The position numbers were made by a program, and so were the translations under genes. Below the pieces are notes generated by a model. It ran no database searches and was not told where the DNA came from. It saw only the letters and a list, made by a program, of their open reading frames with translations. Shown here piece by piece: positions 1 through 64,000 of a DNA stretch of 64,000 bases (positions are counted from its first letter, which is position 1; each line of letters opens with the position of its first letter). The stretch is taken from positions 166,081-230,080 of the forward strand of contig DOGZ01000014.1 in NCBI GenBank assembly GCA_003528115.1, read 5' to 3'. The stretch is from Candidatus Omnitrophota bacterium (GTDB lineage Bacteria > Omnitrophota > Gorgyraeia > Zapsychrales > Zapsychraceae).

Positions 1-453
1 ATCATGATGCTGACCGCCAAGGGGGAAGAGGTGGACCGCATTGTGGGTTTTGAATTAGGGGCCGATGATTATATGGTCAAGCCTTTTAGCCCGCGCGAAT
101 TGCTTTTAAGAGTTAAGGCTATTTTAAGACGGGGAGAAACGCGGGAAGCGGCGGCGGAAGTTTTAAAGGTTGGACACCTGAGCATTGACATCCCTTGCCA
201 CAAAGTGCTGGTGAACCAGAAAGAAATTCATTTGACGGCCAAAGAGTATAAACTTTTGCTCGTGCTGGTCCAGCGCAAAGGGCGTCTGCAGTCCCGGGAA
301 CGTCTGCTGGAAGATGTGTGGGATGTTACGGCGGATGTCACAACACGGACCGTGGATACCCATGTCAAGCGTCTGAGGCAAAAACTGGGACGGGAAGGCC
401 GGTTGATTGAAACTGTCCGGGGGATGGGGTACCGGTTTTATGACGAGGAATAA
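1..453 (+). CDS. phoB: OmpR/PhoB-family response regulator, C-terminal part (5' end cut by window edge); winged-helix DNA-binding domain
   Basis: The translation MMLTAKGEEVDRIVGFELGADDYMVKPFSPRELLLRVKAILRR matches the end of the receiver domain plus the OmpR-type winged-helix domain. It sits directly upstream of a PhoR-like kinase and pstB-phoU. Confidence 0.8.
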   Translation: MMMLTAKGEEVDRIVGFELGADDYMVKPFSPRELLLRVKAILRRGETREAAAEVLKVGHLSIDIPCHKVLVNQKEIHLTAKEYKLLLVLVQRKGRLQSRERLLEDVWDVTADVTTRTVDTHVKRLRQKLGREGRLIETVRGMGYRFYDEE

Positions 454-455
454 AG

Positions 456-2228
456 TTGCCGGTTAAAATCCAATACAAATTAACTTTTCTGATCGCCGCG
501 ATTGCTGTGGTTGTTTTCTCGGGGCTATATTTTTATCTTAACCGGAGCCTTCAAGAGCATTCCTTCCAGCGTATTAGAAATACGTTGATCAAGGAAGTCC
601 AACTTTCCAAGTCTTACATGGAAAGCCAATTGGACGCTTTTTTTTCTCCAAATAAAATCGATGACATCGCGGATCAAATCAGTCAGGATTTGGGGGCGCG
701 GGTTACTATTATCGATCTGGAAGGCCGTGTCCTGGGAGATTCAGAAATAGAGGACCAACGGTTGGCTGAGATGGAGAATCATCTTTATCGTCCGGAGATT
801 CAGCAAGCCATTAAAGGGAGACGGGGGGAGAGCCTCCGGTTCAGTACTACGGTTCAACACGAAATGTTCTATATGGCGTCGGTATTCGGAAGAGCGCAGG
901 ATCAGGGTTTTGTGCGGCTGGCTATTCCCTTATCTGAGATTGAGGCCGCGTCCCGTCAAGTGAAGAGGCAATTGATTATTTCCTTGTCGGCGGCTTTTTT
1001 GGTGGTGGTTTTAGTTGGATACGGGGCATCTGTTTTTATTTCCAGGCCGATAAGGCAAGTCTCGGCCATGGCCGTCGGCCTCGCGCAAGGAAATCCTATC
1101 CCGAGGGTTTGGCCCTCAACGCGTGATGAGGTCGGTGAATTAGCCAAAGCGATTCATGCTCTGTACGGACAGATTAAGGTCCGTGGCGACGAAGTAACGG
1201 CCAATGCCTCGCGGTTTGAGGCCATCCTGCTCAGTATGTTTGAGGGCGTGATGGTCATTGATCAGCACGGGCGGATTCTCCTTATGAATGAGACATTAAA
1301 AAGATTATGGCAGGTCGGAGAAAATCCTGTGGGCCGTAAACCGTTGGAGGTGGTCCGAAATATAGAAATTCAGGAAATTGCCGATAAAGTCATTCAACAT
1401 AAAAGCGTCGTTGAATCCAGGGAATTGATCCTTTTGTCGCCGGAGGATAAAATTTTACAGATACATGCCGCCCCCGTTATCCGAGAAGACGAAGTGGATG
1501 GGGCCGTGCTTGTCTTTCATGACATTACAGAGTTGCGACGGTTGGAGAATGTGCGACGGGATTTTATCGCGAATGTGTCTCATGAACTCCGGACACCTCT
1601 GACAAGTATCCAGGGATACGCCGAGACACTGCTGGAAGGGGCGATGGAGGACAAGAAACACGCGCATGATTTCTTAAAAATTATTTACGCGGACGCGCAA
1701 CGCCTGGCGCAGTTGGTCGATGATTTATTGGAATTGTCGAAAATCGAGTCGGGAAAATGGACGCTTCGACTCCAATCCTTTGAGCTTTATCCTTTCGTTG
1801 AAAGAATAGTGAAAGGATTTCAAAAACAGGCCCGTGACCAGGGTATCCGTATTTATAACAATATTCCGACGGACTTCCCTTCCGTTCAGGTGGATGAGCA
1901 GGGATTAATTCAGGTCTTGCTGAATCTTCTGGATAATGCGGTTAAATATAATAGAAAAGGCGGTTCGGTCACACTTACCGCCCGGGAGTGTCCTACTGGA
2001 ATCATGGTCGAGGTCTCGGACACCGGTATCGGGATCCCCGTGGAAGACTGCCCGCGGATCTTTGAGCGTTTTTACCGTGTGGACAAAGCCCGCGCCCGCG
2101 ATTTGGGGGGGACCGGTTTGGGTTTAGCCATTGCCAAACACATTATCCAGGCCCATCATGGGGAGATGAGCGTGCAGAGTCAGTTGAACGTGGGCACCAC
2201 CTTTACTTTCACCCTCCCAAGGGCTTAA
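456..2228 (+). CDS. phoR: Sensor histidine kinase, PhoR-like (two TM helices flanking a ~150 aa periplasmic domain, PAS, HisKA, HATPase_c); TTG start
   Basis: The H-box SHELRTPLTSIQGYAE is present. The N, G1 and G2 boxes are LLDNAVKYN, DTGIGIP and GGTGLGLAI. Hydrophobic helices lie at aa 10-30 and 170-195. A PAS-like segment reads FEAILLSMFEGVMVIDQHGRIL. Confidence 0.8.
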   Translation: MPVKIQYKLTFLIAAIAVVVFSGLYFYLNRSLQEHSFQRIRNTLIKEVQLSKSYMESQLDAFFSPNKIDDIADQISQDLGARVTIIDLEGRVLGDSEIEDQRLAEMENHLYRPEIQQAIKGRRGESLRFSTTVQHEMFYMASVFGRAQDQGFVRLAIPLSEIEAASRQVKRQLIISLSAAFLVVVLVGYGASVFISRPIRQVSAMAVGLAQGNPIPRVWPSTRDEVGELAKAIHALYGQIKVRGDEVTANASRFEAILLSMFEGVMVIDQHGRILLMNETLKRLWQVGENPVGRKPLEVVRNIEIQEIADKVIQHKSVVESRELILLSPEDKILQIHAAPVIREDEVDGAVLVFHDITELRRLENVRRDFIANVSHELRTPLTSIQGYAETLLEGAMEDKKHAHDFLKIIYADAQRLAQLVDDLLELSKIESGKWTLRLQSFELYPFVERIVKGFQKQARDQGIRIYNNIPTDFPSVQVDEQGLIQVLLNLLDNAVKYNRKGGSVTLTARECPTGIMVEVSDTGIGIPVEDCPRIFERFYRVDKARARDLGGTGLGLAIAKHIIQAHHGEMSVQSQLNVGTTFTFTLPRA

Positions 2229-2279
2229 TCCCTCCCCCCAAAAAAAAGAAATCGTTTAAGAACACCTTATCTTCTTTTC

Positions 2280-2297
2280 TTTCACACAGATTTCACA
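2280..2297 (+). promoter_or_regulatory. Pho-box-like direct repeat TTTCACA-N4-TTTCACA (11-bp phasing), with a third TTCACTT half-site about two helical turns downstream at 2313
   Basis: Exact 7-nt direct repeats occur at 2280-2286 and 2291-2297 with a 4-nt spacer. They lie about 65 nt upstream of the SD-ATG of a small ORF and immediately downstream of phoB-phoR. PhoB/PhoP-type regulators bind 7-bp direct repeats with 11-bp periodicity. Confidence 0.3.
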
Positions 2298-2361
2298 TTC
2301 CAGCCATCCGCCGTTCACTTACTTGATTTATATTTTATGTAAAAAATGAAAGGAGGTGGAT

Positions 2362-2565
2362 ATGTTGGATATGTTTGAGGTCAAACCACAGATGATTCAT
2401 ATTGAATTCATCCAGAGTTGGCTAAGATCAGAAATCGATCGGTTAAATAAAATTTTGACTACGATCGATCATAGCCGGGATTACCGTGATAGTTATATCC
2501 GGGAATCGCTAAGGTCATCCGAAATGGCTTTACGGGGAATGAGAAAATTCATTCACGAGAATTAA
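2362..2565 (+). CDS. Small hypothetical protein (~67 aa, predicted helical, no recognisable domain)
   Basis: An AGGAGGTG Shine-Dalgarno at 2351-2358 sits 5 nt before ATG 2362. The ORF track begins at the in-frame GTG 2356 inside the SD. It is isolated in a 650-nt gap between phoR and pstB. Confidence 0.45.
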   Translation: MLDMFEVKPQMIHIEFIQSWLRSEIDRLNKILTTIDHSRDYRDSYIRESLRSSEMALRGMRKFIHEN

Positions 2566-2919
2566 TCATTTTCCGGGAATCCTATTTTGAGGGATGGAGA
2601 TGGCTTTGTGGCTGTCTTCATCGTATTCTTTCGCAGGGGGGAATTATTCGCAGCCTTCGCGCAATCGCCACACAATCGAGATCAATGAGCATTAAATTTT
2701 CTTTAAGAGAACCGATGAAGAAATAGTTTTACAGCGGTCATAATTTCAGATATTGTGTTGCATAAAAAAGAGAATGTTTTATTTTTAAAAAAATAATCAG
2801 TTTTTCCAACTTGATATTTTTCGCATCATTAATCAAAAAGAGATTGGTATTGTCTGAGAATGCGGTGACGGCCCAAGAAGAAATTCTTGAAAGAAAACCT
2901 TGGGGAGAATGTGAAATTT

Positions 2920-3699
2920 ATGCTAACGATGGAGAAAGAAGTTCGTAAAGTCAAGGCCGATGTGAGCGCGTTAAGTTTTTATTACGATAAAACCTTAGCC
3001 TTGAAGAGCATTTCCATGCCTGTCCATGAAAACTCCGTGATCGGGATCATCGGGCCGTCGGGCTGCGGTAAGTCCACGTTTTTGCGGTGTTTCAACCGCA
3101 TGAATGATATTTTGCCCCGGGTGCGGTATGAGGGCAGCATTACTATTGACGGGAAGAACATATTGGACAGGAATTTAGATGTGGTGGATCTCAGGCGGGA
3201 TGTGGGGATGGTCTTTCAAAAGTCTAATCCTTTTCCAAAATCTATTTTCGAGAATGTGTCGTACGGCCTTAAGATTAACGGCATTAAAGATAAAGCTTTC
3301 ATTGCCGATAAAGTGGAACAAAGTCTGAAAGGCGCGGCCTTGTGGGACGAGGTTAAAGACCGCCTTCCTCAGAGCGCCTTTACCCTCTCCGGCGGCCAGC
3401 AACAGCGCTTATGCATTGCCCGGGCCTTGGCGATTGAACCCCAGATCCTTTTGTTGGATGAACCGGCCTCCGCCTTAGACCCTATCGCCACGGCCAAGAT
3501 TGAAGAGCTGATTCATGAATTGAAAAAAAAATATACGATCATCATTGTCACGCACAATATGCAGCAGGCGGCCCGGGTTTCCGACTATACGGCTTTTTTT
3601 ATGATGGGCGAGTTGGTAGAATATGACGCAACCGTAAAAATATTTACAAATCCTTCGAAGAAGATCACCGAGGATTATGTCACGGGGAGGTTTGGTTAA
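2920..3699 (+). CDS. pstB: Phosphate ABC transporter ATP-binding protein PstB
   Basis: Walker [20 protein letters not shown], signature [15 protein letters not shown] and Walker [12 protein letters not shown] are present, with PstB-typical ends. The ORF opens at TTG 2887; ATG 2920 is preceded by GGGGAG. Confidence 0.85.
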
Positions 3700-3703
3700 T
3701 TAT

Positions 3704-4372
3704 ATGAAAAGACATTTAGACGAAGAGCTCAAGAAATTAAATATGAATTTGTTGACTATGGCGACCCTGGTTGAGGAGGCGATTCATCAGTCCGTCGAAG
3801 CGTTGAAAAAACAGGATAAGGATTTGGCCGGGAAGGTCATTGACGGAGATCAGCAGATTGATGAATGGGAGATCAGAATCGAGGAGGAGATCATCGATCT
3901 TTTGGTGTTATTTCAGCCCATGGCGGGGGATTTACGGTTCATCACAACCGGCATGCACATTAACGCCGAATTAGAGCGGATCGCGGATTTAACGGTCAAT
4001 ATTGCTCAAAGGGTGCTGGATATCGCGGACCAGCCCTTGTTGAAACCGTTGCAGGATATCCAAAAGTTGGCTGAGCAGGCTAAATGGATGCTTAAGAAAA
4101 CAATAGATGCTTTTGTCAAACGGGACGGGGAGATTGCCAAGACCGTCATTTTTGCCGATAAAACCTCCAATCAATTAAGAACCATGATTATAAAAGAATT
4201 GGTGGAAGATTTTATGGTGAAAGACGGAACCACGGCCCCGCGGGCTGTCCCCCTGCTGTTGGTGGCCAGAGACTTAGAGAGAATCTGTGATCATGCCGTT
4301 TCCATTGCCGAAGATACCATTTATATGGTGGAGGCCAAAATGGTCAAACATCATCCGGAGAGGATAAAATAG
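3704..4372 (+). CDS. phoU: Phosphate transport system regulator PhoU
   Basis: The two PhoU repeats align with the family (…DEWEIRIEEEIIDLLVLFQPMAGDLRFITTGMHINAELERIADL…). GGGGAGG lies 13 nt upstream of ATG 3704, 4 nt after the pstB stop. Confidence 0.85.
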   Translation: MKRHLDEELKKLNMNLLTMATLVEEAIHQSVEALKKQDKDLAGKVIDGDQQIDEWEIRIEEEIIDLLVLFQPMAGDLRFITTGMHINAELERIADLTVNIAQRVLDIADQPLLKPLQDIQKLAEQAKWMLKKTIDAFVKRDGEIAKTVIFADKTSNQLRTMIIKELVEDFMVKDGTTAPRAVPLLLVARDLERICDHAVSIAEDTIYMVEAKMVKHHPERIK

Positions 4373-4632
4373 AACAAGCTTTTTATTGATCTTCGACCAG
4401 ATTTCCCTATCGAGATCCTCCCGCGTTTTTATCCATTCTCACCGCAGAAGTCCGCATTATAGAAACATTCCAACCTTTCCTGAAAATGGCATCATCCATG
4501 ATGAAGGACACATCTGTTTTTTAAGCCCTGTAGAATATCAAGGGCTAAATTGACAGGCAGGTATTCATAGAGTAGACTTTACACCAGGTGTGCAGACAGG
4601 CAGCCATAGAAAGATGAGCCGTTGGTGTTGGG

Positions 4633-6285
4633 GTGCTAAAAACCATGGAAAATAAGAATTATAGACTTGGAGATGTGTTAATTGAGCAAGGCTTGATCAC
4701 CGACGATCATCTTTTTGAAGCCTTGCAAATTCAAAAGAAAGACAACCGGAAACTGGGGGATATCATCGTCGCTGAAGGTTGGGTCGATGCCGGAACGGTA
4801 GCCAGGGTTTTGGCGGAGACGAACCACTTGCCGTTTGTGGATTTGACGCGTGTGTCTATCGAGGAAAACCTCTTTGGTCTCATTCCCTATGAAGTCCTCC
4901 GGAAGCACAAAATTCTTCCCATTAAACTGGAAGACGGTTGTTTGACGGTGGCGACCAACGATCCTCTGGATGTGCAGGCCCTTCAAGAGGCGCAATATCT
5001 CAGTGGGTGTCAGGTCAAACCGGTTGTGGCGGTACTCAAGGATATTTTGGCTCACATTGATAATTTTCTCGAAACCCTTCACACGATTCGGGCCAGCAAG
5101 AAGCGCGATGAAACAGATCCCGAGGATATTCCCATCATCAAGCTCGTCGAATCGATTATCAGTAAAGCGATTAAAGAGCGGGCGTCGGATATCCATTTTG
5201 AACCTCTAAAAAACAAGGTGCGTGTCCGTTTCAGGATCGACGGCGTTCTTTATGAAAAGATGCCGATTGCCAAGGAATTAGAACGCAAGGTTATTTCCAG
5301 GATTAAGATTATTTCCGGCATGGACGTGTCTGATTCAAGACGGCCTCAAGACGGCCGGCTTTCTCCGGATAAGTTTAGTGAGTATGATATCAGGGTTTCA
5401 AGCCTGCCGGACATAATGGGAGAGAATCTGGTTTTACGTATTTTGAATAAGTCCTTTACAAATTTTTCTTTATCCAATTTGGGAATGGATGACCATGAAC
5501 AAGCTGTTATCAGCGGACTTATCGCGCAACCTTACGGGATGGTCCTGGTCACAGGGCCGACAGGGGCCGGGAAGACGACGACGCTTTATTCCATTCTTAA
5601 CGGCTTAAATCAAATAGCCAACAATATCATCACGGTTGAGGATCCGGTTGAATATCAGATGGAGGGAATCAATCAAACCGCGATCAATACCCGGGCCGGT
5701 TATACCTTCGCCACCGCGATCCGGCACATCCTGCGGCATGATCCGGATATTATCATGGTCGGTGAGATCAGGGATTCAGAAACGGCCGAGATCGCTATCC
5801 GGGCCGCTTTAACGGGGCATCTTGTTTTTTCCACGCTTCATACGAATTCCGCCGCGGGGGCTGTGATGCGTCTCTTGGACATGAACATTGAACCATTTCT
5901 CATTCAATCCGCGGTGATCGGTGTTATTGCCCAGCGTTTGGTCAGACGGTTATGTCTTCACTGCCGAACAGAATATTCCCCCTCACCTGAAGTCCGGGCC
6001 ACCCTCAGCAAAGTGATGGAAATACCCAAGGACATCCTTTTAGCCTCGCCGGGCGGATGTGAAGACTGCCTGAAGACGGGTTTTTTAGGACGGGCGGGAA
6101 TATTTGAGACCTTGGTGATTAATGAAGGGGTTAGAAAGTTGATTCTAAAGTCGCCGAGCGAAGAGACGTTGAGTCAATACGCGGTATCCAAGGGAATGAA
6201 GACTTTAAGAATGGCCGGCTGTGTCAAGGCCCTTGAGAAGATAACCTCTCTGGAAGAGATCCTGAGTATAACTTTTAGCGAATAG
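4633..6285 (+). CDS. pilB: Type IV pilus assembly ATPase PilB/GspE family (T2SSE_N domain + AAA core + tetracysteine Zn motif)
   Basis: Walker A is GPTGAGKTT. An N-terminal GspE_N-like domain is present. The Cys motif is CLHC…CEDC. It is followed by a platform protein and a pilin. The start is GTG 4633; ATG 4645 is an alternative. Confidence 0.85.
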   Translation: MLKTMENKNYRLGDVLIEQGLITDDHLFEALQIQKKDNRKLGDIIVAEGWVDAGTVARVLAETNHLPFVDLTRVSIEENLFGLIPYEVLRKHKILPIKLEDGCLTVATNDPLDVQALQEAQYLSGCQVKPVVAVLKDILAHIDNFLETLHTIRASKKRDETDPEDIPIIKLVESIISKAIKERASDIHFEPLKNKVRVRFRIDGVLYEKMPIAKELERKVISRIKIISGMDVSDSRRPQDGRLSPDKFSEYDIRVSSLPDIMGENLVLRILNKSFTNFSLSNLGMDDHEQAVISGLIAQPYGMVLVTGPTGAGKTTTLYSILNGLNQIANNIITVEDPVEYQMEGINQTAINTRAGYTFATAIRHILRHDPDIIMVGEIRDSETAEIAIRAALTGHLVFSTLHTNSAAGAVMRLLDMNIEPFLIQSAVIGVIAQRLVRRLCLHCRTEYSPSPEVRATLSKVMEIPKDILLASPGGCEDCLKTGFLGRAGIFETLVINEGVRKLILKSPSEETLSQYAVSKGMKTLRMAGCVKALEKITSLEEILSITFSE

Positions 6286-6286
6286 G

Positions 6287-7498
6287 ATGTCTATGCAATA
6301 TTTTATGTATAAAGTTAAAGACGACGCGGGGCGCACGCTGTATGGTTTGATCGAAGGCCAGACGAAAGACGATATTAAGAAAAGGTTGCGAAGGCCCAAT
6401 TTGTTTTTTATTTCCGCCCGTCCGTATCATCTGCAAAAACTTTTTAAGAGCCGCGTTAAATTCCAGACACTGATTATGTTTACGAACCGCCTTTCCTCGC
6501 TGATTGAGGCGGGGATCCCCATCCTGTCGGCCATGGACATTTTATGGCGGCAATCGGAAGACCAGACGATCCAGCTCGTGGTCAGTTACATGAAACGTCA
6601 ACTGGAAGAGGGAAATAAAATATCGACGACCATGGAGTATTTCCCGCGGATTTTTCCTGTTGTTTATCGGGCCCTGATCCGTGTGGGGGAGACCAGCGGG
6701 GCCATGACGCCCATTTTAAGGAAGTTGACGGAATTCCTGGAATATAAAGCCAAGATTATCTTAAGGACCAAGAAGGCCACTTTTTATCCGTCGATTGTTG
6801 TGGTTTTTTCTGTATTGGTTATTCTGGGGATGTTCATGTTTGTCGTTCCGACGTTTCAAAAGCTCTTGCTTAAACTGGACGTGGATCTGCCTGTACTGAC
6901 GAAAGTCATTTTAGAGATATCGACAAAGATGAGAACCTGGGGATTTTTTATAACGGTTGTTTTCGGCGGGATGGGATTATACATGACGCTCAATTATCTT
7001 AGGCGAAATCCCCGGGTCGCGGCCAAAATTGACGGCATGGTTTTGAAGATCCCCTATTTTGGGCATATTTTCTTGACGATTTCCTTGAGTCAATATATCC
7101 GATCATTAAGCATTCTTCTTGAGGCGGGCGTTCCGCTCATCGAAAGTCTCACGGTGGCCAACTCAACGACCGGCAATCAGAAAATCGCCCAGGAACTGGA
7201 TGGGATTAAAAACGACGCTGAACAAGGGGTTTCCTTATATGAAGGGTTTAAAAAAATTAAGGACATTCCCGTTATGCTTATTGAAATGATCGGCATCGGG
7301 GAATCCACCGGTATGATGTCACAAATTCTGGAGAAGGTTAACCGGCATTTTGATGAAGAGATTGAATATAATATCGATAGATTTTTGACCATGCTTGAGC
7401 CCTTGTTGATCATCTTCGTTGGCTTTATCGTGATTATTACTTTATTATCTATTTACCTTCCCGTTATCTCTATCTGGGATAGTCTTTCCGGGTATTAA
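6287..7498 (+). CDS. pilC: Type IV pilus/T2SS inner-membrane platform protein PilC/GspF family
   Basis: Two GspF repeats each carry three TM helices. It lies 1 nt after the pilB stop. Confidence 0.85.
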   Translation: MSMQYFMYKVKDDAGRTLYGLIEGQTKDDIKKRLRRPNLFFISARPYHLQKLFKSRVKFQTLIMFTNRLSSLIEAGIPILSAMDILWRQSEDQTIQLVVSYMKRQLEEGNKISTTMEYFPRIFPVVYRALIRVGETSGAMTPILRKLTEFLEYKAKIILRTKKATFYPSIVVVFSVLVILGMFMFVVPTFQKLLLKLDVDLPVLTKVILEISTKMRTWGFFITVVFGGMGLYMTLNYLRRNPRVAAKIDGMVLKIPYFGHIFLTISLSQYIRSLSILLEAGVPLIESLTVANSTTGNQKIAQELDGIKNDAEQGVSLYEGFKKIKDIPVMLIEMIGIGESTGMMSQILEKVNRHFDEEIEYNIDRFLTMLEPLLIIFVGFIVIITLLSIYLPVISIWDSLSGY

Positions 7499-7853
7499 TA
7501 GAGGAATGCCGCCTTCCTTAAATATCAGCGCTCCTTATGAAAGCGCTGTACCTTCCCCTCTGGTTCTTAGTCAGAGGTTTTGTTTCTCCCTCCCCGCGAT
7601 CCTTTTGTGCCAACTTGACAGGTTTTTTTAATCATTTTTTTCTTTAATAAAAAGCCTTGTTTCATAACCAGCGTATTTACAGCAAGTTGTAACAATTCTA
7701 CGTTTTAAGGGAAACGGTTTCCCGGAGTTGCCTTTACCCCCTTGCATTTGCGGGTTGCTGTGTTAGACTTCTGGCAGTAGAGATTGGGTTGAAGAAAAGA
7801 ATAAGAGAAGTTAACAACAATGGCTGAGAAAGCCGACAAACAAGGGGGATGAA

Positions 7854-8249
7854 ATGAAAAAAGGGTTCACATTAGTTGAGTTACTCGTAGTTCTGGTGGT
7901 CATTGGCGTTATTATCGCGTTGATTCTACCCAACGCCATGAAAGCCATCGCCCGCGCGCAGGATAAGGAATGCGCCAGTAATATACGCACGATACAAACA
8001 GCAATGGATCTTTGTTATTCGCAAACAAGGGACTACTCTGCGTGTAACACCATGGGTGAGTTAACAAGTCCCATTACTTCGGGAGGTGTTTCGACTCCAG
8101 CGCCGTTATCTACGACCCCTGTCTGTCCTTTTGGGGTTGGATATGTTATTAGCGGAGGATCGACAGGGGTGTCTCCGACAATAGCCACAGCGACGCATTT
8201 TTCTGTTTGGCCGCCGCGAAACGTTTTGCATGTGGGTAACACTAATTAA
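7854..8249 (+). CDS. pilA: Type IV pilin (class III signal peptide MKKG|FTLVELLVV…, 4 Cys, Ser/Thr/Pro-rich segment)
   Basis: It has a canonical prepilin cleavage and methylation motif with Glu at +5, a hydrophobic alpha1 helix and C-terminal cysteines. A GGGGGA SD is present. Confidence 0.75.
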   Translation: MKKGFTLVELLVVLVVIGVIIALILPNAMKAIARAQDKECASNIRTIQTAMDLCYSQTRDYSACNTMGELTSPITSGGVSTPAPLSTTPVCPFGVGYVISGGSTGVSPTIATATHFSVWPPRNVLHVGNTN

Positions 8250-8282
8250 TTCCAATTCCGTAACAACGGCCAGGGGGGCAAC

Positions 8283-9758
8283 ATGAAAAACGGGTATTTG
8301 GGATTAGAGATAAGTTCTTCAAAGCTGCGCTACGTGTATATTACCAGGCAGCATAAAAGACACACGATCGTCAAGGCAGGCACATCCGCGTTTCAGCTGG
8401 ATGTGTCTGCCCCAGGCCGTCTGGCCGGGGTCATTAGGGAAATCCTTACGAAAGAGGAAATGGCGCCGGAGCAGATCTTCCTGACGGTCTCACGCAAAGA
8501 GACCCTTATCCGTCAAACGGTGTTGCCCAAGATGAGTTCTCAGGAGCTGTCCGCGGTTATCCCGTCAGAAATCGAAAAGATTCCTGTCTTTACCAACAAG
8601 AAGTTTGACTTTATCTTCCAAACTTACCCGGCAAAGAATGAGAAGTTAAGGGTGATTTTTGCCGCGGTGGAACAAGGTATTTTGAATTATCTCCTTGAAG
8701 AAATTGAGCAATTGAAGATTGATTTTCATCATGTGGAAATCGCGCCGTTAAATCTTAAGGAGCTCGTGTATCTTAAAGAACCTGTTTACAAACCCCAGGC
8801 CATGATGGTCGTCCATGACCGTATGAGCCATTTTATTATTTACCAGGATCATCAGTATAAACTCTTTTATCAGACGGCGATCGGTCTTGAAAATCTTTAT
8901 CCCAACGGCGCGAAGAATTTGGATGAGGGTGTTTTAACGAGTTTGATCGGGGAGGTGCAGCGCGTTATCAAATCGTTTGTCTCCGAAAACAAAGAAGAAT
9001 TGATTGAAAGGATAGGACTTGTTTGGGATAAAACCGATGTGGCAAATCTGGACAGTATATTACAGAAACGCCTTGAGGCAAAGGTGGAAAGTTTTGATTT
9101 GGGACAAATACCGCAGTTGAGTATTAAGGAAGGCGAACCGTTTCTTAATCCTGTCTATATGCTGGCGGCGACGCCAGTCGTGTATCATTTAACAAAACTG
9201 AGACCGCAGTTTTCGTTAGGTCAATTTTTTAAAGGTTTTCATATTAAAAGATATTGTTTGAGGGTGGCCGCTGTATCCGCGATTTTTATAGGCGTTGTCG
9301 GACTCTTTCTGGGGATATTAAGTCTCAATTTTTATAGAGAACGCGTCGTTTTATCCAAGAACGTGAGGCAGATCACTCAGCAGATTTCGGATTTGAAGAA
9401 TGATTCGGTGGAGTTATATCGAAAAAGGGATGAGTACCTTCAGACCAGGCAAGGGCTCTTGGACCAGGCCAGTTATGTTCAGGCCTTGAACCGCATCTCT
9501 TGGGAGCAGGTTTTATCCGTCGTCGCTAAAGAGATCCCGGAGGATTTATCTTTAACATCTTTTAGTTTTGAGAAATCCGGCAGTGTTACTTTTGTCGGAG
9601 ATGCGATAGAGGTTGAGTCGATTGCCGAAATGATCCGCCGGGTGGATAGTTCCACCATTTTAAATAATGGAAGGTTTGATTTTTTAAGAGAAAAAGATCG
9701 CGACAATAAAAAGATTTTTCAATTCGGGATCATGGCCCAATTAAAAGAGAATGAGTGA
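8283..9758 (+). CDS. PilM-PilN fusion protein (actin-like cytoplasmic domain + single TM + periplasmic coiled-coil domain; GspL-like architecture)
   Basis: The N-terminal ~320 aa resemble PilM, beginning GYLGLEISSSKLRYV. A TM helix AAVSAIFIGVVGLFLGILSL follows, then a PilN-like coiled coil. It sits between the pilin and the PilO/PilP/secretin genes. Confidence 0.6.
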   Translation: MKNGYLGLEISSSKLRYVYITRQHKRHTIVKAGTSAFQLDVSAPGRLAGVIREILTKEEMAPEQIFLTVSRKETLIRQTVLPKMSSQELSAVIPSEIEKIPVFTNKKFDFIFQTYPAKNEKLRVIFAAVEQGILNYLLEEIEQLKIDFHHVEIAPLNLKELVYLKEPVYKPQAMMVVHDRMSHFIIYQDHQYKLFYQTAIGLENLYPNGAKNLDEGVLTSLIGEVQRVIKSFVSENKEELIERIGLVWDKTDVANLDSILQKRLEAKVESFDLGQIPQLSIKEGEPFLNPVYMLAATPVVYHLTKLRPQFSLGQFFKGFHIKRYCLRVAAVSAIFIGVVGLFLGILSLNFYRERVVLSKNVRQITQQISDLKNDSVELYRKRDEYLQTRQGLLDQASYVQALNRISWEQVLSVVAKEIPEDLSLTSFSFEKSGSVTFVGDAIEVESIAEMIRRVDSSTILNNGRFDFLREKDRDNKKIFQFGIMAQLKENE

Positions 9759-9766
9759 GGGGTTCG

Positions 9767-10402
9767 ATGGATTATAAAAAGATCAGGAAAATCGCGTTTA
9801 TAGTGAGTTTGATCATCATATCCGCGTTTATCGCGTTGGAGGTTTCTCAGTATAAAGCCTTTGTTCAGGCTGAGAATGAATGGCAGCAGAAGACGCGGGA
9901 ATTAACCTTCGTGCGAGAAGAAATTGTTCAGATAGAGAAATTAATCGTTGATTATGAAAAGGACAAAGAGGCGTTTGAAGAATTGTTATTTACGGAACGG
10001 GATATTCCAGCGTTTCTGGACGAAATTTCCAAATTCGCCAAGATGGATCATGTCAATCTTGTGGATATGCAGACGCAGAGATTTTATCAGGTTCCCATGC
10101 CGGAAGAGGCGGTTAAGCAGAGCAAGTTTGCGTCAGGGGCGCGAAACAGTCCAGTGACAGACGCTGAGAAAGAGCAGCAGAAAGAAAACATTTTAACCTT
10201 ATCGGCCATGCCTATTGACGTCAAACTGGAAGGGGAGTTCGTTGATTTGGCCAATTTTCTGGGCCGATTGCAAGAGTATAAACAATTAACCAATATCAGC
10301 GATGTGGATATCATTTTAACAGGGGACTATCCGAAACTCAGTTGTCAGTTTACCGTAAATATATACAGTTTAAAAACACTAGAGGATTTTAAGATAAAAT
10401 GA
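9767..10402 (+). CDS. pilO: PilO-like protein (N-terminal TM + coiled coil + periplasmic domain)
   Basis: TM helix IAFIVSLIIISAFIAL is followed by a coiled coil. Its position between PilMN and PilP fits. ATG 9767 lies 6 nt after GAGGGG. Confidence 0.5.
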   Translation: MDYKKIRKIAFIVSLIIISAFIALEVSQYKAFVQAENEWQQKTRELTFVREEIVQIEKLIVDYEKDKEAFEELLFTERDIPAFLDEISKFAKMDHVNLVDMQTQRFYQVPMPEEAVKQSKFASGARNSPVTDAEKEQQKENILTLSAMPIDVKLEGEFVDLANFLGRLQEYKQLTNISDVDIILTGDYPKLSCQFTVNIYSLKTLEDFKIK

Positions 10403-10863
10403 AAATATTCCAAATTATTCTTACTTTTATGTTGGCGTGGAGTGTCACCGGATGCGATCAGCTTTCCCGGTTAATCGCGCATAAAGAACAAAAAGAAACC
10501 CAGACAACCCAGTCGGCTGTTATTCAAATGGTCGACAATCCGCAATTAGCTCAGATGATTCTTAAACCCAAACAAGAAAGAATCGTTGTCAGCCGCGACC
10601 CTTTCAAACCGGTGACGGCGCGATCCGTGGTTACGGCGAAGGTCATTGATCAAGGCGCAGATGACCTGGTTAGTGGGATGGAGTATCTGGGTGTGGTCAG
10701 AGTGGGGGAGCGGTATTCCGCTCTTTTAAAATCCAATCAGATTAAAGGGGTATTCAGCGTCCATGATCGTATCAGTCAATTAACTGTCGTTGACATCCAG
10801 GAAGATTTTGTGATGTTAAACAATGGGACAAAATCCTACAAAATAAAGAGAGGTGTAAAGTGA
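10399..10863 (+). CDS. pilP: PilP-like pilot lipoprotein (lipobox LAWSVTG|C)
   Basis: A lipoprotein signal peptide is present. The C-terminal beta-domain reads YLGVVRVGERYSALLKSNQIKGVFSVHDRI. It shares an ATGA overlap with the upstream gene and lies directly before the secretin. Confidence 0.55.
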   Translation: MKIFQIILTFMLAWSVTGCDQLSRLIAHKEQKETQTTQSAVIQMVDNPQLAQMILKPKQERIVVSRDPFKPVTARSVVTAKVIDQGADDLVSGMEYLGVVRVGERYSALLKSNQIKGVFSVHDRISQLTVVDIQEDFVMLNNGTKSYKIKRGVK

Positions 10864-12623
10864 AACCCAGGTCTATAGGAATAATTCATTTAGCCGTTTT
10901 GTTTGTTCTGGCGTTTTTCTTATCGCCGGCAGCGGCCGAAAAGAATCCTGGTCCTGACATTGTGCTTCAGATGGACGGGATTATTTCTCAAATTGACAAT
11001 CTTTTAAGCGTTGAGAAGACAACACCGCCCGATGTTGCCCTGGTAGCTGAACCTTTGCCAGGAGAAAGTACACTGCTCGCGTCAACGGGCCAGTACAACG
11101 CCGGAGATGACCAGAAGTTTCATACATTTCAGGAATTTCAGAAATCAAGACAGGCGAAGAATGAGACGCCCAAGAATGAGGATATCCTTGTCCAGCAGGA
11201 TGTTGCCGGCAACGTGAAAGAACCGCAGCCCTCATCCGTTGTCGAGAGCGACACCGTTGCTGCCCAGAACCCTTCGGAGGAAATATATTATGATGAAGGA
11301 CTTCTTAAAGAAGATATCCGGGAACAATATATGGATGGTTTAGAAAAGAGGATTAAAATCGATGAGGCCTACCTTGAGGCCAGAAAGATAAAACTGCCGG
11401 AGGGACCTGTAAAATCCGAAGAAAAAGATAAACAGCCTTTGATTCAGACGGCGGAAGAAATTATTCGCGGCCTTGTGAAGGCAGAGGATCAAGACCGAAA
11501 GATTGATCTTGATTTTGATGCCGTAAAATTGCAGGATATCTTTATGACGCTGGGCAAGGCGGCCGGGGTCAATGTGGTGCTTGATCCGGCACTCAGGGAT
11601 CAGCCTCTGGATCTTCATCTGAAGCAGGTCACTTTGGAGGAGGCCTTCTTATTGATCGCTAATTCCTATGATTTGGGATTTAAAAAGGTTGAACAATCGC
11701 TGTATATTACCGGCAAGGAAAAATTGAAGGAACAGAATGTGGCTTCCAAGGTTATCAAGTTGAGAAATATCAGCGCGTCCGAGGCCGAGACGATGGTCAA
11801 AGATCTTATTAAGAAAGTCAATGTCAGCGAGGAGATCAATAGCCTCATTGTCGTGGGGGATCCCCAGGAGATCGTGAATGTGGAGCACGTTATTAGAACT
11901 ATCGATAAGGCCCAGCCTCAAGTTATCCTGGAAGCCAAGATTATTGAAGTGAACAGAGACGCTTTGAAAGATTTAGGCATTGACTGGATGGATTCTATAA
12001 CGATGGATTATGTGGAATCCGGCCGGCCTTTGTCCATTTCAGGGACGGTGGAATCTCCCAAGAAGTCTCTGCTGGACGTCGGGTCTTTTCAGCGGACACC
12101 GCTTTTGTTTGACTCAACGATTAAAATGCTGGAAAACCAGAATAAGGCCAAGGTGTTGTCCAATCCGCGCGTGACAACGCTTAATGATAAAGAGGCCGAG
12201 ATCTTTGTCGGAGACCGCATCCCGTTCACGGTCACGAATGTGACCGGCGGGGTTGTCACGACCGAGGTTCAATGGGTTGAGCCCGGGATCCGTCTTGTGA
12301 TCACACCGTCGATTATTGAAGACGACTTTGTGGTGATCAAGGTCGAGCCGGAGGTAAGTTTTATTTTCGGTTTCCGGGGGCCTAATGATGAATTTCCCCA
12401 CGTGAAAACGAGAGAAGCCACCGCTTATGTGAGGGTTCAGAACAAACAGCCGTTCATGCTCGGAGGCCTGCTGAATCAGGAAGATAAACAGAATCTGTAT
12501 AAGGTTCCTTTTCTCGGAGATGTGCCATTATTAGGGAATCTCTTCAGCTATGAAAAACACACGGTTTTGGACACGGAACTTATTATCACCATTACCCCTA
12601 CCATTGTTCACAGTGGGGTATAA
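10860..12623 (+). CDS. pilQ: Secretin PilQ/GspD family outer-membrane channel
   Basis: A signal peptide is present. The secretin C-domain motifs are VLSNPRVTTLNDKEAEIFVGDRIPF and VPFLGDVPLLGNLF. Confidence 0.85.
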   Translation: MKPRSIGIIHLAVLFVLAFFLSPAAAEKNPGPDIVLQMDGIISQIDNLLSVEKTTPPDVALVAEPLPGESTLLASTGQYNAGDDQKFHTFQEFQKSRQAKNETPKNEDILVQQDVAGNVKEPQPSSVVESDTVAAQNPSEEIYYDEGLLKEDIREQYMDGLEKRIKIDEAYLEARKIKLPEGPVKSEEKDKQPLIQTAEEIIRGLVKAEDQDRKIDLDFDAVKLQDIFMTLGKAAGVNVVLDPALRDQPLDLHLKQVTLEEAFLLIANSYDLGFKKVEQSLYITGKEKLKEQNVASKVIKLRNISASEAETMVKDLIKKVNVSEEINSLIVVGDPQEIVNVEHVIRTIDKAQPQVILEAKIIEVNRDALKDLGIDWMDSITMDYVESGRPLSISGTVESPKKSLLDVGSFQRTPLLFDSTIKMLENQNKAKVLSNPRVTTLNDKEAEIFVGDRIPFTVTNVTGGVVTTEVQWVEPGIRLVITPSIIEDDFVVIKVEPEVSFIFGFRGPNDEFPHVKTREATAYVRVQNKQPFMLGGLLNQEDKQNLYKVPFLGDVPLLGNLFSYEKHTVLDTELIITITPTIVHSGV

Positions 12624-12690
12624 AGGTGAATTTTTATGAGCCGGGAAAAACAGCCTCGCCTGGAGCGGGGTTGTTTTTTTTGAGTGAGAA

Positions 12691-13638
12691 ATGGATTCTA
12701 AAATGAAAATGATAAGAAAGTTATTCTCGCGCGACGCCTTTAGTCTGGTTGAGGTATTAGTCAGTATTGTCATTGTCGGCCTGATCAGTTCCATGGGATG
12801 GTTCGCGGTCTCGAGCTATACGCAATCTGAAATGGTCACCCGAAACCGCGTCTTGGCCGTCAACCTCATGCAGAAATCCCAGGAAGATCTTCGGGCGGCG
12901 GCACAGACCTTTTTTGATCAACTGGAGGACAACACGTGTGATTTTATTTCCGGTAATCCCTGCGGGCTTGATCCCAATATCACAACCGGCTTGCCCTTAG
13001 ACTATTCGGTTAATCTTACGATAACCCGAGAAGCGAGTGCTGAATTGAAAAGAGCGCTCATTACCGTCAACTGGTCTGAATTCGGGGCGGCGCATAGTAT
13101 AAATACTATTGTTTTTCTGGCCCGTCCGCCGGAACCGGTGCCGGGCAATGTCATTGGCCGGGTCCGGGGCTCCAATACCGGGGGGAATGCTTTGTCTTTG
13201 GTTACTATTCGGTTGACACCGAGTGATGGTTCAAGTGACATAACGACCATCACTACCCCGGAATGGCTACATACAAATTTGGACGGAACCACGCGGATGA
13301 TTAATTATGATTATTCGGGGACTACGGGACGGTTCAGTTTGAAACCGGGTTCGTATATATTGACGGCTCAGCGGTCAGGGTACAGCAATTACACGCATCC
13401 GACTCAGGTGAATGTTTCTTCTAACCAGGAGACGATCATTGATTTTACGATGACGGTTGTTTTCTCTCCACCGCCGGTCTGCGGTAATGGGGTATGCCAA
13501 TCCGGGGAATCTTGCGTTACGTGTCCAGTGGATTGTGGTCCTTGTCCGCCGCCGCGGGTCTGCGGCAATGGAAGCTGCGAAGGCAGAGAAAACTGTGAGA
13601 ATTGCGAAAATGATTGCGGGATATGTTCGGGACTTTGA
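12691..13638 (+). CDS. Atypical pilin-like protein: prepilin N-terminus (RDA|FSLVEVLV), carboxypeptidase-regulatory-like beta-sandwich, C-terminal tandem Cys-rich module
   Basis: A class III signal peptide is present with E at +5. The segment GRVRGS…GRFSLKPGSYILTAQRSGYS fits a CarboxypepD_reg/transthyretin-like fold. The tail is VCGNGxC…DCGxC repeated twice, with 12 Cys. Confidence 0.6.
   Translation: MDSKMKMIRKLFSRDAFSLVEVLVSIVIVGLISSMGWFAVSSYTQSEMVTRNRVLAVNLMQKSQEDLRAAAQTFFDQLEDNTCDFISGNPCGLDPNITTGLPLDYSVNLTITREASAELKRALITVNWSEFGAAHSINTIVFLARPPEPVPGNVIGRVRGSNTGGNALSLVTIRLTPSDGSSDITTITTPEWLHTNLDGTTRMINYDYSGTTGRFSLKPGSYILTAQRSGYSNYTHPTQVNVSSNQETIIDFTMTVVFSPPPVCGNGVCQSGESCVTCPVDCGPCPPPRVCGNGSCEGRENCENCENDCGICSGL
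13477..13626 (+). repeat. Tandem duplicated ~23-codon Cys-rich module (VCGNG-C-x4-C-x2-C-x2-DCG-C) inside a pilin-like gene
   Basis: Nucleotide repeats gtctgcggtaatgg… and gtctgcggcaatgg… are present. Both protein copies have six Cys in the same spacing. Confidence 0.5.
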
Positions 13639-13651
13639 TGTGTTGGAAATC

Positions 13652-14155
13652 ATGAAGAATATGAAAAAAAGAATTAAAGACAGCTCAGATAAATATTTTG
13701 TCCAGAAGAAGGCCTTCACGCTGGTCGAGCTTATCGTTGTTGTTCTTATTTTAGGGATCGGGACGGCGATGTTTTATTCTGTTCTGAGTATGAACTGGAT
13801 GGCCTCAGAACAACATATCACCAGGTCCGATATGTGGCAGGAGTTAAACAGGGTTGTTGAAACGGCTAATGCCGATGGACGCAGGTCCAATCTTATAACG
13901 GTATCCAATCCTCTTTCGGTTATCTTTTCAGATAACAATGGAACTGTTATCGCTACATATACGATTACTGCCGGCGGCCTTATTCAGAGAGATACAGGAA
14001 CGGGGCCTGTGACTCTTTCAGAAAAAGCTGATCAGACGAATTCCAGTTTTGTAATAAACGGCCGGTCCGTAATCATGACATTGGTTCTGCAGGAAAATGT
14101 GATGGGGGATCCGGTTCAGGCAAGGACGTCGGTGGAAATTTTTCCCCGGAATTGA
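13652..14155 (+). CDS. Minor pilin/pseudopilin (prepilin N-terminus QKKA|FTLVELIVVV)
   Basis: An internal ATG lies 14 nt after the upstream stop. The class III signal has E at +5. The ORF-track extension from 13457 overlaps the upstream gene and is discounted. Confidence 0.6.
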   Translation: MKNMKKRIKDSSDKYFVQKKAFTLVELIVVVLILGIGTAMFYSVLSMNWMASEQHITRSDMWQELNRVVETANADGRRSNLITVSNPLSVIFSDNNGTVIATYTITAGGLIQRDTGTGPVTLSEKADQTNSSFVINGRSVIMTLVLQENVMGDPVQARTSVEIFPRN

Positions 14156-14188
14156 GGAACGTTCAGAAGGGATAACCTCTTTGAGGCA

Positions 14189-15484
14189 ATGATGATGACA
14201 AAAAGTCCAATACCACAAAAGAGCGGGAGGAATCATCAAAACGGGTTTGTTCTCATGGGATCGGTTGTTTTGTTATTTTTTATATCGGTCCTTCTCGCGG
14301 CCGCTTTTTTAAGGACCAATATAGAACTCACGAGCAGTGAACGAAGAATCTCGACGCAACAGGCCTTTTATGGAGCTGAGGCGGGGATGGACAGGGCCAT
14401 TTTTCAGTTGCGCCGTAACATCAATTGGAGACCCACGGCCGCGGATGTGAACGTACCGGTTGACCGTATTGCGGGGGATGATACAACCGTGCTGGCCTAT
14501 TACACGATCCAGGCCAGTGCCAATACCCAAGTGTTTCAGGGGTTAGATACCTTGTGGGTCAGGTCAACGGGCCAAAATGCCCGGAGGAATGTCGCCGGAG
14601 TCCCGCCTACGCCTCGGGCGGTGGAGGCGAGAGTTTGGGTTCAGAACCCGGCTGCCTTTCTTTTTTCAACGTTAGGTAACCTGAAGATCTATAGCGGGTC
14701 CACCATCCAGGATGATATTTTGGGACGGAATATTGATTTCTATGTGAATAATAATTTACCGCCGGCGCAGAGAAGTATAACGATGACAGGAAAGGTCAAT
14801 TATTTAAGCAGTGTGACCCGGTATAATAATTCCTATGTCAACGGCGGAGGAGGCGTTAGCCGGCAGCTTATCCCGGCAATGACGTTCTCGGGCATTGATC
14901 TCGATTACTACAGGCTGATCGCCCAAGGGGCCAACGGGAGGTACTATTCCAGCGGCAATCAAACCCTCGATTTATCCAGCGTGGATTCAACGATTGATAT
15001 TGTTTTAGTCGAGGGAGGAGGTAACCTCACAGTCTCCGGGACCTATGATCATTCGATCATTGTCATTGCCGACGGGAATATCACGATTACAAACAATATT
15101 ATGCCTGACGCGAGCCTGGCCGAGACTCCGCAGATAGGATTAATGGCCAATAGAGATGTCATCATCGCGGGCAGTGCTCCGAATAATTTAAATGTGGAAG
15201 CCTTTTTATTAGCCAACGGCAACGGAACGTCCAACGGCAGATTTAGGGCCCTGGGAACCAGGGGAACCAAGGGGACGTTAAATTTTCATGGATCCATTGC
15301 CGTCAGAGGCGAGAGTAGTGCAACAGCCATCGATACGAATGTTTACAACACAAGAAATTATAGCTTTAATGACCAGTTAAGAGACAACCGATCCATTCCT
15401 TATCTTCTTTACATCGCCAATATTGTACCCGGGACGTGGCGTGAAGTGGATGATCCGAATAACGCGCCGTTCCCGCCTTCCTAA
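14189..15484 (+). CDS. PilX_N-domain minor pilin-like protein (431 aa) with a repeat-rich C-terminal half (possible beta-helix)
   Basis: The N-terminus QNGFVLMGSVVLLFFISVLLAAAFLRTNIELTSSERRISTQQAFYGAEAGMD matches the PilX/PilK N-terminal pattern. The C-terminal segment is GGGNLTVSG…NITITNN…. Confidence 0.6.
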   Translation: MMMTKSPIPQKSGRNHQNGFVLMGSVVLLFFISVLLAAAFLRTNIELTSSERRISTQQAFYGAEAGMDRAIFQLRRNINWRPTAADVNVPVDRIAGDDTTVLAYYTIQASANTQVFQGLDTLWVRSTGQNARRNVAGVPPTPRAVEARVWVQNPAAFLFSTLGNLKIYSGSTIQDDILGRNIDFYVNNNLPPAQRSITMTGKVNYLSSVTRYNNSYVNGGGGVSRQLIPAMTFSGIDLDYYRLIAQGANGRYYSSGNQTLDLSSVDSTIDIVLVEGGGNLTVSGTYDHSIIVIADGNITITNNIMPDASLAETPQIGLMANRDVIIAGSAPNNLNVEAFLLANGNGTSNGRFRALGTRGTKGTLNFHGSIAVRGESSATAIDTNVYNTRNYSFNDQLRDNRSIPYLLYIANIVPGTWREVDDPNNAPFPPS

Positions 15485-15523
15485 TGACCGGCATCCCGGC
15501 CTTAAACAAAAAAAAGAAATAGC

Positions 15524-15549
15524 GCCTATCCTTTGGGATAGGCTTTTTT
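15524..15549 (+). terminator. Rho-independent terminator closing the pilus cluster
   Basis: It is an 8-bp perfect stem GCCTATCC/GGATAGGC with a TTTG loop followed by TTTTTT, 40 nt after the stop of the 14189 gene. Confidence 0.6.
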
Positions 15550-15583
15550 GCGCGACGGAAAGGCAGAATACTGTTTCCTTTAG

Positions 15584-15611
15584 TTGACAAGAAAAGGAAT
15601 AGATGTAAAAA
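15584..15611 (+). promoter_or_regulatory. Sigma70-like promoter candidate for the T2SS operon (TTGACA-N16-TAAAAA)
   Basis: A perfect -35 and a 4/6 -10 lie 60 nt upstream of the gspE start, just downstream of the terminator. Confidence 0.3.
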
Positions 15612-15670
15612 TCAGGCTGTTATTTCTTGGATCGGATGCTGGGCACTAAATTTCAGGACAGGATTAAACA

Positions 15671-17371
15671 ATGGGCGCGGAAGATAAAATTCCTTTAGGA
15701 CAATTGCTGGTTGAAAAACAGATTATTACGTCGGAGCAACTGGACATCGCTCTGCGTAAACAAAAAGAGACCGGTGAATTGTTGGGCGCTATCCTCCTGG
15801 GGCTCGGTTTTGTCGACGAAGAAATGGTCTTTCTTCCCGCTCTGGCGGGACAGAGCGGCGTGGATTACATTCATTTAAAGAATACGCCTATTGCCCTCGA
15901 AGTCATCGGGCAGATCCCTGCCAAGTTTGCCAGCTATTATCAGGTTATTCCCGTTGAGCTGAAGAATAATATATTGACCCTGGCCACGACACGGCCTTTG
16001 GATGTCCATGTCCTGGATGAAATCGGTCTGGTTGTCAAGGCTCGTCTCAAACCTGTGTTGGCCAGTGAAAAAGATATTTTGGAAGCTATCCGGCAATATT
16101 ATGGCGTCGGCGCTGAGACCATTGAACAAATGATGGATACGGTTCAGCCTGTCCGAAGTCTTGAGAGTGACGTGGCTAATATAGAGGAAATTGAATCGGA
16201 GGCCTCCATCAGCAAATTCCTCAATCAGATTTTCCTGGAGGCGTACAGGGACCGGGCGACGGATATTCATATAGAACCTTTTGAGGACGAGCTTCAAATC
16301 CGTTATCGTGTCGACGGTATTCTTTATGACGCGAAGGTCCCTTCGAACATCAAACACTTTAAGGATTCCATCAATTCGCGTATTAAAATTCTATCCAACC
16401 TGAATATCGCCGAGAAAAGGATGCCGCAGGACGGCCGTTTTAAACTTAAGGTAGGGAATGTGGATCTCGATCTGCGCGTATCTTTTCTCCCGACTCCTTA
16501 TGGCGAGAGTGTTGTCTTGAGAATCCTTAATGCCACAAGTCTTTACAGTCTTGAGGAACTGGGATTCTCCTTTGAAGAACACCGTCTGATTGAAGGGTTG
16601 ATTAGGGAACCGCACGGGATTATTTTCTTGACGGGGCCCACAGGAAGCGGGAAGACCACCACGCTTTATTCCTGCCTCGCGCGGCTGAATACGGAAGAGA
16701 AAAAAATCATCACGGTGGAAGACCCGATTGAATACCAGTTAAAAGGCATTACTCAAATTCAGGTCAACCCTAAAATAGGATTAACCTTCGCGCACGGGCT
16801 TCGTTCCATGCTGCGGCACGACCCTGATGTCATGATGGTCGGTGAAGTGCGGGACATTGAGACGGCCGAAATCGCGATCCAGGTGGCCTTGACAGGCCAT
16901 TTGATATTCTCGACGCTTCATACCAATGACGCCGCCGGCGGGGTGACCAGGCTTTTGGATATGGGGGTCGAGCCGTATCTCATTACCAGCACCGTTGAGT
17001 GTTTTATCGCCCAAAGACTTGTTCGTGTCTTGTGTCCCAAGTGTAAAAAAAACGTCAAACTCACGGCCGATGTCATTAAAGAGTTTTATGGACAGATGGA
17101 GGGAAGTTCAGAAATAGTTGTTCATGAAAGCGTGGGATGTGAATCGTGCAATTTTACCGGGTATAGCGGGCGGGAGGCCATTTATGAATTTCTTGTGTTA
17201 AATGAATCTATTCGCAGGATGATTATTGAACGGGTAACGGCGAATCAGATTAAAGAAAAAGCCATTGAGTGCGGGATGAAGACGTTGCGCCAGGCCGGCT
17301 GGGAGAAAGTGAAAAAGGGGGTCACGTCCCTTCAGGAAGTGATCCGGGTCACGCATGAGGCGGAGGCTTAG
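15671..17371 (+). CDS. gspE: Type II secretion ATPase GspE family (second PilB/GspE paralogue)
   Basis: Walker A is GPTGSGKTT. A GspE_N domain is present. The Cys motif is CPKC…CESC. It heads the gspF-G-H-I-J-K-L-M-C-D series. Confidence 0.85.
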   Translation: MGAEDKIPLGQLLVEKQIITSEQLDIALRKQKETGELLGAILLGLGFVDEEMVFLPALAGQSGVDYIHLKNTPIALEVIGQIPAKFASYYQVIPVELKNNILTLATTRPLDVHVLDEIGLVVKARLKPVLASEKDILEAIRQYYGVGAETIEQMMDTVQPVRSLESDVANIEEIESEASISKFLNQIFLEAYRDRATDIHIEPFEDELQIRYRVDGILYDAKVPSNIKHFKDSINSRIKILSNLNIAEKRMPQDGRFKLKVGNVDLDLRVSFLPTPYGESVVLRILNATSLYSLEELGFSFEEHRLIEGLIREPHGIIFLTGPTGSGKTTTLYSCLARLNTEEKKIITVEDPIEYQLKGITQIQVNPKIGLTFAHGLRSMLRHDPDVMMVGEVRDIETAEIAIQVALTGHLIFSTLHTNDAAGGVTRLLDMGVEPYLITSTVECFIAQRLVRVLCPKCKKNVKLTADVIKEFYGQMEGSSEIVVHESVGCESCNFTGYSGREAIYEFLVLNESIRRMIIERVTANQIKEKAIECGMKTLRQAGWEKVKKGVTSLQEVIRVTHEAEA

Positions 17372-17392
17372 CAGCACCTCGACAATTTTTAA

Positions 17393-18682
17393 GTGGGAGC
17401 TTACCCGCCCCAGGGCTTTTTGGTTCTTTGCGAAAACGTGGACTCAAAAATTATGCCTATATTCCATTACAAAGCTAAAGAGGGTCCCACTAAGGTTATT
17501 GACGGGGGTGTTGAGGCCAATAGCCTCCAAGAAGCGGTCGCGAAAATTTCCCGTAAAGGACTGACACCCTTGGATGTCTGGCCGGCGAGTCCGGGGGAAC
17601 TGAAGGCCTATCAAAGAAATATTCGATCCCCTAAATCGACGATAAAAAAGTGCCGGTTCACCGATGTTGTGATTTTTACGCGGCAGATTTCTGATCTGGC
17701 GGATGCCGCTGTTCCGATTTTACGGGCGCTTCAGATTGTCGCCAATCAAACGCCTCATCCGTATTTGAAAGACGTGATACAGGAAATGCAAGAGTTTGTC
17801 AAGAACGGGGGGGCCTTCTCCGAGGCCTTGGGCCGTTATCCAGATATATTTTCTTCCCTTTATGTGAATATGATTCGAACAGGCGAGGTCGGAGGACACC
17901 TGGAGGCTGTCTTACGTCGATTAGCCGATTATTTGGAAAAGGAGCAAGAGACTATCACCAAGGTCCGTTTGAGTCTGGCCTATCCTTTGTTAATTCTCAT
18001 CGTGGGTGTGATTGTTGTCTTGGTTTTGTTAACCTTTGTGATCCCGCGGCTTTCTGTTATCTTTGATGATTTTGACCAAGCATTGCCGTGGCCTACGGTC
18101 ATTCTTATGAATATCAGCGGATTCTTTGCCCGATATTGGTGGGTCTTGGTAGGAGTGACGGCCGTGGGGGGAGTCAATTTAAATCGATGGCTGCGTTCAC
18201 CCAAGGGGCGCGCGTGGTTTGATACCTTTAAGATTAACATTCCTCTTTTGGGTGAATTTGTCAAGGTCGTCGAGATCGGCCGTTTCGCGCGGACATTAGG
18301 GACATTGGTCGAAGGGGGTGTCGCTATTACAACGGCTCTCCATTCCGTCTGGGCGACCATAGGTAATACCGTGTTAAGAGACGAAATTAAAAATGTCTCG
18401 GATGAGGTGACCAATGGGGCGAGTTTGAAGGACGCCCTAAAGCGCTGCTCATTTTTCCCGGAGGCCGCTCTGAACATGATTGCCGTGGGAGAAGAAACAG
18501 GGCGGTTAGAGCGGGGGCTTCATAAAATTGCCGACACATTTGAAAGAAAGTCCGATCAGACCATCAAGACCATGACGTCTTTGCTGGGCCCCATCGTCCT
18601 GATTGTTATTGTCCTGATAGTTGGTTTTGTTGTGATCGCGATGTTACTTCCCATATTTCAGATGAATTTATTAATTCAGTAA
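17393..18682 (+). CDS. gspF: Type II secretion inner-membrane platform protein GspF
   Basis: It shows GspF repeat architecture with three TM helices per repeat, a cytoplasmic N-domain and conserved GGVAITTAL-type helices. Confidence 0.85.
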   Translation: MGAYPPQGFLVLCENVDSKIMPIFHYKAKEGPTKVIDGGVEANSLQEAVAKISRKGLTPLDVWPASPGELKAYQRNIRSPKSTIKKCRFTDVVIFTRQISDLADAAVPILRALQIVANQTPHPYLKDVIQEMQEFVKNGGAFSEALGRYPDIFSSLYVNMIRTGEVGGHLEAVLRRLADYLEKEQETITKVRLSLAYPLLILIVGVIVVLVLLTFVIPRLSVIFDDFDQALPWPTVILMNISGFFARYWWVLVGVTAVGGVNLNRWLRSPKGRAWFDTFKINIPLLGEFVKVVEIGRFARTLGTLVEGGVAITTALHSVWATIGNTVLRDEIKNVSDEVTNGASLKDALKRCSFFPEAALNMIAVGEETGRLERGLHKIADTFERKSDQTIKTMTSLLGPIVLIVIVLIVGFVVIAMLLPIFQMNLLIQ

Positions 18683-18825
18683 CGCGATGTTCACCGGAAG
18701 GGTCGCTCCTTATCGAGGAGTGAGGCTCAAGGCGGAAAGATGAAGGCCTTCATTTAATTTTAAATGACGAGCCGCGTCATTTCCTTCTAAATGGAAATGA
18801 GGAAAAATGACGGGAGGGGATAAAC

Positions 18826-19275
18826 ATGTTTTTAAAAAGGAATAAAAATGGTTTTACAATGATTGAAATTATGCTGGTGGTGATTATTATCGGGATCCTG
18901 GCGGCCATGGTTATTCCTAATTTGGCCGGCCGCAGGGAGCAGGCGCGCGCCGTCGTCGCTAAAGCGGACATTGAGGCGAATCTCTCCGCAGCCATGGATT
19001 TATATGAAATCGATAATGGACAATATCCGACGACAGAACAAGGTCTGAAGGCGTTAGTGTTGAAACCTTCTTCCGCGCCGGTTCCGGAAAATTGGAATGG
19101 CCCTTATCTCAAGAAGAAAAAGGTTCCGCAGGATCCATGGGGAAAAGATTATAACTATGTTGCCCCCGGAATTCATAATACGGATGGATATGATTTGTCT
19201 TCGTATGGCAAGGATCAGGTTGAGAGCGATGATGATATTATTAACTGGAGCGATGAAGAAGTTTCCCAGGAATAA
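18826..19275 (+). CDS. gspG: Major pseudopilin GspG
   Basis: The N-terminus is NG|FTMIEIMLVVIIIGILAAMVIPNL. GspG-specific core motifs are YEIDNGQYPTTEQGLKALV and DPWGKDYNY. A GGAGGGG SD is present. Confidence 0.85.
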   Translation: MFLKRNKNGFTMIEIMLVVIIIGILAAMVIPNLAGRREQARAVVAKADIEANLSAAMDLYEIDNGQYPTTEQGLKALVLKPSSAPVPENWNGPYLKKKKVPQDPWGKDYNYVAPGIHNTDGYDLSSYGKDQVESDDDIINWSDEEVSQE

Positions 19276-19450
19276 GAACAGGCCCTTCGCCTTTGGCGAT
19301 CTGCTTGGTTGCAACCTCCGGTGCTCGCTCAACGTCCATACGCCGGTCGCCTCGCTTCGTTCCCCGGTTGGGCCGCGCATCCCCTTCAAACGCGAAAGGC
19401 CTGAAGATGAGGGGAATGCCCGAGCAGAAGCCCCCGACATTTTATCTTTC

Positions 19451-19951
19451 ATGTCATGCCCGACCCGCCGACAAACGGGATTTACCTTAGTTGAACTTAT
19501 CCTGGTCGTTTTTATTTTGTCCATTATCGCCGGCCTGACCATGCCGAATTTCAGCCATATGTATGAGGGGATTCAATTGAAGAAGGCGGCGGAAGACCTG
19601 GCGTATATGATGCGCTATGCCCAGAGTCGGGCGATTATCAAAAATAAAGAATTGCGCCTGGAATTCGACTCGGCACAATCCAAATTTTGGCTGACGCAGG
19701 AATCGGAATCATCGCGGGCGGACAGTCAGCCGGAAGGCCGCGCGTTTAAGAAAGTTTCGGGACGATTAGGACAAATTCGAACGCTGCCTCAGAAAATAAT
19801 ATTCAACACGGGAAGTCCGACGGTTTCTTTTTATCCGGATGGGCGCGTGGACCAAGTCAGTGTCTCGATGTGTCTTAAGGAACATTGTTTTATTGTTTCG
19901 ACTAAAGAACAGCGGGGGCGCGTCCGATTATTTGAGACCACCCAGGAGTAG
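19451..19951 (+). CDS. gspH: Pseudopilin GspH-like
   Basis: An internal ATG yields RQTG|FTLVELILVVFILSIIAGLTMPN with E at +5. The ORF-track extension from 19097 overlaps gspG and a GC-rich spacer and is discounted. Confidence 0.65.
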   Translation: MSCPTRRQTGFTLVELILVVFILSIIAGLTMPNFSHMYEGIQLKKAAEDLAYMMRYAQSRAIIKNKELRLEFDSAQSKFWLTQESESSRADSQPEGRAFKKVSGRLGQIRTLPQKIIFNTGSPTVSFYPDGRVDQVSVSMCLKEHCFIVSTKEQRGRVRLFETTQE

Positions 19952-20104
19952 ACGGCGTCGTGTCAAGGTAATGATGAAGAGTTGGGTAGTAGTACTGTGT
20001 CAGCTAAATTTTTATATCAAGGAACACAGTACAACATTGCACTTTTTCTTGAAGTTAGCTAAAAAATTTATCTGACAGTGTAGTAGTTAACAGCGGGGAG
20101 ATGT

Positions 20105-20524
20105 TTGAGTAAGATGAGGGTTCATCCGTTACGAAAATGTTTCGCGGGACGTAATAAAGGATCTTTGTTGCTGGAAGGATTGTTGTCTGTGGCCATTCTG
20201 TCCTTCGCGGTAACGCTCATTATTCAAGCGATGACCTCCAGCCTCAGGGCGATCCTTTACAGCGCCGATTACACCACGGCCCTTGTTTTAGGGGAAGATA
20301 AGATGTTTGATTTATTGAAGGACGGATTTATTGAGTCTGGTCTCAGGCAAGAGGGGAAATTCTCGTCGCCTTACAACCGGTTTCAATATGCTTTGAAGGC
20401 CGATCCTCACCAGGAGGATGGCGAAAATGGGTTCAATGATGTGACATTAGATGTCTTTTGGGGGAAGGAAAAAAGGAAGAATCATGTTGTCGTGCGGACG
20501 TATTTTTTAACCCCGCCGGAATAA
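20105..20524 (+). CDS. gspI: Pseudopilin GspI-like
   Basis: The N-terminus KG|SLLLEGLLSVAILSFAVTLI has E at +5. Its size of 139 aa and its position between H and J fit. Confidence 0.55.
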   Translation: MSKMRVHPLRKCFAGRNKGSLLLEGLLSVAILSFAVTLIIQAMTSSLRAILYSADYTTALVLGEDKMFDLLKDGFIESGLRQEGKFSSPYNRFQYALKADPHQEDGENGFNDVTLDVFWGKEKRKNHVVVRTYFLTPPE

Positions 20525-20534
20525 AAAAAGCAGG

Positions 20535-21293
20535 TTGTATCACATGATCCGCAGACTGATGAAAACTCGATTTTATGTCCCAGGAAGTCGTCCAACAGGT
20601 GGTTTTACCCTGATCGAGCTTTTATTGGGGCTGGCTATTTTCGCTATTGTGGCCGTGTGTGTTTACAGCACATTCTCTTCAGGAATTAAGCTCAGCGACA
20701 AAGCGGAACAGCATAATGAGGTGTATCAGGAAGCGCGCATGGCGTTGAATTTGATGGCTAATGATCTTGAGAACATGGCGAATTATAATTTCTCCAATTC
20801 GTATAAGGATAAAGCCGCTTTTATCGGAGATCAGAAGAAGATCACCTTTTTGCGGGGAACGCAAAAGGGGTTAAGGGCGATCAGTTATTATCTTGTTTCC
20901 TCGCAAAGTGAGCATGTTCATCAATTGTTGAGAGGCGGGACCTCCACCAAGAATGTGGCGGTAACGTTAAGATCGGAAGAAAGAGCTAACGCGCAGTATT
21001 TAATCCGTGAGGAAATGGATTTTAAGGAGCATCTTGCAGACGGGATGGAAAAGGGAACAGAAGGAGAGATCATAAGCGCCAACGTCCAAGAAGGCGGCTT
21101 GAATTTTTCTTTCGCCTATTTGGAGAACGAGGAAAGTCGAAATGTGGTGTGGAAGAAGGAATGGTCGCATAAGGACATTCCATTTGGCGTGCGGATTGAG
21201 CTTAATTTTCTCACACCGCAGGCTAAGACCGAATCCCTTGCGCTGGTCAGGCGCGTGCTGATTCCCCATGGCTTTTTAGGGGAGCAGCCATGA
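20535..21293 (+). CDS. gspJ: Pseudopilin GspJ-like
   Basis: The N-terminus is TGG|FTLIELLLGLAIFAIVAV. The size is 252 aa. Confidence 0.6.
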   Translation: MYHMIRRLMKTRFYVPGSRPTGGFTLIELLLGLAIFAIVAVCVYSTFSSGIKLSDKAEQHNEVYQEARMALNLMANDLENMANYNFSNSYKDKAAFIGDQKKITFLRGTQKGLRAISYYLVSSQSEHVHQLLRGGTSTKNVAVTLRSEERANAQYLIREEMDFKEHLADGMEKGTEGEIISANVQEGGLNFSFAYLENEESRNVVWKKEWSHKDIPFGVRIELNFLTPQAKTESLALVRRVLIPHGFLGEQP

Positions 21294-22498
21294 GAAACCC
21301 AAAAATATCCCTAATTAAAACAAGGCTCAAGAGTAATTCTGGTATAATATTGCTCATCGTTTTGTGGGTCCTGGTGGTTTTAACTTTGTTGACGGTCAGC
21401 TTGGGACGCAATACGCATATCGAACTTTCCTTGACCAAATATGCCGTCGGGCAACTTAAAGCAAAATACGTGGCTTGGGCGGGTTTAAGTTACGCCATCC
21501 ATCAGATTAAGTTGGATTCCCAAGACGAATCTTCGAAAATGATGGACACGTTATATCACTGCGGGCTCCGGGCGGACCGGCAAAAGACTCCGAAGGAGTT
21601 GTTTCAAAACAGACCTCTGGGAGGGAAGGGGCATTTTAGCATTCAATATCTTCAGCCGAGTTCTGACTCCCGGGAAGAAATTGAGACAACTGAGATGGGA
21701 GAGACCTATGAGGGCAATATCTCGCAGACGGTTCTTTATAAAGAAGCGGCGCAGATGTATTTCAAAGTGTACGACGGTTTTCAGGATCAGGAGCGGCTGA
21801 TCAATGTCAATGCCATCACATCACAAAATAGGGGGGTCTTGAGCGCTTTGATTGAATTATTGGGCTTTGAGGAAAGCGCGGCGCAGACCATCGCTTATAG
21901 CGTCGTGGACTGGAAAGATGAAGACAGCGCTTTAAGCCATGATTCGTATGGCGCTGAACATGATTATTATAACGGGCTGACGCCTTCTTACCAGTGCAAG
22001 AATCATCCCTTTGACTCAAAAGAGGAATTGCTTTTAGTCCGGGGGATAACTAAGGAAATCTTTCGAAAAATTAAGCATTATGTCACGATTTTTCCTAAAG
22101 AGGGCAACACGCTGCGGATTAATTTTGACACAAGTCCTGAAGTTGTTTTAAAGGCCTTGGCCAGATCGGCGAGCGGATCTTTCACAAACACGGAAACCGG
22201 AGACGCGGATTCTTTGGTGGATAAGATTTTAGAATATCGTCGAGGAGATGACGCGCTGGAGTTTACCGGTGATGATCGTCCGGTGGAATTGAATCTGATC
22301 CCCTTGAATGCCAAGGAAAGGGTGATTTTTCTGAACATGAATCCTTATCGGACCAGGGTGTCTAATTATTTGCGTGTGTGCGTTCAAGGCGTCGAAGAGA
22401 ATTCCTCTAGTGAGTTTAATCTGGAGGCGGTCATTCGACGCCAGGATTTGGCGATCGTGGATTGGCATACAGGTCAAGCGGCCGAAGCTAAAGAGTAA
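21290..22498 (+). CDS. gspK: Pseudopilin GspK-like
   Basis: It has an ATGA overlap with gspJ. The GspK-type N-terminus is SGIILLIVLWVLVVLTLL, with no Glu at +5 as is usual for GspK. The size is 402 aa. Confidence 0.6.
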   Translation: MRNPKISLIKTRLKSNSGIILLIVLWVLVVLTLLTVSLGRNTHIELSLTKYAVGQLKAKYVAWAGLSYAIHQIKLDSQDESSKMMDTLYHCGLRADRQKTPKELFQNRPLGGKGHFSIQYLQPSSDSREEIETTEMGETYEGNISQTVLYKEAAQMYFKVYDGFQDQERLINVNAITSQNRGVLSALIELLGFEESAAQTIAYSVVDWKDEDSALSHDSYGAEHDYYNGLTPSYQCKNHPFDSKEELLLVRGITKEIFRKIKHYVTIFPKEGNTLRINFDTSPEVVLKALARSASGSFTNTETGDADSLVDKILEYRRGDDALEFTGDDRPVELNLIPLNAKERVIFLNMNPYRTRVSNYLRVCVQGVEENSSSEFNLEAVIRRQDLAIVDWHTGQAAEAKE

Positions 22499-22499
22499 A

Positions 22500-23945
22500 A
22501 TGAAAAAAAATATTTCATCCGTCTTAGAAATCACAGATTCTCATGTGAAGTTTTTTCAGGCAAAAGGATTGTCTGATAAACGTGTCATCACATCCTGTGT
22601 TGTACGGCCGATCGTTGGGGATACCGAGGAAGAGCTGGTTAAGATTTTTAAAGAGATACTACACTTGAAGAATATCGTGCCGGATGAGTTGGTGCTGATT
22701 CTTCCGCGGCGGTTAACCATTTTAAAACAGATGCGGCTCCCGTCCCATCATGATCAGGAAATCAGTCAAATGATCGGACTGCAGTTGGTCAATAAGATCC
22801 CTTACGCGCTGGAAGATGTTATTTACGACTATCATCTGTTGGGAAAGGAGACCTCCGGCTATACGCAGGTGCTTGTGATTGTTGTACTCAAGGAAGTGAG
22901 CGAGCGATATCTGAAGATCCTCAATAGGGTCGGCGTAAAATTGAGCCGATTAACGTTAAGTTCTTTAGGCATTCTGGATTGGCTGATTTATCAGGAAAGT
23001 AAGAAGATGATTGAAACGCGACAGGCCGTGGGGCTCATTAACATGGACACGATTCATTCGGAAATCTGTTTTTGCCACAATAAAAGTTTGCTTTACTCCA
23101 GGAATATGAATTACGGCGCGCAGGATCTCAAGGACGACAATCTTCACGGCTTTATGAATCAAATTGAATTAAGTCTCAAAGGTTACCAGAAAGAAAGCAT
23201 GGGCCCGGAAATCGGGAAAATTCTGATTGTCTCCCCCACCCAGGAGGTGTTCAATTTAAGAGACAGGTTAAAACAAGAGTTTAATCTTCCTATTCAAATT
23301 TTTTCGCCATTGGAGAATGTCCTGTGTCAAAAAAATTTAGATTTATCTTCGATGAAACATCACTTTGGCCTTTCTTTGACGGCCGGATTCGGCATGTTAT
23401 TTTCTGATACGCCTAAATTGGTTAATCTCGCGCCAAGGGAGATTCATCAAACGCGTCAAACGAGGATGCGCAAACGTCAGGTCGCGTGGTTTGTTTCCTT
23501 AATCCTTCTTTTTTTTATCTTGAGCGTTTCTGCTGCGGGAATGGAATTATACAGAAAGAATATTTATTTCAAGAAACTGGAAGACCGAATCATCCAGACG
23601 AAACCCACGGTTAAAGCGACCGAACAAAAAATGCGTGTTGTTCATTTTCTGGAGGGAGAATTTCAGGACCGCATTTTTATCCCTGATCTGATTCTCAATT
23701 TGTATCGTCTAACGCCGCCGGAGATATCTTTTCGTTCTTTATCGTTGGATGAAAAAGGTGGATTTGTGATTCAGGGGTATGGGGAGACAAGCGTGAGTGT
23801 GAATGATTTTCAGGCCAATTTAGTCAAGTCCTCTGTTTTTAAAGAGATAAATCTTGAATTCGCGACCAAGCGCAGGATTTTTAACATGGATGTGACGGAT
23901 TTTAAAATAACCTCTCAATTGATTAAGAGCCGGATGCCGCAGTAA
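22500..23945 (+). CDS. gspL: GspL-like protein (PilM-like cytoplasmic domain + TM + periplasmic domain)
   Basis: ATG 22500 lies 2 nt after the gspK stop. The N-terminus is ISSVLEITDSHVKFFQAK. A TM helix VAWFVSLILLFFILSVSAAG precedes a periplasmic C-terminal domain. Confidence 0.55.
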   Translation: MKKNISSVLEITDSHVKFFQAKGLSDKRVITSCVVRPIVGDTEEELVKIFKEILHLKNIVPDELVLILPRRLTILKQMRLPSHHDQEISQMIGLQLVNKIPYALEDVIYDYHLLGKETSGYTQVLVIVVLKEVSERYLKILNRVGVKLSRLTLSSLGILDWLIYQESKKMIETRQAVGLINMDTIHSEICFCHNKSLLYSRNMNYGAQDLKDDNLHGFMNQIELSLKGYQKESMGPEIGKILIVSPTQEVFNLRDRLKQEFNLPIQIFSPLENVLCQKNLDLSSMKHHFGLSLTAGFGMLFSDTPKLVNLAPREIHQTRQTRMRKRQVAWFVSLILLFFILSVSAAGMELYRKNIYFKKLEDRIIQTKPTVKATEQKMRVVHFLEGEFQDRIFIPDLILNLYRLTPPEISFRSLSLDEKGGFVIQGYGETSVSVNDFQANLVKSSVFKEINLEFATKRRIFNMDVTDFKITSQLIKSRMPQ

Positions 23946-24013
23946 AGCGTGGTTCCGAGGGAGGTTGCCTCTGGACGGAGAAGCGGATTCCGCCAAGAGG
24001 CAAGAAAGGCCGC

Positions 24014-24547
24014 ATGATGAAACGTTTAACGACACGAGAGCAAATCATCTTCGTCGTTTGTCTTTTTTTGGTTTTTATTTATCTGGGATATCAGTTGGGA
24101 GTAAAGCCTTTGAACGAAAAAGTCGCCTTTATTAAGACGAAAATTGAGGCTGAGGAAAGAAAACTCGGCAAACATTTGGCTGTCCTGGGCAATACCTCGA
24201 CTTTAGAAGAAGTGTATCAAGTTTATCTGAGCCATTTTAAGCAATCCAAAAGTAATGAACAGGTGATGTCGTCGATGGTTTCTGAAATCGAGGATGTGGC
24301 CAGTGAACTTTCTTTGCGGATTTCAGATTTAAAACCTAAAAGGGTCAAGACGGATCAATACAGCAATCATTTTTCCGTGAGTTTGACTTTAGAGAGTTCC
24401 TTACCGGATATCATCCATTTTATGCATAAATTACAAAATCAGCCTTATCTGTTGGCCGTGGAAGAATTCCGTTTTGATAAAAGCGCTCGGGCCGAGGCGG
24501 CAACCATTAAAACTCAGCTTGTTTTGAGCAAAACGTTAATTCCTTGA
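24014..24547 (+). CDS. gspM: GspM/PilO-like bitopic protein
   Basis: It has an N-terminal TM helix IIFVVCLFLVFIYLGY followed by a coiled coil. Its position after gspL fits. Confidence 0.45.
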   Translation: MMKRLTTREQIIFVVCLFLVFIYLGYQLGVKPLNEKVAFIKTKIEAEERKLGKHLAVLGNTSTLEEVYQVYLSHFKQSKSNEQVMSSMVSEIEDVASELSLRISDLKPKRVKTDQYSNHFSVSLTLESSLPDIIHFMHKLQNQPYLLAVEEFRFDKSARAEAATIKTQLVLSKTLIP

Positions 24548-24578
24548 GAAAAATTTCCAAAGATTTCTCTATTCTTAA

Positions 24579-24607
24579 TTGACTTTAATTTATATATATA
24601 TAAAAAT
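24579..24607 (+). promoter_or_regulatory. AT-rich sigma70-like promoter candidate (TTGACT-N16/17-TAAAAA) before the gspC-like and gspD genes
   Basis: A 75-nt, very AT-rich spacer ttgactttaatttatatatatataaaaat lies between gspM and the next gene. Confidence 0.25.
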
Positions 24608-24621
24608 AACATCCATATTTA

Positions 24622-25218
24622 ATGAAATTTTTTACCGCGAAATCTCAGGCGACACAAGGCCATCCGGGAACCGCGAATCTCGTTGGTAACACCAGGAAAC
24701 GAGAGGGCGGGTTTGATTCTTTTAAATTGTGTAATCGTGTCCTGGCCGTTCTTTGTGGCGGGATGTTTGTCTATATTGTGGTCCAAATTGTATCTACTCC
24801 TGTTGAATCCCCAGGCGCGGATCCCCGTAAGAAAAAAGAGGAGGAAAGGATAGTAAAGGAATTTTTCCTGCCGTCCCGGCAATTCTTTGATTTTTATCAG
24901 AATGAAATGAGCGGACGCGATATTTTCAAATCCCTTTGGGAGGAAGAGCCCAAGGGGGAATCAGTTCCGCAACCTCAGCCGATTCTTCAGCCTGCGTTCC
25001 CCATCGATACAAACCCCGTGCCGCTTTTGCAGGGGCAATTGAAGGTGGTGGGTATTGTCTTGGGGGATGTGCCGGAGGCGATTGTTGAAGATTTACAAAC
25101 CCATGAAACTGTTTTCTTGAAAAGAGGGGAACGACTGGGAGAGGCTTTAGTAGACGAAATTTTAAAAGACAAGGTGATATTTGTCTATAACAACCAGAGG
25201 GTTGAGTTGGCGCCATAA
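24622..25218 (+). CDS. gspC: GspC/PilP-like protein (TM anchor + Pro-rich linker + HR/secretin-interacting beta-domain)
   Basis: A TM helix VLAVLCGGMFVYIVVQIV is present. The C-terminus reads LKVVGIVLGDVPEAIVEDLQTHETVFLKRGERLGEALVDEILKDKVIFVYNNQRVEL, typical of the PilP/GspC HR domain. It sits directly upstream of the secretin. Confidence 0.45.
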   Translation: MKFFTAKSQATQGHPGTANLVGNTRKREGGFDSFKLCNRVLAVLCGGMFVYIVVQIVSTPVESPGADPRKKKEEERIVKEFFLPSRQFFDFYQNEMSGRDIFKSLWEEEPKGESVPQPQPILQPAFPIDTNPVPLLQGQLKVVGIVLGDVPEAIVEDLQTHETVFLKRGERLGEALVDEILKDKVIFVYNNQRVELAP

Positions 25219-25219
25219 G

Positions 25220-27151
25220 ATGAGACAGACTATTTTTCCTTTAAAACGGGCGGTTAGAACATTTTACCTCATCGGGCTTTGCCTCCTTTTGTATTTAGGA
25301 GGTGGGATGGATGTTGCGGTTCCTTACTATTCCGATGAGGCGGGTTTCTCCCAAAGGGTTTCCGAGAAAATTATCCTGGATGTTTTGGATTTAAAACAAA
25401 TGGACATCCTGGATGTTCTGAAGCTCATGTCCAAAAAAAGCGGCTTGAATATTGTGGCCGGTCAGAATGTTAAAGGGCGGATATCGATTTATGTGGAAAA
25501 GATGGATGTCGAAGACGCGTTAGAAATCATCGTCGACTCTTATGGATGGGCGTATGAACGGGAAGGGAATATTGTCAGGGTGATGACAAGTCAGGATTAT
25601 GAGAACAAATACGGCCATAAATTCGGTGAAGATTTTGAAACACGCGTCAAACAATTATCGTTCGCCAATACGGCGGATTTACTCGCTGTTCTGAATCAAG
25701 TCAAAAGCAGGTCCGGGAGAGTCGTGGCGGACGACAAATCGAATACCATCATCCTTATGGATACGCCTCAGAAGCTTGACGAAATGGAAATGATCATTTC
25801 CAAGATTGACGTTTCCAAGAAAACGGTTATTTTTGATTTAAGTTATGGTAAGGCTGAGGACGTAGCCAATAAGATTTCGGAATTACTCACCCCCAATGTG
25901 GGTGTCGTGAAGCATGATGAACGCTCGAATAAGATCGCGGTTTCAGACACGTCCGTGAAATTAAAAGACATCAGCCAATTGGTCAAGGCCTTTGACCAGC
26001 AAGATAAAGAAGTTCTGATCGAGGCGAAAATTTTGCAGATCCTTTTAAATGACGAACACAAAATGGGGATTGATTGGGAAGGCATTATTCATGATTTTCA
26101 TGATTTTCATCTTAAGAGCGACTTTGGAATTTTGAGCGATTCCGATAAAGGAGGACGGCTGAGCGTCGGGACGGTCGATGATGATAATAAAACTTTTTTG
26201 ATTGAGGCCCTTAAGAGTATGGGGTTGACGAATAATCTTTCCAGCCCCCGGATAACGGCGGTCAATAACAAAGAGGCCAAGATCCTGATCGGATCCACCG
26301 AACCGTATGTGACCACGACCACCACCACGCCTTCCTCAGGGCCGACCACCACCGCCGAGACGGTCAGTTTTATCGAAGTCGGCGTAAAATTATATGTGAC
26401 CCCGACGATTCATAATGACGGTTTTATCACGATGAAGATCAAGCCGGAGGTTAGTTCCGTGGTGGACAATTTAACAACCAGTAATAATAATACGATTCCG
26501 ATTGTGGACACCTCTGAGGCTGAGACAACGGTCATGGTCAAGGATGGCGCGACTATTGTGATCGGCGGACTCATTAAGGAGGAAAAGATTAAAGCGGAAA
26601 AACAGGTGCCGGTCTTGGGTAATGTTCCTATCTTGGGCTATTTATTCAAAAGCAAGACAGATTCCGTGCAAAAGAATGAAATTGTCATTTTCTTGACGCC
26701 AAGAATCATTAGCGGGGATGTGGAAGGTCGGGAAGAGACGCGCGCGAGCTCAAAGCCGCCTTTAAGGCAAAACAGCGTTAATCGAAGGGGACGTATCCTG
26801 GAGCCGGTGACGTCTCGTCGGAATTTAGCCTCCCCTGCGCCTCAAACAGGGGTCATGGCTAACCCGGCGTACAGAAATTATAGTCAGGTCATTCGGCAGA
26901 TGATCAGCCAGCGCGCGCATTTTAATGTGAATCGTCAAATGATTGAACCCGGAGAAGTGCGTTTGTCTTTTATTTTGGCGTCTAACGGCAGATTGAAGCA
27001 AGCCAGCGTTGTCGAAGACAAAACCTCCGCCAGTACGCGTTTGCAGAGTATAGGGTTGAAAAGCCTGCAAGAGTCTGCCCCGTTCCCCCCATTCCCGAAA
27101 GGTCTTAACTATTCAACTTTAAGTTTTAATGTGGTCTTGTCGTTTGATTAG
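25220..27151 (+). CDS. gspD: Secretin GspD family
   Basis: The N-terminus is a signal peptide. N0/N1-like domains are present. The secretin C-domain motif is VPVLGNVPILGYLFKSK…IVIFLTPRII. ATG 25220 lies 2 nt after the upstream stop. Confidence 0.85.
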   Translation: MRQTIFPLKRAVRTFYLIGLCLLLYLGGGMDVAVPYYSDEAGFSQRVSEKIILDVLDLKQMDILDVLKLMSKKSGLNIVAGQNVKGRISIYVEKMDVEDALEIIVDSYGWAYEREGNIVRVMTSQDYENKYGHKFGEDFETRVKQLSFANTADLLAVLNQVKSRSGRVVADDKSNTIILMDTPQKLDEMEMIISKIDVSKKTVIFDLSYGKAEDVANKISELLTPNVGVVKHDERSNKIAVSDTSVKLKDISQLVKAFDQQDKEVLIEAKILQILLNDEHKMGIDWEGIIHDFHDFHLKSDFGILSDSDKGGRLSVGTVDDDNKTFLIEALKSMGLTNNLSSPRITAVNNKEAKILIGSTEPYVTTTTTTPSSGPTTTAETVSFIEVGVKLYVTPTIHNDGFITMKIKPEVSSVVDNLTTSNNNTIPIVDTSEAETTVMVKDGATIVIGGLIKEEKIKAEKQVPVLGNVPILGYLFKSKTDSVQKNEIVIFLTPRIISGDVEGREETRASSKPPLRQNSVNRRGRILEPVTSRRNLASPAPQTGVMANPAYRNYSQVIRQMISQRAHFNVNRQMIEPGEVRLSFILASNGRLKQASVVEDKTSASTRLQSIGLKSLQESAPFPPFPKGLNYSTLSFNVVLSFD

Positions 27152-27194
27152 GCGTAATCGGGAGCGACAGACGGAATAGGGATTTCTTAAACTC

Positions 27195-28220
27195 ATGGAT
27201 CAACACAATGTGGATAAGAATTTGAAACGCCCTTCGAAGTGTTTTCAGGGGGTGGAAAATATTTTTTGTGTCTTTGAGAGATATCCCGTGTTTGTCTTAA
27301 CGGTGATATTCTTGATCGGCGTTATCACGATGGTCCTGCACATGAGGACCCTCACGTCACACCTCATCGCGTCCATGGCTGAGAAAAACGCGGCCCTGTA
27401 TTCTGACGCGCTTGAGGAATTGCGCACCCTCTACACGTCGGAAGTCGTCGAACGCGTCAGAGCCCGGGGGATCGAGGTCACGCATGATTATCAGGAAAAA
27501 GAAGGGGCTATTCCGCTTCCGGTGACTTTGAGCATGATGATAGGGGAACGGATAGCAACCCATGCTCAGGGAGCCAGGAGCCGGCTTTACAGCGATCTTC
27601 CATTCCCCTGGCGCAAAGACGGCGGCCCAAGGGATGATTTTGAAAAGAAAGCTTTAGAATTTTTAAGGAATCATCCCGCGGAGAGTTTTAGCCGTATCGA
27701 GGCCTTTGAGGGGCGTGAGTCCATACGGTACGCGACGGCGGATATCATGCGGCCAAGTTGCGTTCAGTGTCATAATACTCATCCGCAGACGCCTAAAACG
27801 GATTGGAAATCCGGGGATGTCAGGGGTGTGCTGGAGGTCATTCATCCGTTGGATCATTTTATGAGAGAGACAGGGGAGGAGTTGCGGGGAACGGCCGTCT
27901 TTTTATTCATCATCACATTGTCCGCATTGATACTGCTCCTTTTACTGACCGGCCGGCTGCGGCAGACTTCCCGGAGGGTACAGCAACGGACCGAGGAGCT
28001 CGAGAAGGCATTAATGTCAACCGAATCCGCTCATGCCAGGACAGCGCAGGCTTTACAAGAGGCCGAACAAAACCGGCAGCGGACCGAGGAGGCGTTAAAG
28101 CAGACGGAAAACAGCAAAAAAGAACTTGAACGATTGAATGTTTTTATGGTCGGACGGGAACTGAAGATGATGGAGCTCAAAGAAGAGATTAAAGATCTTA
28201 AGGAAAAGTTAGGCAAATAG
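27195..28220 (+). CDS. Membrane-anchored DUF3365 (Tll0287-like) heme-c sensor-domain protein with CxxCH, second TM and cytoplasmic coiled coil; no output domain
   Basis: It has an N-terminal signal-anchor. The periplasmic domain carries the motif PSCVQCHNTHP. A TM helix AVFLFIITLSALILLLLL follows, then an ~80 aa coiled coil. Confidence 0.55.
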   Translation: MDQHNVDKNLKRPSKCFQGVENIFCVFERYPVFVLTVIFLIGVITMVLHMRTLTSHLIASMAEKNAALYSDALEELRTLYTSEVVERVRARGIEVTHDYQEKEGAIPLPVTLSMMIGERIATHAQGARSRLYSDLPFPWRKDGGPRDDFEKKALEFLRNHPAESFSRIEAFEGRESIRYATADIMRPSCVQCHNTHPQTPKTDWKSGDVRGVLEVIHPLDHFMRETGEELRGTAVFLFIITLSALILLLLLTGRLRQTSRRVQQRTEELEKALMSTESAHARTAQALQEAEQNRQRTEEALKQTENSKKELERLNVFMVGRELKMMELKEEIKDLKEKLGK

Positions 28221-28232
28221 ACAACGGTTTTT

Positions 28233-31055
28233 ATGCGTATTAAAACAAAAATATTTTTGACCTTACTCATCGGCGCGGTCATTTTGATAACGGTGGCGAA
28301 TGGGATTCTCTTTTATTTCTCAGCTAATTATATCAAAGATGAGGTTTATGACCATTTAGAGCTGGCGGCTCAATCAAAGGCTCGCCATGTCGAGACATTT
28401 CTTGAGATGATGCAGGGACGCATGATGGATTTCTCTTCCGATGGGTATATTAAAAATTGTTTAGCCGAGATGAACGGTGTTTCTGATGGAAGTATGGATC
28501 CAATGGTCATCACGTGCACCGCGGACACATTAAGTCAGCATTTGAGGATCAACAAGCTGCCGGCCATAGAAGGGGCTGGGGAGATTTTTGTCCTGGATCT
28601 GGGAGGAAAAGTATCGGCCTCATCCATGAACGAACGCATCGGACGGGATGAATCTCAAAGCCTCTATTTCTTAAAGGGGAAAGAAAGCATTTTATTATCG
28701 GATATATTTTTCTCTAAAGAGTATCAGCAAAACTTTTTTACAGTTTCGGCGCCGGTTAGGAAAGAAAACCGGCTTGTGGGGATCGTCGCCGGAAAAATCA
28801 GTCCACAGATGTTGTACGCTATTCTGCGGGAACCCGTTGGATTAGGCCAAACGGGGGAGATGTATTTAGTCAACAAGGAAGGGTTTATGATCAGCCCCTC
28901 CAGATTTGTGGAGCATGTTATTTTGGCGAAGCAGATTGATCCCAACGTCATCCAAGGAGTTTCGGATCATTGGGGGAAAATGTCTTTTCTGAAGAAAGGC
29001 CAACGCTGGCATAATAATTTTCTGGTTTATAAGAATTACAGGGGCGCCACGGTTTTGGGAACCCTCGCGTATGTGCCGGCCATGGCCTGGTATCTCGTGG
29101 TGGAAACTCAAATGAGTGAAATCTTCTCCCCGCTGGTTCAACTTCTGTGGAGTTTTATTCTTGTCGGGGTACTTTCTCTGTGTCTTATTTATGTTGTCTC
29201 AAACCGGATCGGCCAGAAAATTAGCGATCCTATCGAGCGTCTTCAGTCCGGAACAGAAATCATCACGCGCGGGAATTTAGATCATCACCTCAAGGTTGAA
29301 ACCAATGACGAGATTGGCCAGTTGACGAAATCCTTTAATTATATGACGGATAAATTGAGGGAGACGAATCAGCGCCTTGAAGAGAAAATCAGAGATTTCG
29401 CCCTGAATTTGAAATTGTCAGAGCGGCAGAACAAGATTTTGGAAGACACGAAAAAAGCCACCCTCAATCTTCTGGAAGACCTCAGGGAAGAGCGCAGAAA
29501 GCTTGAGGAAAGTGAAGTCAAGATCCGTTCGGTGGTCGAGAACGCCGTTGACGGCATTATTGTCATTAACAGCCAGGGGATCATAGATTCATTTAACGCG
29601 GCGGCCGCGCGGATCTTCGGTTATGAGGCGAAAGACGTGCTGGGACAGAATATCAAAATGCTTATGCCGGAGCCTTACCGCGGCCAGCATGACAGTTATC
29701 TGAAACGTTACAAAGAGACGGGGGAGAAGAGAATTATCGGCTCTGGACGGGAAGTCCATGGGCAGCATAAAGACGGGACGGTCTTTCCTCTGGATTTGGC
29801 TGTCAATGAAATGAAAATTGGAGAAAGGACGATGTTTACCGGTATTGTGAGAGATATCACGGATCGAAAAATGACTCAGGAACGATTGCGTTTACAGGCT
29901 AAAGCCCTGGAGAGCGCGGCCAATGTGATCATCATTACGGACACCTCCGGTATCATTCGATGGGTGAATCCGGCCTTTACGAAGGTGACGGGGTATATGC
30001 CGCAAGAGGCTATCGGGCGAAAGTCGAGTTTGATTAATTCCGGGAAGCAACCCAAATTTATTTATGAAAAACTCTGGCGGATGATCATGGACGGACAGGT
30101 CTGGCAAGGAGAATTGATCAACCGGCGCAAAGACGGGACTTTTTATTATGTGGATCTGACGATTACGCCTGTTTTTGATGAAAACGGCGGCATTGTTTCC
30201 TATATCGGCATCAGTCAGGATATTACCGATAGAAAAAAAGCTGAACAGCAAATGATTCAGCAGAAGGAAAATTTAGAGAAGGTGAATCTTGAGCTCGACA
30301 GTTTTGTTTATACGGCCAGTCATGATTTGCGCGCCCCTTTACGCGGGATCGCCTCATTTGCCACTTTTCTGGAAGAAGACTATAAAGACAAATTGGACGC
30401 TGAAGGAAAAGATTATTTAAATGAAATCCGCAAAGGCGCCGATCGATTGAGCGCTCTCATTGATGATCTCCTGACGCTTTCCAGGATCGCCAGGATCAAG
30501 AATCCGTATGAGAAAGTGGATATCCGAACCCTCATTGAGGCTGTTCGGGAACGGCTGGAATTCGATATCAAAGAAAGCAAAGTGGAGTTGGGCGTTCAGG
30601 AAAATCTACCGCTTCTTGTGTGCGATCGGATAAAATTAGGTGAGGTTTTTGTGAATTTGATTAATAACTCGATAAAATTCTCTTCGAAAAGCAATAAAGA
30701 AAATCCCAAGGTCGACATAGGCTATAACGAGAGAGAAAAATTTTATGAATTTTATGTGAAAGATAACGGGATCGGCATCGATCCGCAGTACCATGAAAGG
30801 ATTTTTGAGATTTTTAAGCGGTTGCACAAACCCGGTGAGTATGAAGGCACCGGAGCTGGTTTGAGTATTGTTAAACGTATCGTCGAAGATCATGGCGGCC
30901 GGGTATGGGTTGAGTCGCGTTTAGGCCAGGGGGCGGTCTTTTATTTCACGATTCCTAAAGACTTGAAGATAGAGAATGAGGAAGAAGAAAATTTGGCTGA
31001 CGGGAATTACCTCTCTCAATCTGCGTTAAAAGAAAAAAACATGAAAGAAACGTGA
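28233..31055 (+). CDS. Sensor histidine kinase: periplasmic Cache-like domain, HAMP, coiled coil, two PAS, HisKA, HATPase_c (no receiver)
   Basis: TM1 opens a ~280 aa periplasmic domain closed by TM2. The HAMP is …GQLTKSFNYMTDKLRE. The H-box is YTASHDLRAPLRGI. The G-boxes are DNGIGID and GTGAGLSIV. Confidence 0.85.
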   Translation: MRIKTKIFLTLLIGAVILITVANGILFYFSANYIKDEVYDHLELAAQSKARHVETFLEMMQGRMMDFSSDGYIKNCLAEMNGVSDGSMDPMVITCTADTLSQHLRINKLPAIEGAGEIFVLDLGGKVSASSMNERIGRDESQSLYFLKGKESILLSDIFFSKEYQQNFFTVSAPVRKENRLVGIVAGKISPQMLYAILREPVGLGQTGEMYLVNKEGFMISPSRFVEHVILAKQIDPNVIQGVSDHWGKMSFLKKGQRWHNNFLVYKNYRGATVLGTLAYVPAMAWYLVVETQMSEIFSPLVQLLWSFILVGVLSLCLIYVVSNRIGQKISDPIERLQSGTEIITRGNLDHHLKVETNDEIGQLTKSFNYMTDKLRETNQRLEEKIRDFALNLKLSERQNKILEDTKKATLNLLEDLREERRKLEESEVKIRSVVENAVDGIIVINSQGIIDSFNAAAARIFGYEAKDVLGQNIKMLMPEPYRGQHDSYLKRYKETGEKRIIGSGREVHGQHKDGTVFPLDLAVNEMKIGERTMFTGIVRDITDRKMTQERLRLQAKALESAANVIIITDTSGIIRWVNPAFTKVTGYMPQEAIGRKSSLINSGKQPKFIYEKLWRMIMDGQVWQGELINRRKDGTFYYVDLTITPVFDENGGIVSYIGISQDITDRKKAEQQMIQQKENLEKVNLELDSFVYTASHDLRAPLRGIASFATFLEEDYKDKLDAEGKDYLNEIRKGADRLSALIDDLLTLSRIARIKNPYEKVDIRTLIEAVRERLEFDIKESKVELGVQENLPLLVCDRIKLGEVFVNLINNSIKFSSKSNKENPKVDIGYNEREKFYEFYVKDNGIGIDPQYHERIFEIFKRLHKPGEYEGTGAGLSIVKRIVEDHGGRVWVESRLGQGAVFYFTIPKDLKIENEEEENLADGNYLSQSALKEKNMKET

Positions 31056-31124
31056 AGGAAACGCGGCGAAGACGGGGGGAACAGAACGTTCACCGCTCCA
31101 CGCTGCCGGGATAGGAAGGCCTGT

Positions 31125-32504
31125 GTGAAAGAAAAAAAACGGCTAGTCATCATTGGTAAATTATCTTTTGTAGAGGACATGGATGTTTTCTTGTCTCAAG
31201 AGGATTTTATTATAGAAAAAGCCGATACCAAGGAGGTCATCACTAAGAGCATTCAACGTGCGGATATGGATATTATTGTTTTTGACGATGATTCCTACCG
31301 TCTCGTTGACGACGCCTTTCATCAGGAGGTCATCCGGCTCATGAGGGCGTCCGGGAAAAATTTTATTGTTGTCTCCTCCAGGTCCATCCCTTCGGCGGTG
31401 ATGGAGGCGAACGAATGGGGGGCCGCGGATTTTATTGTTAAACCGTATAATTGCCGGGAATTCATCGCGCGGATCAATGCCCTTGTGGAAAAAAAAGTCC
31501 GGGTAACTTGTGTGGGCGGGGGGACAGGTCTTTTTAGTTTACTTTTAGGATTTAAAAATCTTTCAGATATCCATTTGACTTCGATTGTCAGCATGAGTGA
31601 TGACGGCGGGTCGTCGGGGAAACTCAGATCTTCGTTCGGGATCCTTCCTCCCGGCGATATCCGCCGAAGCCTGGTCGCTCTTTCCAGCGCGCCTATTTTG
31701 ATGAATGATGTGATGCAGTACCGGTTTCAGAGAGGGAATGAGCTGACGGGACATAGTTTTGGGAATTTATTTCTCACAGCCTTGGCTGAAATCAAGGGGT
31801 CCATGGCGGAGGCCGTAAGAAGCCTTGGGGACATTCTCAACATTCAGGGAATCGTCCTGCCGATAACCAATACACAGACCACCCTCTGCGCTGAGTTTGA
31901 AGACGGGACGATTATCAAAGGGGAAAGCAAGATTGACCGGGCTGAGGAACGGGCCGCGCATCTCAATATCGCCAGAGTCTGGCATGAGCCGGAGACCAAT
32001 TTGGGTATCGAGGCGTATTCGGCGATCATCAACGCGGATTTGATTATCATGGGGCCGGGGGATTTATTCACGAGTGTAATCACGAATTTGATCGTCAATG
32101 GTTTTTGTGAAGCGGTTTCCAATTCTTTAGCCAGGAAATTGTACATTTGTAATCTCATGACCAAAGAGGGGGAGACCTCCGGGTTTGACGTCCGGCGGCA
32201 TGTCCAGGAGATGATTAAATATTTGGGGGAGGACATTTTGGATTGTGTCCTTATTTCGAACACCAGACTTTCGGAAAAGGCGATTTCCGACTATGCCAGA
32301 AAGAACCAGGAACCGGTGAAATTGGGCCCTTGGGAAGAGTTGCACCAACTCACCAAGGCTAAGATGATCGTTGCTGATGTCGGGCATGAAACCCAGCTCG
32401 TGCGCCATGATAGCGTTAAATTAAAGAATGAGATTTTGAAAATTATACAGAATCATATGCGTGTTCATCCGCCTACGCCCGATACCACAACTACTCATGC
32501 GTAA
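31125..32504 (+). CDS. Receiver-like domain fused to a YvcK/CofD-like (UPF0052) domain
   Basis: The N-terminal 120 aa are REC-like (…DIIVFDDD…FIVKPY…). The C-terminal ~330 aa carry the YvcK hallmark VGGGTGLFSLLLG…IVSMSDDGGSSGKLRSSFGILPPGDIRRSL. The start is GTG. Confidence 0.7.
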   Translation: MKEKKRLVIIGKLSFVEDMDVFLSQEDFIIEKADTKEVITKSIQRADMDIIVFDDDSYRLVDDAFHQEVIRLMRASGKNFIVVSSRSIPSAVMEANEWGAADFIVKPYNCREFIARINALVEKKVRVTCVGGGTGLFSLLLGFKNLSDIHLTSIVSMSDDGGSSGKLRSSFGILPPGDIRRSLVALSSAPILMNDVMQYRFQRGNELTGHSFGNLFLTALAEIKGSMAEAVRSLGDILNIQGIVLPITNTQTTLCAEFEDGTIIKGESKIDRAEERAAHLNIARVWHEPETNLGIEAYSAIINADLIIMGPGDLFTSVITNLIVNGFCEAVSNSLARKLYICNLMTKEGETSGFDVRRHVQEMIKYLGEDILDCVLISNTRLSEKAISDYARKNQEPVKLGPWEELHQLTKAKMIVADVGHETQLVRHDSVKLKNEILKIIQNHMRVHPPTPDTTTTHA

Positions 32505-33021
32505 GTTGACTCATGAAGAGATTGTTACAAGACAAGGCCGGAAACTTCAGGAACCGCGTTTGCCGTTTTCCATTATTTTGAATAATATTCGAAGTCTTTA
32601 CAATGTTGGTTCCATATTCCGCACGGCAGACGGAGCCGGGGTGGAGAAAATATGGCTTTGCGGCATTACCGGTCGTCCGCCCAATCCGAGGATATCCAAA
32701 ACAGCCCTGGGGGCCGAAGAACACGTCGCGTGGGAATATCGCGACGATTCCCAAACGGTTATCGGGGATTTAAAAAAGCGTGACTATCAGATTGTTATCC
32801 TTGAACAGGCAGCGGGGAGTTGTTTGTATGAAGATTTTGTGCCTACACCGCCGGTGTGTTTAGTCATCGGCAATGAAATTGACGGTGTTTCTCAATCCAT
32901 TATTCAGTTATGCGACGCGGCCATTGAAATTGAAATGGCGGGGTTGAAAAATTCGTTGAATGTTTCTGTGGCCTTTGGCATTGTTGCGTATCACTTCAGG
33001 AAAAATCTGAGGAATCGGTAA
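32497..33021 (+). CDS. SpoU/TrmH-family RNA 2'-O-methyltransferase
   Basis: SpoU motifs are NVGSIFRTADGAGVE and SLNVSVAFGIVAYHF. It overlaps the upstream stop by 8 nt (ATGCGTAA). Confidence 0.75.
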   Translation: MRKLTHEEIVTRQGRKLQEPRLPFSIILNNIRSLYNVGSIFRTADGAGVEKIWLCGITGRPPNPRISKTALGAEEHVAWEYRDDSQTVIGDLKKRDYQIVILEQAAGSCLYEDFVPTPPVCLVIGNEIDGVSQSIIQLCDAAIEIEMAGLKNSLNVSVAFGIVAYHFRKNLRNR

Positions 33022-33063
33022 AATTTTTTATAAATTTAAGATTCAGAAATAGGAGGGGAAAGT

Positions 33064-33921
33064 ATGAAGAGTTTAAGAATGATAACTGTTTATATGGGAT
33101 TCATCATGATCATGGGAAACGTTTCATGGGCTGAGGAAGAGGCCAATGATACGTTAGCCGTAAAATCCCGGCATATTTTTTCCAGCGATATTGATGCGAC
33201 CGCTTCGGATATCAGCATGACGGAAACAGAATTTAAATACGCTCACGAATTCAAGGCCGGCGGTGTCCTCCCGATTGAATATTCATTCCATTTCGGGCAT
33301 ATCGATATCGAAGATGATGATCCGTTGGACCTGCCTTCCCATTTGGAATCCCGCAGCTTGGGACTCGGGGTCAAACTGCCGGCGCCCTTATTGGATCAGG
33401 ATAAATTTTTTGTCGGACTGGATATCTTCCCGACGCTCAATACGGATGCCTGGCGGTGGGAATCCAGCGCGTTTCGCCTGCCTTTTCGGAGTTATCTTAT
33501 TTATAAGGAAAGCGATGATTTTATTTTGGTAGGCGGTGTTTCTGTCAGGCCGGAGTATGATACGACCGTCCTTCCGGTACTCGGCGTGATTTACAAACCG
33601 AATGATCGTCTGTCGTTCAATTTGGCTTCAGAGAATCCGAATATCACGTATAAATTTAACGACACAACGAATCTGATTTGGGAATTTGATTATAAGCTTG
33701 ATGAGTACGAGGTCCGGCGAAGCGGCCAACAAGGGGTGGTTCTTGAGTATCGTGAAACGTCAGCGGGGTTCGGGGTGGAGCACGCCTTTAATGAAAATGT
33801 TTCCGGCCTTCTCACGGTTGGGGGTGTTTTTAACCGGCGGCTTGAATATAAAGATGATGTCGGCAAGGTCATCCCCGACAGCGGTTTTTATGTGAATGCT
33901 AAATTTACCGCGAGTTTTTGA
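33064..33921 (+). CDS. Outer-membrane beta-barrel protein (signal peptide, alternating amphipathic strands, C-terminal Phe)
   Basis: A signal peptide is present. The sequence ends …VNAKFTASF, an OMP-typical C-terminal aromatic. An AGGAGGGGA SD is present. Confidence 0.5.
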   Translation: MKSLRMITVYMGFIMIMGNVSWAEEEANDTLAVKSRHIFSSDIDATASDISMTETEFKYAHEFKAGGVLPIEYSFHFGHIDIEDDDPLDLPSHLESRSLGLGVKLPAPLLDQDKFFVGLDIFPTLNTDAWRWESSAFRLPFRSYLIYKESDDFILVGGVSVRPEYDTTVLPVLGVIYKPNDRLSFNLASENPNITYKFNDTTNLIWEFDYKLDEYEVRRSGQQGVVLEYRETSAGFGVEHAFNENVSGLLTVGGVFNRRLEYKDDVGKVIPDSGFYVNAKFTASF

Positions 33922-33978
33922 AAATTTGATTGACCTCCGCAGGAGTGGGAATTTTGGGCGGAAGAAGGGTGTTGGGAC

Positions 33979-34338
33979 ATGGTAAAGAAAGTGTTGGTTG
34001 TGGATGATGATCACGCCACGCTCCTTTTAGTCAAAAGGGCGTTGGCCTTGAAGGGGTATAATGTCATTTGCGCGTCGGACGGATTAGACGCCTTGGTCCA
34101 GATTAAGAAAGAAAAACCTGATCTGGTGATTCTGGATGTCATGATGCCGGAGATCAATGGGTATGATGTCTGTTATCAATTAAGATTTAATAAAGATTTT
34201 GAGCAGGTTCCGATTATCCTGCTGACGAACAGAGATCAGGAACTGGATGATAGTCTGAGCCAGAGGCTCAACATTGAGTATCTTTCCAAACCTTTTGATA
34301 CGCAGGTATTGTTAAAAAAAGTAGAGACTTTTTTATGA
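33979..34338 (+). CDS. Single-domain CheY-like response regulator
   Basis: The sequence reads KVLVVDDDHATL…DLVILDVMMP…LSKPF, with the acidic pocket, phospho-acceptor D and conserved K all present. Confidence 0.8.
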   Translation: MVKKVLVVDDDHATLLLVKRALALKGYNVICASDGLDALVQIKKEKPDLVILDVMMPEINGYDVCYQLRFNKDFEQVPIILLTNRDQELDDSLSQRLNIEYLSKPFDTQVLLKKVETFL

Positions 34339-35192
34339 ACCTGGCTTTGTTAGGTGTTGGATTGATGGGTTATCCCGTCGCCGAACGGCTTCTTCAAAGC
34401 GGGCATCAACTCACGGTTTATAATCGGACCATTGCCAAAGTCTATCCGCTTAAAGAAAAAGGTGCAAGGATCGCCCGGACGCCGCAAGAGGCTTGGAGTG
34501 AAGCAGAGGGAATTCTTCTGACGCTCTCTGATGCGCAGGCGATCGCGGATGTGCTGTTTTCCGGAACATATTCGGATTTTCTGGGGAAAACGATCATTCA
34601 GATGGGAACCATCGGGCCGTCGGAAAGCAGGGCCATTCAGAAAGAATTGGCCGCGCGCGGGGCGGATTATTTTGAATGTCCTGTTTTAGGCAGTCGTCAG
34701 GAGGCCGCGGAGGGAACGCTCATTTTGTTGGTAGGTTCAAGCGACGCGCAATTTCAGAAATGGAAGGGTTTTTTCAAGGCCCTTGGCCCCGACCCCTGGC
34801 ATATCGGAGGCGTGGGGCAAGCCGCGGCGCTTAAATTAGCCTTGAATCAATTGATTGCCTCCCATGCGGTTGGTTTTTCTTTAAGCCTGGGGTTGATCGA
34901 GAGGAACCATATCCCGGTGGAAATATTTATGGATATCTTGCGTCAGAGCGCTTTATATGCGCCGATGTTTGATAAAAAATTGGCCAACTGGTTAAGGCGT
35001 GATTACGCGCGTCCGAATTTTCCCGCCAAACATTTGTTTAAAGACGTCGCGTTGATATTCCAAGAAGCCAAGGACAAGGGTTTATCGACGGAATCGTTAG
35101 AGGCGCTGCGTCAGCTCCTTTTAAAAACCATGGACAAAGGGTTGGGGGATCTGGATTATTCGTCCGTCTTTAACGCGGTGAATAATATTTAG
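34335..35192 (+). CDS. NAD(P)-dependent dehydrogenase, 3-hydroxyisobutyrate/6-phosphogluconate dehydrogenase-like family
   Basis: The N-terminus is LALLGVGLMGYPVAERLL. It has an ATGA overlap with the CheY-like gene. Confidence 0.75.
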   Translation: MNLALLGVGLMGYPVAERLLQSGHQLTVYNRTIAKVYPLKEKGARIARTPQEAWSEAEGILLTLSDAQAIADVLFSGTYSDFLGKTIIQMGTIGPSESRAIQKELAARGADYFECPVLGSRQEAAEGTLILLVGSSDAQFQKWKGFFKALGPDPWHIGGVGQAAALKLALNQLIASHAVGFSLSLGLIERNHIPVEIFMDILRQSALYAPMFDKKLANWLRRDYARPNFPAKHLFKDVALIFQEAKDKGLSTESLEALRQLLLKTMDKGLGDLDYSSVFNAVNNI

Positions 35193-35250
35193 CCATGATT
35201 TTCACGATGGAATCTTTGAATTGAGAATAGATCGGGAGTCGGCAACGCCT

Positions 35251-36216
35251 ATGATTCGTGCCCAGAATGTCACAAAGTATTTCGGCGGATTTCCAGCCCT
35301 TAAAAATATTTCTTTTGAGGTGGCGAAGGGCGAGATTATCGGATTTCTGGGGCAAAACGGCGCGGGCAAGACAACGTTGATGCGTGTTTTAACGACGTAT
35401 TTACCGGCCAGTGCGGGCAAGGTTTACATCGCAGGGATGGATGTGTCGAGGCGTTCTTTAGAAATTCGACGGCGCGTGGGGTATCTGCCGGAAAATCCGC
35501 CGCTTTACGGGAATATGACCATCCGTGAGTATCTTAAGTTCGCGGCGCGTTTAAAGGATATCCCGCACAGACAGCAGCGGCCGCACGTTGAAAGGGTTTT
35601 GAAAGATTGTGATCTTTGGGAAGCCAGGGATAAGGTCATTGCCACGCTTTCCAAAGGGTACAAACAAAGAGTCGGCATTGCCCAGGCGATTCTTCATGAG
35701 CCGGAGCTTCTTATTTTGGACGAGCCGACCAGCGGTCTGGATCCCGCGCAGATTCTCCAGGTGCGGCGGCTGATTAAAAGTTTGGAATATCGCAGGACCG
35801 TCATTCTGAGCACGCATATTCTCTCTGAGATCGAACAAATGGCCCAAAGGGTCCTGATCATCAAATCCGGCGAGATCTTAGCGGATTCATCCATCGAGAA
35901 TCTTTTGAAGGGCCCGGGAGGGACATCGGAAGATGGCCGGAGAGTCTGTCTGCGCGTGCAAGGGGTGAGACTGGATTTGGAACCGGCCATCGGAGGAATT
36001 CCCGGGATCAAACTCGCGCGTTGGGCGTCGGAGAATAATACGCATGGCATTGACCTCGAGATGACTCATCCATCGGGCGATTTCAATGAGCTGGCGGAGA
36101 AAGTGGCGCGGGCCGGCGGCCGGATTTTGGAAATCAAAGAATCAAAGGTGAGTTTGGAAGAAGTGTTTCTCCAGATTTCGGGTAACAAGGATCTTTCCCA
36201 TTCGTCACGCGCGTGA
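35251..36216 (+). CDS. ABC transporter ATP-binding protein, GldA-like (ABC-2 type) with C-terminal extension
   Basis: The N-terminus is MIRAQNVTKYFGGFPALKNISFEVAKGEIIGFLGQNGAGKTT. The signature LSKGYKQRVGIA and Walker B ILDEPTSGLD are present. Confidence 0.8.
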   Translation: MIRAQNVTKYFGGFPALKNISFEVAKGEIIGFLGQNGAGKTTLMRVLTTYLPASAGKVYIAGMDVSRRSLEIRRRVGYLPENPPLYGNMTIREYLKFAARLKDIPHRQQRPHVERVLKDCDLWEARDKVIATLSKGYKQRVGIAQAILHEPELLILDEPTSGLDPAQILQVRRLIKSLEYRRTVILSTHILSEIEQMAQRVLIIKSGEILADSSIENLLKGPGGTSEDGRRVCLRVQGVRLDLEPAIGGIPGIKLARWASENNTHGIDLEMTHPSGDFNELAEKVARAGGRILEIKESKVSLEEVFLQISGNKDLSHSSRA

Positions 36217-36219
36217 CGT

Positions 36220-36951
36220 ATGGGCATGAAACGGGGGATTATGCGCAAGATCTTCGCCATAGCCAAGAAAGAACTCGCCAGCCATTTCAAATCCCCTGTC
36301 GCCTATCTTATTCTGGTCATTACCATCTCCGTTTTTAATGTCTTTTTTTTTATGATCCTGGATGAAAACCGGGAAGCCAGCTTGCGGGATATCTTTAAGG
36401 TCATGGAATTTATGTTTGTCTTTTTTATCCCCATTTTAACTATGAAGACTTTTGCTGAAGAAAAGTTTACAGGGACTATGGAGTTTTTGATGACAACTCC
36501 GACAAGCTCCACGGCTATTGTTCTGGGAAAATATCTCGGGTCTCTTTTGTTTTTCACTTTGATTATTTTAGCGACGTCCGTTTATTACGTGATGATCGAG
36601 TTCTTCAGCTCCCCCGACCGCGCGGCAATACTGACAGGATACTTGGGCATATGGCTGGAGGGCGCTTTTTTTATCGCCATTGGGATCCTGACCTCTTCCT
36701 GGACGCGGCATCAGGTGGTCGCGGCCATCAGTTCTTATGTGATCGTATTCCTCGTCTATTTCTCGGTGAGTTTCATCAAGTATTTTCAGGGAACGGCTGA
36801 GTCGCTGATCCGTTATGTCTGTACTATGACGCACATGGAAAATTTTGCCGCCGGCCTTCTCACGGTCACGGATTTGGTATATTACCTCAGCGGAATCCTT
36901 TTTTGTCTTGTTTGCACAAGGATCAGCATTGAAAACCGTCTATGGCACTAG
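36220..36951 (+). CDS. ABC-2 family permease, GldF-like
   Basis: The N-terminus FAIAKKELASHFKSPVAYLIL matches the GldF N-terminus. It has 6 TM helices. Confidence 0.7.
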   Translation: MGMKRGIMRKIFAIAKKELASHFKSPVAYLILVITISVFNVFFFMILDENREASLRDIFKVMEFMFVFFIPILTMKTFAEEKFTGTMEFLMTTPTSSTAIVLGKYLGSLLFFTLIILATSVYYVMIEFFSSPDRAAILTGYLGIWLEGAFFIAIGILTSSWTRHQVVAAISSYVIVFLVYFSVSFIKYFQGTAESLIRYVCTMTHMENFAAGLLTVTDLVYYLSGILFCLVCTRISIENRLWH

Positions 36952-38573
36952 ATAAAAAACAACACCTTGTCTTTGTATTGCTGGCCGGGAGTTTCTTTCT
37001 GTTCTTCGGGCTTGGGGTTTGTTTTGTGGAAAACGCGTGGGACCATCAGGCGGCCGGTGTGGCCCTGATAGGAATTTTGTGTATTTTATTTTGTCTCACG
37101 CGTTTGATGAAAGCTTCTCAAGGAAGGGACGGAACGTTTCGTGGAAAGAAATGGGCGATACTCTGTCTTCTGTTGGTCTTTGGGGGGGCGGTTCTGGCAG
37201 GGATCAATTATTTGGCGCATCGTTATGACCGACGCTGGGATTTGACACGGGCGAAACAGCATACGTTAACGCAGAGGACGGCGTCGCTTCTTAAAGAATT
37301 AAAGGCTGAGGTGAAGATCACCGCCCTTTATGTGGGCATCCCGCCGAAATATGTCGAGGATTTGTTGAAGGAATATGAGCGGTTCTCTGCCGGGAAGGTT
37401 TCATCCGAGATCATTGATCCCCTGGTTCAGATAGGATACGCGGCCCAGTTTGGTCACATCATTAGCGGACAAGAAAAGAAAGTGATTATTCAATCCGCTC
37501 AGGAACGAAGGGACATCGATTTTACGGATAGTCCCTTAAGCGAAGAACAACTGACTAACGCTGTCATCGGGGTGACCCGAGAGGCGCGGACCGTTTATTT
37601 TCTGGTCGGTCACGGGGAATATGATATTGACGCTGAAAAAGAAGAAGGCTTAAATACGTTCACCAAGGCGCTGTTGGCCAATAATATTAAACCCAAGAAT
37701 CTCATGTTAGGGCTTCAGGAAAGAATCCCGGAGGACTGTGATCTTCTGGTGATTGCCGGGCCAAAAGAGTTTCTGACGGAAAAAGAGGAAGTTCTCCTTG
37801 AGGAATATTTGGAGAAGGGTGGAGACGCGTTAATCCTCATTGAACATTCCCTTGTGACAACTCCGGATAAACCTCTGACGGAAGAAGAAAAACAGAAGAA
37901 TCCTTCTCTGAATTCTATCTTGAAGCGCTGGGGCATAGAGGTGGCCCAAGATGTTGTCGTTGATTTGGCCAGCCATGCCAGCGGGGATGTGGGCTGTCCG
38001 GCGACACGGAATTACATGACCCACAAGGCCATTGTCAAAGATCTGGATTACACGTTTTATATCCGTCCCAGATCGATTTCGCTTTTAAGTGATCGTTCGA
38101 GATCTGTCAAACTGGCGCCTTTGGTCTTGACCAGCTCCGGGCAAACCAGTTGGGGAGAAACCGATAGGACACTCCATGTCGAATTTAATGAACAGCTTGA
38201 TCGGCCGGGTCCGGTACCCATCGCCTATGTCATCTGGGAACCCAGAGCTTCCGGTTCTTCCGATAGGGGGCCGTTTCCGGATAACAGCGGACAAAAGAAT
38301 AAATTATCTGATACGCGCCTGATTGTATTTACGGATGCCGACTTTCTCACGAACGCGTATATCGGGCATTATAGTAACGCGCAAATGGGATTGAATCTGG
38401 TGAAGTGGCTTACGGAGTTGGATTATCAAATTTTTGTCCAGCAGGATGCCGTGAAGGTGGAACGGCTTGATTTAACGAGCAGGCAGAAGCGCCTGGTGGC
38501 TTATGTCTTATTTCTTATGCCGGTCTTGATCGCGATGAGCGGGGTGGTGGTGTGGATGCGACAGGAAAGTTGA
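36942..38573 (+). CDS. GldG-like ABC-transporter auxiliary protein (N-terminal TMs, large periplasmic domain, C-terminal TM)
   Basis: Its topology and position after GldA/GldF-like genes fit. The C-terminal anchor is RLVAYVLFLMPVLIAMSGVVVW. Confidence 0.6.
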   Translation: MALDKKQHLVFVLLAGSFFLFFGLGVCFVENAWDHQAAGVALIGILCILFCLTRLMKASQGRDGTFRGKKWAILCLLLVFGGAVLAGINYLAHRYDRRWDLTRAKQHTLTQRTASLLKELKAEVKITALYVGIPPKYVEDLLKEYERFSAGKVSSEIIDPLVQIGYAAQFGHIISGQEKKVIIQSAQERRDIDFTDSPLSEEQLTNAVIGVTREARTVYFLVGHGEYDIDAEKEEGLNTFTKALLANNIKPKNLMLGLQERIPEDCDLLVIAGPKEFLTEKEEVLLEEYLEKGGDALILIEHSLVTTPDKPLTEEEKQKNPSLNSILKRWGIEVAQDVVVDLASHASGDVGCPATRNYMTHKAIVKDLDYTFYIRPRSISLLSDRSRSVKLAPLVLTSSGQTSWGETDRTLHVEFNEQLDRPGPVPIAYVIWEPRASGSSDRGPFPDNSGQKNKLSDTRLIVFTDADFLTNAYIGHYSNAQMGLNLVKWLTELDYQIFVQQDAVKVERLDLTSRQKRLVAYVLFLMPVLIAMSGVVVWMRQES

Positions 38574-38574
38574 G

Positions 38575-40224
38575 TTGATCAATTTGATGATTTCAAAAAA
38601 AAATCTTCCGTCTCCAAAATTCTTTTCCACGCGCCCATTCCTCCTTTCCGCGATTTTGTTGTTTTTTTTGTGTCTTCTTGCTTACAGCAATTGTTTCCGG
38701 CATGGTTTTCTCCTGGATGATTATACGCATTTGCTCAATGAGGATAATTTGGAGAAAGTTACATGGGCAGAACTTTTTTCTAAGGCGTACAAGGGATTTT
38801 ACAGGCCGTTCGCCTTTATGTTTCTTAAAGGCATGCTGGGGGTGTTTAAAGACGCGGGCGTCGCGTATCACGTTTTTAACTTAATCCTTTTTTATGGGAT
38901 ATGCTTGATGTTTTACAGATTATGGATCGAATTATTCAAAGATCAGCGTTTGGCTTTGCTTGCCTGTTCTCTCTTCGCGGCCCATCCGGTGAATGCCATG
39001 CTGGTGAATTATAAGACGGCGAGTAACAACAGTATCTTCATTTTGTGTATGCAGATGAGCGCGTGGCTGCTGGTGAAATCTATGGATGCGCGAAAGACAG
39101 GATATTATTACGCGAGTTTATTGTTTTATTTCTTAAGCCTTCTGTCCCACGAAATTAGTTTTATTCTGCCGGTGTATCTCTTTCTTATTTTATTTCTCCT
39201 AAGGGATTACGGAGGGAAGAAAAGCGGGGTGTCTTGCTTGTCTTTTTTGGTTCCTTTGACGGTATATTTAATTATTCGACGGAATATCGCCGGTCTCAGC
39301 CCCATGGCCGATCCTTTTCATCTGGGGATCAGTTTTATTCAATACGTTGGAACCTTGATGTCGTTAATAGGGTGGTATCTCCAAAAACTGGTCGTCCCCG
39401 TGAATATTTTGTTTATTTGGGATGAGCGCATCGCTGAAGGAGGAACGGCGGTTTTTTATGCCGTTTTCTTGATGATGGTGGTGGCCGTTGTTGCTGGTGT
39501 CCTTTACAGGAGAAGACCGGGGGACGTGAAAACTTTTGGCGCTGGGCTCTTGGCCGCAGGATTTATTCCCTTGGGGTTGGCCGGTTTTACGTACTCGGCC
39601 AGTATGAAGACGGTTATTATTGAACCGCATTGGTTCGGCTTTTCTTCGATGGGTTTTTTCCTTCTGGCCGCCGGCATCTTAATAAATCTCAGGAAATTCG
39701 CGCATGAGAAAATCCGGATCCCGGCCTTAGTTATTCTATTGGGAACGCTTTTGCTGTTGACCAGAACAGGCAACGCTGTCTGGAAAGACGAAGAGACCTA
39801 CTGTACCAATTGGATCGAAACAAATGCCTTAAACGGTGAGCCCTGGAATTGTTTGGCGAGGGTTTACAGAGCCAAGCATGATCAAGGTTTAAATAAGAAC
39901 AGATATCAAGACTGCACGGAGGCCGCTTATTTGGCGTTTGCGTATCATGTGACGGGAGACGGTACGCGGTCGTTGAATTATTACAATATGGCCTTAGACA
40001 TTAACCGTGATTGTCCGGTTGCCTATTATGGTCTGGGGCTATTATATACTATCGCTCAGGATGAGGGGTCAGCCGCGTGGGCGTATGATAATGCCCTGCG
40101 CCTGAATCCGGGGTATTACCCTCTGGTCAAGAAACTGGAAGACGTTTTTTACAATCGCCGGAAAAAGGATGCGGCCCGAAGAATCAGAGAACTTTTTTTG
40201 TCGGAGTCTTTCAAGGGGCCGTGA
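38575..40224 (+). CDS. Polytopic membrane protein with DD motif in first periplasmic loop and C-terminal TPR repeats (GT-C fold, PMT/TMTC-like glycosyltransferase candidate)
   Basis: About 11 TM helices are present. FLLDDYTHLL follows TM1. The C-terminal ~150 aa are TPR-like. It is a paralogue of the 60569 gene. Confidence 0.45.
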   Translation: MINLMISKKNLPSPKFFSTRPFLLSAILLFFLCLLAYSNCFRHGFLLDDYTHLLNEDNLEKVTWAELFSKAYKGFYRPFAFMFLKGMLGVFKDAGVAYHVFNLILFYGICLMFYRLWIELFKDQRLALLACSLFAAHPVNAMLVNYKTASNNSIFILCMQMSAWLLVKSMDARKTGYYYASLLFYFLSLLSHEISFILPVYLFLILFLLRDYGGKKSGVSCLSFLVPLTVYLIIRRNIAGLSPMADPFHLGISFIQYVGTLMSLIGWYLQKLVVPVNILFIWDERIAEGGTAVFYAVFLMMVVAVVAGVLYRRRPGDVKTFGAGLLAAGFIPLGLAGFTYSASMKTVIIEPHWFGFSSMGFFLLAAGILINLRKFAHEKIRIPALVILLGTLLLLTRTGNAVWKDEETYCTNWIETNALNGEPWNCLARVYRAKHDQGLNKNRYQDCTEAAYLAFAYHVTGDGTRSLNYYNMALDINRDCPVAYYGLGLLYTIAQDEGSAAWAYDNALRLNPGYYPLVKKLEDVFYNRRKKDAARRIRELFLSESFKGP

Positions 40225-40256
40225 TAGTTCATGCGTAATCCCTCTGTTTTGTAAGC

Positions 40257-40285
40257 TTGTCAAGAGACATCCGGTTGACTATAAT
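40257..40285 (+). promoter_or_regulatory. Sigma70 promoter candidate TTGTCA-N17-TATAAT upstream of the SDR / radical-SAM operon
   Basis: It has a 5/6 match at -35, a perfect -10 and an ideal 17-nt spacer. It lies 72 nt upstream of ATG 40357. Confidence 0.45.
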
Positions 40286-40356
40286 AAGGCCGTCAAAATT
40301 CCATCCAAGATTTTTCTAAAGAATTAACTTTTGGAAAAACCCGTTCGAATCGATTT

Positions 40357-41178
40357 ATGCCTCCAACGCAGATTAAACACTCCTTTCCGTCTTTTGCCGC
40401 GTGGTACGCGGGGAAGAGCGCTTTGGTCACGGGTGCAACGTCGGGCATCGGGAGGGAGATGGCAAGATTATTGATTCGTTATGGGGCCAGAGTCGTGTTT
40501 TGCGGTCGTGAGGAAACGGCGTTAAAATCGCTTGACGAAGAATTAAAAACGCAATCAACGATTCCCCCCGAAGGATTTTGCGTGGATTTGTCCCAGCCGG
40601 ATTCTTTGAAGTCCTTCATCCATAAAATTCGTCAAAAGTATACCATTGACATCCTTGTCAACAATGCCGGGCTGGGATATATGGGGGATTTCTGCAATAT
40701 GCCGGAGAAAATGCTTTTGTCCCTGCAGGACGTGAATATGGCCGCGGTTGTCCGTTTATGCCATGCCTTTTCTTCTGACATGAAAGAGAGGCCGGGGACG
40801 GGGATATTGAATGTCGGTTCCGTCGCGTCCTTTTTCCCGACACCAGGTTCAGCGTTATATGGCGCCACAAAACATTTTATTCTGGGTTTTACCGATGCCT
40901 TGCATCAAGAGATGGCGCCTTTTCAGGTGCATGTCAGTGGTGTTTATCCGGGAAAGACCGCTTCCAGATTTCTGGAACGGGCGACCGAAGGAAGATTGAA
41001 GGTGTGGGAAAAGTCGTCCAGACCCGAAGATGTGGCCCGGCTGGGACTTCAAGGCTTAATGAAAAATAAGATTAGGACCATTCCTGGTTTGGATAATCAG
41101 ATAAAGGTTTTGATGGCTTCTGTTTTACCGGTTTCCTTCACTCTGAGAAAAATGGCAGCCCGCCATCCGCGTCAGTAA
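40357..41178 (+). CDS. Short-chain dehydrogenase/reductase (SDR)
   Basis: Motifs are ALVTGATSGIGREMA, NNAG and the catalytic YGATK. Confidence 0.8.
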   Translation: MPPTQIKHSFPSFAAWYAGKSALVTGATSGIGREMARLLIRYGARVVFCGREETALKSLDEELKTQSTIPPEGFCVDLSQPDSLKSFIHKIRQKYTIDILVNNAGLGYMGDFCNMPEKMLLSLQDVNMAAVVRLCHAFSSDMKERPGTGILNVGSVASFFPTPGSALYGATKHFILGFTDALHQEMAPFQVHVSGVYPGKTASRFLERATEGRLKVWEKSSRPEDVARLGLQGLMKNKIRTIPGLDNQIKVLMASVLPVSFTLRKMAARHPRQ

Positions 41179-41218
41179 ATGTGCTTTTTTTGAAATGCGA
41201 GTGGGGCATTAGTTTTAA

Positions 41219-41445
41219 GCCTTAAGGGAATATGCCCGAGGCGAGTTCCGGAGCCAACAGGCCTCTTCAGGCGGATGAGTCCGACGATCCGTCGCTCAAA
41301 CAGTCTTCGCGGCGCGGCTATTTCTTAAAGAATTTGTTGTAAGCCGCTTGCTGCGGAACTCGCTTGGGGATCCTTGGACTCATCCGCGTCCAGAAAGGGC
41401 TGTTGTACGAGGACTGTCTGAGCCGCGGGCATATTCCCTTAAGGC
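41219..41445. repeat. Perfect 20-bp inverted repeat (GCCTTAAGGGAATATGCCCG / CGGGCATATTCCCTTAAGGC) enclosing ~187 nt with two further imperfect complementary pairs; structured leader or MITE-like element
   Basis: The left arm is at 41219-41238 and the right arm at 41426-41445. The inner pairs are GGCGGATGAGTCC (41270) / GGACTCATCCGC (41376) and AGGCGAGTTCCG (41239) / CGGAACTCGCTT (41355). The element lies 64 nt upstream of the first radical SAM gene. Confidence 0.5.
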
Positions 41446-41508
41446 GTATTTAAGGTTACCCATGTGTAATTTCAAAGAACCGAAAATATAATCAAAGGTT
41501 ATGGACAG

Positions 41509-42618
41509 ATGAAGATCAACAGATGGACACGGTGGATACAAACGTTTCATTATCCCTCGTATTTTATATTTTTTGTGACCGCCCGCTGTAACGCCCGATG
41601 TCCGATGTGCTTTTATATGGAGAATATGGAAAGCAACGCGGCGAAGCGGGAGTTGAGGGTCGAGGAATATGAAAAGATCAGTCGCAGTATCCCATTGATC
41701 AATATCCTGGGTATTTCCGGCGGGGAACCGTTCTTGAGAGAGGATTTGCATGAGATTGTTCAGGTGATGTATAAAAACTGCTCGCCCTGGGTTGTTGATC
41801 TGCCGACCAATGGCTTTTTAACAAAAAGCGTGCTCAAACAGGTGGAAGAGATCGCACGGCGTTGTCCGGATATGGTGGTGGATCTCCAGCTTTCCATAGA
41901 CGGGCCGCCGGAGATCCATAATCAGATCCGAGGGCTTAAGGATGGGTTTGGCCGTATGCGCGAGACCTATCTGGGCTTGGTGGCGCTCAAGAAACGCTAC
42001 AGGAATTTGAAGGTCAAGGCCTGCGTGGTGTATTCGCATTATAACCAGGATCATATAGAGCCATTATTCGACATGCTTCACAGCGATTTTACGGATTTGG
42101 ACAGAATCGTTTTCTCCGTGGCGCACGGAAGCGTCTACAACGATGAAGCCATGGCTTTTGATTGGGAAAGGTATTTCAAGAACTGCGCGCGGATCCGAGA
42201 GGCGTCGACAGTAAAAGACATTAAAGATCTGCATTCGATTTTTACGATAGCCTTGAGAATTGTCAAAAATGATTTGCTTAAAGAGATCCTCCGGAAAAAA
42301 AATATGGTTCAATTATGCGGGGCCGGTCAAAAGGTTGTTGTGATTAATGAGCTTGGTCAGGTGTTTCCTTGTGAACCGCTATGGCGGCCCGTGGGGGATT
42401 TGACAAAGAATGGGTATGACCTGAATCAAATCCTTCGATCTGAGGCCATGAAACAATTCCAGGATCAAATCGTCCGGGAGAAATGCAACTGCCATTGGGG
42501 GCTGCCGATGTCCACCGCGCTCATTTATAGTCCCAGGTATTATCCGAAGATTTTGTTTGAAATGACAAGGATCTTATCCAGGAGTTTATTCCGCTCAAAA
42601 AAAATGGAAAACTTCTAA
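41509..42618 (+). CDS. Radical SAM enzyme with C-terminal SPASM/twitch-like Cys cluster
   Basis: The motif is CNARCPMC (CxxxCxxC). A GGEP-like ISGGEPFL is present. C-terminal cysteines occur in CGAGQ…PCEP…CNCHWG. Confidence 0.8.
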   Translation: MKINRWTRWIQTFHYPSYFIFFVTARCNARCPMCFYMENMESNAAKRELRVEEYEKISRSIPLINILGISGGEPFLREDLHEIVQVMYKNCSPWVVDLPTNGFLTKSVLKQVEEIARRCPDMVVDLQLSIDGPPEIHNQIRGLKDGFGRMRETYLGLVALKKRYRNLKVKACVVYSHYNQDHIEPLFDMLHSDFTDLDRIVFSVAHGSVYNDEAMAFDWERYFKNCARIREASTVKDIKDLHSIFTIALRIVKNDLLKEILRKKNMVQLCGAGQKVVVINELGQVFPCEPLWRPVGDLTKNGYDLNQILRSEAMKQFQDQIVREKCNCHWGLPMSTALIYSPRYYPKILFEMTRILSRSLFRSKKMENF

Positions 42619-42645
42619 ATTAAGAGGTTTTTCCCCGGGGGTTAC

Positions 42646-44124
42646 TTGAGAATTTTATTGATGTATCCGCAATATACGCACGGCAATGAATTTGACTCCA
42701 GAGCCCCATCCATGTCTCTTGTTTATTTGGCCGCGGTTCTGGAACGCGACGGACATCAGGTGACGGTCTACGATGCCTCGCTCGGGCCCATTGTCAGGAC
42801 GGGACATGTCTATCGTTACGGCTTCTCGGATGAGGATGTCCGTCAATATCTCACGGAGGCGAAATATGATTTTGTCGGGATAACGTGTTCCTTCACCTCC
42901 CGCTGGCGGTTTGTGGATAAGATCGCCCGTTTGGTCAAGGACGTGACGCCGGATGTCCCCGTGGCCATCGGCGGTTTATTTCCAACGTCTGAATGGGCCT
43001 ATTGCTTGCAAGAATGCGCGGCGGTTGATCTTATTTTATTGGGGGAAGCGGAATTGACCTTTTCACGGATAGTTCAGAATATGGCAGGAGGGAGCCGGGT
43101 CTCTGAGGCCTGCCGAGATGCCGACGGTGTGGCGTGGAGGTCAGACAATGAAATCCGGTATAATCCCAAAACGACGTATAATGAGCGTCTGGATGATTTG
43201 CCTTTTCCCGCCTGGCATCTGGTTGACCTTGAACGGTATTTTAAACTCCAGAAAAAGATTTTTGAATTGCCCGTTCCCTGCCTGCCCGTCTTATCCTCCC
43301 GCAGTTGTCCGATGGGGTGCACGTTTTGCAACATGTATGTCACCCACGGTCGCGCCTGGCGGCCCCGTTCTCCGGAGAATGTGCTTGATGAACTGGAATA
43401 TGTGATAAAGCGGTTTGGTGTCCGTCATTTTTATTTTGTCGACGATAATTTTAGTCTGCGCAGCGACAGGGCGAAAAAAATATGCCGCGGCATCCTTGAG
43501 CGAAGACTGAAGATAAAATATAATTTCCACAACGGTTTAAGCATCAAGACCCTGGATGAGGAACTGATTAAAGGGCTGAAGGATTCCGGATGCACCAGTG
43601 TGTGCCTCGCTGTGGAGTCGGGAAGCGAACGCGTCCGCAATCAAGTGTACGGGAAGGGATTAAAAACAGAAAAAATTTTTCAGGTTTTTAACTGGTGTCG
43701 CCGGGTCGGTATTCCGACCATCGGTTATTTTATGGTCGGCGCTCCGGGAGAAACAAGGAAGGATTTTGAGGAAACCAAAGCGCTTGTCGCCAAACTTCCC
43801 ATGAGTCTGGCCACCGTCGGCATTTATACGCCGTATCCCAAGACCGCCTTATATGACCAAAGCAAAGAAAAGGGATGGTTGATTGAGCCGCCGCCAGAGG
43901 ATGAAAACCGGGTGGAGATGTGCTCTGTCATGCTGCGCACACCTGATTTTGAACCGGAAGATGTCGCCGGGTGGCAAAAAGAATTATATTTTTGTTTCAT
44001 CCGGCATCATTGGCCGACACTTCTTCAGGAGTTCTTCCGGCCGTGGGGCGTCGTTAACGGGGACATGATTGGAAAGTTTTGGGGGATCATTAAATTCCAT
44101 TTTTTGAGTCGGAACAGGGCATAA
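42646..44124 (+). CDS. Class B radical SAM enzyme with N-terminal B12-binding-like domain
   Basis: The N-terminus RILLMYPQY…LVYLAAVLERDGHQVTVYD is Rossmann-like. The rSAM core is SSRSCPMGCTFCNMY. Confidence 0.8.
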   Translation: MRILLMYPQYTHGNEFDSRAPSMSLVYLAAVLERDGHQVTVYDASLGPIVRTGHVYRYGFSDEDVRQYLTEAKYDFVGITCSFTSRWRFVDKIARLVKDVTPDVPVAIGGLFPTSEWAYCLQECAAVDLILLGEAELTFSRIVQNMAGGSRVSEACRDADGVAWRSDNEIRYNPKTTYNERLDDLPFPAWHLVDLERYFKLQKKIFELPVPCLPVLSSRSCPMGCTFCNMYVTHGRAWRPRSPENVLDELEYVIKRFGVRHFYFVDDNFSLRSDRAKKICRGILERRLKIKYNFHNGLSIKTLDEELIKGLKDSGCTSVCLAVESGSERVRNQVYGKGLKTEKIFQVFNWCRRVGIPTIGYFMVGAPGETRKDFEETKALVAKLPMSLATVGIYTPYPKTALYDQSKEKGWLIEPPPEDENRVEMCSVMLRTPDFEPEDVAGWQKELYFCFIRHHWPTLLQEFFRPWGVVNGDMIGKFWGIIKFHFLSRNRA

Positions 44125-44131
44125 TGCTTTT

Positions 44132-45184
44132 ATGAAGAAATACGTTAATTATATGACGACCCTTATGAAAGGGCATTGGCTCCGGATCAATATGCCTATT
44201 CTGGTGACGCTCTGCGTGACCAATAGATGCAACCTCAAGTGTTTTTATTGTTACGAAGAATATTATGACAGGAATCACCGGGAATTTACGACGGAAGAAA
44301 TATTCAGGCTTATCGATGAGCTGGTTCAGATGGGGACCAAATATATTTCCATCGGAGGAGGGGAAGCTCTTTTAAGAAAAGACATTGGACAGATCGTTGA
44401 CAGGATCAAGCAGAGAAATATTTTATGCCATTTAAGCACAAACGGGTTGATTGTCAAAGATCATGTGCCGGTTTTAAAAAAGGTTGATTCTCTGGCAATT
44501 AGTATCGACGGCCGTTTGGAAAGTAATGACTTGAACAGAGGCAAGGGGACGTTTCGTAAACTCATCGAAGCCTTTGAGATCTTAAACAAAGAGAAGATTC
44601 AATTCCATTCCCACACGGTGCTGACGAGAAATAATAGCAATGCCGTCGAAGAGCTCATGGTTTTAGCCCGCGCCTATCATTTTCAAGCCCAGTTCAGCCC
44701 GTTGAGAGTTGAGGATTCTCCGGACAAAAGTCTTGGATTAGACGATATTCAGTTAAAAAAGATGATTCAAAAAATCCTAAAGCTTAAAAAACAGGGGGCG
44801 CCTGTTTTCTTCTCCGCCAAGACTTATGAAAACTTTTTGAACTGGCCGTTCCCGGCGTCGAAACAGTTCGTCTTTAATGAAAGTATTAAAGGCTATAAAC
44901 CCATCAAATGTTATATCAAGAATTTTGCCTGCCACATTGAGGCCAACGGTTTGGTCTATCCCTGCATTGTCTTAGTGAACAAATTCAAGGCGCTGAATCT
45001 TTTGGAGGTCGGTTTTCAGAAGGCATGGGAAAATTTGGCTGAAAACGGATGCCGGGCCTGCAATAATATTTGTTGTAATGACCTGAATCTTATCTTTGGT
45101 TTTAATCCCGATTCTATCTGGAATGCCCTGAAAATTGTCGTAGGTCGATTGACGGATAAATCAAGCGCTCCGTCTCTAAAATGA
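44132..45184 (+). CDS. Radical SAM/SPASM-domain enzyme
   Basis: Motifs are CNLKCFYC and GGGEALL. The SPASM cysteines are CYIKNFAC…PC…CRACNNICC. Confidence 0.8.
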   Translation: MKKYVNYMTTLMKGHWLRINMPILVTLCVTNRCNLKCFYCYEEYYDRNHREFTTEEIFRLIDELVQMGTKYISIGGGEALLRKDIGQIVDRIKQRNILCHLSTNGLIVKDHVPVLKKVDSLAISIDGRLESNDLNRGKGTFRKLIEAFEILNKEKIQFHSHTVLTRNNSNAVEELMVLARAYHFQAQFSPLRVEDSPDKSLGLDDIQLKKMIQKILKLKKQGAPVFFSAKTYENFLNWPFPASKQFVFNESIKGYKPIKCYIKNFACHIEANGLVYPCIVLVNKFKALNLLEVGFQKAWENLAENGCRACNNICCNDLNLIFGFNPDSIWNALKIVVGRLTDKSSAPSLK

Positions 45185-48090
45185 AAATGACCCTTAAAAA
45201 TTTAATTCTCCGTCTTCTTTTCAGCCTTCCGTTTATCGCCGCAGTTTTTTATTTAAAAAGTTATCATGGCGAGCTCATCAATAATGCCGAAGTCCAGTGG
45301 CAGTACTTGCAGAATTCCAAGGGGAAGATTTTCTTGGGCTTGGATGTTTACGCGCCATCCGGCATAACCATTCAAGAAATTTCTTCTCATCCATGGGACG
45401 TCACTCAATCATGGAAATTGGTGAACTATCCGGATTGGTTTAAGGGAGATGAGAATTTTGAGCGTTTCCCCGTTTTTAAGCAACTCGTTCATCCGTACCT
45501 TTCGACCCTTTATCATGAAAATGTCCTGTTGACGTCAGGGTTAGATCCAGGGAAGGGATGGTACACGTTTTTGTATGAATGGAATCCCGCGGATTCCCGG
45601 TCTCTTCCGCCGGAAGACTCTCTCAGAATCCGGTATAAAAATGCGGGCACGCAAAACATCTATGACGCCGAAAAGATCAGCGCGCCAAGGATCCTGAGTG
45701 CCGGGGGAGAGCTCAGAGATAAAAAGCCTTCCTTGAAATTTGAAGTCTTATATCCCATGTCTCACGCGGCAAGACAGCCTGGAGAAAACACAGAGGTTGT
45801 TTTAAATAATTTGTTGCCGGACGACGCGGACGCGTTTCAATTAAAAGATCTGAATCGTCATGGATATAGCGTTGTCCTGCGGAACAAGGATGGGGTTGTT
45901 CTTGACACGCTTGAGGGTTTTGTCATGTGGGATACGCACGCAGTCGGGCAAGTCTTTATGAAACGGCAAGCATCGGATGATGTTGGGGAAAATACAGGGG
46001 GGACAGACTTCACGGTTTTAGGGAGACATGCCACGCTGGTTATTTTTATAATATATTTTGTCATCATCCATTGGTTCATCGGCGCGAGGTTTGCCCGTTG
46101 GCGGGGTATTGATTTAGACGGCGAGGCCTCGAAGATTGTATTACCAGTTTTTCTCGGGCTTGTTGTGTCCACGTATTTATTTTTTGTCCTAGGGTTCATA
46201 CAAGGGCTCACCTTCCCGATCATCTTTGGGGTTTTATTGGTGATCTACCTCACAGGATTCATGGAAGAGCCCTTCTTCCTTGTGAAGAGAATTATAGGAC
46301 TCGAGTTGAGAAAGGCCTTACAACAGCCGTGGCGAGTCATTTTTTTGCTTTTGTTAGGGTGGGGACTCTATCAAAATTTTGTTTATTGTTTTTTGCCTTC
46401 TACGTACGCGGATGGATCCGGGGATATTGAGAATTCGTATTTGCCTAATTTGGATTATTACATGATCACCCATAGTTTTAAAGTCCCTATCCAGAATTCA
46501 ACGACGGGAATTCATTCTCAAACGTTTGATGTTTTAAGAACGATCGTGAAGATTTTGGCTGGAGAGGCGGGAGTTTACTTATTATCTTTTGTTTACTTGG
46601 CGCTCGCCCTCGGAAGTATGTATTTGATAGCAAAGAAAATATTTCGCACAAAAAATCTGCTGATCTATATTTCAGTCTTGCTTCTGTTGTCGGCAAATCT
46701 TTTCACGGAATTGATCCATTTCGGGAAAATTCATATTGCCGCCTTAGCGTTCTTGTTAGCCGCGTTACTTTGTATGAGTTCGGAAGATTTAAAGAAAAAT
46801 TATATTTTACCCGCGGTTTTTTTAGGGGTGATTGCGTCGCAATATGTTTATTTTCTTGGTTTGGGGGTGGCGTACTTCGTGATGATCGGCGTTCACGCGT
46901 TTGTTCAGCACAAGGAATTCAGGCCGCGCGTCCTGAAACCCTTGTCAGGTGCTTTTCTATTGTTTTTGATCCTGAGCGCAGTATTTAATTTAAAACTTAT
47001 CATGGAAGTCGGCACCTTTGTCCCCCCGGGCATTTCCCCGGAGTGGATGAGTGATTTCTTCTTAAAAATGAATTCAGAGAATCCGCGATATCATTTCATT
47101 GATAATAATTATATAAGGCATTTTTATAAATATCATGGCCTCGCGAATTTTGGTCAAGCGATGACACTTTCCACCCTCATGGATAAAGTCATTCAGACAA
47201 CCAAGAACCTGAATTTTTATGTGTTATTATTGTTTCTCCCCTTGTTGAAGAAGTTCGATGTGTCTAAAATGTATTATATGATTATGAGCGCGGTTCTTGT
47301 TCTATTATTTGTGACGATCTTCCCTAACGCTCCCCGGTTAAGTATGTTTTATTATTATCCTGTCATTATTATTCAATGGGCGATTATCGATAGCCTTATA
47401 TTTAGAGTAGAGAAAATAGTGCCCATTAAAAGTTTAGATGTAAAAAGTCGAATGATATACGCAGTGGTGGGTTTGGTTTTATGCGTGGTCATTTTTGATG
47501 CGCCGGGCTCAAGAATTGAAATAAGAAGAGCGGCTTTTTTAAATACTATGCGCAATCCTTTACATGTGGAAGGGCTATTTAATGAGGCCCAGAGCGTTTT
47601 CTGGGGGAGGGAGTCTGCCTACGATTATTTACAAAAGATTCAGACCGATCCCGAGATGTTTCCAGGGACAAGATTCGGGGCGCATCGAAACTTTGATTAC
47701 GCGATGCTCATCCGGCAATACACCCGTGTCGATGACATGATCCTGACGGTGCCGGTGAGGTTTCATTCTCATGCCATGAGGCCTTTGACGGCCAGACACG
47801 CCCTGGGGAGTGTCCTATATCAGCTTGATGTGAAGAAAATCATGGATGATTTGAAGAAACTGAATATCCGTTATCTGTCCGTCATGCCGATCCATTACCG
47901 GGATTACAATCCGTTTTATACGCCTGTTTTTGAGGACCAAATTTTTTTTAAATACTTTAAACCGCTCTTCAGTTATAATGGCACAACATTTTATAAAATA
48001 ATTTACGATGGGAGTCATGAAGAATACACCTCCACGCCTTATAATGTCAAAGGATACCCTTTTGTTCCCATGATGGCAGAAAGGAGATAA
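45181..48090 (+). CDS. Large polytopic membrane protein (969 aa): signal/anchor, ~250 aa extracytoplasmic domain, >12 TM helices, ~250 aa C-terminal domain; function unknown (possible glycosyl/lipid transferase)
   Basis: It has a long ORF with an ATGA overlap upstream and a 2-nt gap downstream. The hydropathy pattern supports this topology. No motif was recognised. Confidence 0.7.
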   Translation: MKMTLKNLILRLLFSLPFIAAVFYLKSYHGELINNAEVQWQYLQNSKGKIFLGLDVYAPSGITIQEISSHPWDVTQSWKLVNYPDWFKGDENFERFPVFKQLVHPYLSTLYHENVLLTSGLDPGKGWYTFLYEWNPADSRSLPPEDSLRIRYKNAGTQNIYDAEKISAPRILSAGGELRDKKPSLKFEVLYPMSHAARQPGENTEVVLNNLLPDDADAFQLKDLNRHGYSVVLRNKDGVVLDTLEGFVMWDTHAVGQVFMKRQASDDVGENTGGTDFTVLGRHATLVIFIIYFVIIHWFIGARFARWRGIDLDGEASKIVLPVFLGLVVSTYLFFVLGFIQGLTFPIIFGVLLVIYLTGFMEEPFFLVKRIIGLELRKALQQPWRVIFLLLLGWGLYQNFVYCFLPSTYADGSGDIENSYLPNLDYYMITHSFKVPIQNSTTGIHSQTFDVLRTIVKILAGEAGVYLLSFVYLALALGSMYLIAKKIFRTKNLLIYISVLLLLSANLFTELIHFGKIHIAALAFLLAALLCMSSEDLKKNYILPAVFLGVIASQYVYFLGLGVAYFVMIGVHAFVQHKEFRPRVLKPLSGAFLLFLILSAVFNLKLIMEVGTFVPPGISPEWMSDFFLKMNSENPRYHFIDNNYIRHFYKYHGLANFGQAMTLSTLMDKVIQTTKNLNFYVLLLFLPLLKKFDVSKMYYMIMSAVLVLLFVTIFPNAPRLSMFYYYPVIIIQWAIIDSLIFRVEKIVPIKSLDVKSRMIYAVVGLVLCVVIFDAPGSRIEIRRAAFLNTMRNPLHVEGLFNEAQSVFWGRESAYDYLQKIQTDPEMFPGTRFGAHRNFDYAMLIRQYTRVDDMILTVPVRFHSHAMRPLTARHALGSVLYQLDVKKIMDDLKKLNIRYLSVMPIHYRDYNPFYTPVFEDQIFFKYFKPLFSYNGTTFYKIIYDGSHEEYTSTPYNVKGYPFVPMMAERR

Positions 48091-48092
48091 TC

Positions 48093-49136
48093 ATGCCGGC
48101 AAGTCCAGCGCGAGAAGTAGTTAGGTGGATAAAGACAACGCGGTTGTATGCCCGAGTCGGTCTGACAAGAATGAACCCTCGAAAGGCCTTTGTGATGCTG
48201 CGGTATTGGATCTTGACGCATCTCTTTAAGAAGGATATTCCCTGGCTGATTGAGTTTTCCGTGACCTACCGGTGCCAGGCCAGTTGCAAACATTGTTCTG
48301 TTTCCAATTATTTCCCCGAGGCGAATAAGTCCAAGGAGCTGTCCACGGAGAAGGTCAAAGACATTTTGAAGCAGGCGGTGACGCTGGGGATCCCTAAAAT
48401 TGACTTCTTCGGCGGCGAGCCTCTTTTGCGGGCGGATATCATTGAGCTGGTAACCTACGGTGAGGGGTTGGGATTATACACCTCCATCACTACGAACGCC
48501 TGGCAGTTGACGTATGAGAGGGTCAAACAGTTAAAAAAGGCAGGGATCAGTTGTATCAACGTGAGTATCGACAGTCCCCAGGCGGAAGAGCATGACCGAT
48601 CGCGCGGGGTCAAAGGGATGCATCAAAGGGCGGTGGAGGGAATCACCTATTGTCGTCAAGAAGGTATTCCGTGCATCGTCTCTACGTACGCCACACGTCG
48701 CCGGATTCAGAATTTCGCGGCCGGGGAAAAGGACGACAGTGTCTTGAGCGGTATTTTGAGGTTGTCCAGGAAACTGGAGGCCACAGGCGTGAGGATTTTA
48801 TTTCCGATCATTGCCGGGGAGTGGGTTAAGGCCAAGGAAAATGAATTTACCGATGAGGAAAAGCGGGGGATTATCGAGAACATCGATCCGTCTTTTGCCT
48901 TTATTGAGGGGGCCTACTCGGTTGTTAAAAAGAACAAGGTGTGTCAGGCGCTCAGCGGAAAGATGTTGAATATTTCTCCTTATGGCGATCTTCAGCTTTG
49001 TGTGGCTTTCACGAATACGTTTGGAAATGTGAAAGAACAGTCTTTGGAAACGTTGATGAAAGCCATGCGCAGACATCCCATTTATCAGAAGAATAAAGAC
49101 GGGAGCTGCTGCAGCACGACGGAATTAAAGGTGTAG
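48093..49136 (+). CDS. Radical SAM/SPASM-like enzyme
   Basis: Motifs are CQASCKHC and FGGEPLL. C-terminal cysteines are CQALSG…LCVAF…GSCCS. Confidence 0.8.
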   Translation: MPASPAREVVRWIKTTRLYARVGLTRMNPRKAFVMLRYWILTHLFKKDIPWLIEFSVTYRCQASCKHCSVSNYFPEANKSKELSTEKVKDILKQAVTLGIPKIDFFGGEPLLRADIIELVTYGEGLGLYTSITTNAWQLTYERVKQLKKAGISCINVSIDSPQAEEHDRSRGVKGMHQRAVEGITYCRQEGIPCIVSTYATRRRIQNFAAGEKDDSVLSGILRLSRKLEATGVRILFPIIAGEWVKAKENEFTDEEKRGIIENIDPSFAFIEGAYSVVKKNKVCQALSGKMLNISPYGDLQLCVAFTNTFGNVKEQSLETLMKAMRRHPIYQKNKDGSCCSTTELKV

Positions 49137-49181
49137 AGAAGAGATGGAAATCGGGGATTGAAGGGGAAGAGAGAATAGAAA

Positions 49182-50714
49182 ATGAAGGTGACACTGATTC
49201 GACCGCCGGTTTATAGTGTGGGTCTCATGGGACCTCAGCTCGTGCCAGTCTTGGGGATCGCCTACATCGCGGCGGCTATTCGCGAGGCCGGGCATGAAGT
49301 CGATATCGTGGATATGTGCGGCGAGGCGATCGACCGTTCCGAGATGGTCAACGGGAAATACGTTCAGTACGGCATGACTCCGGCAACCCTTAAAACACGC
49401 ATTCAATTTGCCGACGCCATTGGGTTCGCCTGTATGTTTTCACAGGATTGGCCTTTTCATCGGGGATTAATCCAGTACGTCCGGGAGCTATTTCCTGAGG
49501 CTGTTCTTTTTGCCGGCGGGGAGCATATTACCGCCTTGCCGGAGTTTTGTTTGGAAGATTGTCCTTCGCTCGATCTGTGTGTTCTTGGGGAAGGGGATGG
49601 CGCGATCGTGGATTTGATCCATATGCTCGATAAAGAAGGATCTTTATCTGAAGCGCCGAGCCTGGTTTATCGCGACAAGAACGGCGGGTACGCGCGTACG
49701 AAAAGAGCGGAACGCATTGGGAATATCGATGCGCTTTCCTGGCCGGCCTGGGATTTGATCCCGATGGAAAACTATCTTTCCCGGGGGCTGACGTATCATT
49801 TGAAGCGGGGGCGGACTATCCCGATGCTGGCGACCCGCGGGTGCCCGTATCATTGCTCATTCTGCTCCAATGAGAATATGTGGGGCCGTCGGTGGTTGCC
49901 GCGGGACCCGAAATCCGTTGTGGATGAGATGGAACACTATATCAAGATTTATAAGGCGGAGAATTTTGTTTTTTCCGATCTGACCGCCGTCATTTCCCGG
50001 GAGAGTATTGTTTCTTTATGTCAGGAGATTCTTCGTCGGAAGTTACGGATTACCTGGCAGCTCCCGACGTTGAGAACGGAATCTCTTGACGCGGAGGTCT
50101 TGCGGGTTATGTACGCGGCCGGATGCCGTGAGCTGGATTTCGCCCTTGAGTCCGGTTCAACCGACGTGTTGAAAAGTGTGGACAAGAGAAACGACCCTAA
50201 AAAGATATGTTCCTTAATAAAAGACGGTTTAAAATTGGGCATGAATTTAAGTACGAATATTGTGATCGGGTTGCCACAGGAGAGGTTTAGAGATTTTCTT
50301 AAAACGTATGGGTTGATGATGAAACTGGCCGTCGCGGGGCTGCAAGAATTGAATGTGTTTCCGTTTGTGCCCTATCCGGGATCGCGATTGTTTAAAGAAT
50401 TTCTGGAACAGAAAAAGATTAAACTCGGAGATGAGTATTTCATGAAGCTTTTCGGGTACGCGGATCTCAGTAAGGCCGTGTCCTGGTCGGCGCACTTTGG
50501 GCCGAGGACATTGAGCGGGATGAGGTTTGGTCTTTTGAGCAGTTTTTATAGCCTCATGCTGATCTCGCATCCGCTGCGGATGCTCCAATTGTTCATCAAT
50601 CCCGCGCGCGGACGGGTCAATACAAAGCTCGAGGGTGTTTTGCAAAGGGTATTTAGAAATATCCAAATCACGTTTAGGAAATCTTCGCGGATTAAACTTC
50701 ATCAGGACATTTAG
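49182..50714 (+). CDS. Class B radical SAM enzyme with N-terminal B12-binding-like domain
   Basis: The N-terminus is KVTLIRPPVYSVGL…LGIAYIAAAIREAGHEVDIVD. The rSAM core is ATRGCPYHCSFCSNE. Confidence 0.8.
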   Translation: MKVTLIRPPVYSVGLMGPQLVPVLGIAYIAAAIREAGHEVDIVDMCGEAIDRSEMVNGKYVQYGMTPATLKTRIQFADAIGFACMFSQDWPFHRGLIQYVRELFPEAVLFAGGEHITALPEFCLEDCPSLDLCVLGEGDGAIVDLIHMLDKEGSLSEAPSLVYRDKNGGYARTKRAERIGNIDALSWPAWDLIPMENYLSRGLTYHLKRGRTIPMLATRGCPYHCSFCSNENMWGRRWLPRDPKSVVDEMEHYIKIYKAENFVFSDLTAVISRESIVSLCQEILRRKLRITWQLPTLRTESLDAEVLRVMYAAGCRELDFALESGSTDVLKSVDKRNDPKKICSLIKDGLKLGMNLSTNIVIGLPQERFRDFLKTYGLMMKLAVAGLQELNVFPFVPYPGSRLFKEFLEQKKIKLGDEYFMKLFGYADLSKAVSWSAHFGPRTLSGMRFGLLSSFYSLMLISHPLRMLQLFINPARGRVNTKLEGVLQRVFRNIQITFRKSSRIKLHQDI

Positions 50715-50715
50715 C

Positions 50716-51531
50716 ATGAAAGATAACTTAAATTTTTTAAAAGATAAAGCCCGTCAGGTTCGAGGCAAAGTTCTGGAGATGACGGCCGCGGCCGGTAAAG
50801 GGCATCTGGGCGGAGCTTTTTCTTGTACGGAAATCTTGGTGGCGTTGTATTACGGCGGCATCTTGCGTCTGGATGCTTCTCGTCCCCGCTGGGAGGGGCG
50901 CGACCGGTTTCTCTTGAGTAAAGGCCACGCGTGTGAGGCGTTGTATGTTATTCTCGCGGACTTGGGATTCTTTCCCGGAGGAGAATTGGAAAATTACAAT
51001 AAGCCCGGGTGTTTACTGGGAGGGCATCCTAACCGGAGTATCGCGGGGATAGAGGCGGACACAGGATCCTTGGGACACGGCCTTGGGATCGGGGCTGGGT
51101 TGGCCCTGGCAGCCAAGATGGATCAAAAGGATTTTAAGACGGTTGTTTTGTTAAGTGACGGCGAGTGTTGTGAAGGATCGGTATGGGAGGCGGCGATGTT
51201 TGCGGCCAAACATAAGTTGAATAATCTGATCGGTATTGTGGACAAAAACGGGCTTTGTGTCACAGACATCATTGAAGATTGCGTGGCCTTGGATCCGCTG
51301 GATAAAAAATGGATCGCCTGTGGCTGGGAGGTTGTTGAAATGGATGGCCATTCGTTCGACGATCTTCTTACCGCCTTTGAGCGAGTTCCCTCAGATAGAC
51401 CGCGGATGATTATTGCTGACACGGTGAAAGGCAAGGGCGTCTCTTTTATGGAGGGCAACATCGCATGGCATCACGGCGTGCCTAAAGGGGAATTGTTGCA
51501 GCAGGCGAGAAAAGAACTGGAAATCATTTGA
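50716..51531 (+). CDS. Transketolase, N-terminal (TPP-binding) subunit of a split transketolase
   Basis: Motifs are GHLGGAFSCTEILVALYY and GSLGHGLGIGAGLA. ATG 50716 lies 2 nt after the upstream stop. Confidence 0.85.
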   Translation: MKDNLNFLKDKARQVRGKVLEMTAAAGKGHLGGAFSCTEILVALYYGGILRLDASRPRWEGRDRFLLSKGHACEALYVILADLGFFPGGELENYNKPGCLLGGHPNRSIAGIEADTGSLGHGLGIGAGLALAAKMDQKDFKTVVLLSDGECCEGSVWEAAMFAAKHKLNNLIGIVDKNGLCVTDIIEDCVALDPLDKKWIACGWEVVEMDGHSFDDLLTAFERVPSDRPRMIIADTVKGKGVSFMEGNIAWHHGVPKGELLQQARKELEII

Positions 51532-52529
51532 ATATCCGTATGACATCATCGGACAAAGACCTCAGAGACGCTTTTTTTGACGAGCTGTATGCGATCGCCC
51601 GTCAGGATCCGCGGGTGATCCTGCTGACGGCGGATATGGGGGCCCATAGTCTGGGGCGGTTTAAGAAAGATCTGTCCCGGCAATATATCAATGTCTGCGT
51701 GGCCGAACAGAATATGATCAGCGTGGCGGCGGGTCTGGCGTTGGGCGGAAAAAAAGTTTTTGTATATACGATTATTCCCTTTGCCACGATGCGTTGTTTC
51801 GAGCAGATTAAGGTTGATGTGTGTTGTATGCGTCTGCCGGTGACGGTTGTCGGGATCGGGACAGGATTGACGTACGGCGGTGACGGGCCCACCCACCACG
51901 GAATTCAAGATATCGCCGTGATGCGCAGTCTCCCGGAAATGACTATTTTGAATCCCTGCGATGCCGTAATTACACAAGCCGCAGCCCGATTGGCCTATGA
52001 ACAACAGGGGCCTGTGTATGTTCGGTTGGAAAGAGGGCGGTTCCCCTTGATTTACGGTGCTGGGTCCGCGGATTTCTCGAGGGGTTTGCACCAGATCAGG
52101 GAAGGAGAGGATATAACGCTCATCGCTACCGGGAATATGGTCCATCGGGCCGTTGAGGCCGCGGATATCCTGAGGAAGAAATTTCTATCCGTCCGTGTGG
52201 TGGATGTGTATAGGATTAAGCCTTTGAATACGGCTTTGTTAATAAAGATGATGGAAGGGACAAAGGGCGTTGTGACACTCGAGGAGAATTGTTTGACCGG
52301 CGGGTTGGGTTCGGCGGTGAGCGAGGTTTTATGTGATTCCTGTAAGGGGATTGCGCTTAAACGTCTGGCCATCCCGGATGAACATTGTTTTGCCTCCGGT
52401 GACCGTGAGGCGCTTCAGCAGTTATATCAATTAGATGTGTCCAATATCGTGCATTCCATTGTGAGGTGGTTTCCTCAACGGGCGGAGCATGTTTTCATGG
52501 AAGGGAAAGAAGATGGATTTAGGCATTAA
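51528..52529 (+). CDS. Transketolase, C-terminal (pyrimidine-binding + C-domain) subunit
   Basis: The segment ILLTADMGAHSLGRFKKDL…NVCVAEQNMISVAAGLALGGKKVFVYT is present. It has an ATGA overlap with the N-subunit. Confidence 0.85.
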   Translation: MNIRMTSSDKDLRDAFFDELYAIARQDPRVILLTADMGAHSLGRFKKDLSRQYINVCVAEQNMISVAAGLALGGKKVFVYTIIPFATMRCFEQIKVDVCCMRLPVTVVGIGTGLTYGGDGPTHHGIQDIAVMRSLPEMTILNPCDAVITQAAARLAYEQQGPVYVRLERGRFPLIYGAGSADFSRGLHQIREGEDITLIATGNMVHRAVEAADILRKKFLSVRVVDVYRIKPLNTALLIKMMEGTKGVVTLEENCLTGGLGSAVSEVLCDSCKGIALKRLAIPDEHCFASGDREALQQLYQLDVSNIVHSIVRWFPQRAEHVFMEGKEDGFRH

Positions 52530-53298
52530 AGGGAAATACGCGTTGGTGACCGGGGGGACGCACGGGATCGGACGGGCGATTGCCCTGGCATTGGCCGATG
52601 AGGGATGTCATGTTGCGGTGTGTTCAAGAAGCAGGGAGCGTGTGGAGAAAACAAAACAGGAGCTCTCCGCCAAGGGCGTGCAATGTTTAGGGGTGGAAGC
52701 CGATGTCATGAAGGACTCTGATATCGAGAAGGTTATGAGTCTGGTCGGCAGACAATGGGGAACTCTGCATATTTTGATTAATAACGTCGGTGGCGGTGGC
52801 CGCTGGGGAAGTGAAATCGTTGAAGAGACCAAAGAGGAAACATGGCTGGAGGTCTACAACAAGAATGCCTTGGCCGCGATGAAATTTACTATGCGGACGA
52901 TCCCCTGGATGCGCAAGCAGAAATGGGGACGGGTTGTGACGATCACGTCGATCTTCGGCCGAGAAGCGGGCGGGCGGCCGTGGTTTACGATGGCCAAGAT
53001 GGCGCAGACGGCCTTGATGAAGACCCTGGCCAAGAAGGCGTATTTGATTCAAGACGGCATAACGTTTAACAGTGTCGCCCCCGGGGCCATTATGATCGCC
53101 GGGACGGGTTGGGAAAAAGAACTTAAGGAAAATCCCCGGCAGGTGCAGGATTTTATCCATGAAGAACTTCCTTTAGGCCGTTTGGGAACGCCTGAGGAGG
53201 TGGCCAACGCGGTTGTCTTCTTATGTTCGCAACAGGCGAGTCTGGTCAACGGCGCTTCGATTCCTGTGGATGGCGGACAGAGCATGAGTGTTCTTTAA
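52513..53298 (+). CDS. SDR-family oxidoreductase (FabG-like)
   Basis: Motifs are YALVTGGTHGIGRAIA and NNVG. It lies in the Y/K catalytic region. Confidence 0.8.
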   Translation: MDLGIKGKYALVTGGTHGIGRAIALALADEGCHVAVCSRSRERVEKTKQELSAKGVQCLGVEADVMKDSDIEKVMSLVGRQWGTLHILINNVGGGGRWGSEIVEETKEETWLEVYNKNALAAMKFTMRTIPWMRKQKWGRVVTITSIFGREAGGRPWFTMAKMAQTALMKTLAKKAYLIQDGITFNSVAPGAIMIAGTGWEKELKENPRQVQDFIHEELPLGRLGTPEEVANAVVFLCSQQASLVNGASIPVDGGQSMSVL

Positions 53299-53301
53299 AG
53301 G

Positions 53302-53344
53302 AGTACTTTGTAACCTAAATTTCTGAATTGTGGAACAAAGTACT
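53302..53344. repeat. 10-bp perfect inverted repeat AGTACTTTGT…ACAAAGTACT with 23-nt spacer, immediately after the SDR stop (operator or internal terminator/attenuator candidate)
   Basis: It is seen directly in the sequence. A short partial T-tract (tctctcggattttg) follows. Confidence 0.4.
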
Positions 53345-53382
53345 TCTCTCGGATTTTGTAAAAAAATTGTTCAGAAAATAAT

Positions 53383-54078
53383 GTGACAATGGTGGAGGAT
53401 CCTGCGATTAAAGTTTCTTTGATTATTTTTACCTTAAACGAGATCGACGGCATGAAGGTGATTATGCCGCGGATCAGGAAAGAATGGGTGGATGAGCTCA
53501 TTATCGTTGACGGCGGATCGACGGATGGGACGGTGGCTTATGCCCGGGAACAGGGCTATTTTATTTTTACTCAGCAGGAGAAAGGCGCCGGCGCCGCGTT
53601 TTTGGAATCCGTGGCTAAAGCGACAGGAGATATCGTGATCGTCTTCAGCCCTGACGGAAACTCCGTCCCTGAAAAGATTCCGGAATTAATAGCGAAAATG
53701 AAACAGGGCTATGATATGGTGATTGTCTCCAGGTATCTGGGGGGCGCGAAAAGCTATGACGACGATTGCGTCACCGCTTTTGGGAACCGCTTGTTTACCG
53801 CCTTAATCAATATATTGTTTGGAACCAGGGTCACGGATTCCTTAGTCATGTATCGTGCCTTTAAGAGAGAAATCGTTCAGGATCTTAAAATCAATACAAA
53901 GACCGTCTCCTGGGGAACCCAGTTTTTGGCCAGGGCGGCAAGGAAGAAGTTAAAAATAGGTGAGATCCCCGGCGACGAACCGCGCCGCATAGGAGGCGTG
54001 AGAAAGATGCATCCTTTAAAGAACGGCTTGAGCGAACTGTTCATGATCCTGAGAGAATTTTTAAACGGGGGATCCTGA
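53383..54078 (+). CDS. GT2 glycosyltransferase, polyprenyl-phosphate sugar synthase (DPM1-like)
   Basis: The N-terminus VSLIIFTLNE…ELIIVDGGSTDGT is present, with the DxD-like motif FSPDGN. Confidence 0.75.
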   Translation: MTMVEDPAIKVSLIIFTLNEIDGMKVIMPRIRKEWVDELIIVDGGSTDGTVAYAREQGYFIFTQQEKGAGAAFLESVAKATGDIVIVFSPDGNSVPEKIPELIAKMKQGYDMVIVSRYLGGAKSYDDDCVTAFGNRLFTALINILFGTRVTDSLVMYRAFKREIVQDLKINTKTVSWGTQFLARAARKKLKIGEIPGDEPRRIGGVRKMHPLKNGLSELFMILREFLNGGS

Positions 54079-54079
54079 A

Positions 54080-55066
54080 ATGGGATTTTATGAGAAAAGA
54101 ACTGTCCTTGTTACGGGCGCCACAGGGTTGGTGGGGGCCAATCTGATTCAACGGCTGTTGCCCTTAGGCGTTCATGTCCGGGCCACGTTGCATCGCCGAG
54201 ATCCGGTCATTAGCGATCCTAAGATTGATTATATAAAGTGTGATTTGACCAATCCGGATGACTGCCGTAAGATTGTGCCGGAGGTGGATTATGTTTTTCA
54301 TTGCGCGGCTAATACTTCCGGGGCTCATGTGATAACGAACAACCCCCTGACGCATGTGACGACCAATATTGTGATGAACGCCTATCTTTTGGAGGCGGCT
54401 TATCAGGCGAAAGTCTTAAAATTTTTGTGGATCAGCAGTTCGACGGGATACCCATCGACCGGCACCCGTCCCATGAAGGAAGAAGAAATGATGGTCGGCG
54501 ATCCTTTTGACAAATATTTCGGTGTTGGATGGATGAAAAGGTATTCAGAAGTCCTTTGCCGGATGTATGCCGAGAAGCTGAAAGTCCCCATGGCCACCAT
54601 CGTCTTGCGCGCGACCAATATTTACGGCGAATATGATGATTTTGATTTTGAAACATCCCATGCCTTCGCGGCGCTTATTAGAAAAGTCGCGCAGAGGCAT
54701 CGTCCGATTGAAGTGTGGGGCACGGGTGAGGACGTCAGGGATTTGATCTATGTGGGTGATTTCATTGAGGCGATGCTTATCGCCATGGAGAAATGTTACG
54801 GGTACAAGGTCTTTAATATCGGGTTTGGCCGAGGGTACAAAATCAAAGAAGTTCTCAATATGATCCTGGAAGAAGACGGTTATCATGATGCGCGCTTAAC
54901 CTTTGATGCCACCAAACCCACGACGATCCCGATCCGGCTGGTGGACATCCGTAAGGCGGAAAAAGAGCTTGGTTTTAAACCCAAGACTTTTCTGCGGGAA
55001 GGGATCCGGAAGACCTTGCATTGGTATAAGGCGCATCAAATGGAGAAAGCGGAGAAGGCGGCATGA
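54080..55066 (+). CDS. NAD-dependent epimerase/dehydratase family (NDP-sugar modifying)
   Basis: The Rossmann motif VLVTGATGLVGANL is present. The SDR-extended fold length is 328 aa. Confidence 0.8.
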   Translation: MGFYEKRTVLVTGATGLVGANLIQRLLPLGVHVRATLHRRDPVISDPKIDYIKCDLTNPDDCRKIVPEVDYVFHCAANTSGAHVITNNPLTHVTTNIVMNAYLLEAAYQAKVLKFLWISSSTGYPSTGTRPMKEEEMMVGDPFDKYFGVGWMKRYSEVLCRMYAEKLKVPMATIVLRATNIYGEYDDFDFETSHAFAALIRKVAQRHRPIEVWGTGEDVRDLIYVGDFIEAMLIAMEKCYGYKVFNIGFGRGYKIKEVLNMILEEDGYHDARLTFDATKPTTIPIRLVDIRKAEKELGFKPKTFLREGIRKTLHWYKAHQMEKAEKAA

Positions 55067-56688
55067 AGGTATCCATTCAAGAAACCCCGTCACACCTGCC
55101 TCGGTCCGAGGCCTTCGCCGGGGGGAGAAAAGTTCCTTCATTGAAAACAAAAGAGGACCGTGTGGATGTGGTGTTTATTTATCCCAAGACGGGGATAGAT
55201 TTAGGCGCTACGATCGGCCCGCCGCACGCCCTATTATCTGTGGCGGCGCCTCTTTTAAAAAAAGGATTCAAAGTCAAGATTGTCGATCAACGCACGGACG
55301 CGCATTGGCGTGAAACCTTAAGCGGGATGTTGGCGCAAAGGCCGATTTGTGTCGCGTTGACCTCCATGACCGGCACGCAGATTTATTTCGCGTTAGAAGC
55401 CGCTAAACTTGTGCGAGAAGTCTCCAACGGAAAGATCCCTATTGTCTGGGGCGGGGCGCATCCGTCCAGCCTTCCGGAACAGACTTTGAAAAGCGAATAT
55501 GTGGATGTGGTGTGTATCGGCGAAGGGGATATCACGTTCTTGGAATTGGTGCAGGTGTTGGCGAATAAAGAACCGTTGGATCAGGTCAAAGGGATTGTCT
55601 TTAAAGACGGCGTCAAAATGACCATGACTCCGGGCCGGCCTCTGCTGGACGTGGAGACACTCCTGCCCGTGCCGTGGGAATTGGTGGACGTTGAAAAATA
55701 TATCCACAGGGATTTCTACCTGAAAGAAACCCGGCGGAGTCTGGATATCGGCCAGACCTCGCGGGGGTGTCCATTTCAATGCGGATTTTGTTCAAGCGCC
55801 GCGTTGCGCCACAGGCAGTGGCGTCCCATGTCGGTCAAGAGATCTCTGGAGATGATCCTCGAACCGGTCAAGAGATTCCATCTGGATGGTATTTGGATTC
55901 GGGATGATGAGTTTTACATCGACCGGGAGCGGGCCTACGAGATCTGTCAGGGCATTATTGACAGCGGCGTTAAAATCAAATGGTATACTTCTGGGACGCG
56001 GGTAAATATTTTTAATATGGCCACGGACAAAGACCTCGATATCCTCAAAAGAAGCGGCGCCGACACATTGAAGTTTGGGGCCGAATCCGGCTCGAACAGG
56101 ATTTTAAAATTGATGAAGAAAGGGATCCGTTGTGAGGATACCATTGAGGCGAATCTCAAGGCCAAGAGACACGGCATTATCCCTGTCTTTGCCCTCATGA
56201 TTGGATTTCCAACGGAAACATTTGAAGATATCGACAAAACGATTGATCTGTTTGTCCGGTTAAAGAAGGATAATCCCAAGGCCCAGTTTGAAATTATAGG
56301 AACATTTACGGCCATGCCCCAGACGCCGCTTTACGAGGTGGCTTTACAGCACGGGTTACATCCTCCGCAATCGTTGGAAGGCTGGATTGATTGGCTTTCG
56401 GATGAGTATGATATGGAAGGAAAAAAAATCCCGTGGTTTAACGCTTCGGAGAGAAAGAAGATCGGTAACATCACTTATATGAGCCTTTTGGCCAACAGTT
56501 CTTTGAACGCGATCGGCGGGGTTTCTAACAATGCTATGAGGCTTCTCTTAAAATTGTTTATTAGTCCGCTGAGCCGGTATGAGGGGTATAAACTCAGAAG
56601 AAAGTTGTATGGTTTTTCTCCGGAACTGGATTTCATGCGGTTTCTGCGACGAAAAGTCTTTTACAGGCGGAATCAGAGTATTCATTAG
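55063..56688 (+). CDS. Class B radical SAM enzyme with N-terminal B12-binding-like domain
   Basis: The N-terminus VDVVFIYPKTG…LLSVAAPLLKKGFKVKIVD is present. The rSAM core is GQTSRGCPFQCGFCSSA. It has an ATGA overlap with the epimerase. Confidence 0.8.
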   Translation: MKVSIQETPSHLPRSEAFAGGRKVPSLKTKEDRVDVVFIYPKTGIDLGATIGPPHALLSVAAPLLKKGFKVKIVDQRTDAHWRETLSGMLAQRPICVALTSMTGTQIYFALEAAKLVREVSNGKIPIVWGGAHPSSLPEQTLKSEYVDVVCIGEGDITFLELVQVLANKEPLDQVKGIVFKDGVKMTMTPGRPLLDVETLLPVPWELVDVEKYIHRDFYLKETRRSLDIGQTSRGCPFQCGFCSSAALRHRQWRPMSVKRSLEMILEPVKRFHLDGIWIRDDEFYIDRERAYEICQGIIDSGVKIKWYTSGTRVNIFNMATDKDLDILKRSGADTLKFGAESGSNRILKLMKKGIRCEDTIEANLKAKRHGIIPVFALMIGFPTETFEDIDKTIDLFVRLKKDNPKAQFEIIGTFTAMPQTPLYEVALQHGLHPPQSLEGWIDWLSDEYDMEGKKIPWFNASERKKIGNITYMSLLANSSLNAIGGVSNNAMRLLLKLFISPLSRYEGYKLRRKLYGFSPELDFMRFLRRKVFYRRNQSIH

Positions 56689-56704
56689 AAAGGGAATAGA
56701 GGCG

Positions 56705-58174
56705 TTGAATCCAAAAATTATCCTCGCCACGGTAAATTCGAAAAGGGATCTTTATGCCGCGACAACGGATGAGTTTTCAGCCGTTGCTCCGAATATTCAG
56801 ATGGGGCTCTTGGCGTCTTACGTGAAGTCCCGGGGTATCGATGTCGAGATCATCGAATCCGACGTGGATATGATCTCGATGGATCAACTGCTGGATATCG
56901 CCCAGAAGAAGAGTCCTACGCTTTTGGGGATCATTTGTTCAGGGGCCAATCCCTCTTCCTCCACCATGGTCATGGCGGGTATCGTGGATTTCTTTGAGAG
57001 GTTTCATCAAAGGAAGATGAATGTCAAGACATTCATTTGGGGGCCGCATCCGACGGTTCTTCCGGAGAGGTCGTTAAAGGAAACGGGCGCGGATTTTGTG
57101 GTCAGAGGCGAAGGGTACACAACCATCGTTGATCTGTTTCACGCTTTGCGGGACGGCGGAGATTTGGAGAAAATCAGCGGCCTGGCTTATTGCGTTAAGA
57201 ACGGGGCGGTTCAAGAGCCGGCTGTGATTGTGACACAAGACACCCCTTTGATCAAAGATCTTGACAGCCTGCCGCCGGTTGACTGGGACGTTATGCGTCC
57301 GTCCCGTTATCGGGCGCATAACTGGCATTGTTTCGGAGATCTCCATCATCGAACGCCCTATGCTATTCTCTGGACCAGTTTCGGATGTCCGTTCCCCTGT
57401 AATTTTTGTTCCATCAATAATCTCTTCGGTAAAAGGACTCAACGGTTTCGCAGCGTTGACCGCGTGATTGACGAAATCAGCTTGCTGGTTCAAAAATACA
57501 AGGTTAAACATATCAAGATATTGGATGAATTATTTGTGGTTAACTCTAAAAGAATAGATGAATTTTGTGACAAGCTCGAGGTCAAAGGATTTGACTTGAA
57601 TATGTGGGCGTATTCCAGGGTGGATACGATCAGCCGGCCTTTGCTTAAAAGGCTCAAGAAGGTCGGGATGAATTGGATCTCGTACGGATTTGAATCCGCG
57701 ACACCGGAGATTTTAAAGACGGCGGATAAAGGGAATCAAAAGACGGATGTGGATCAGGTGATCCGTATGACCCAGGAGGAAGGGGTCTCGATATGCGCGG
57801 ACGTCATGTTCGGTTTGGAGGGCGAGAATGAAGAGACGATGAACCGCACGTATGATTTCCTTGTTAAATACAATTTTGAATGGGCGAATATTTATCCGGT
57901 CTTTGCTTATCCGGGGACGAAATTCTTTCGAGAAGTCGAGCCTCCGAAGAACTGGAAGGCTTATTCCCTTTACGGGTATGAATGCGCGCCGATGGCAACG
58001 AAATATCTTACCTCCAAAGAGGTGCTCAAATTCCGTGATGAGGCCTTTGTCCGTTATCATGGCCGTCCGGAATACCTGTGGATGATCGAGAAAAAATTTG
58101 GGGTCGATACCAAGGAACATATCTTAAGAATGATCGCCATTCCCTTGAGAAGAAGGTTATTGGAGAATGAGTAG
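56705..58174 (+). CDS. Class B radical SAM enzyme with N-terminal B12-binding-like domain
   Basis: The probable start is TTG 56705 (LNPKIILATVN…), preceded by agagg. The B12-like domain reads MGLLASYVKSRGIDVEIIESD. The rSAM core is WTSFGCPFPCNFCSINN. The ORF track starts earlier, at 56579. Confidence 0.75.
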   Translation: MNPKIILATVNSKRDLYAATTDEFSAVAPNIQMGLLASYVKSRGIDVEIIESDVDMISMDQLLDIAQKKSPTLLGIICSGANPSSSTMVMAGIVDFFERFHQRKMNVKTFIWGPHPTVLPERSLKETGADFVVRGEGYTTIVDLFHALRDGGDLEKISGLAYCVKNGAVQEPAVIVTQDTPLIKDLDSLPPVDWDVMRPSRYRAHNWHCFGDLHHRTPYAILWTSFGCPFPCNFCSINNLFGKRTQRFRSVDRVIDEISLLVQKYKVKHIKILDELFVVNSKRIDEFCDKLEVKGFDLNMWAYSRVDTISRPLLKRLKKVGMNWISYGFESATPEILKTADKGNQKTDVDQVIRMTQEEGVSICADVMFGLEGENEETMNRTYDFLVKYNFEWANIYPVFAYPGTKFFREVEPPKNWKAYSLYGYECAPMATKYLTSKEVLKFRDEAFVRYHGRPEYLWMIEKKFGVDTKEHILRMIAIPLRRRLLENE

Positions 58175-60572
58175 AATCTGTGACAGCAAAATGAAGGTAT
58201 TTTGCTGGGTCGCGTTTTTATATAGTCTTATTTATTTATTCTTAATAGGACAACACCGCCTCCCCATCGACCACGACACCTTTCAATATCTCCAGCAGCA
58301 ATACGTCTATTTTAACGAGGTTGTTCAAAACCGCTCTTTACCCTACTGGCTTCCCTATTATATCCATGGTTATGTGGGCAATTATCAATTTCTTCCTCAG
58401 TTAACTTTGCTTTCACCGGTCTTTTATGGGCTGGGGTTAATTTCGGATCAATGGAACTATCTTTATTTGTATTATTTTGGGTTGTGGTTTGAAGAGCTTT
58501 TTTTCCTGTTAGGCATTATCTTACTGGCCACTCTTTATTATAAAAACTTAAAAACAATCCTCTATGTGTCCATCACCCTGCTGGGGACAAACATCTGGTA
58601 TCCACAGATCTGGTGGAATTTTCATATTTATTATTTCATTCCTATCGTCTTGTATTGCCTGCACAGGGCTTTAACCAAAGGCCTTTTTCGCTACGTGATT
58701 GGAGCGGTGCTTTTTTTTGCCTTGGCTGTTTACGGGAATTTTCTGTATTGCGGCGTCTTTGTCGCGTTTGTTGTGGGGGTGTATTTTCTGTTTCTTGTTC
58801 CAGTCTATTTTAAAAAGAGATCTTACCTGGAAGGCTTGGCCGGATTCAGCCGACACAGTCCTGTCTTGAACATTCTTAAAAAGTTATTCGTCTTATATTT
58901 TTATGTATTTTTGTATCAGGGGATCAAAACCCTTTGGATGAGAAAGAAGATCCTTTGGTACACCGTTGTCTTTATGGGTTTGATTGGCCTGATGGCGGTG
59001 AGTTTTTATTATGTCAAGTACGGTGATCATGAACTGGCCTATTTGTATAACACGCGGGACGCGAGCGGGAAAATCGCTATTAATACATTTTTGAATTACG
59101 GCGGATCCCTGGGGTGGGGCAAATTCGGGGAGATTTTTCAGAGATACGGCAATTCGGTTGACCTCAATTTGTACGCGGGGTTCTGTGTTCTGCCTTTTGT
59201 ATTCCTGGCTTTATTGTTTAGCCGTCGGAAAATGTCTTATGTGGTGGGCGGCACGGCGCTCGTGATTTTGCTTTTCAGCGCCGGTACGGGAGTGGCGCAG
59301 GCGTTTTATTATGTGTTTCCTTTAGGAAAGGTTTTTCGTCATATCGGTTTAACGGCGAGCGTGTTTAAGCTGTTTATGGTTTTGTATGCCGGTTTTGGAT
59401 TCGAAATTTTTCTTAAACGTTTGGAACACGATCGAAGGATGGTTTTCGTTGTTGGCGCGTTCTTAATTCCTTTGCTATGGACATTGCGGAAGGTTTATGT
59501 GTTGAATCCAGAGCGATTCTGGTTTGTGTCCCAGGCGGAACAAGCCGTTTTCGCGAAGATCCCCTATGTTCTGGTGGGCGGGCTTTTCTTGGTGTTTTTG
59601 TATTGGATGATAAGCAGGGAAGGAAGGCGGCGCGACCTTCTTGTGAGCGGGCTGCTGGTCTTGATTTTCATGGATCTTTTTTCTTACAAGTATTCCCTCA
59701 TTGTCGCGCGCATGCCGAAGGTTTCAAAAGAAGTGATCAGTCTTTTTAAACCGTTTAAATACGCCTTTCCTTTGGGGCGTCTTTTAACGACGGAATCGCA
59801 CGCGGCCTATAGTGACAGAGTTAAGAAATTCTTGCCGCTTATGCGTCATAATCCTCAATTGACGAAATATAATACGATCGATTCTTTTCTGTTCGCGGAT
59901 TCATTTGTTTCAAGTTATCGGGTGGATTTTATCTTAAATTCCATCAAGGATTATTTTTCCGCGCGTGAACTTTTCCCCGGGGAAGAGATTTATAGAAAGT
60001 ATTCCGGTGTCGGAACGCCGAAACTTGGTGTTTTCTCAAAGATTAACGAAGTGGAGAATCACGATGCCGTCGGAAGAGTTTTTCGGCAACCCGGTTTCAG
60101 CGGGGATATGATTTTCGTGGCCGCTGAGGAAATCAGGAAGTTGGAAGGAAAAATCCCTGAGGCGCTTATCCAGCGTCAGGATATGCGGGACTTCCAAAAC
60201 CGCAATGAACGATTGGGGGGAGAGCTTACGATCAAGCAGTTTTCTTTTAATTCTCTTGTTTTGATATCCTCCGTTCCAGGACGTTCCGATCAGCCCTGTT
60301 TTCTCTATTACGCCGACGCCTATCATCCTCATTGGCAGGCGTACGTTAACGGGAAAAAAGTCCCGGTGATGAGGGTCAATATTGGGTATAAAGCTATTCC
60401 TATTCCGTATGGAGAAGCCCAAATTGTTTTTAAGTTCGGTAATCTTTTTTATCCCCTTTCATTTCTTTGCACGTTGTTGATGAGTACGGCAATTTTGTTC
60501 GCTATTCTTTACGTTTTCTTTACGGAGATGATCTCTTACCGTAAAAAAGTTGTTGTGAAAGAAATCACATGA
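58167..60572 (+). CDS. YfhO-like polytopic membrane protein (N-terminal ~14 TMs, extracytoplasmic domain, terminal TM); GT-C-type glycosyltransferase candidate
   Basis: It is 801 aa with YfhO-like topology. A C-terminal TM helix FLCTLLMSTAILFAILYVFF is present. It overlaps the upstream gene by 8 nt. Confidence 0.5.
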   Translation: MSRICDSKMKVFCWVAFLYSLIYLFLIGQHRLPIDHDTFQYLQQQYVYFNEVVQNRSLPYWLPYYIHGYVGNYQFLPQLTLLSPVFYGLGLISDQWNYLYLYYFGLWFEELFFLLGIILLATLYYKNLKTILYVSITLLGTNIWYPQIWWNFHIYYFIPIVLYCLHRALTKGLFRYVIGAVLFFALAVYGNFLYCGVFVAFVVGVYFLFLVPVYFKKRSYLEGLAGFSRHSPVLNILKKLFVLYFYVFLYQGIKTLWMRKKILWYTVVFMGLIGLMAVSFYYVKYGDHELAYLYNTRDASGKIAINTFLNYGGSLGWGKFGEIFQRYGNSVDLNLYAGFCVLPFVFLALLFSRRKMSYVVGGTALVILLFSAGTGVAQAFYYVFPLGKVFRHIGLTASVFKLFMVLYAGFGFEIFLKRLEHDRRMVFVVGAFLIPLLWTLRKVYVLNPERFWFVSQAEQAVFAKIPYVLVGGLFLVFLYWMISREGRRRDLLVSGLLVLIFMDLFSYKYSLIVARMPKVSKEVISLFKPFKYAFPLGRLLTTESHAAYSDRVKKFLPLMRHNPQLTKYNTIDSFLFADSFVSSYRVDFILNSIKDYFSARELFPGEEIYRKYSGVGTPKLGVFSKINEVENHDAVGRVFRQPGFSGDMIFVAAEEIRKLEGKIPEALIQRQDMRDFQNRNERLGGELTIKQFSFNSLVLISSVPGRSDQPCFLYYADAYHPHWQAYVNGKKVPVMRVNIGYKAIPIPYGEAQIVFKFGNLFYPLSFLCTLLMSTAILFAILYVFFTEMISYRKKVVVKEIT

Positions 60573-62221
60573 AGGATTCCTGGAAGAGGACTCTCCTGGC
60601 CGGGGGACGGCCGTATGTCTGGATTATTCTGACGGGATTTGTATTGTATGCCAAGACATTGTTTTACGGGATCACGTATCTGGATGATAGTTCCTGGCTC
60701 CTCGATTATCAGTACTTCCTCAAGAATCTCTCCAATATCGGTCTTTTGTTTTCCCGGCCGGATTTCCTGACGCCGATCTTCTACCGTCCTGTTTTGGGAC
60801 TCTCTTTTATGCTGGATGCCCAAGGAAGCGGGAGCTCGCCGTTCGGGTATCATCTGACGAATGTCTGCATTCATTTGATCAATGCCTGTCTGGTCTTTGC
60901 ATTATTTATGAGACTTGGATACAGGCGGGGATTGAGTTTCTTTTTCGCCCTTGTATTTACGGTTCACCCAGGGCTGACCATGGCCGTGGCCTGGATTCCG
61001 GGGAGGACGGATTCTTTGTTGGGTCTTTTTGTCCTGGCATCGTTTATTTTCTTTCTTCATTATTTTGAACGGAAGAATTGGCTGAGCCTCGTCACTCATT
61101 TAGTGTTTTTGCTTTTGGGATTTTTGACCAAAGAAACGGGTTTTGTTATGCCGGTGATATGTTTTTTATATATCTGGCTTATCGATACTCCTGAGGGGAA
61201 GAAGAAAAAGGATTATGGGCTGTGGTTCGGTTGGGCCATGGTGTTGGGCGGGTGTTTAATTTTTAGAAAAATGATATTGAAAGGGCAGTTCTCCGATGCC
61301 GGAGTGGTGTGGGCGATGAAGTCCATTCACCAGGATGTGTCCGGGTTTATTTTTTATTTGGGAAAGGCCATTCTGCCTTTGACGCTATCCGTCGTTCCTA
61401 TCCGTCCGGACGTGAAATTAACGTCGGGCATAGTCTCGTTGATGATTTTGGTTCTTGTCATCCTGGTGGGGAGAAAGAAACGGATGAATCATGTCTTCTT
61501 TGGTCTCATCTGGTTTTTTCTTTTTCTTATACCGGGGGTCATTCATTACTTTGTCATTCATGAGTACAGAGTTTACTTGCCGCTCATCGGCTGTTTGATC
61601 GTCTTCATGGAAGGGATCAACGTTGGGCTTTCGGACATTCAGCCATCCCATAATAGAAAAGTCTTATTTCTTTCGGCGGGTTTTATTATCCTTCTGTTTT
61701 CGATGACCTTTATCCAAAGCCGTCATCTCAAAAACGGATTGGCCTTTTGGCGCAACGCGGTCAAGACATCACCGAGTTATCCTTTGGCGCATCGCAATCT
61801 CGGGGCGATGTATTATTTTGAAAACAGGATGGACGAAGCCGAAGCGGCGTATAAAAAATCTTTGGAACTGAATCCGTATGAACCCATGGTCCATAATAAT
61901 CTGGGTATTATTTATATGAATAAAAATAAAGACCAGGAAGCGGAAAAGGAATACAAAACGGAGATTGCCATTAATCCCGGATTTGAAAAGGCGTATGCCA
62001 ATCTGGCCCTGCTTTATTACCGCAAGGGGCGGCCCCATGAGGCGGTTTTTTTATGGAAGAAAACCATCGACTTAAATCCGAATTATTTTGAGGCCTATTT
62101 AAGTCTGGTTATTTATTATATGGAGCAAGGACAGCGTGAGAGGGCCGTTGATTACGTTGAGCAAATGCAGAAAAGAGGGGGTGTTGTCCCGGTTGAAATA
62201 CTCCGGCAGTTACATCTTTAG
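60569..62221 (+). CDS. Polytopic membrane protein with DD motif after TM1 and C-terminal TPR repeats (second PMT/TMTC-like GT-C candidate)
   Basis: ITYLDDSSWLLDY follows TM1. About 11 TM helices are present. The C-terminal TPRs read AHRNLGAMYY…AYANLALLYY…. It has an ATGA overlap upstream. Confidence 0.5.
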   Translation: MKDSWKRTLLAGGRPYVWIILTGFVLYAKTLFYGITYLDDSSWLLDYQYFLKNLSNIGLLFSRPDFLTPIFYRPVLGLSFMLDAQGSGSSPFGYHLTNVCIHLINACLVFALFMRLGYRRGLSFFFALVFTVHPGLTMAVAWIPGRTDSLLGLFVLASFIFFLHYFERKNWLSLVTHLVFLLLGFLTKETGFVMPVICFLYIWLIDTPEGKKKKDYGLWFGWAMVLGGCLIFRKMILKGQFSDAGVVWAMKSIHQDVSGFIFYLGKAILPLTLSVVPIRPDVKLTSGIVSLMILVLVILVGRKKRMNHVFFGLIWFFLFLIPGVIHYFVIHEYRVYLPLIGCLIVFMEGINVGLSDIQPSHNRKVLFLSAGFIILLFSMTFIQSRHLKNGLAFWRNAVKTSPSYPLAHRNLGAMYYFENRMDEAEAAYKKSLELNPYEPMVHNNLGIIYMNKNKDQEAEKEYKTEIAINPGFEKAYANLALLYYRKGRPHEAVFLWKKTIDLNPNYFEAYLSLVIYYMEQGQRERAVDYVEQMQKRGGVVPVEILRQLHL

Positions 62222-62273
62222 GGGGGCGTTATTGGGGGCAACGCAGTTTTGGCGCGTTTCGAGAGTTTTTTCC

Positions 62274-63020
62274 ATGAATGATCTTCGCGAGGTAACATTC
62301 CGTTTTTACGGTGATTTGAAGCGGTTCCTTCCCCAAGGGAAAAGGACTGGGGCGTTCACGTATGCCGTCAAGGGATCCCCGGCGGTCAAAGACACCATTG
62401 AGGCCTTAGGGGTTCCGCATGGAGAAGTGGATGGCCTTGTGATCAACGGACGTTCCGTCGGGTTTTATGAGCCTGTAAAGGGAAATGATACGATCGCCGT
62501 TTATCCGGACAGCTCAAAAATCAGGTTAAGAAAGATCAAAAGGCTAAAGCCGAAATTGCCGGCGAATCCTAAATTTATCCTTGACGTTCATTTGGGCAAG
62601 CTCACCCGGCATCTGAGGTTGTTGGGTTTTGACTGCCTTTATCAAAGATCTTATAAAGATCAAGACATCGTTGAAACAACTTTGTCCCAAAGACGGATTG
62701 TCTTGACCCGAGATGTGGGACTCCTTAAAAACAAATTGATCAAATTCGGTTATTTTATACGCCATACGGAACCGGACAAACAGATCCGAGAAGTCATAAC
62801 GAAGTTTTCTCTTTCCTTTAAGACAAAACCGTTCCATCGCTGCTTGGAGTGTAACGGGCTCATCCGACGGATCTCTTTTCTCCGAGTCATTAATCATTTG
62901 CCGCCCAAAGTATCGAAATATTACAAGGAATTCGTTACCTGCCGGATCTGCGGGAGAGTGTATTGGAAGGGATCGCACTATAAACAACTTTTGAAAGTCG
63001 TAAAGAGGATATCCGTATAA
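62274..63020 (+). CDS. Mut7-C/DUF82 PIN-like nuclease-domain protein with N-terminal ubiquitin-like (MoaD/ThiS-type) domain and C-terminal Zn-ribbon
   Basis: FILDVHLGKLTRHLRLLGFDC matches the Mut7-C core. The C-terminal cysteines are CLECNG…CRICG. Confidence 0.6.
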   Translation: MNDLREVTFRFYGDLKRFLPQGKRTGAFTYAVKGSPAVKDTIEALGVPHGEVDGLVINGRSVGFYEPVKGNDTIAVYPDSSKIRLRKIKRLKPKLPANPKFILDVHLGKLTRHLRLLGFDCLYQRSYKDQDIVETTLSQRRIVLTRDVGLLKNKLIKFGYFIRHTEPDKQIREVITKFSLSFKTKPFHRCLECNGLIRRISFLRVINHLPPKVSKYYKEFVTCRICGRVYWKGSHYKQLLKVVKRISV

Positions 63021-63046
63021 TTTCTTCGTTGGAAAAAGGCTTAGCG

Positions 63047-64000
63047 CTAAGGAGCGGTAATTTCTCTTAAGGCGGCCTTCTTCTTTGTGTCTTGAACAAA
63101 CTCAGCAAAGACCTTTTCTTTTCGTTCACCCGTTATCTGCTCGGCGAATTCTTTTTGTTGTTCGTGGAAGGTTTTGTCTGTGATCGGGCGCAGGGTGTCA
63201 AGGTGTAAGAGGATGTGTCCTTTAGAAGTCGCGACAGGCGCGCTGACTTTATTTTCATCATTCAGGACAGACACGCTTTCTTTCGACGCCGGTTCCACTT
63301 CAAGCAGAGATAAAATTTGTTCTTGAGCCAGAAGAGGTGTTTGCTGGGTCTTTAAGCCTAATCCCTGTGTGATTTGCTGAAAATCCTTGGGTCCTTCAAC
63401 TGCGTTCCATGCTTGTTGAATGTTCTTTAAGTAGCCTTCGGCTTGTTTGAGGGTAATGTCCTTGGCTTTGCGAAAAGTCAAGGTGTCTTTGACGTCGGCC
63501 AACAGCTCAGGGAAATCCGGAATATAGGCGGCTTTTTTATCTTTGACTTGATAAACGATATATCCATCGGTCAGTTCGACAGGTTCTTGGATGTCATTTT
63601 TTTTCATTTTAAACGCTTTCAAAAGGTCTTCAAAATTAAGACCGATGTCAAATTTGGGTTTGTCCTTGCCGAAGTATCCTGATTCCTTGACGGGAAATCC
63701 ATATTTCTGTCCAAGGACATTGAGATCGGGATTCTCGGAGAATTCTTTGTAAATGGCCTTGGCCTTATATTTTGTTTCCACTTTCTTCTGGACCCCGGCG
63801 TCTGGGAGATAGGTCAGTTTAATATATTCGAGATTGATGGAAGGGGGCTTGAGAAAAGCTTCCCTGTTTTCCTCATAATAAGTTTTGGCTTCTTCCTCGG
63901 TCACGGAGACATCTTTTTTGTAATCATCGGCGGAGAGGAGGAGATAACTGAATTGGATTTCTCTGCGACGGTTTTTGAACTCTTCGGCCAGTTGTTGCTC
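63047..64000 (-). CDS. PpiD/SurA-family periplasmic chaperone with degenerate parvulin-like domain, partial (N-terminus beyond window end)
   Basis: The family motif TEEEAKTYYEENREAFLKPPSINLEYIKL is present, followed by a parvulin-like stretch …GYFGKD…ELTDGYIVYQVKD. The reading frame stays open to nt 64000. Confidence 0.5.
   Translation of the reverse strand, partial: EQQLAEEFKNRRREIQFSYLLLSADDYKKDVSVTEEEAKTYYEENREAFLKPPSINLEYIKLTYLPDAGVQKKVETKYKAKAIYKEFSENPDLNVLGQKYGFPVKESGYFGKDKPKFDIGLNFEDLLKAFKMKKNDIQEPVELTDGYIVYQVKDKKAAYIPDFPELLADVKDTLTFRKAKDITLKQAEGYLKNIQQAWNAVEGPKDFQQITQGLGLKTQQTPLLAQEQILSLLEVEPASKESVSVLNDENKVSAPVATSKGHILLHLDTLRPITDKTFHEQQKEFAEQITGERKEKVFAEFVQDTKKKAALREITAP

Follow-up and report, generated by a model that had tools for sequence, protein, structure and literature searches.

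YvcK/GlmR is a checkpoint on carbon flow toward peptidoglycan precursors. We know of no route of YvcK/GlmR regulation described so far other than UDP-GlcNAc, YvcJ and Ser/Thr kinases, all of them in Gram-positive bacteria. Control by these inputs, with PrkC as one of the kinases, has been reported for the characterised members of the family (PMC7525490, PMC6171935), and those proteins (YvcK/GlmR of B. subtilis and L. monocytogenes, and mycobacterial CuvA) consist of a single domain. Receivers placed N-terminal to an output domain that does not bind DNA are found in CheB, PleD, RpfG and PorX, in which the receiver is canonical and phosphorylatable. Pseudo-receivers are defined as receiver homologs in which one or more of the five catalytic residues (DD, D, T and K) is missing (Bourret et al. 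2025, PMC12632262). Those that we compared (CmrT of CmrRST, WhiI/BldM, FrzS and the adaptor domain of PleD) have the (βα)5 fold with catalytic residues missing and are joined to DNA-binding, GGDEF or coiled-coil outputs; pseudo-receiver mechanisms are largely unknown (PMC12632262). There are precedents both for pseudo-receivers inside otherwise normal two-component systems and for receiver/pseudo-receiver heterodimers (PMC12632262).

In a 64,000-nucleotide stretch of DNA from a Candidatus Omnitrophota bacterium, hereafter called the window, we found a gene in which a receiver-derived N-terminal domain (N-domain) is added to YvcK. The concept is the same as in CheB, PleD, RpfG and PorX, whereas the N-domain, unlike their receivers, has the character of a pseudo-receiver, and its output, in contrast to those of other pseudo-receivers, is YvcK. 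In the literature, no published account was found of proteins that combine REC with YvcK or CofD. Tentatively, at a probability of about 45%, we regard the gene as the Omnitrophota form of YvcK/GlmR, with an intact YvcK domain to which a pseudo-receiver is rigidly joined at the N-terminus; this pseudo-receiver would serve as a regulatory or dimerisation module on YvcK and, in certain lineages, would be tied to a two-component pathway.

Architecture and distribution of the fusion protein

The fusion gene was called as a complete open reading frame at 31125..32504 on the forward strand, with a GTG start, a Shine-Dalgarno-like motif (AGGAAGG) about 7 nt 5' of it, and a product of 459 aa; a 100% identical protein (P0001) has been recorded from a Candidatus Omnitrophica MAG. 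The initial annotation had proposed a REC-like domain of about 120 aa in front of the YvcK core, and this was confirmed by family HMMs for the YvcK core, and by a profile match to PDB receivers and the AlphaFold2 (AF2) fold for the domain in front of it. On the basis of profile comparison, AF2 and Foldseek, the REC-fold domain was placed at aa 5-121 (31137..31487, forward strand), and the YvcK/GlmR domain (CofD-like, UPF0052), which carries the motifs GGGTG, DDGGSSG and PPGDIRR and matches PF01933 and TIGR01826, at aa ~125-442 (31497..32450, forward strand). A linker of three residues, E122-K123-K124 (31488..31496, forward strand), separates helix α5 of the N-domain from the first β-strand of YvcK. 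DSSP on the AF2 model of the fusion protein (pTM = 0.81) assigned a helix to residues 110-121 and a strand to residues 125-130 on either side of it, and K124 and R126 are each kept in about 87-89% of homologs.

The C-terminal part was matched by the Pfam CofD model (PF01933) at aa 127-406 with E=1e-88, and by the NCBIfam model 'YvcK' (TIGR01826) with 319.9 bits (cutoff 196) over the whole profile (positions 1-310 of 310). Its identity to BH3568 (PDB 2o2z/2hzb) was 40%, with a TM-score of 0.86, and Y390 and R427, both invariant in 38 homologs, align with Y265 and R301 of that protein in 2o2z numbering. Y265 and R301 are the UDP-sugar-binding residues of B. subtilis GlmR (PMC7525490), so that the equivalence of Y390 and R427 to them assumes that B. 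subtilis and B. halodurans numbering are equal. By these matches, the domain is a full-length member of the YvcK/GlmR family that keeps the predicted UDP-sugar-binding residues. CofD proper, the 2-phospho-L-lactate transferase of F420 biosynthesis, was rejected (TIGR01819, 18.5 bits, cutoff 257; Foldseek TM to CofD/FbiA of just 0.55-0.66), as was the CofD-like protein of the GAK system (TIGR04357, 100 bits, cutoff 340). Among the Pfam-annotated neighbours in eleven loci, no protein of the YvcJ/RapZ or WhiA families was present, and a RapZ/YvcJ search with an approximate E. coli RapZ seed gave no match in any of 91 loci, other phyla included, and thus carries no information on Omnitrophota.

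The N-terminal ~125 aa scored 24.4 bits against the Pfam receiver model (Response_reg, PF00072), which is under the gathering score of 30.2, and a precomputed PF00072 match exists for about one third of homologs. A profile built from 33 homologous N-domains matched 181 solved receivers from end to end, with a best E of 8e-15. The AF2 model of the N-domain is a clean (βα)5 fold, with β1 to α5 in canonical order and pLDDT of 85-97, and Foldseek aligned it with the receivers of PmrA, CtrA, DrrD, PhoB and VicR at TM 0.8-0.86, the rmsd to the first four being 2.1-2.7 Å. When the profile was run against a library of 1.84 billion representatives, 72,899 matches were obtained at E≤1e-3, mostly multi-receiver proteins, a result that marks the N-domain only as a generic receiver homolog and says nothing of family size or other architectures. 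The top PDB matches were OmpR/PhoB-type receivers with the same KPFxxRELxxR motif; the closest in both sequence and structure were those of WalR/YycF (3f6p), VicR (8fk2), PhoB (1zes) and PmrA. These receivers share with the N-domain the α4-β5-α5 motif GAxDY...KP[FY]xxRE[LF]xxR, which is a dimerisation motif in the OmpR/PhoB family, and an OmpR/PhoB-like receiver is the probable ancestor of the pseudo-receiver. The fusion protein differs from that family in having neither the winged-helix DNA-binding domain nor the DD pair.

For comparison, 54 distinct fused loci (that in the window and 53 others) and 89 loci scored as unfused were used. The N-terminal pseudo-receiver was present on all Omnitrophota-labelled YvcK loci sampled and absent from the sampled YvcK of other phyla. 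One Omnitrophota-labelled locus, L053, was scored as unfused; its YvcK frame is split, with a REC-bearing open reading frame just upstream, and the split may be a frameshift. The survey for further REC-YvcK fusions that the initial annotation had called for thus revealed a form common to the whole clade and not a one-off. The initial annotation had also named, as the case that would speak against its proposal, an N-terminal extension shared by the clade, and across the Omnitrophota YvcK sampled the N-domain is just that.

Residues of the former active site

In the window protein, the positions of the catalytic DD pair are occupied by G11 and K12, the phospho-acceptor position by D54, D+2 by D56, the T position by S84 and T+1 by the small residue S85, while K-3 is the aromatic F103, K is K106, followed by P107, and the α5 motif is R111-E112...R116. 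The phospho-acceptor Asp and the Lys-Pro for which the initial annotation asked are therefore in place, as is a Ser at the T position, but there is no acidic pocket. No acidic residue occurs at DD1 in any of 140 family members, and 27% have one at DD2; the D position is conserved in 89-90%, T/S in 95% and K in only 62% (R in 25%). Asp occupies D+2 in 89% of the family, and Pro is found at D+4 in 4%. In 35 canonical receivers encoded at the same loci, by contrast, DD1 was acidic in 92% and DD2 in 89%, D and K were kept in 97% and 94%, Asp at D+2 was found in 0% and Pro at D+4 in 86%. True receivers are described as acidic at both DD positions in 100% of cases (PMC12632262).

Because both DD residues are missing, the N-domain is, judged from its residues, a pseudo-receiver by the definition of Bourret et al. 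2025 (PMC12632262), and canonical Mg2+-dependent phosphotransfer can therefore not be assumed. Its likeness to other pseudo-receivers lies in the loss of both DD positions and of the Pro at D+4. The domain appears to have lost the Mg2+-binding acidic pair of the β1-α1 loop and to have had its β3-α3 loop rebuilt, with D-x-D-x-[Y/F] replacing the D-x-M-x-P of OmpR/PhoB receivers. Pseudo-receivers in general show roughly 65% conservation at former active-site positions (PMC12632262), whereas this domain belongs to a phylum-wide family in which D, T and the new D+2 Asp are far more conserved. We found that D54, D56, S84 and S85 are each conserved in 81-89% of homologs, and the Gly at DD1 itself in 77-82%. 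This pattern fits a pocket that is not merely decaying but still binds a phosphoryl group, a metal or a ligand. The strongest conservation of the N-domain was seen on the α4-β5-α5 face (D102, P107, R111, E112, R116), which runs straight into YvcK; R111 does not vary across N-domain homologs, and E112 is kept in 95-97% of them.

Two-component genes beside the fusion gene

The fusion gene is preceded on the same strand by a sensor histidine kinase gene (28233..31055, forward strand), which stops 69 nt short of it and was assigned by Pfam the order dCache-HAMP-PAS-PAS-HisKA-HATPase, without hybrid architecture. A membrane protein gene 12 nt upstream of the kinase (27195..28220, forward strand), with a Tll0287-like domain (PF11845, E=2e-19) and a CVQCH motif in its translation, encodes a candidate co-sensor. 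The kinase had been described as an orphan, which it is not: a canonical stand-alone receiver is encoded on the same strand 2.9 kb downstream (33979..34338; PF00072, 85 bits; VVDDD...LDVMMP...LLTN...SKPF), and from its sequence this is a more orthodox phospho-acceptor for the kinase than the pseudo-receiver. CmrT, too, is encoded in one operon with a kinase and a receiver that are otherwise normal. A scan of 26.9-35.4 kb for promoters and terminators gave counts no higher than those in shuffled sequence, and the operon structure is therefore read from gene spacing alone.

A histidine kinase was located within 1.5 kb of the gene in 13 of the 54 distinct fused loci, compared with just one (L053) of the 89 loci scored as unfused. 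Of 14 kinases encoded in the flanks of the fusion genes, 13 fell within this zone, which comprises 28% of flank bases (binomial p=7e-7). Stand-alone canonical receivers were similarly enriched (10 of 54 loci within 1.5 kb, p=0.0015), and one is also encoded in seven of the nine loci with a directly adjacent kinase. The kinase-linked loci show at least three gene orders (X being the fusion gene): HK-X, X-HK-REC and HK-REC-X. Core identity of the neighbouring kinases to the window kinase was 25-33%, no higher than that of paralogs, a level at which the orthology of kinases beside fusion genes is not demonstrable. Neither a kinase nor a receiver was close by in 36 of the 54 fused loci. The D-T-K triad was kept in 8 of 10 kinase-adjacent loci and in 11 of 35 loci without a two-component gene (Fisher p=0.01, in a post hoc grouping uncorrected for phylogeny), which may point to genuine phosphotransfer at the kinase-adjacent loci. 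In a subclade of four loci (L031, L035, L103, L107), an OmpR-type regulator and kinase pair lies 0.6-1.4 kb upstream of the fusion gene, and D54 has been lost in three of the four.

In our preferred reading, the pseudo-receiver would have a regulatory role in dimerisation or docking, through which it would determine the oligomeric state of YvcK or its binding to partners, and in roughly one quarter to one third of lineages, including that of the window, this module would be wired to an adjacent kinase and a canonical stand-alone receiver. The likeliest input would be protein-protein contact, in which the pseudo-receiver is bound either by the stand-alone receiver in its phosphorylated form or by the DHp domain of the kinase; phosphotransfer onto D54 by the canonical Mg2+-dependent route would be less likely. 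By analogy with GlmR, the output may be the flux into UDP-GlcNAc, envelope or exopolysaccharide precursors. Several observations count against this reading. The conservation of D54, D56, S84 and S85 suits a live site, as does the more frequent retention of the triad beside kinases; the dimer or heterodimer is what we infer, and the stand-alone receivers near fusion genes are without the R-E...R motif in α5; two thirds of the loci have no two-component gene nearby; and the output is extrapolated from the GlmR of Firmicutes.

It is doubtful, but worth weighing, that the N-domain is a working phospho-acceptor, such that the kinase at 28233 phosphorylates D54 and thereby switches YvcK, with the cluster D54-(D55)-D56 compensating for the missing DD pair. 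The window protein has D54, S84, the small S85, F103 and K106-P107 all in place, the D+2 Asp of the family occurs in none of the 35 neighbouring canonical receivers, and substitution of DD residues does not always abolish phosphorylation (PMC12632262). The kinase-linked phospho-control put forward in the initial annotation gains from the enrichment of adjacent kinases and from the triad retained beside them, but not from the metal-binding pair, which is non-acidic at G11 and K12 and has no acidic DD1 in any of the 140 relatives. Also against this reading are the many lineages that lose D or K and yet keep the domain, the kinases that are not demonstrably orthologous partners, the canonical receiver in the same string of genes here and in most kinase-adjacent loci, and the Pfam score below threshold.

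We consider it improbable that the N-domain has a constitutive role in structure or oligomerisation without signalling input, and that the neighbouring kinases are incidental or act in transcription only. A clade-wide extension that also occurs in housekeeping loci with no two-component genes near, the 36 loci without kinase or receiver, and the modest conservation of K106 are what such a role would predict, and the subclade with an OmpR-type regulator and kinase, in which D54 is mostly lost, fits transcriptional control. However, the kinases cluster tightly by the fusion gene in at least three gene orders, and D54, D56, S84, S85 and G11 are conserved well above the level typical of pseudo-receivers.

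A relocated metal site is less probable still: acidic ligands once in the β1-α1 loop, where a conserved Gly now stands, would have their place in the β3-α3 loop (D54-x-D56, like the DxD of HAD phosphatases), and neighbouring histidine kinases or acyl phosphates would still phosphorylate the domain. If this were true, flux of UDP-GlcNAc and exopolysaccharide precursors in Omnitrophota would be under direct phospho-control through YvcK, in parallel to the role of Ser/Thr kinases in Firmicutes.

The Omnitrophota YvcK, permanently joined to a receiver-derived domain and often near kinases, would represent an alternative solution to YvcK regulation. As a two-component output, the pseudo-receiver-YvcK protein would be non-transcriptional, and no such output was found described in the literature. 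The family is also a large natural test case: the pocket of Asp, Ser and Lys, with its new D+2 Asp, is retained while the metal pair is gone, which makes the family suited to asking if sites of this kind are dead, have been repurposed or can still be phosphorylated.

SpoU and other neighbouring genes

A gene for a SpoU/TrmH-family RNA 2'-O-methyltransferase follows the fusion gene (32497..33021, forward strand; PF00588, 112 bits against 29.7, E=3e-32), and its ATG at 32497 overlaps the fusion gene, which has its stop codon at 32502-32504, by 8 nt. This overlap had been noted as unusual; it is present, but overlaps affect 11 of the window's 44 pairs of successive genes on one strand. A functional, translationally coupled unit of YvcK and SpoU is very improbable: the same-strand 8-nt ATGCGTAA overlap speaks for it, but three codons, GTG 32461, ATG 32497 and TTG 32506, are candidates for the SpoU start, and none of the 53 other distinct fused loci has a SpoU homolog within ±7 kb. 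With adjacency not conserved and gene overlaps common in the window, a functional link was rejected, and the overlap looks incidental and restricted to the window genome.

Recurring neighbours of the fusion gene across loci include pelF/pelG, UDP-GlcNAc 2-epimerase, NAD-dependent epimerase/dehydratase and GlmS. Some fusion loci lie in a housekeeping setting without two-component genes near, such as NUDIX-Ogt-X-acylphosphatase-LigA, and acylphosphatase or CarB adjoins the fusion gene in several lineages.

Architecture and fold of the fused protein

The fusion gene (31125..32504, + strand; 459 aa) begins at a GTG with an AGGAAGG Shine-Dalgarno-like motif about 7 nt 5' of it, and alignment places the start of the protein at the same point as in its homologs; a 100% identical protein (P0001) is encoded on a 366-kb contig of a Candidatus Omnitrophica MAG. 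As the initial annotation had described, this ORF joins a receiver-fold N-domain to YvcK, follows a histidine kinase and shares an 8-nt overlap with a SpoU gene. The kinase (28233..31055, +; kinase 28233), of dCache-HAMP-PAS-PAS-HisKA-HATPase architecture, stops 69 nt before the fusion ORF, and the SpoU-family methyltransferase starts downstream with an ATG at 32497 (+), overlapping the fusion gene's end at its stop codon. A canonical stand-alone receiver with the motifs VVDDD, LDVMMP, LLTN and SKPF is encoded at 33979..34338 (+). The whole 64-kb window holds two kinases, three receiver-type domains and one YvcK. Almost all long ORFs at 1-57 kb share the + strand, and each 2-kb bin has a positive GC skew, so that same-strand adjacency alone is weak evidence of linkage here; a promoter/terminator scan of 26.9-35.4 kb performed no better than on shuffled sequence.

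The C-terminal part matched CofD (PF01933; aa 127-406, E=1e-88) and, over its full length, the YvcK model TIGR01826 (319.9 bits, cutoff 196); scores fell short for CofD proper (TIGR01819; 18.5, cutoff 257) and for the CofD-like family of the GAK system (100, cutoff 340), and both were rejected. In Foldseek, this part matched B. halodurans YvcK BH3568 (E=3e-27, TM 0.86, 40% identity), and Y390 and R427 aligned with the positions numbered Y265 and R301 in 2o2z, the residues whose replacement in B. subtilis GlmR abolishes binding of UDP-GlcNAc (PMC7525490). Because these residues are conserved at the GlmR binding positions, and are invariant in 38 homologs, the YvcK domain looks like a functional UDP-sugar binder.

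Pfam Response_reg scored 24.4 bits on the N-domain, below the gathering score of 30.2. A profile built from 33 homologs matched 181 receivers of solved structure across the whole domain (best E=8e-15), mainly OmpR/PhoB-type at the top (e.g., WalR/YycF, VicR, PhoP, CpxR and PmrA). In an AlphaFold2 model of the fusion protein (mean pLDDT 82, pTM 0.81; aa 1-125 pLDDT 85-97), the N-domain comprised β1 5-10, α1 13-26, β2 28-33, α2 36-44, β3 50-54, α3 63-76, β4 79-84, α4 89-97, β5 102-105 and α5 110-121, with the first YvcK strand (aa 125-130) after α5. Foldseek gave TM 0.8-0.86 to the receivers of PmrA, CtrA, DrrD, PhoB and VicR, and found the receiver-like and YvcK parts together in no solved structure. 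Alignment and modelling thus indicate that the N-domain is a receiver by homology and fold, and only partly so by catalytic residues.

A remodelled receiver active site

Alignments to HMMs and the ends of the modelled strands agreed in assigning the five catalytic positions (DD1, DD2, D, T and K) to G11, K12, D54, S84 and K106, with F103 at K-3 and P107 at K+1. We compared 140 non-redundant fused proteins with 35 canonical receivers from the same loci. DD1 was never acidic in the fused proteins (G 77%, A 9%), as opposed to 92% acidic in the canonical set, and DD2 was acidic in 27%, against 89% Asp. Asp at D (89% vs 97%) and Ser/Thr at T (95% vs 100%) were largely kept, whereas other positions differed: D+2 was Asp in 89% (canonical: Asp 0%, Met 40%), D+4 was Pro in 4% and Tyr/Phe in 58% (canonical: Pro 86%), T+1 was Ser in 84% (canonical: Ala/Gly 94%), and K was Lys in 62% and Arg in 25% (canonical: Lys 94%). 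All five residues occurred together in none of the 140. In true receivers, DD1 and DD2 are reportedly acidic in 100%, and a receiver without any one of the five residues is defined as a pseudo-receiver (Bourret et al. 2025, PMC12632262); by that definition the whole fused family, window protein included, consists of pseudo-receivers.

The pocket retains well-conserved residues (G11, D54, D56, S84 and S85), and the active site is remodelled and not simply decayed. The best-conserved stretch of the N-domain is α4-β5-α5 (A95, G99, D102, P107, Y108, N109, R111, E112, R116 and N118-A119; R111 100% and E112 95-97% in the family), which bears the OmpR/PhoB-type motif KP[FY]xxRE[LF]xxR and continues straight into YvcK. 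Two higher-GC members (L025 6803-8116 and L029 2066-3337) have far more degenerate N-domains, e.g., with K replaced by A in 'IAAPLPQRE'; receiver HMMs did not detect these two, and the RE[LF] motif of α5 is nevertheless kept. L025 is labelled Kofleriaceae, possibly a binning or labelling issue.

Distribution and recurrent neighbours

The fused family comprises more than 120 protein clusters (435-465 aa; about 95% of the query covered at 50-61% identity), and nearly all source-named clusters are labelled Omnitrophica or Omnitrophota. Among the 80 best loci of GTDB species representatives, every Omnitrophota-labelled one had the N-terminal extension, whereas loci from CPR, DPANN, Chloroflexota, Nitrospira and other phyla matched only query residues ~126-441, their YvcK ORFs starting at most ~30 aa from the YvcK domain. 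A metagenome scan gave the identical split among the matches listed, both scans being samples of loci and not a census. The fusion is hence the usual form of YvcK in the phylum Omnitrophota, not a quirk of the window genome. PF00072 and PF01933 are precomputed together in about one third of homologs, so domain databases do show the architecture; database annotators name the proteins just "YvcK family".

We pooled 54 distinct fused loci with flanks of up to ±7 kb. A HisKA/HATPase kinase lay within 1.5 kb in 13/54, and 13 of the 14 flank kinases fell in this zone, which holds 28% of flank bases (binomial p=7e-7). Canonical single-domain receivers were as near in 10/54 loci (12/19 receivers, p=0.0015), and one or the other in 18/54. 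Loci scored as unfused had a nearby kinase in 1/89; since these stem from other phyla, comparing near with far flank inside the fused loci is the fairer control. That single locus (L053) is Omnitrophota-labelled, with a REC-bearing ORF just upstream of a split YvcK frame, which may be a frameshift. In one locus more (L092), a CHASE sensor gene is interrupted by the contig end. With X denoting the fusion gene, the arrangements varied and included HK-X (window, L009), PelG-X-HK-REC (L008, L010, L092), and HK-REC-X or HK-X-REC (L012, L020, L095, L104); L031, L035, L103 and L107 have an OmpR-type regulator and kinase 0.6-1.4 kb upstream. A canonical stand-alone receiver is also encoded in 7/9 loci with a directly adjacent kinase, as in the window. 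Neighbouring kinase cores share just 25-33% identity with that of kinase 28233, so these kinases are not clearly orthologous.

Other recurrent neighbours are tied to sugar nucleotides or acyl phosphates. Genes for Pel polysaccharide lie directly upstream in four loci (L008 3135-5998, L010 400-1794, L091 1070-2464, L092 3119-5991; pelG in all, pelF additionally in L008 and L092), each with a sensor kinase and/or stand-alone receiver directly downstream, and about 1 kb upstream in L028. An NAD-dependent epimerase/dehydratase lies directly downstream in five loci, and in three of them (L017 7886-9274, L019 6327-7814, L109) this sugar-nucleotide enzyme, directly adjoining the fusion gene, is itself fused to a canonical receiver that has its DD, D, T and K; such proteins represent another unusual non-transcriptional output of receivers, linked to sugar-nucleotide metabolism. 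UDP-GlcNAc 2-epimerase, GlmS and CarB also occur. In five distinct loci (L003 8326-8628, L005 8314-8640, L093 6375-6674, L096, L099), the 3' end of the fusion gene abuts or overlaps a gene for acylphosphatase, which is followed by DNA ligase wherever the contig reaches the next gene; this link may be meaningful because acyl phosphates are small-molecule phosphodonors of receivers. In a marine lineage (L001 5820-11028), UDP-GlcNAc 2-epimerase and a DHH/DHHA1 phosphoesterase with CdaA diadenylate cyclase flank the fusion gene, an order reminiscent of the GlmR/cdaA/glmM connection in Firmicutes.

Possible regulatory role and other genes of the window

The analysis shows a pseudo-receiver that is rigidly coupled through a 3-residue linker to an intact YvcK, an arrangement conserved in every Omnitrophota YvcK sampled, and kinases and stand-alone receivers lie near the fusion more often than chance would predict. 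Our best inference, at a probability of roughly 45%, is that the pseudo-receiver serves as a regulatory dimerisation or docking module through its conserved α4-β5-α5 face. In loci that also encode a kinase and a stand-alone receiver, YvcK would be signalled to through protein-protein contact, in which the pseudo-receiver is bound by either the kinase or the phosphorylated receiver; comparable situations have been discussed for CmrRST and WhiI/BldM (PMC12632262). The output, by analogy with GlmR, would be control of the flux that feeds UDP-GlcNAc and, in turn, envelope or Pel-type polysaccharide (PMC6171935, PMC7525490).

The initial annotation had proposed phosphorylation control by kinase 28233, which is partly supported and is the main rival; D54 would then still be phosphorylated, perhaps with D56 standing in for the lost ligand of the metal. 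Conservation of the pocket and the enrichment of kinases near the fusion agree with this, as does retention of the D-T-K triad (the last three catalytic positions) in 8/10 directly kinase-adjacent loci versus 11/35 without a nearby two-component gene (Fisher p=0.01, for a post hoc grouping and statistics that ignore phylogeny); against it, the family wholly lacks an acidic DD1 and the window protein carries the G11-K12 pair. We rate this reading as less probable than the docking model. A constitutive, structural role of the N-domain is less probable again. A functional link to SpoU, suggested by the overlap, is highly improbable, since SpoU adjoins the fusion gene in the window only among the 54 loci and 11/44 same-strand gene pairs of the window overlap.

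No paper on a receiver-YvcK or receiver-CofD architecture came up in full-text literature searches; the fusion is a variant on known kinds, namely YvcK/GlmR, pseudo-receivers and atypical response regulators whose outputs are non-transcriptional. It suggests to the YvcK field that regulation may have an input other than Ser/Thr kinases, and it gives the two-component field a large natural family whose active site has been remodelled.

Around these genes, 27195..28220 (+), stopping 12 nt before kinase 28233, encodes a membrane protein that combines a PAS-type, Tll0287-like domain (PF11845) with a haem-c-type motif (CVQCH) and a coiled coil at the C-terminus; this protein may assist the kinase as a redox co-sensor. 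The stand-alone receiver gene overlaps by 4 nt the ORF 34335..35192 (+), for a 3-hydroxyisobutyrate/6-phosphogluconate-dehydrogenase-like NAD-binding protein; next, at 35221..38573, come genes for an ABC transporter that includes an auxiliary component of the gliding type. The stretch 1..4372 (+) encodes part of an OmpR-type regulator, then an sCache-PAS histidine kinase, PstB and PhoU, apparently a two-component system of the Pho type that has no connection with the fusion. Two type-IV-pilus/T2SS-like gene sets stand in tandem at 4633..27151 (+), each with genes for a PilB-like ATPase (4633, 15671), a platform protein resembling PilC (6287, 17393) and a secretin (10860, 25181); in the second set, the secretin is extended C-terminally by a TonB_2-like region. 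Five radical-SAM genes lie at 41509..50714 (+), of which two also encode B12-binding domains and one a SPASM domain; amid them, ORF 45181..48090 (969 aa) has no Pfam match.

Follow-up and report, generated by a model that had tools for sequence, protein, structure and literature searches.

The window analysed here, 64,000 nucleotides from an uncultured groundwater bacterium of the Omnitrophota, contains a series of plus-strand genes in which seven radical-SAM enzymes are found together with sugar-modifying enzymes, a glycosyltransferase (GT2) and several multi-span membrane proteins (Table 1). The first-pass annotation had named four of these genes, at 38575, 53383, 58167 and 60569, and all four proved to be intact open reading frames. 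That annotation also counted three GT-C-like membrane proteins, designated A, P and Q in this study. All three were confirmed but the set was incomplete, since F, in the middle of the cluster, is a fourth GT-C-like protein.

Table 1. Genes and other features of the radical-SAM/GT-C region, in window coordinates.
Feature	Coordinates	Strand	Evidence or remark
A, TMTC/PMT_2-like GT-C with short C-terminal TPR tail	38575..40224	+	PMT_2, TPR, motifs; likely start 38587 (545 aa)
Sigma-70-like promoter match TTGTCA-17-TATAAT, 11/12	40257..40285	+	Between A and SDR1; consensus match only
SDR1, short-chain dehydrogenase	40357..41178	+	adh_short, E 5e-45
Radical SAM/SPASM enzyme 1	41509..42618	+	Domain/family matches
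B12-binding radical SAM enzyme 1	42646..44124	+	B12-binding and Radical_SAM domains
Radical SAM/SPASM enzyme 2	44132..45184	+	Domain/family matches
F, GT-C-like, 969 aa	45181..48090	+	Fold matches, hhalign, invariant residues
Radical SAM/SPASM enzyme 3	48093..49136	+	Domain/family matches
B12-binding radical SAM enzyme 2	49182..50714	+	Domain/family matches
Split transketolase-like thiamine-diphosphate enzyme	50716..52529	+	N-terminal subunit 50716-51531; C-terminal subunit 51528-52529
SDR2, short-chain dehydrogenase	52513..53298	+	Domain match
GT2, putative polyprenyl-phosphate sugar synthase, 231 aa	53383..54078	+	Called start 53389; catalytic domain only
NAD-dependent sugar epimerase/reductase	54080..55066	+	Epimerase, E 5e-47
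B12-binding radical SAM enzyme 3	55063..56688	+	Domain match
B12-binding radical SAM enzyme 4	56705..58174	+	Called start; ORF opens 56579
P, GT-C with YfhO-like architecture	58167..60572	+	Model, fold search, motif, topology
Q, TMTC-like PMT_2 GT-C, at least 4 C-terminal TPRs	60569..62221	+	TPR, PMT_2, motifs

A and Q had been described as TPR-bearing membrane proteins of the PMT/TMTC type, and family matches agree with this. A scored 31.4 bits against PMT_2 (gathering score 26.1) and carries about two TPRs at residues 450-513. Q scored 24.9 bits against the same model at full length and 26.3 bits when its membrane part was used alone, and has strong TPRs at residues 380-540 (TPR families down to E 5e-20). 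The two are distant paralogues (BLASTP E 1e-6), no further A/Q copy was found within the window, and the TPR domain of both is predicted to lie on the non-cytoplasmic side. The DD motif that the two were said to share in loop 1 (D48-D49 in A, D39-D40 in Q) was invariant in 22 sequences of the family at 17-44% identity, so the lack of conservation that had been named beforehand as grounds for rejection was not observed. The P of a YRP motif and the H of an HP motif were also invariant in those 22 sequences, which makes D48, D49, P78 and H137 the invariant residues of A. By analogy with TMTC enzymes, A and Q may act on putative protein acceptors chosen through their TPRs.

The genomic settings of A and Q differ. 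A, which has a counterpart with 100% identity in Omnitrophica WOR_2 GWC2_45_7, begins 2 nt past a GldG-like gene, the gap to the ABC-2/GldG-like genes being 1-13 nt, and probably closes this upstream ABC-2/GldG-like operon. It is followed by the promoter-like site, although the region has no more sites of this kind than expected from shuffling, and further in by a 225-nt hairpin between SDR1 and the first radical-SAM gene. Thus A and Q do bracket the radical-SAM cluster, but this is a matter of position and not of conserved design. The start codon of Q, on the other hand, overlaps the stop codon of P (ATGA), which implies co-transcription. About nine other loci (L004-L006, L011-L015 and L017-L019, of which three pairs may be from the same or closely related genomes) share a block of TKn-TKc-SDR2-GT2-epimerase-B12 rSAM-P. 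Geobacterales are among them, and P identity within the set goes down to 33%. Apart from the window itself, L017 and, weakly, L018 are the only loci where A- or Q-like genes adjoin P. Elsewhere A-like genes have unrelated neighbors, such as a YfhO-annotated gene, giant surface proteins, or a different GT2 with one radical-SAM gene.

It is a serious possibility, though one that we do not prefer, that A and Q have an independent housekeeping role as TMTC-like glycosyltransferases using a different, ordinary lipid-linked sugar, and that the radical-SAM pathway comprises GT2, P and F only. The position of A close behind the ABC-2/GldG-like genes, the promoter-like site and hairpin that follow it, the unrelated neighbors of its homologues and the absence of A/Q-like genes beside P in most related loci all argue for this. 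However, the overlap of Q with P argues against it, as does L017, where orthologues of both A (39%) and Q (42%) are found immediately downstream of P, in a different arrangement but with the same partners. Additionally, a PMT_2-type gene is found near P in L005 and L018. The link between membrane GT-C proteins and the radical-SAM cluster was upheld in related loci for P, which stays with GT2, the transketolase, SDR and radical-SAM genes, but mostly not for A and Q. The TPR proteins are lineage-specific accessories, P and F are the conserved GT-C partners of the cluster, and the conserved core consists of P, F and GT2.

P has an N-terminal multi-helix membrane module, a periplasmic beta-rich domain of ~250 aa (515-765) and a terminal TM helix. 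An invariant H36-D37-T38 follows TM1 in the first outer loop, which the positive-inside rule places on the outer face. P had been proposed to be a YfhO-type GT-C, and structure prediction supported the GT-C part of that proposal: the AlphaFold model was confident (pLDDT 85, pTM 0.88) and its top matches among solved structures were all GT-C enzymes (PglB, EmbA/B/C, ArnT, AftA and AftD). It should be noted that the Foldseek E values were weak (4e-3 for P and 3e-2 for F), with TM-scores of 0.3-0.46 and probabilities of ~1. The YfhO part holds for the C-terminal domain, which is homologous to the YfhO tail, and for the overall architecture. P itself matched no Pfam (including YfhO) or NCBIfam family, Pfam YfhO was matched by 8 of 30 P-family members and only over the last ~90 model positions, and the membrane module of P had no sequence similarity to a YfhO-annotated protein.

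F is a rare, divergent member of the PMT clan. An N-terminal signal anchor is followed by a periplasmic beta-sandwich (~37-262) and then by a PMT-clan membrane module (~283-776), whose first outer loop holds an invariant D411-G412-x-x-D415 (DGxxD). The C-terminal domain is soluble. F had no sequence match in Pfam, NCBIfam or the PDB, but hhalign aligned it with distant relatives (probability 99.9%, E 4e-35, 597 columns), among which PMT_2 was matched in 11/18 and PMT in 8/18. The model had a pLDDT of 67, with a TM core of 70-90 and a poorly modelled C-terminal third, and its top fold matches were STT3A, Stt3, PglB, PIG-M, AftA and Pmt4. F was always found inside a radical-SAM/transketolase cluster. 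This was seen in three more loci, one of them on a Desulfobacterales contig, and at one locus F is duplicated in tandem. A carbohydrate-binding F5/8 type C domain is fused to one of the F homologues, and in L048 an F5/8 type C protein adjoins F.

The remaining genes of the cluster encode candidate tailoring enzymes. The epimerase was most similar to GDP-L-fucose synthase (Fcl, 155 bits) and B12-binding radical SAM enzyme 1 to a Sden_1168-type methyltransferase (best NCBIfam match, 208 bits), both under the cut-offs of those models. The split transketolase contains Transketolase_N, Transket_pyr and Transketolase_C domains, and SDR1 adjoins the first SPASM radical-SAM gene in L007, L013 and L048 as well. 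Seven radical-SAM enzymes are unusual in a sugar pathway. The B12-dependent ones also have matches, under cut-off, to the lipid-acting HpnJ and HpnR and to a ladderane-type lipid protein, the SPASM enzymes match RiPP maturases, likewise under cut-off, and no nucleotidyltransferase was found in the window. These observations would fit a modified membrane lipid or other non-glycan product (a radical-SAM-methylated or cross-linked lipid, or a RiPP), with the membrane proteins acting as lipid-modifying enzymes, polymerases or exporters. We consider such a product unlikely. There was no squalene-hopene cyclase, no lipid-synthesis gene and no conserved precursor-peptide ORF, the sole intergenic ORF (41348-41491) falling within the hairpin element. 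The cassette always includes GT2, an NDP-sugar-type epimerase and GT-C-fold proteins, and in relatives it sits amid sugar-nucleotide and glycosyltransferase genes (GHMP kinase, nucleotidyltransferase, aminotransferases and more glycosyltransferases), a typical context for glycan biosynthesis. The F5/8 type C domains associated with F homologues point the same way.

GT2 had been called DPM1-like, and its assignment to the DPM1/ArnC-like family holds. It matched Pfam Glycos_transf_2 (E 8e-19), its best NCBIfam matches were AglJ (E 2e-29) and the Dol-P-hexose transferase (E 8e-24), though all family matches were far under curated cut-offs, and its closest solved relatives were Pyrococcus DPMS, ArnC and GtrB. 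All of these nearest solved and curated relatives are polyprenyl-phosphate glycosyltransferases. The DXD motif is a variant, S-P-D-G-N, with Ser in place of the first Asp, and the FSPDGNS motif was kept in 13 homologues from related loci. This Ser, the lack of any predicted membrane helix and weaker matches to soluble GT-A enzymes (GpgS and an MftF-like family) could indicate a soluble enzyme that acts on a small molecule or growing glycan instead of polyprenyl phosphate, with the donor of P and F coming from elsewhere, but this is improbable given that the AglJ, Dol-P-hexose transferase, DPMS and ArnC matches were much stronger, that its close pairing with a GT-C gene is conserved, that the model for the archaeal Dol-P-hexose transferase spans just 213 positions and that human DPM1 likewise lacks TM helices.

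The folds and families, the conserved motifs and the synteny described here lead us to favor, with moderate confidence, a cluster in which seven radical-SAM enzymes serve to build an unusual sugar that is then placed on a lipid carrier and joined to the envelope by up to four membrane GT-C enzymes. From these observations we infer which donor and acceptor are used, which way the transfer runs and which enzymes share a donor. In the cytoplasm, a sugar precursor would be tailored by the GDP-fucose-synthase-like epimerase/reductase, two SDRs and the split transketolase-like ThDP enzyme, as well as by four B12-dependent and three SPASM radical-SAM enzymes. The 231-aa GT2 would transfer the sugar to polyprenyl phosphate, as its closest relatives and synteny suggest, and the lipid-linked sugar would be moved to the outer face by a flippase. 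No GtrA- or Wzx-type flippase was found in the window. P, with its conserved outer-face His-Asp-Thr and large periplasmic beta domain, would then hand the sugar over to an acceptor in the envelope, either a protein or a polymer, and F would work on this donor or acceptor or on a related one. Q, translationally coupled to P, would be an accessory GT-C that may direct a lipid-linked sugar to proteins, whereas A is more likely a partner of the upstream ABC-2/GldG-like operon than of the cluster.

Systems that pair a GT-A with a GT-C enzyme are known (ArnC/ArnT, GtrB/GtrC, CsbB/YfhO and streptococcal Pgf), but this variant is uncharacterised. A and Q most resemble TMTC1-4, eukaryotic O-mannosyltransferases of the GT-C/PMT clan with the motifs DD, YRP, HP and KET (PMC7801869). 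Like these, A and Q have an N-terminal multi-span module followed by C-terminal TPRs, with DD in loop 1, YRP, and (A)VHP in TM3, and Q has the whole motif set (D39-D40, Y72-R73-P74, H133-P134 and K188-E189-T190). TMTC_DUF1736 was matched by 3 of 11 A/Q relatives but not by A or Q themselves. Unlike TMTC1-4, A has His in place of the KET Lys (H192-E193), A and Q have far fewer TPRs, and their donor would be a bacterial polyprenyl-P-sugar. In the ArnC/ArnT (lipid A aminoarabinose) and mycobacterial DPA/Emb-Aft pathways, as proposed here, polyprenyl phosphate receives a tailored sugar from a GT2 or a related enzyme, the tailoring is the work of SDR-type enzymes (in the DPA pathway, once the sugar is lipid-linked), and a PMT_2/GT-C enzyme passes the product on to a glycolipid or polymer of the envelope. 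The best fold matches of P include ArnT, Emb and Aft, at a sequence identity of about 10-13%. However, this locus has no aminotransferase, formyltransferase, deformylase or ArnE/F flippase, and those pathways have no counterpart of the radical SAM and transketolase tailoring.

In Gram-positive bacteria, teichoic acids are glycosylated by pairs of a GT-A and a YfhO or PMT_2 GT-C (CsbB/GtcA/YfhO, GtlA/GtlB and Csd pairs), including variants whose cytoplasmic GT-A has no membrane anchor of its own (PMC8035078). There too the gene for a C55-P-sugar GT-A lies beside that for a multi-span outer-face GT-C of the YfhO or PMT_2 type, and P shares both the architecture and the C-terminal domain of YfhO. 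The present host is diderm and is not expected to have teichoic acids, sequence comparison does not detect YfhO in the membrane module of P, no gene for a GtrA flippase lies close by, the GT-C genes number four and not one, and the pair lies within a seven-radical-SAM/transketolase tailoring cluster. Streptococcal Pgf, in which YfhO-family enzymes O-glycosylate proteins together with PgfS and an epimerase (bioRxiv 10.1101/2024.05.05.592596), differs in that its sugar is plain Glc or GalNAc made without radical-SAM enzymes and its acceptors are Ser/Thr-rich disordered tails. Nevertheless, Pgf (PgfS GT-A, PgfE epimerase and the YfhO-family PgfM1/PgfM2) and GtrB-PgtC2 resemble this cluster in having a GT2, an epimerase and two GT-C per cluster and in transferring the sugar outside the membrane, and the Pgf precedent shows that proteins can serve as acceptors for YfhO-type enzymes (bioRxiv 10.1101/2024.05.05.592596).

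The comparison of homologous loci, together with the joins between genes in the window, points to a conserved core made up of GT2 (a small glycosyltransferase), P (a membrane protein with YfhO-like architecture) and usually F (a long GT-C-like protein), accompanied by tailoring enzymes. The first-pass annotation had described GT2 as a lipid-sugar synthase serving three GT-C-like proteins, P and the TPR-bearing proteins A and Q, in a candidate periplasmic glycosylation system, and had overlooked F. The observation itself stood, and so did the logic of glycosylation and the connection with the radical-SAM genes, but the placing of the TPR proteins as central partners did not hold. Loci were searched with all cluster proteins, and these comprised 37 loci encoding relatives of P as well as the loci of P, F and A homologues. 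Where the relative of P was at least about 33% identical, the order transketolase-N, transketolase-C, SDR2, GT2, epimerase, one or two B12 radical-SAM genes and P was kept. This block is found in L004-L006, L011-L015 and L017-L019, including a Geobacterales MAG, which amounts to about nine loci besides the window. L005 and L012 lie on the same contig, L004 and L007 share one, and L006 and L014 may come from the same or closely related species. GT2 and P are linked in the genome, at a distance of 3-5 kb in about nine other loci and more loosely in L022 and L025. F was found only within the radical-SAM/transketolase cluster (in L007, in L048, where it is present as two tandem copies, and in the Desulfobacterales contig L049), and compact versions of the cluster occur without it (L006, L013, L015).

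The window is identical to groundwater-metagenome contigs, protein A shares 100% identity with one from 'Omnitrophica WOR_2 bacterium GWC2_45_7', and the close homologues of the membrane proteins are nearly all from Candidatus Omnitrophota. All genes at 35221-63020 lie on the plus strand and are tightly packed (see table), and no further paralogue of A/Q, P, F or GT2 was found within the window.

Features of the window in genomic order, with the gene order of the cluster
Feature	Position	Strand	Remarks
Type IV pilus / type II secretion-like gene set	8283-27151	+	Large, upstream; PilM/N/O-like, several pseudopilins with N-terminal methylation motif, GspH-/GspK-like; secretin at 25181-27151
ABC ATPase, ABC-2 permease, GldG-like auxiliary protein ('ABC_transp_aux')	35221-38573	+	Directly upstream of A
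A, TPR-bearing PMT_2/TMTC-like protein	38575-40224	+	
SDR1	40357-41178	+	
Long hairpin, ~225 nt, near-perfect	41219-41445	+	In the 330-nt gap between SDR1 and radical SAM/SPASM 1
Radical SAM/SPASM 1, B12 radical SAM 1, radical SAM/SPASM 2		+	In this order
F, GT-C-like protein	45181-48090	+	969 aa
Radical SAM/SPASM 3, B12 radical SAM 2		+	In this order
Split transketolase	50716-52529	+	N then C subunit
SDR2	52513-53298	+	
GT2	53383-54078	+	
Fcl-like epimerase/reductase, B12 radical SAM 3, B12 radical SAM 4		+	In this order
P, GT-C-like protein of YfhO-like architecture	58167-60572	+	
Q, TPR-bearing PMT_2/TMTC-like protein	60569-62221	+	ATG overlaps the P stop
Ub-Mut7C + Mut7-C RNase-domain protein	62136-63020	+	Overlaps the Q 3' end by about 40-85 nt
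SurA/PpiD-like parvulin chaperone gene	63047-64000	-	Convergent, after the Mut7-C gene

P gave no sequence match in Pfam, NCBIfam or the PDB, and a PDB search with the P-family profile was also empty. It has 35 homologues, and 30 aligned sequences, some with as little as 22% identity, all share the residues H36-D37-T38 just after TM1, in a loop that crude hydropathy and the positive-inside rule place outside. In the AlphaFold model (pLDDT 85, pTM 0.88) the membrane module takes up residues 4-512 with helices, a beta-rich domain follows at 515-757 and a last helix at 761-789, and flanking loops are rich in K/R on the inner side. P is predicted to be a GT-C enzyme by fold because the top 11 Foldseek matches of this model in the PDB are GT-C enzymes (PglB, EmbA/B/C and ArnT, then AftD and AftA), with probabilities of 0.8-1.0, E-values of only 4e-3 to 6e-2 and TM-scores of 0.27-0.46. 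The name "YfhO-like" given to P at first pass is right for the architecture, in which a membrane module precedes a large C-terminal domain outside the cytoplasm and a closing TM helix (for the YfhO topology, see PMC8035078), and for the C-terminal domain. However, the catalytic module is not demonstrably of the YfhO family, and P had no match to YfhO (PF09586) even at E<=1. Pfam YfhO was matched by 8 of 30 relatives of P, with two of the four that were rescanned above 28.5 bits, but these matches covered model positions ~737-835 of 835 only, the last ~90 positions, which fall in the C-terminal beta domain. Similarly, hhalign of P against a YfhO-annotated protein aligned 73 C-terminal columns only (98% probability). 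Profile comparisons of P with F (probability 2%) and with A/Q (50%) gave nothing convincing.

F likewise had no sequence match in Pfam, NCBIfam or the PDB, and its family is rare, with 20 homologues in 90% clusters and ~22 representatives at E<=1e-30 among 1.84 billion 50% clusters. Its model is of moderate quality (pLDDT 67 overall, 70-90 in the membrane core, poor in the C-terminal third), and the high-probability fold matches are to GT-C enzymes (STT3A, Stt3, PglB, PIG-M, AftA and Pmt4). The weak tail of an exhaustive search consisted of 600-700-aa proteins, of which 11 of 18 carried PMT_2 and 8 of 18 PMT, and hhalign of the F profile against these relatives gave a probability of 99.9% and an E-value of 4e-35 over 597 columns. 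In that alignment D415 of F, part of an invariant D411-G-x-x-D415, falls on an invariant Asp of these relatives. Judged by sequence, this profile similarity and the conserved loop-1 Asp place F among the PMT-clan GT-C proteins. A comparison of the F and A/Q profiles was weak (E 8e-4) but topologically sensible, with the DGSGD region on the DD motif of A/Q. The predicted topology puts a ~260-aa beta-sandwich and the acidic D411-D415 loop of F in the periplasm. An F5/8 type C domain is fused to one F homologue, P0048 (1294 aa). In the rearranged cassette of L048 (3815-12883; GCA_964365795.1, CAYIRL010000006.1), the gene after a P-like one (762 aa) encodes a small F5/8 type C (discoidin) protein, and two F paralogues in tandem (980 and 960 aa) come next. 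This fusion and this neighbour point to carbohydrate binding by the F module.

A and Q are distant paralogues (E 1e-6). Against the gathering score of PMT_2 (PF13231; 26.1 bits), A scored 31.4 bits and Q was borderline, with 24.9 bits at full length and 26.3 bits for residues 1-384 alone. A carries about two TPRs near its C-terminus and Q strong TPRs at residues 380-540. In an alignment of A, Q and 20 homologues (22 sequences, 17-44% identity), exactly four columns were invariant: the DD motif (A D48-D49, Q D39-D40), the Pro of YRP (A P78; Q Y72-R73-P74) and the His of (A)VHP. The acidic loop-1 motif noted at first pass, whose lack of conservation would have spoken against that reading, is thus conserved among their homologues. 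In human TMTC1-4, loop 1 carries an SHKSYRP motif and a DD that is strictly conserved, TM3 is of the LFAVHPIHT type, the Lys of a KET(Q)xxT motif binds the donor phosphate, and the protein has 11 TM helices with its TPRs on the lumenal side (PMC7801869). The four invariant A/Q columns are among these named features. At the KET(Q)xxT position Q has K188-E189-T190 and A has H192-E193, with SHE, AHE or CHE in close A orthologues. DUF1736 (PF08409) was matched by neither A nor Q at E<=0.01, nor by Q residues 1-384 at E<=1; TMTC_DUF1736 was matched by 3 of 11 relatives of A/Q, the best at 3.5e-10. A PDB sequence search with the A/Q membrane-module profile returned nothing, and full-length A returned TPR matches only. 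Crude hydropathy gave 9-10 segments, some visibly missed, where TMTC-like enzymes have 11 TM helices; K/R-rich loops would put the DD motif outside, and those before the last helices the TPR tails as well.

A and Q may be unrelated housekeeping enzymes. Besides the window, L017 and, weakly, L018 are the only loci compared in which A- or Q-like genes stand beside P, and it is P and F instead that take the place of central GT-C partners. Elsewhere, the neighbours of A homologues are a YfhO-annotated gene in L008, giant proteins in L009 and, in L010, one radical-SAM gene together with a different GT2. In the window the gap between the GldG-like gene, which encodes a ~430-aa periplasmic domain, and the start of A is 2 nt (13 nt if the likely ATG is used), and a TTGTCA-17-TATAAT match lies between A and SDR1. 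The ABC-2/GldG genes appear to be translationally coupled to A, which suggests that A works with the exporter rather than with the radical-SAM cluster; A probably belongs to this upstream transporter operon. On the side of a shared function are the start codon of Q within the end of P, the orthologues of both A and Q directly after P in L017, and another PMT_2 gene 3 kb downstream in L005. Q is an operon-linked, lineage-specific accessory.

In the glycosylation pathway proposed here, a GT-A enzyme would make a polyprenyl-phosphate sugar, a flippase would carry it across the membrane and GT-C enzymes would transfer the sugar on the outer face, with tailoring by the Fcl-like epimerase, the SDRs, the transketolase-like enzyme and seven radical-SAM enzymes. 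The tailoring may take place either on the nucleotide sugar or on the lipid-linked sugar, and the lipid-linked route has precedents in the mycobacterial conversion of DPR to DPA and in ArnD. A GtrA- or Wzx-type flippase was found neither in the cluster nor among 29 scanned window proteins outside it; in known multi-component transmembrane systems the flippase is often encoded elsewhere (PMC8035078). YfhO-type enzymes modify teichoic acids (PMC8035078) and, in streptococci, Ser/Thr-rich protein tails, where the cluster consists of a GT-A gene, an epimerase gene and two GT-C genes (bioRxiv 10.1101/2024.05.05.592596). By analogy only, the TMTC-like TPR enzymes suggest proteins as possible acceptors. 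The product of the cassette may also be a lipid or a peptide. The glycan pathway is supported by the GHMP kinase, nucleotidyltransferase, aminotransferase and further glycosyltransferase genes that related loci additionally hold. The cluster is expanded in L007 and L004 (ERZ27256834 k141_1241403). There a second split transketolase is inserted ahead of GT2, along with a GHMP kinase, a DegT aminotransferase and two proteins that lack annotation (568 and 202 aa), while P is followed by a second GT2 (323 aa), a radical-SAM protein of 639 aa and an amino-sugar set resembling WbpB/D/E.

GT2, which would carry out the first step of this pathway, consists of a 231-aa GT-A domain, and its description as DPM1-like at first pass was fair because its best relatives are all polyprenyl-phosphate glycosyltransferases. 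This is the case for curated families (AglJ, E 2e-29; an archaeal Dol-P-hexose transferase, 8e-24; ArnC, 9e-13; also PgfS and PpgS), all of them matched far below their equivalog cut-offs, and for solved structures (Pyrococcus Dol-P-Man synthase (DPMS), 1e-11; three ArnC structures, 1e-9; GtrB, 2e-4). GT2 may nevertheless be a soluble enzyme, as it has no hydrophobic segment in its 231 aa and so lacks the C-terminal TM anchor of GtrB, ArnC and Pyrococcus DPMS. The archaeal Dol-P-hexose transferase model, at 213 positions, is comparable to GT2 without a TM anchor, and DPM1, which has no TM helices, is comparable as well. The DXD metal-binding motif, DAD-L-Q in DPMS and ArnC, aligns to S89-P-D91-G-N93 of GT2, so that the second Asp is retained, the first is Ser and Gln is replaced by Asn; FSPDGNS was kept in all 13 GT2 homologues recovered from related loci.

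Several neighbouring features can be noted apart from the cassette. The long hairpin between SDR1 and the first radical-SAM gene has 19-nt arm ends (CCTTAAGGGAATATGCCCG) that are exact reverse complements (0 expected by chance), an RNA fold of -124.7 kcal/mol (z = -6.9) and a single copy in the window, and an Rfam scan of 38000-63500 found no RNA family, the hairpin included. It may act as a terminator, an insulator or a regulatory RNA, or be a MITE-like palindrome. A RiPP reading of the cluster was rejected, as the only intergenic ORF (41348-41491, 47 aa) lies inside this hairpin and is without a conserved counterpart, and so was a hopanoid side-chain reading, as the HpnH/I/J/A-like matches were all far below cut-off and the cyclase is absent. 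The upstream pilus-like gene set encodes pseudopilins, and pilins are classic O-glycosylation substrates in other bacteria. In another Omnitrophota genome (L009, 5246-15045; GCA_015233405.1) the gene for an A-like TPR/PMT_2 protein has, immediately downstream, a giant ORF of >2973 aa, which runs off the locus, has faint CarboxypepD_reg and CLIPPER matches and is a possible surface-protein substrate of the A/Q enzyme family. The streptococcal parvulin PrsA is a substrate of YfhO-type protein O-glycosylation (bioRxiv 10.1101/2024.05.05.592596), and the adjacency of a parvulin gene in the window may be coincidental.

When all of this is combined, one tentative reading, which as a whole we consider rather unlikely, is that the conserved cassette (split transketolase, two SDRs, GT2, epimerase, four B12 and three SPASM radical-SAM enzymes, P and F) makes an undescribed, heavily C-methylated and/or chain-extended sugar that is set on the Omnitrophota cell surface. 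In this combined reading the radical-SAM enzymes would do part of the tailoring on the polyprenyl-phosphate-linked intermediate, two unrecognised GT-C families, P (with a YfhO-like tail and a novel membrane module) and F, would install the sugar, and TMTC-like TPR enzymes would extend the modification to proteins in some lineages. 

Conservation of the cassette spans Omnitrophota and extends to Geobacterales and Desulfobacterales. If the pathway is true to its gene content, it would mean new sugar chemistry (radical C-methylation or C-C extension of a carrier-bound sugar), a function for two new GT-C families and a surface feature described for a largely uncultured phylum. Omnitrophota are very small, possibly host-dependent bacteria, and the cell surface is likely to be central to their lifestyle. 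A literature search for this gene combination found no paper.

How pairs of GT-A and GT-C enzymes glycosylate in the periplasm is well known for a handful of simple sugars (Glc, GlcNAc, Gal, Ara4N and arabinofuranose), and the kind of system proposed here is known. What is uncharacterised is how it is coupled to a transketolase and seven radical-SAM enzymes, the two GT-C families P and F, which are divergent, the host phylum and the occurrence, in an operon of a bacterium, of all the TMTC motifs, which Q carries. TMTC-like proteins from bacteria that have every one of the eukaryotic motifs, as Q does, could be tractable models for TMTC enzymology.

Follow-up and report, generated by a model that had tools for sequence, protein, structure and literature searches.

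The 64,000-nt stretch of Candidatus Omnitrophota DNA analysed here (hereafter the window) carries an unusual cluster of radical-SAM (rSAM) genes, whose first member is separated from an upstream SDR gene by a 330-nt intergenic region containing a perfect 20-bp inverted repeat. The original prediction had offered two readings of this region: an rSAM operon leader acting as an attenuator or riboswitch, or a small non-autonomous mobile element (MITE). The question is whether the region is a regulatory RNA dedicated to these genes or a sequence that was inserted in front of them. On the basis of the current results, we assign a probability of roughly 0.78 to the reading that a non-autonomous mobile repeat has been inserted here, between genes that lie next to each other in relatives. 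The palindromic repeat family represented by this feature is a previously undescribed, low-copy, MITE-like family of a Candidatus Omnitrophica genome, and no described MITE family for this uncultivated lineage was found in the literature.

Genomic surroundings

The rSAM cluster (window 41509-62221) contains seven or more radical-SAM genes, of which four have B12-binding domains, together with a split transketolase, two SDRs, a glycosyltransferase and an epimerase. Two large proteins of the cluster, of 969 aa (45181-48090) and 801 aa (58167-60572), had no Pfam match. Other Omnitrophica loci likewise combine the rSAM gene with several of these gene types, and one homolog of the first rSAM gene carries the label Firestonebacteria. 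Nearly all genes of the 64-kb window lie on the + strand. Two tandem sets of type II secretion/type IV pilus-like genes (4633-12623 and 15671-27151, same strand) include T2SSE, T2SSF, pseudopilins, PilM/N/O and secretin. An AbiEi/AbiEii toxin-antitoxin (abortive infection) pair was observed about 1-2.6 kb upstream of the window start (L019 7371-9005), just before the response-regulator/histidine-kinase pair at the left end of the window.

Extent and architecture of the element

A repeat search of the window placed GCCTTAAGGGAATATGCCCG at 41219-41238 (+ strand) and its exact reverse complement at 41426-41445. The predicted perfect 20-bp inverted repeat is thus present, and far above chance: dinucleotide-preserving shuffles of the window gave 0 expected matches with three mismatches allowed. 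These arms could be lengthened to 27 nt at 93% complementarity (41216-41242/41422-41448). The same search also recovered the two inner complementary pairs that had been described, one at 41264-41290/41368-41394 (81% over 27 nt, with a 14-bp helix core) and one at 41235-41254/41350-41369 (85% over 20 nt, with a perfect 10-bp core at 41241-50/41354-63), and the two do cross one another. Beyond the 20-mers, an outer complementary pair, TTTTTTGAAAT/ATTTCAAAGAA, was found at 41186-96/41469-79. The features of the locus are as follows (copies B and C are described in the next section):

40357-41178, + strand: upstream SDR gene (adh_short), Pfam match; its stop lies 4 nt before the element
41175-41182, + strand: putative left copy of an 8-bp target-site duplication, GTAAATGT, which includes the SDR stop codon (41176-41178)
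41183-41481, + strand: copy A of the repeat over its full 299 bp, non-coding and imperfectly palindromic, defined by homology with copy B
41183-41218, + strand: left outer arm with the terminal inverted repeat GCTTTTTTTGAAAT, pairing with 41454-41479
41219-41238, + strand: left arm of the perfect 20-bp inverted repeat, pair probabilities 0.99-1.0
41241-41250, + strand: off-axis 'crossing' segment GCGAGTTCCG, perfect complement of 41354-41363
41271-41290, + strand: inner stem, left side (GCGGATGAGTCCGA.GATCC), pairing with 41368-41387 at probabilities of about 1.0
41354-41363, + strand: partner of the off-axis segment, CGGAACTCGC, from repeat search and fold
41368-41387, + strand: inner stem, right side, from repeat search and fold
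41426-41445, + strand: right arm of the perfect 20-bp inverted repeat, from repeat search and fold
41446-41481, + strand: right outer arm with the terminal inverted repeat ATTTCAAAGAACC, pairing with the left outer arm
41482-41489, + strand: putative right copy of the 8-bp target-site duplication, GAAAATAT, 6/8 identical to the left copy
41509-42618, + strand: downstream radical-SAM/SPASM gene, Pfam match; its ATG lies 27 nt past the element

The element had been taken to be 227 nt long, bounded by the 20-mers. Alignment with the other copies supported an element at this place and revised its size: homology with copy B begins at 41183 and ends at 41481, so the unit is 299 nt (nhmmer E = 9e-113). 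The terminal inverted repeats GCTTTTTTTGAAAT and ATTTCAAAGAACC pair with each other, and their complementarity runs inward through the perfect 20-mer. The two halves are imperfect inverted copies from the termini to the apex, with ends of the type GGTTCTTTGAAAT...ATTTCAAAAAAAGC and a terminal consensus of G[C/G]TT[T/C]TTT(T)GAAAT. Past the right end, a three-codon mini-ORF, ATG GAC AGA TGA (41501-41512), overlaps the rSAM start.

Two further copies and their host genome

By using an exact 20-mer scan of JGI metagenome contigs, we identified two further loci, each with both arms and with the 207-nt spacing kept, on two contigs of a single groundwater metagenome. Copy B (L007 5272-5570) is 299 nt long and 97.3% identical to copy A (98.0% for its counterpart at L014 9671-9969). 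Copy C (L008 149-409) is 261 nt long and 88.5% identical. The perfect 20-bp arm is unchanged in all three; the left outer arm (41183-41218) is common to copies A and B and not recognisable in copy C, and the right outer arm (41446-41481) is common to all. Homology between the copies ends abruptly and the flanks are unrelated. Extra copies elsewhere had been named in advance as the observation that would speak against a dedicated riboregulator, and two of them, in unrelated surroundings, have now been found.

The contexts are different in kind. Copy A lies between the SDR and rSAM genes. Copy B lies mid-operon, with a histidine-phosphatase (cobC-type) gene on one side and cobU-cobT-cobS on the other, and copy C is upstream of a class-III aminotransferase/cytidylyltransferase/NeuB-type synthase cluster. 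The operon of copy B is headed by a canonical cobalamin riboswitch (RF00174, L014 3905-4042, + strand, 68 bits), which is followed by genes for a TonB receptor, Peripla_BP_2, ABC, FecCD, cobC, cobU, cobT, cobS and cobO; copy B is 5.6 kb downstream of the riboswitch.

The locus of the window is on MHFX01000014.1 and copy C is on MHFX01000009.1, both of which belong to the MAG GCA_001804395.1, whose proteins are labelled Candidatus Omnitrophica. The contig of copy B lies outside this MAG. Its tetranucleotide correlation with the window was 0.975, compared with 0.97 between the two halves of the window and 0.55-0.68 for other Omnitrophica loci, and all three copies are present in the Logan run SRR6482412. 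Copy B was assigned to the same genome because of this tetranucleotide signature and the co-occurrence in one run. The assemblies themselves also reflect the repeat. The Logan k=31 contigs break at 41239 and resume at 41430, exactly 30 nt from the A/B SNPs at 41209 and 41460, and the Logan contig of copy C begins 30 nt before its first distinguishing SNP. Such distances indicate that the assembler merged the interior shared by the copies, which is repeat-like behaviour.

The conserved core of copy C lies at or close to the end of four independent assemblies: three end 123-171 nt upstream of it and the Logan one ends inside it. The stretch before copy C (L016 1-171; L017 1-123; L008 1-148) is AT-rich and contains two TTACGTAA palindromes; it shares no homology with the left outer arm seen in copies A and B. 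Unassemblable sequence, perhaps another repeat or IS, probably lies just beyond it. A candidate for a displaced left end, TTGAAATTAC, 120 nt upstream of copy C, was dropped because 12% of shuffles matched equally well.

Copy number appeared to be very low. No further or more diverged copies beyond the three loci were detected in 438 kb by blastn with word size 7 and nhmmer --max; more copies were absent from about 115 kb of this genome and from about 18 kb added to the contig of the window. The 20-mer and a degenerate right-end pattern gave 0 matches each in GTDB representative genomes, patterns of the 20-mer type and the right-end type gave 0 in viral contigs, and only a 25-nt chance match was obtained by blastn against plasmid and phage collections.

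Probable signature of insertion

A trace of insertion was observed at copy B, which is flanked by a perfect 8-bp direct repeat, ATAATTTT (8/8). When copy B and one of these repeats were removed in silico, a 212-aa cobC was obtained, whose TGA overlaps the cobU ATG (ATGA). The insertion of copy B destroyed this overlap, which is a typical coupled junction. At the protein level, copy B replaced the last five CobC residues (reconstructed ...NNNFITLRP*) with nine that are encoded by the element (...NNNFAFFEMRVGQ*; L007 5257-5301).

The signature is less regular at the other two sites. The flanks of copy A, GTAAATGT and GAAAATAT, match at 6 of 8 positions, though copies A and B differ by only 2%. 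With copy A excised, the SDR stop would be 23 nt from the rSAM start, and the predicted empty site is GTAAATGT joined straight to AATCAAAGG. Copy C has no recognisable left outer arm and no clean duplication, because its left end has diverged. The chance of finding such flanking repeats was about 1e-4 for copy B and 0.02 for copy A, both being rough estimates from flank composition. The right flanks of copies A and B also share ATGRACAGA about 20 nt outside the element, past the putative target duplication. This is probably a chance similarity of ribosome-binding and start-codon context; the cobU start region at copy B (L007 5593-5605) reads ATGAACAGAATGA.

The SDR-rSAM junction in relatives

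The rSAM operon leader had been regarded as the regulatory entry point of the cluster. Orthologous loci do not agree with such a view. In the nearest rSAM relatives (67-69% identical), the SDR stop lies 7 nt before the rSAM ATG (L009), the SDR gene overlaps the rSAM gene (L013), or an NTP_transferase gene overlaps it (L011). The SDR orthologs are full length, with 57% identity in L009 and 54% in L013, and nhmmer found no trace of the element in these three loci. Since the rSAM gene abuts or overlaps an upstream gene in relatives, the spacer is specific to this lineage; and since it directly follows that gene, it is not the first gene behind a leader there. The element thus sits between genes that are adjacent in relatives, and conservation at orthologous positions, which would be expected of a functional RNA, was found in none of the three clusters. 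It should be noted that these element-free sites come from a between-species comparison at 67-69% rSAM identity. Within the species, no empty-site allele was found: all six assemblies that span the junction (the window, L001, L002, L003, L025 and L027) carry an identical copy A.

One more contig is relevant to this count. The 226-kb JGI contig Ga0209211_10000063 matches the window without a difference over 50569-64000 (L022 = window 50569-72221) and should span the SDR/rSAM junction, and it is absent from the 20-mer matches. The scope of the scan is the likeliest explanation, with a scaffold gap or an empty-site allele also possible.

Coding content and the partner transposase

Bacterial MITEs have terminal inverted repeats and target duplications, lack a transposase, form a long stable stem-loop and reach up to about 400 bp (PMC3184786). 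The element described here has 299 bp and contains neither a transposase nor a conserved ORF. Small ORFs were considered and rejected as conserved genes: only short ones are present, their lengths differ between copies, and no ORF is conserved between the copies. Together with multiple copies, sharp boundaries, absence from the orthologous junctions, flanking direct repeats and the lack of a coding or known RNA-family signal, these results favor the second of the two readings originally offered, that of a MITE.

The 64-kb window contained no transposase or recombinase, and about 115 kb of this genome yielded no transposase that could serve as a partner. Nor was an autonomous IS with matching termini found in the window or among plasmids, phages, viral contigs and GTDB representative genomes. 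The termini of the element may resemble ends of the ISL3 or IS6 type, and nothing usable in the literature supported a parent IS family with ISL3- or IS6-like termini and an 8-bp duplication.

Most likely, a transposase encoded elsewhere inserted the element into AT-rich inter-cistron junctions, and 8 bp of target were most likely duplicated in the process. Such an insertion would have split the SDR-rSAM junction, tight or overlapping in relatives, and produced the apparent 330-nt 'intergenic region'. Given that its neighbours are co-directional and lie side by side in relatives, the element is probably co-transcribed. The transcript would then contain an RNA hairpin of about 109 bp with a 20-bp perfect duplex. 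This hairpin would be expected to end translational coupling between the neighbouring genes and could offer a cleavage site for a double-strand-specific RNase (RNase III), as in the Correia elements of Neisseria; the rSAM ribosome-binding site would be left free, outside the hairpin.

Folding of the element and possible selection on the RNA

Predicted folding energies of the 330-nt region were -143.7 kcal/mol for the + strand, with z = -8.9, and -127.7 kcal/mol for the - strand, with z = -7.7. The 299-nt element alone forms one hairpin of 109 pairs (-141.8 kcal/mol). In the minimum-energy fold all helices are on one antidiagonal (i+j = 82658-82665), and the structure can therefore be described as one long nested hairpin, centred near 41330 and with the 20-bp perfect duplex in its lower part.

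Such a structure raises the possibility that the repeat has been domesticated, that is, that the RNA hairpin has been kept because, as an RNase III site within operons, it serves for processing or stability and uncouples neighbouring genes. Several observations are compatible with this explanation. All three copies have the same, sense orientation relative to the downstream gene, are placed between co-directional genes or ahead of them, and leave 22-33 nt to the start codon, with the ribosome-binding site free (at copy A, the stretch AAAGG at 41494-41498). The 20-bp duplex is invariant even in the 88.5% copy, and the fold of the + strand is 7-15 kcal/mol more stable than that of the - strand in each of copies A, B and C. 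Moreover, Correia elements are co-transcribed as hairpins that RNase III binds and cleaves, with altered expression of neighbouring genes (PMC2649163).

However, three copies in one orientation are not significant: a random inserter would give a uniform orientation in 1 of 4 cases, considering orientation alone, and the insertion sites are not independent samples because the genes of the region share one strand with few exceptions. Comparison of copies A and C revealed 2 compensatory changes and 5 one-sided changes that keep the pair versus 13 broken pairs, most of them at the left end, which has diverged. The copies showed no surplus of compensatory changes, three sequences being too few for a formal covariation test. 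The higher stability of the + strand could come from RNA-level selection, from strand-biased C-to-T mutation or from the inheritance of one master copy. The underlying G-U versus A-C asymmetry, considered as a sign of RNA-level selection, proved not to be robust (12 versus 6 in copy A, 6 versus 6 in copy C), and little weight was given to the strand bias since the G-U excess is missing in copy C. We therefore think that domestication is unlikely. The stronger form of the same idea, a mobile RNA-hairpin cassette that this Omnitrophica lineage keeps in sense some 25-30 nt ahead of start codons in long operons, with the 20-bp duplex acting as a portable RNase III processing or stability site, is improbable as well. 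If it were true, the cassette would uncouple the rSAM cluster, cobUTS and the NeuB cluster from their upstream genes.

Other possible modes of spread

A palindromic repeat might also have spread without a DDE transposase, either in a REPIN-like manner through a RAYT/IS200-type enzyme or through gene conversion or recombination. Like REPINs (PMC3116915), the unit forms a hairpin over its whole length, the window offers no transposase as a partner, and the target duplication is imperfect at copy A and unclear at copy C. On the other hand, 299 bp is far above the size of a REP doublet, REP heads of the GTAG/CGTC type are lacking, and the very low copy number is unlike that of REP/REPIN families. 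The perfect 8-bp repeat at copy B and the clean restoration of its ORF point to staggered-cut insertion. We consider this route to be quite unlikely, and the insertion of a MITE-like element remains our preferred reading.

Improbable readings: regulatory RNA and inversion

The explanation that was originally placed first, that the rSAM operon has in its leader a cis-regulatory RNA of its own, an attenuator or riboswitch alternating between exclusive structures, was based on the crossing of complementary segments. A crossing pair does exist, the fold is very stable and the element is directly upstream of the rSAM genes. The pair in question (41241-50/41354-63) has 10 perfect base pairs and is 60 nt off the axis of the hairpin; imposing it raises the folding energy by 13.9 kcal/mol, and in the ensemble the pair has a probability of zero to four decimals. 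The geometry is thus that of a palindrome with one stray match and not of two competing folds, so that the claim of mutually exclusive structures did not survive RNA folding. No Rfam match to the region was obtained at E<=10, and at gathering thresholds a search of the window and two loci yielded the cobalamin riboswitch elsewhere and nothing more. Simple scans revealed no terminator-like or promoter-like (sigma-70) site within the element, although Omnitrophica promoters may differ from the sigma-70 model. The rSAM ribosome-binding site is outside the hairpin and not sequestered, and no covariation could be observed among the three sequences. A switch specific to this operon is also difficult to reconcile with near-identical copies in a cob operon and a sugar cluster, with orthologous clusters that have no leader at all, and with a genome in which a true leader, where there is one, carries a canonical cobalamin riboswitch. 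The reading as a dedicated riboregulator is already largely refuted, and we regard it as highly improbable.

Least credible of all is an inverton, in which a recombinase would flip the 187-bp segment between the 20-bp repeats to switch surface-glycan operons in the manner of Bacteroides capsule promoters: perfect 20-bp inverted repeats do enclose about 190 bp, are common to several copies in one genome and precede glycan-type clusters in two of the three cases, but the interior is itself a palindrome about this axis and would be little altered by a flip, homology between copies runs 36 nt past the repeats on both sides, every assembly (as distinct from reads) of loci A, B and C has a single orientation, the assembly breaks are fully accounted for, at k=31, by SNPs between the copies and not by orientation branching, no promoter-like site (sigma-70 model) is present inside and no recombinase in the window, and copy B is in mid-operon among cobalamin genes.

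Implications

The main value of these results is the correction of the leader reading at an unusual radical-SAM cluster. As the 330-nt 'leader' is an insertion, it should not serve as a place to look for ligand-sensing RNA, nor as a guide to where the operon starts. The repeat has altered the C-terminus of CobC and two translationally coupled junctions, and it breaks short-read assemblies at predictable points. A record of it should be useful for finishing these MAGs or for studying the expression of their operons.

Comparison with known systems

Among known systems, the invertons of Bacteroides capsule loci share with the element inverted repeats of about 20 bp around some 200 bp, an association with glycan operons and the presence of several copies. 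They differ in that a second orientation, an internal promoter and a recombinase were not found for the element, whose interior is palindromic and whose homology extends past the repeats. REP and REPIN sequences are likewise intergenic, palindromic and hairpin-forming. However, REP units measure 20-40 bp and REPINs about 100 bp, and both are high-copy, RAYT-associated and without target duplication, whereas the element is 299 bp long, was seen in three copies and has a flanking 8-bp repeat at copy B.

ERIC/IRU sequences of enterobacteria and Vibrio are similar in being imperfect palindromes over the whole unit, in occupying transcribed intergenic sites in operons and in forming long RNA hairpins. 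ERIC elements are reported to affect mRNA stability. They are about 127 bp long, occur in tens to hundreds of copies and are not known to be mobile; by contrast, the element is over twice as long, has candidate target duplications and bears no sequence similarity to them. Correia elements (CREE/NEMIS) of Neisseria are also small and non-coding, with inverted repeats (about 26 bp), intergenic or intra-operon positions and target duplication, the last of these being putative in the element. They are different in size (100-155 bp), in their hundreds of copies, in the TA duplication, and in having IHF sites and promoter-forming ends, whereas the element has 299 bp, is palindromic throughout, with an apparent 8-bp AT-rich duplication and 3 known copies, and has no promoter-like ends and no sequence similarity to them.

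Finally, although no parental IS was identified and the copy number seen is very low compared with that of generic MITEs, the terminal inverted repeats, direct repeats, stem-loop and size of the element are all like those of bacterial MITEs such as RUP, Nezha and MITEAba12 (Delihas 2011, PMC3184786).
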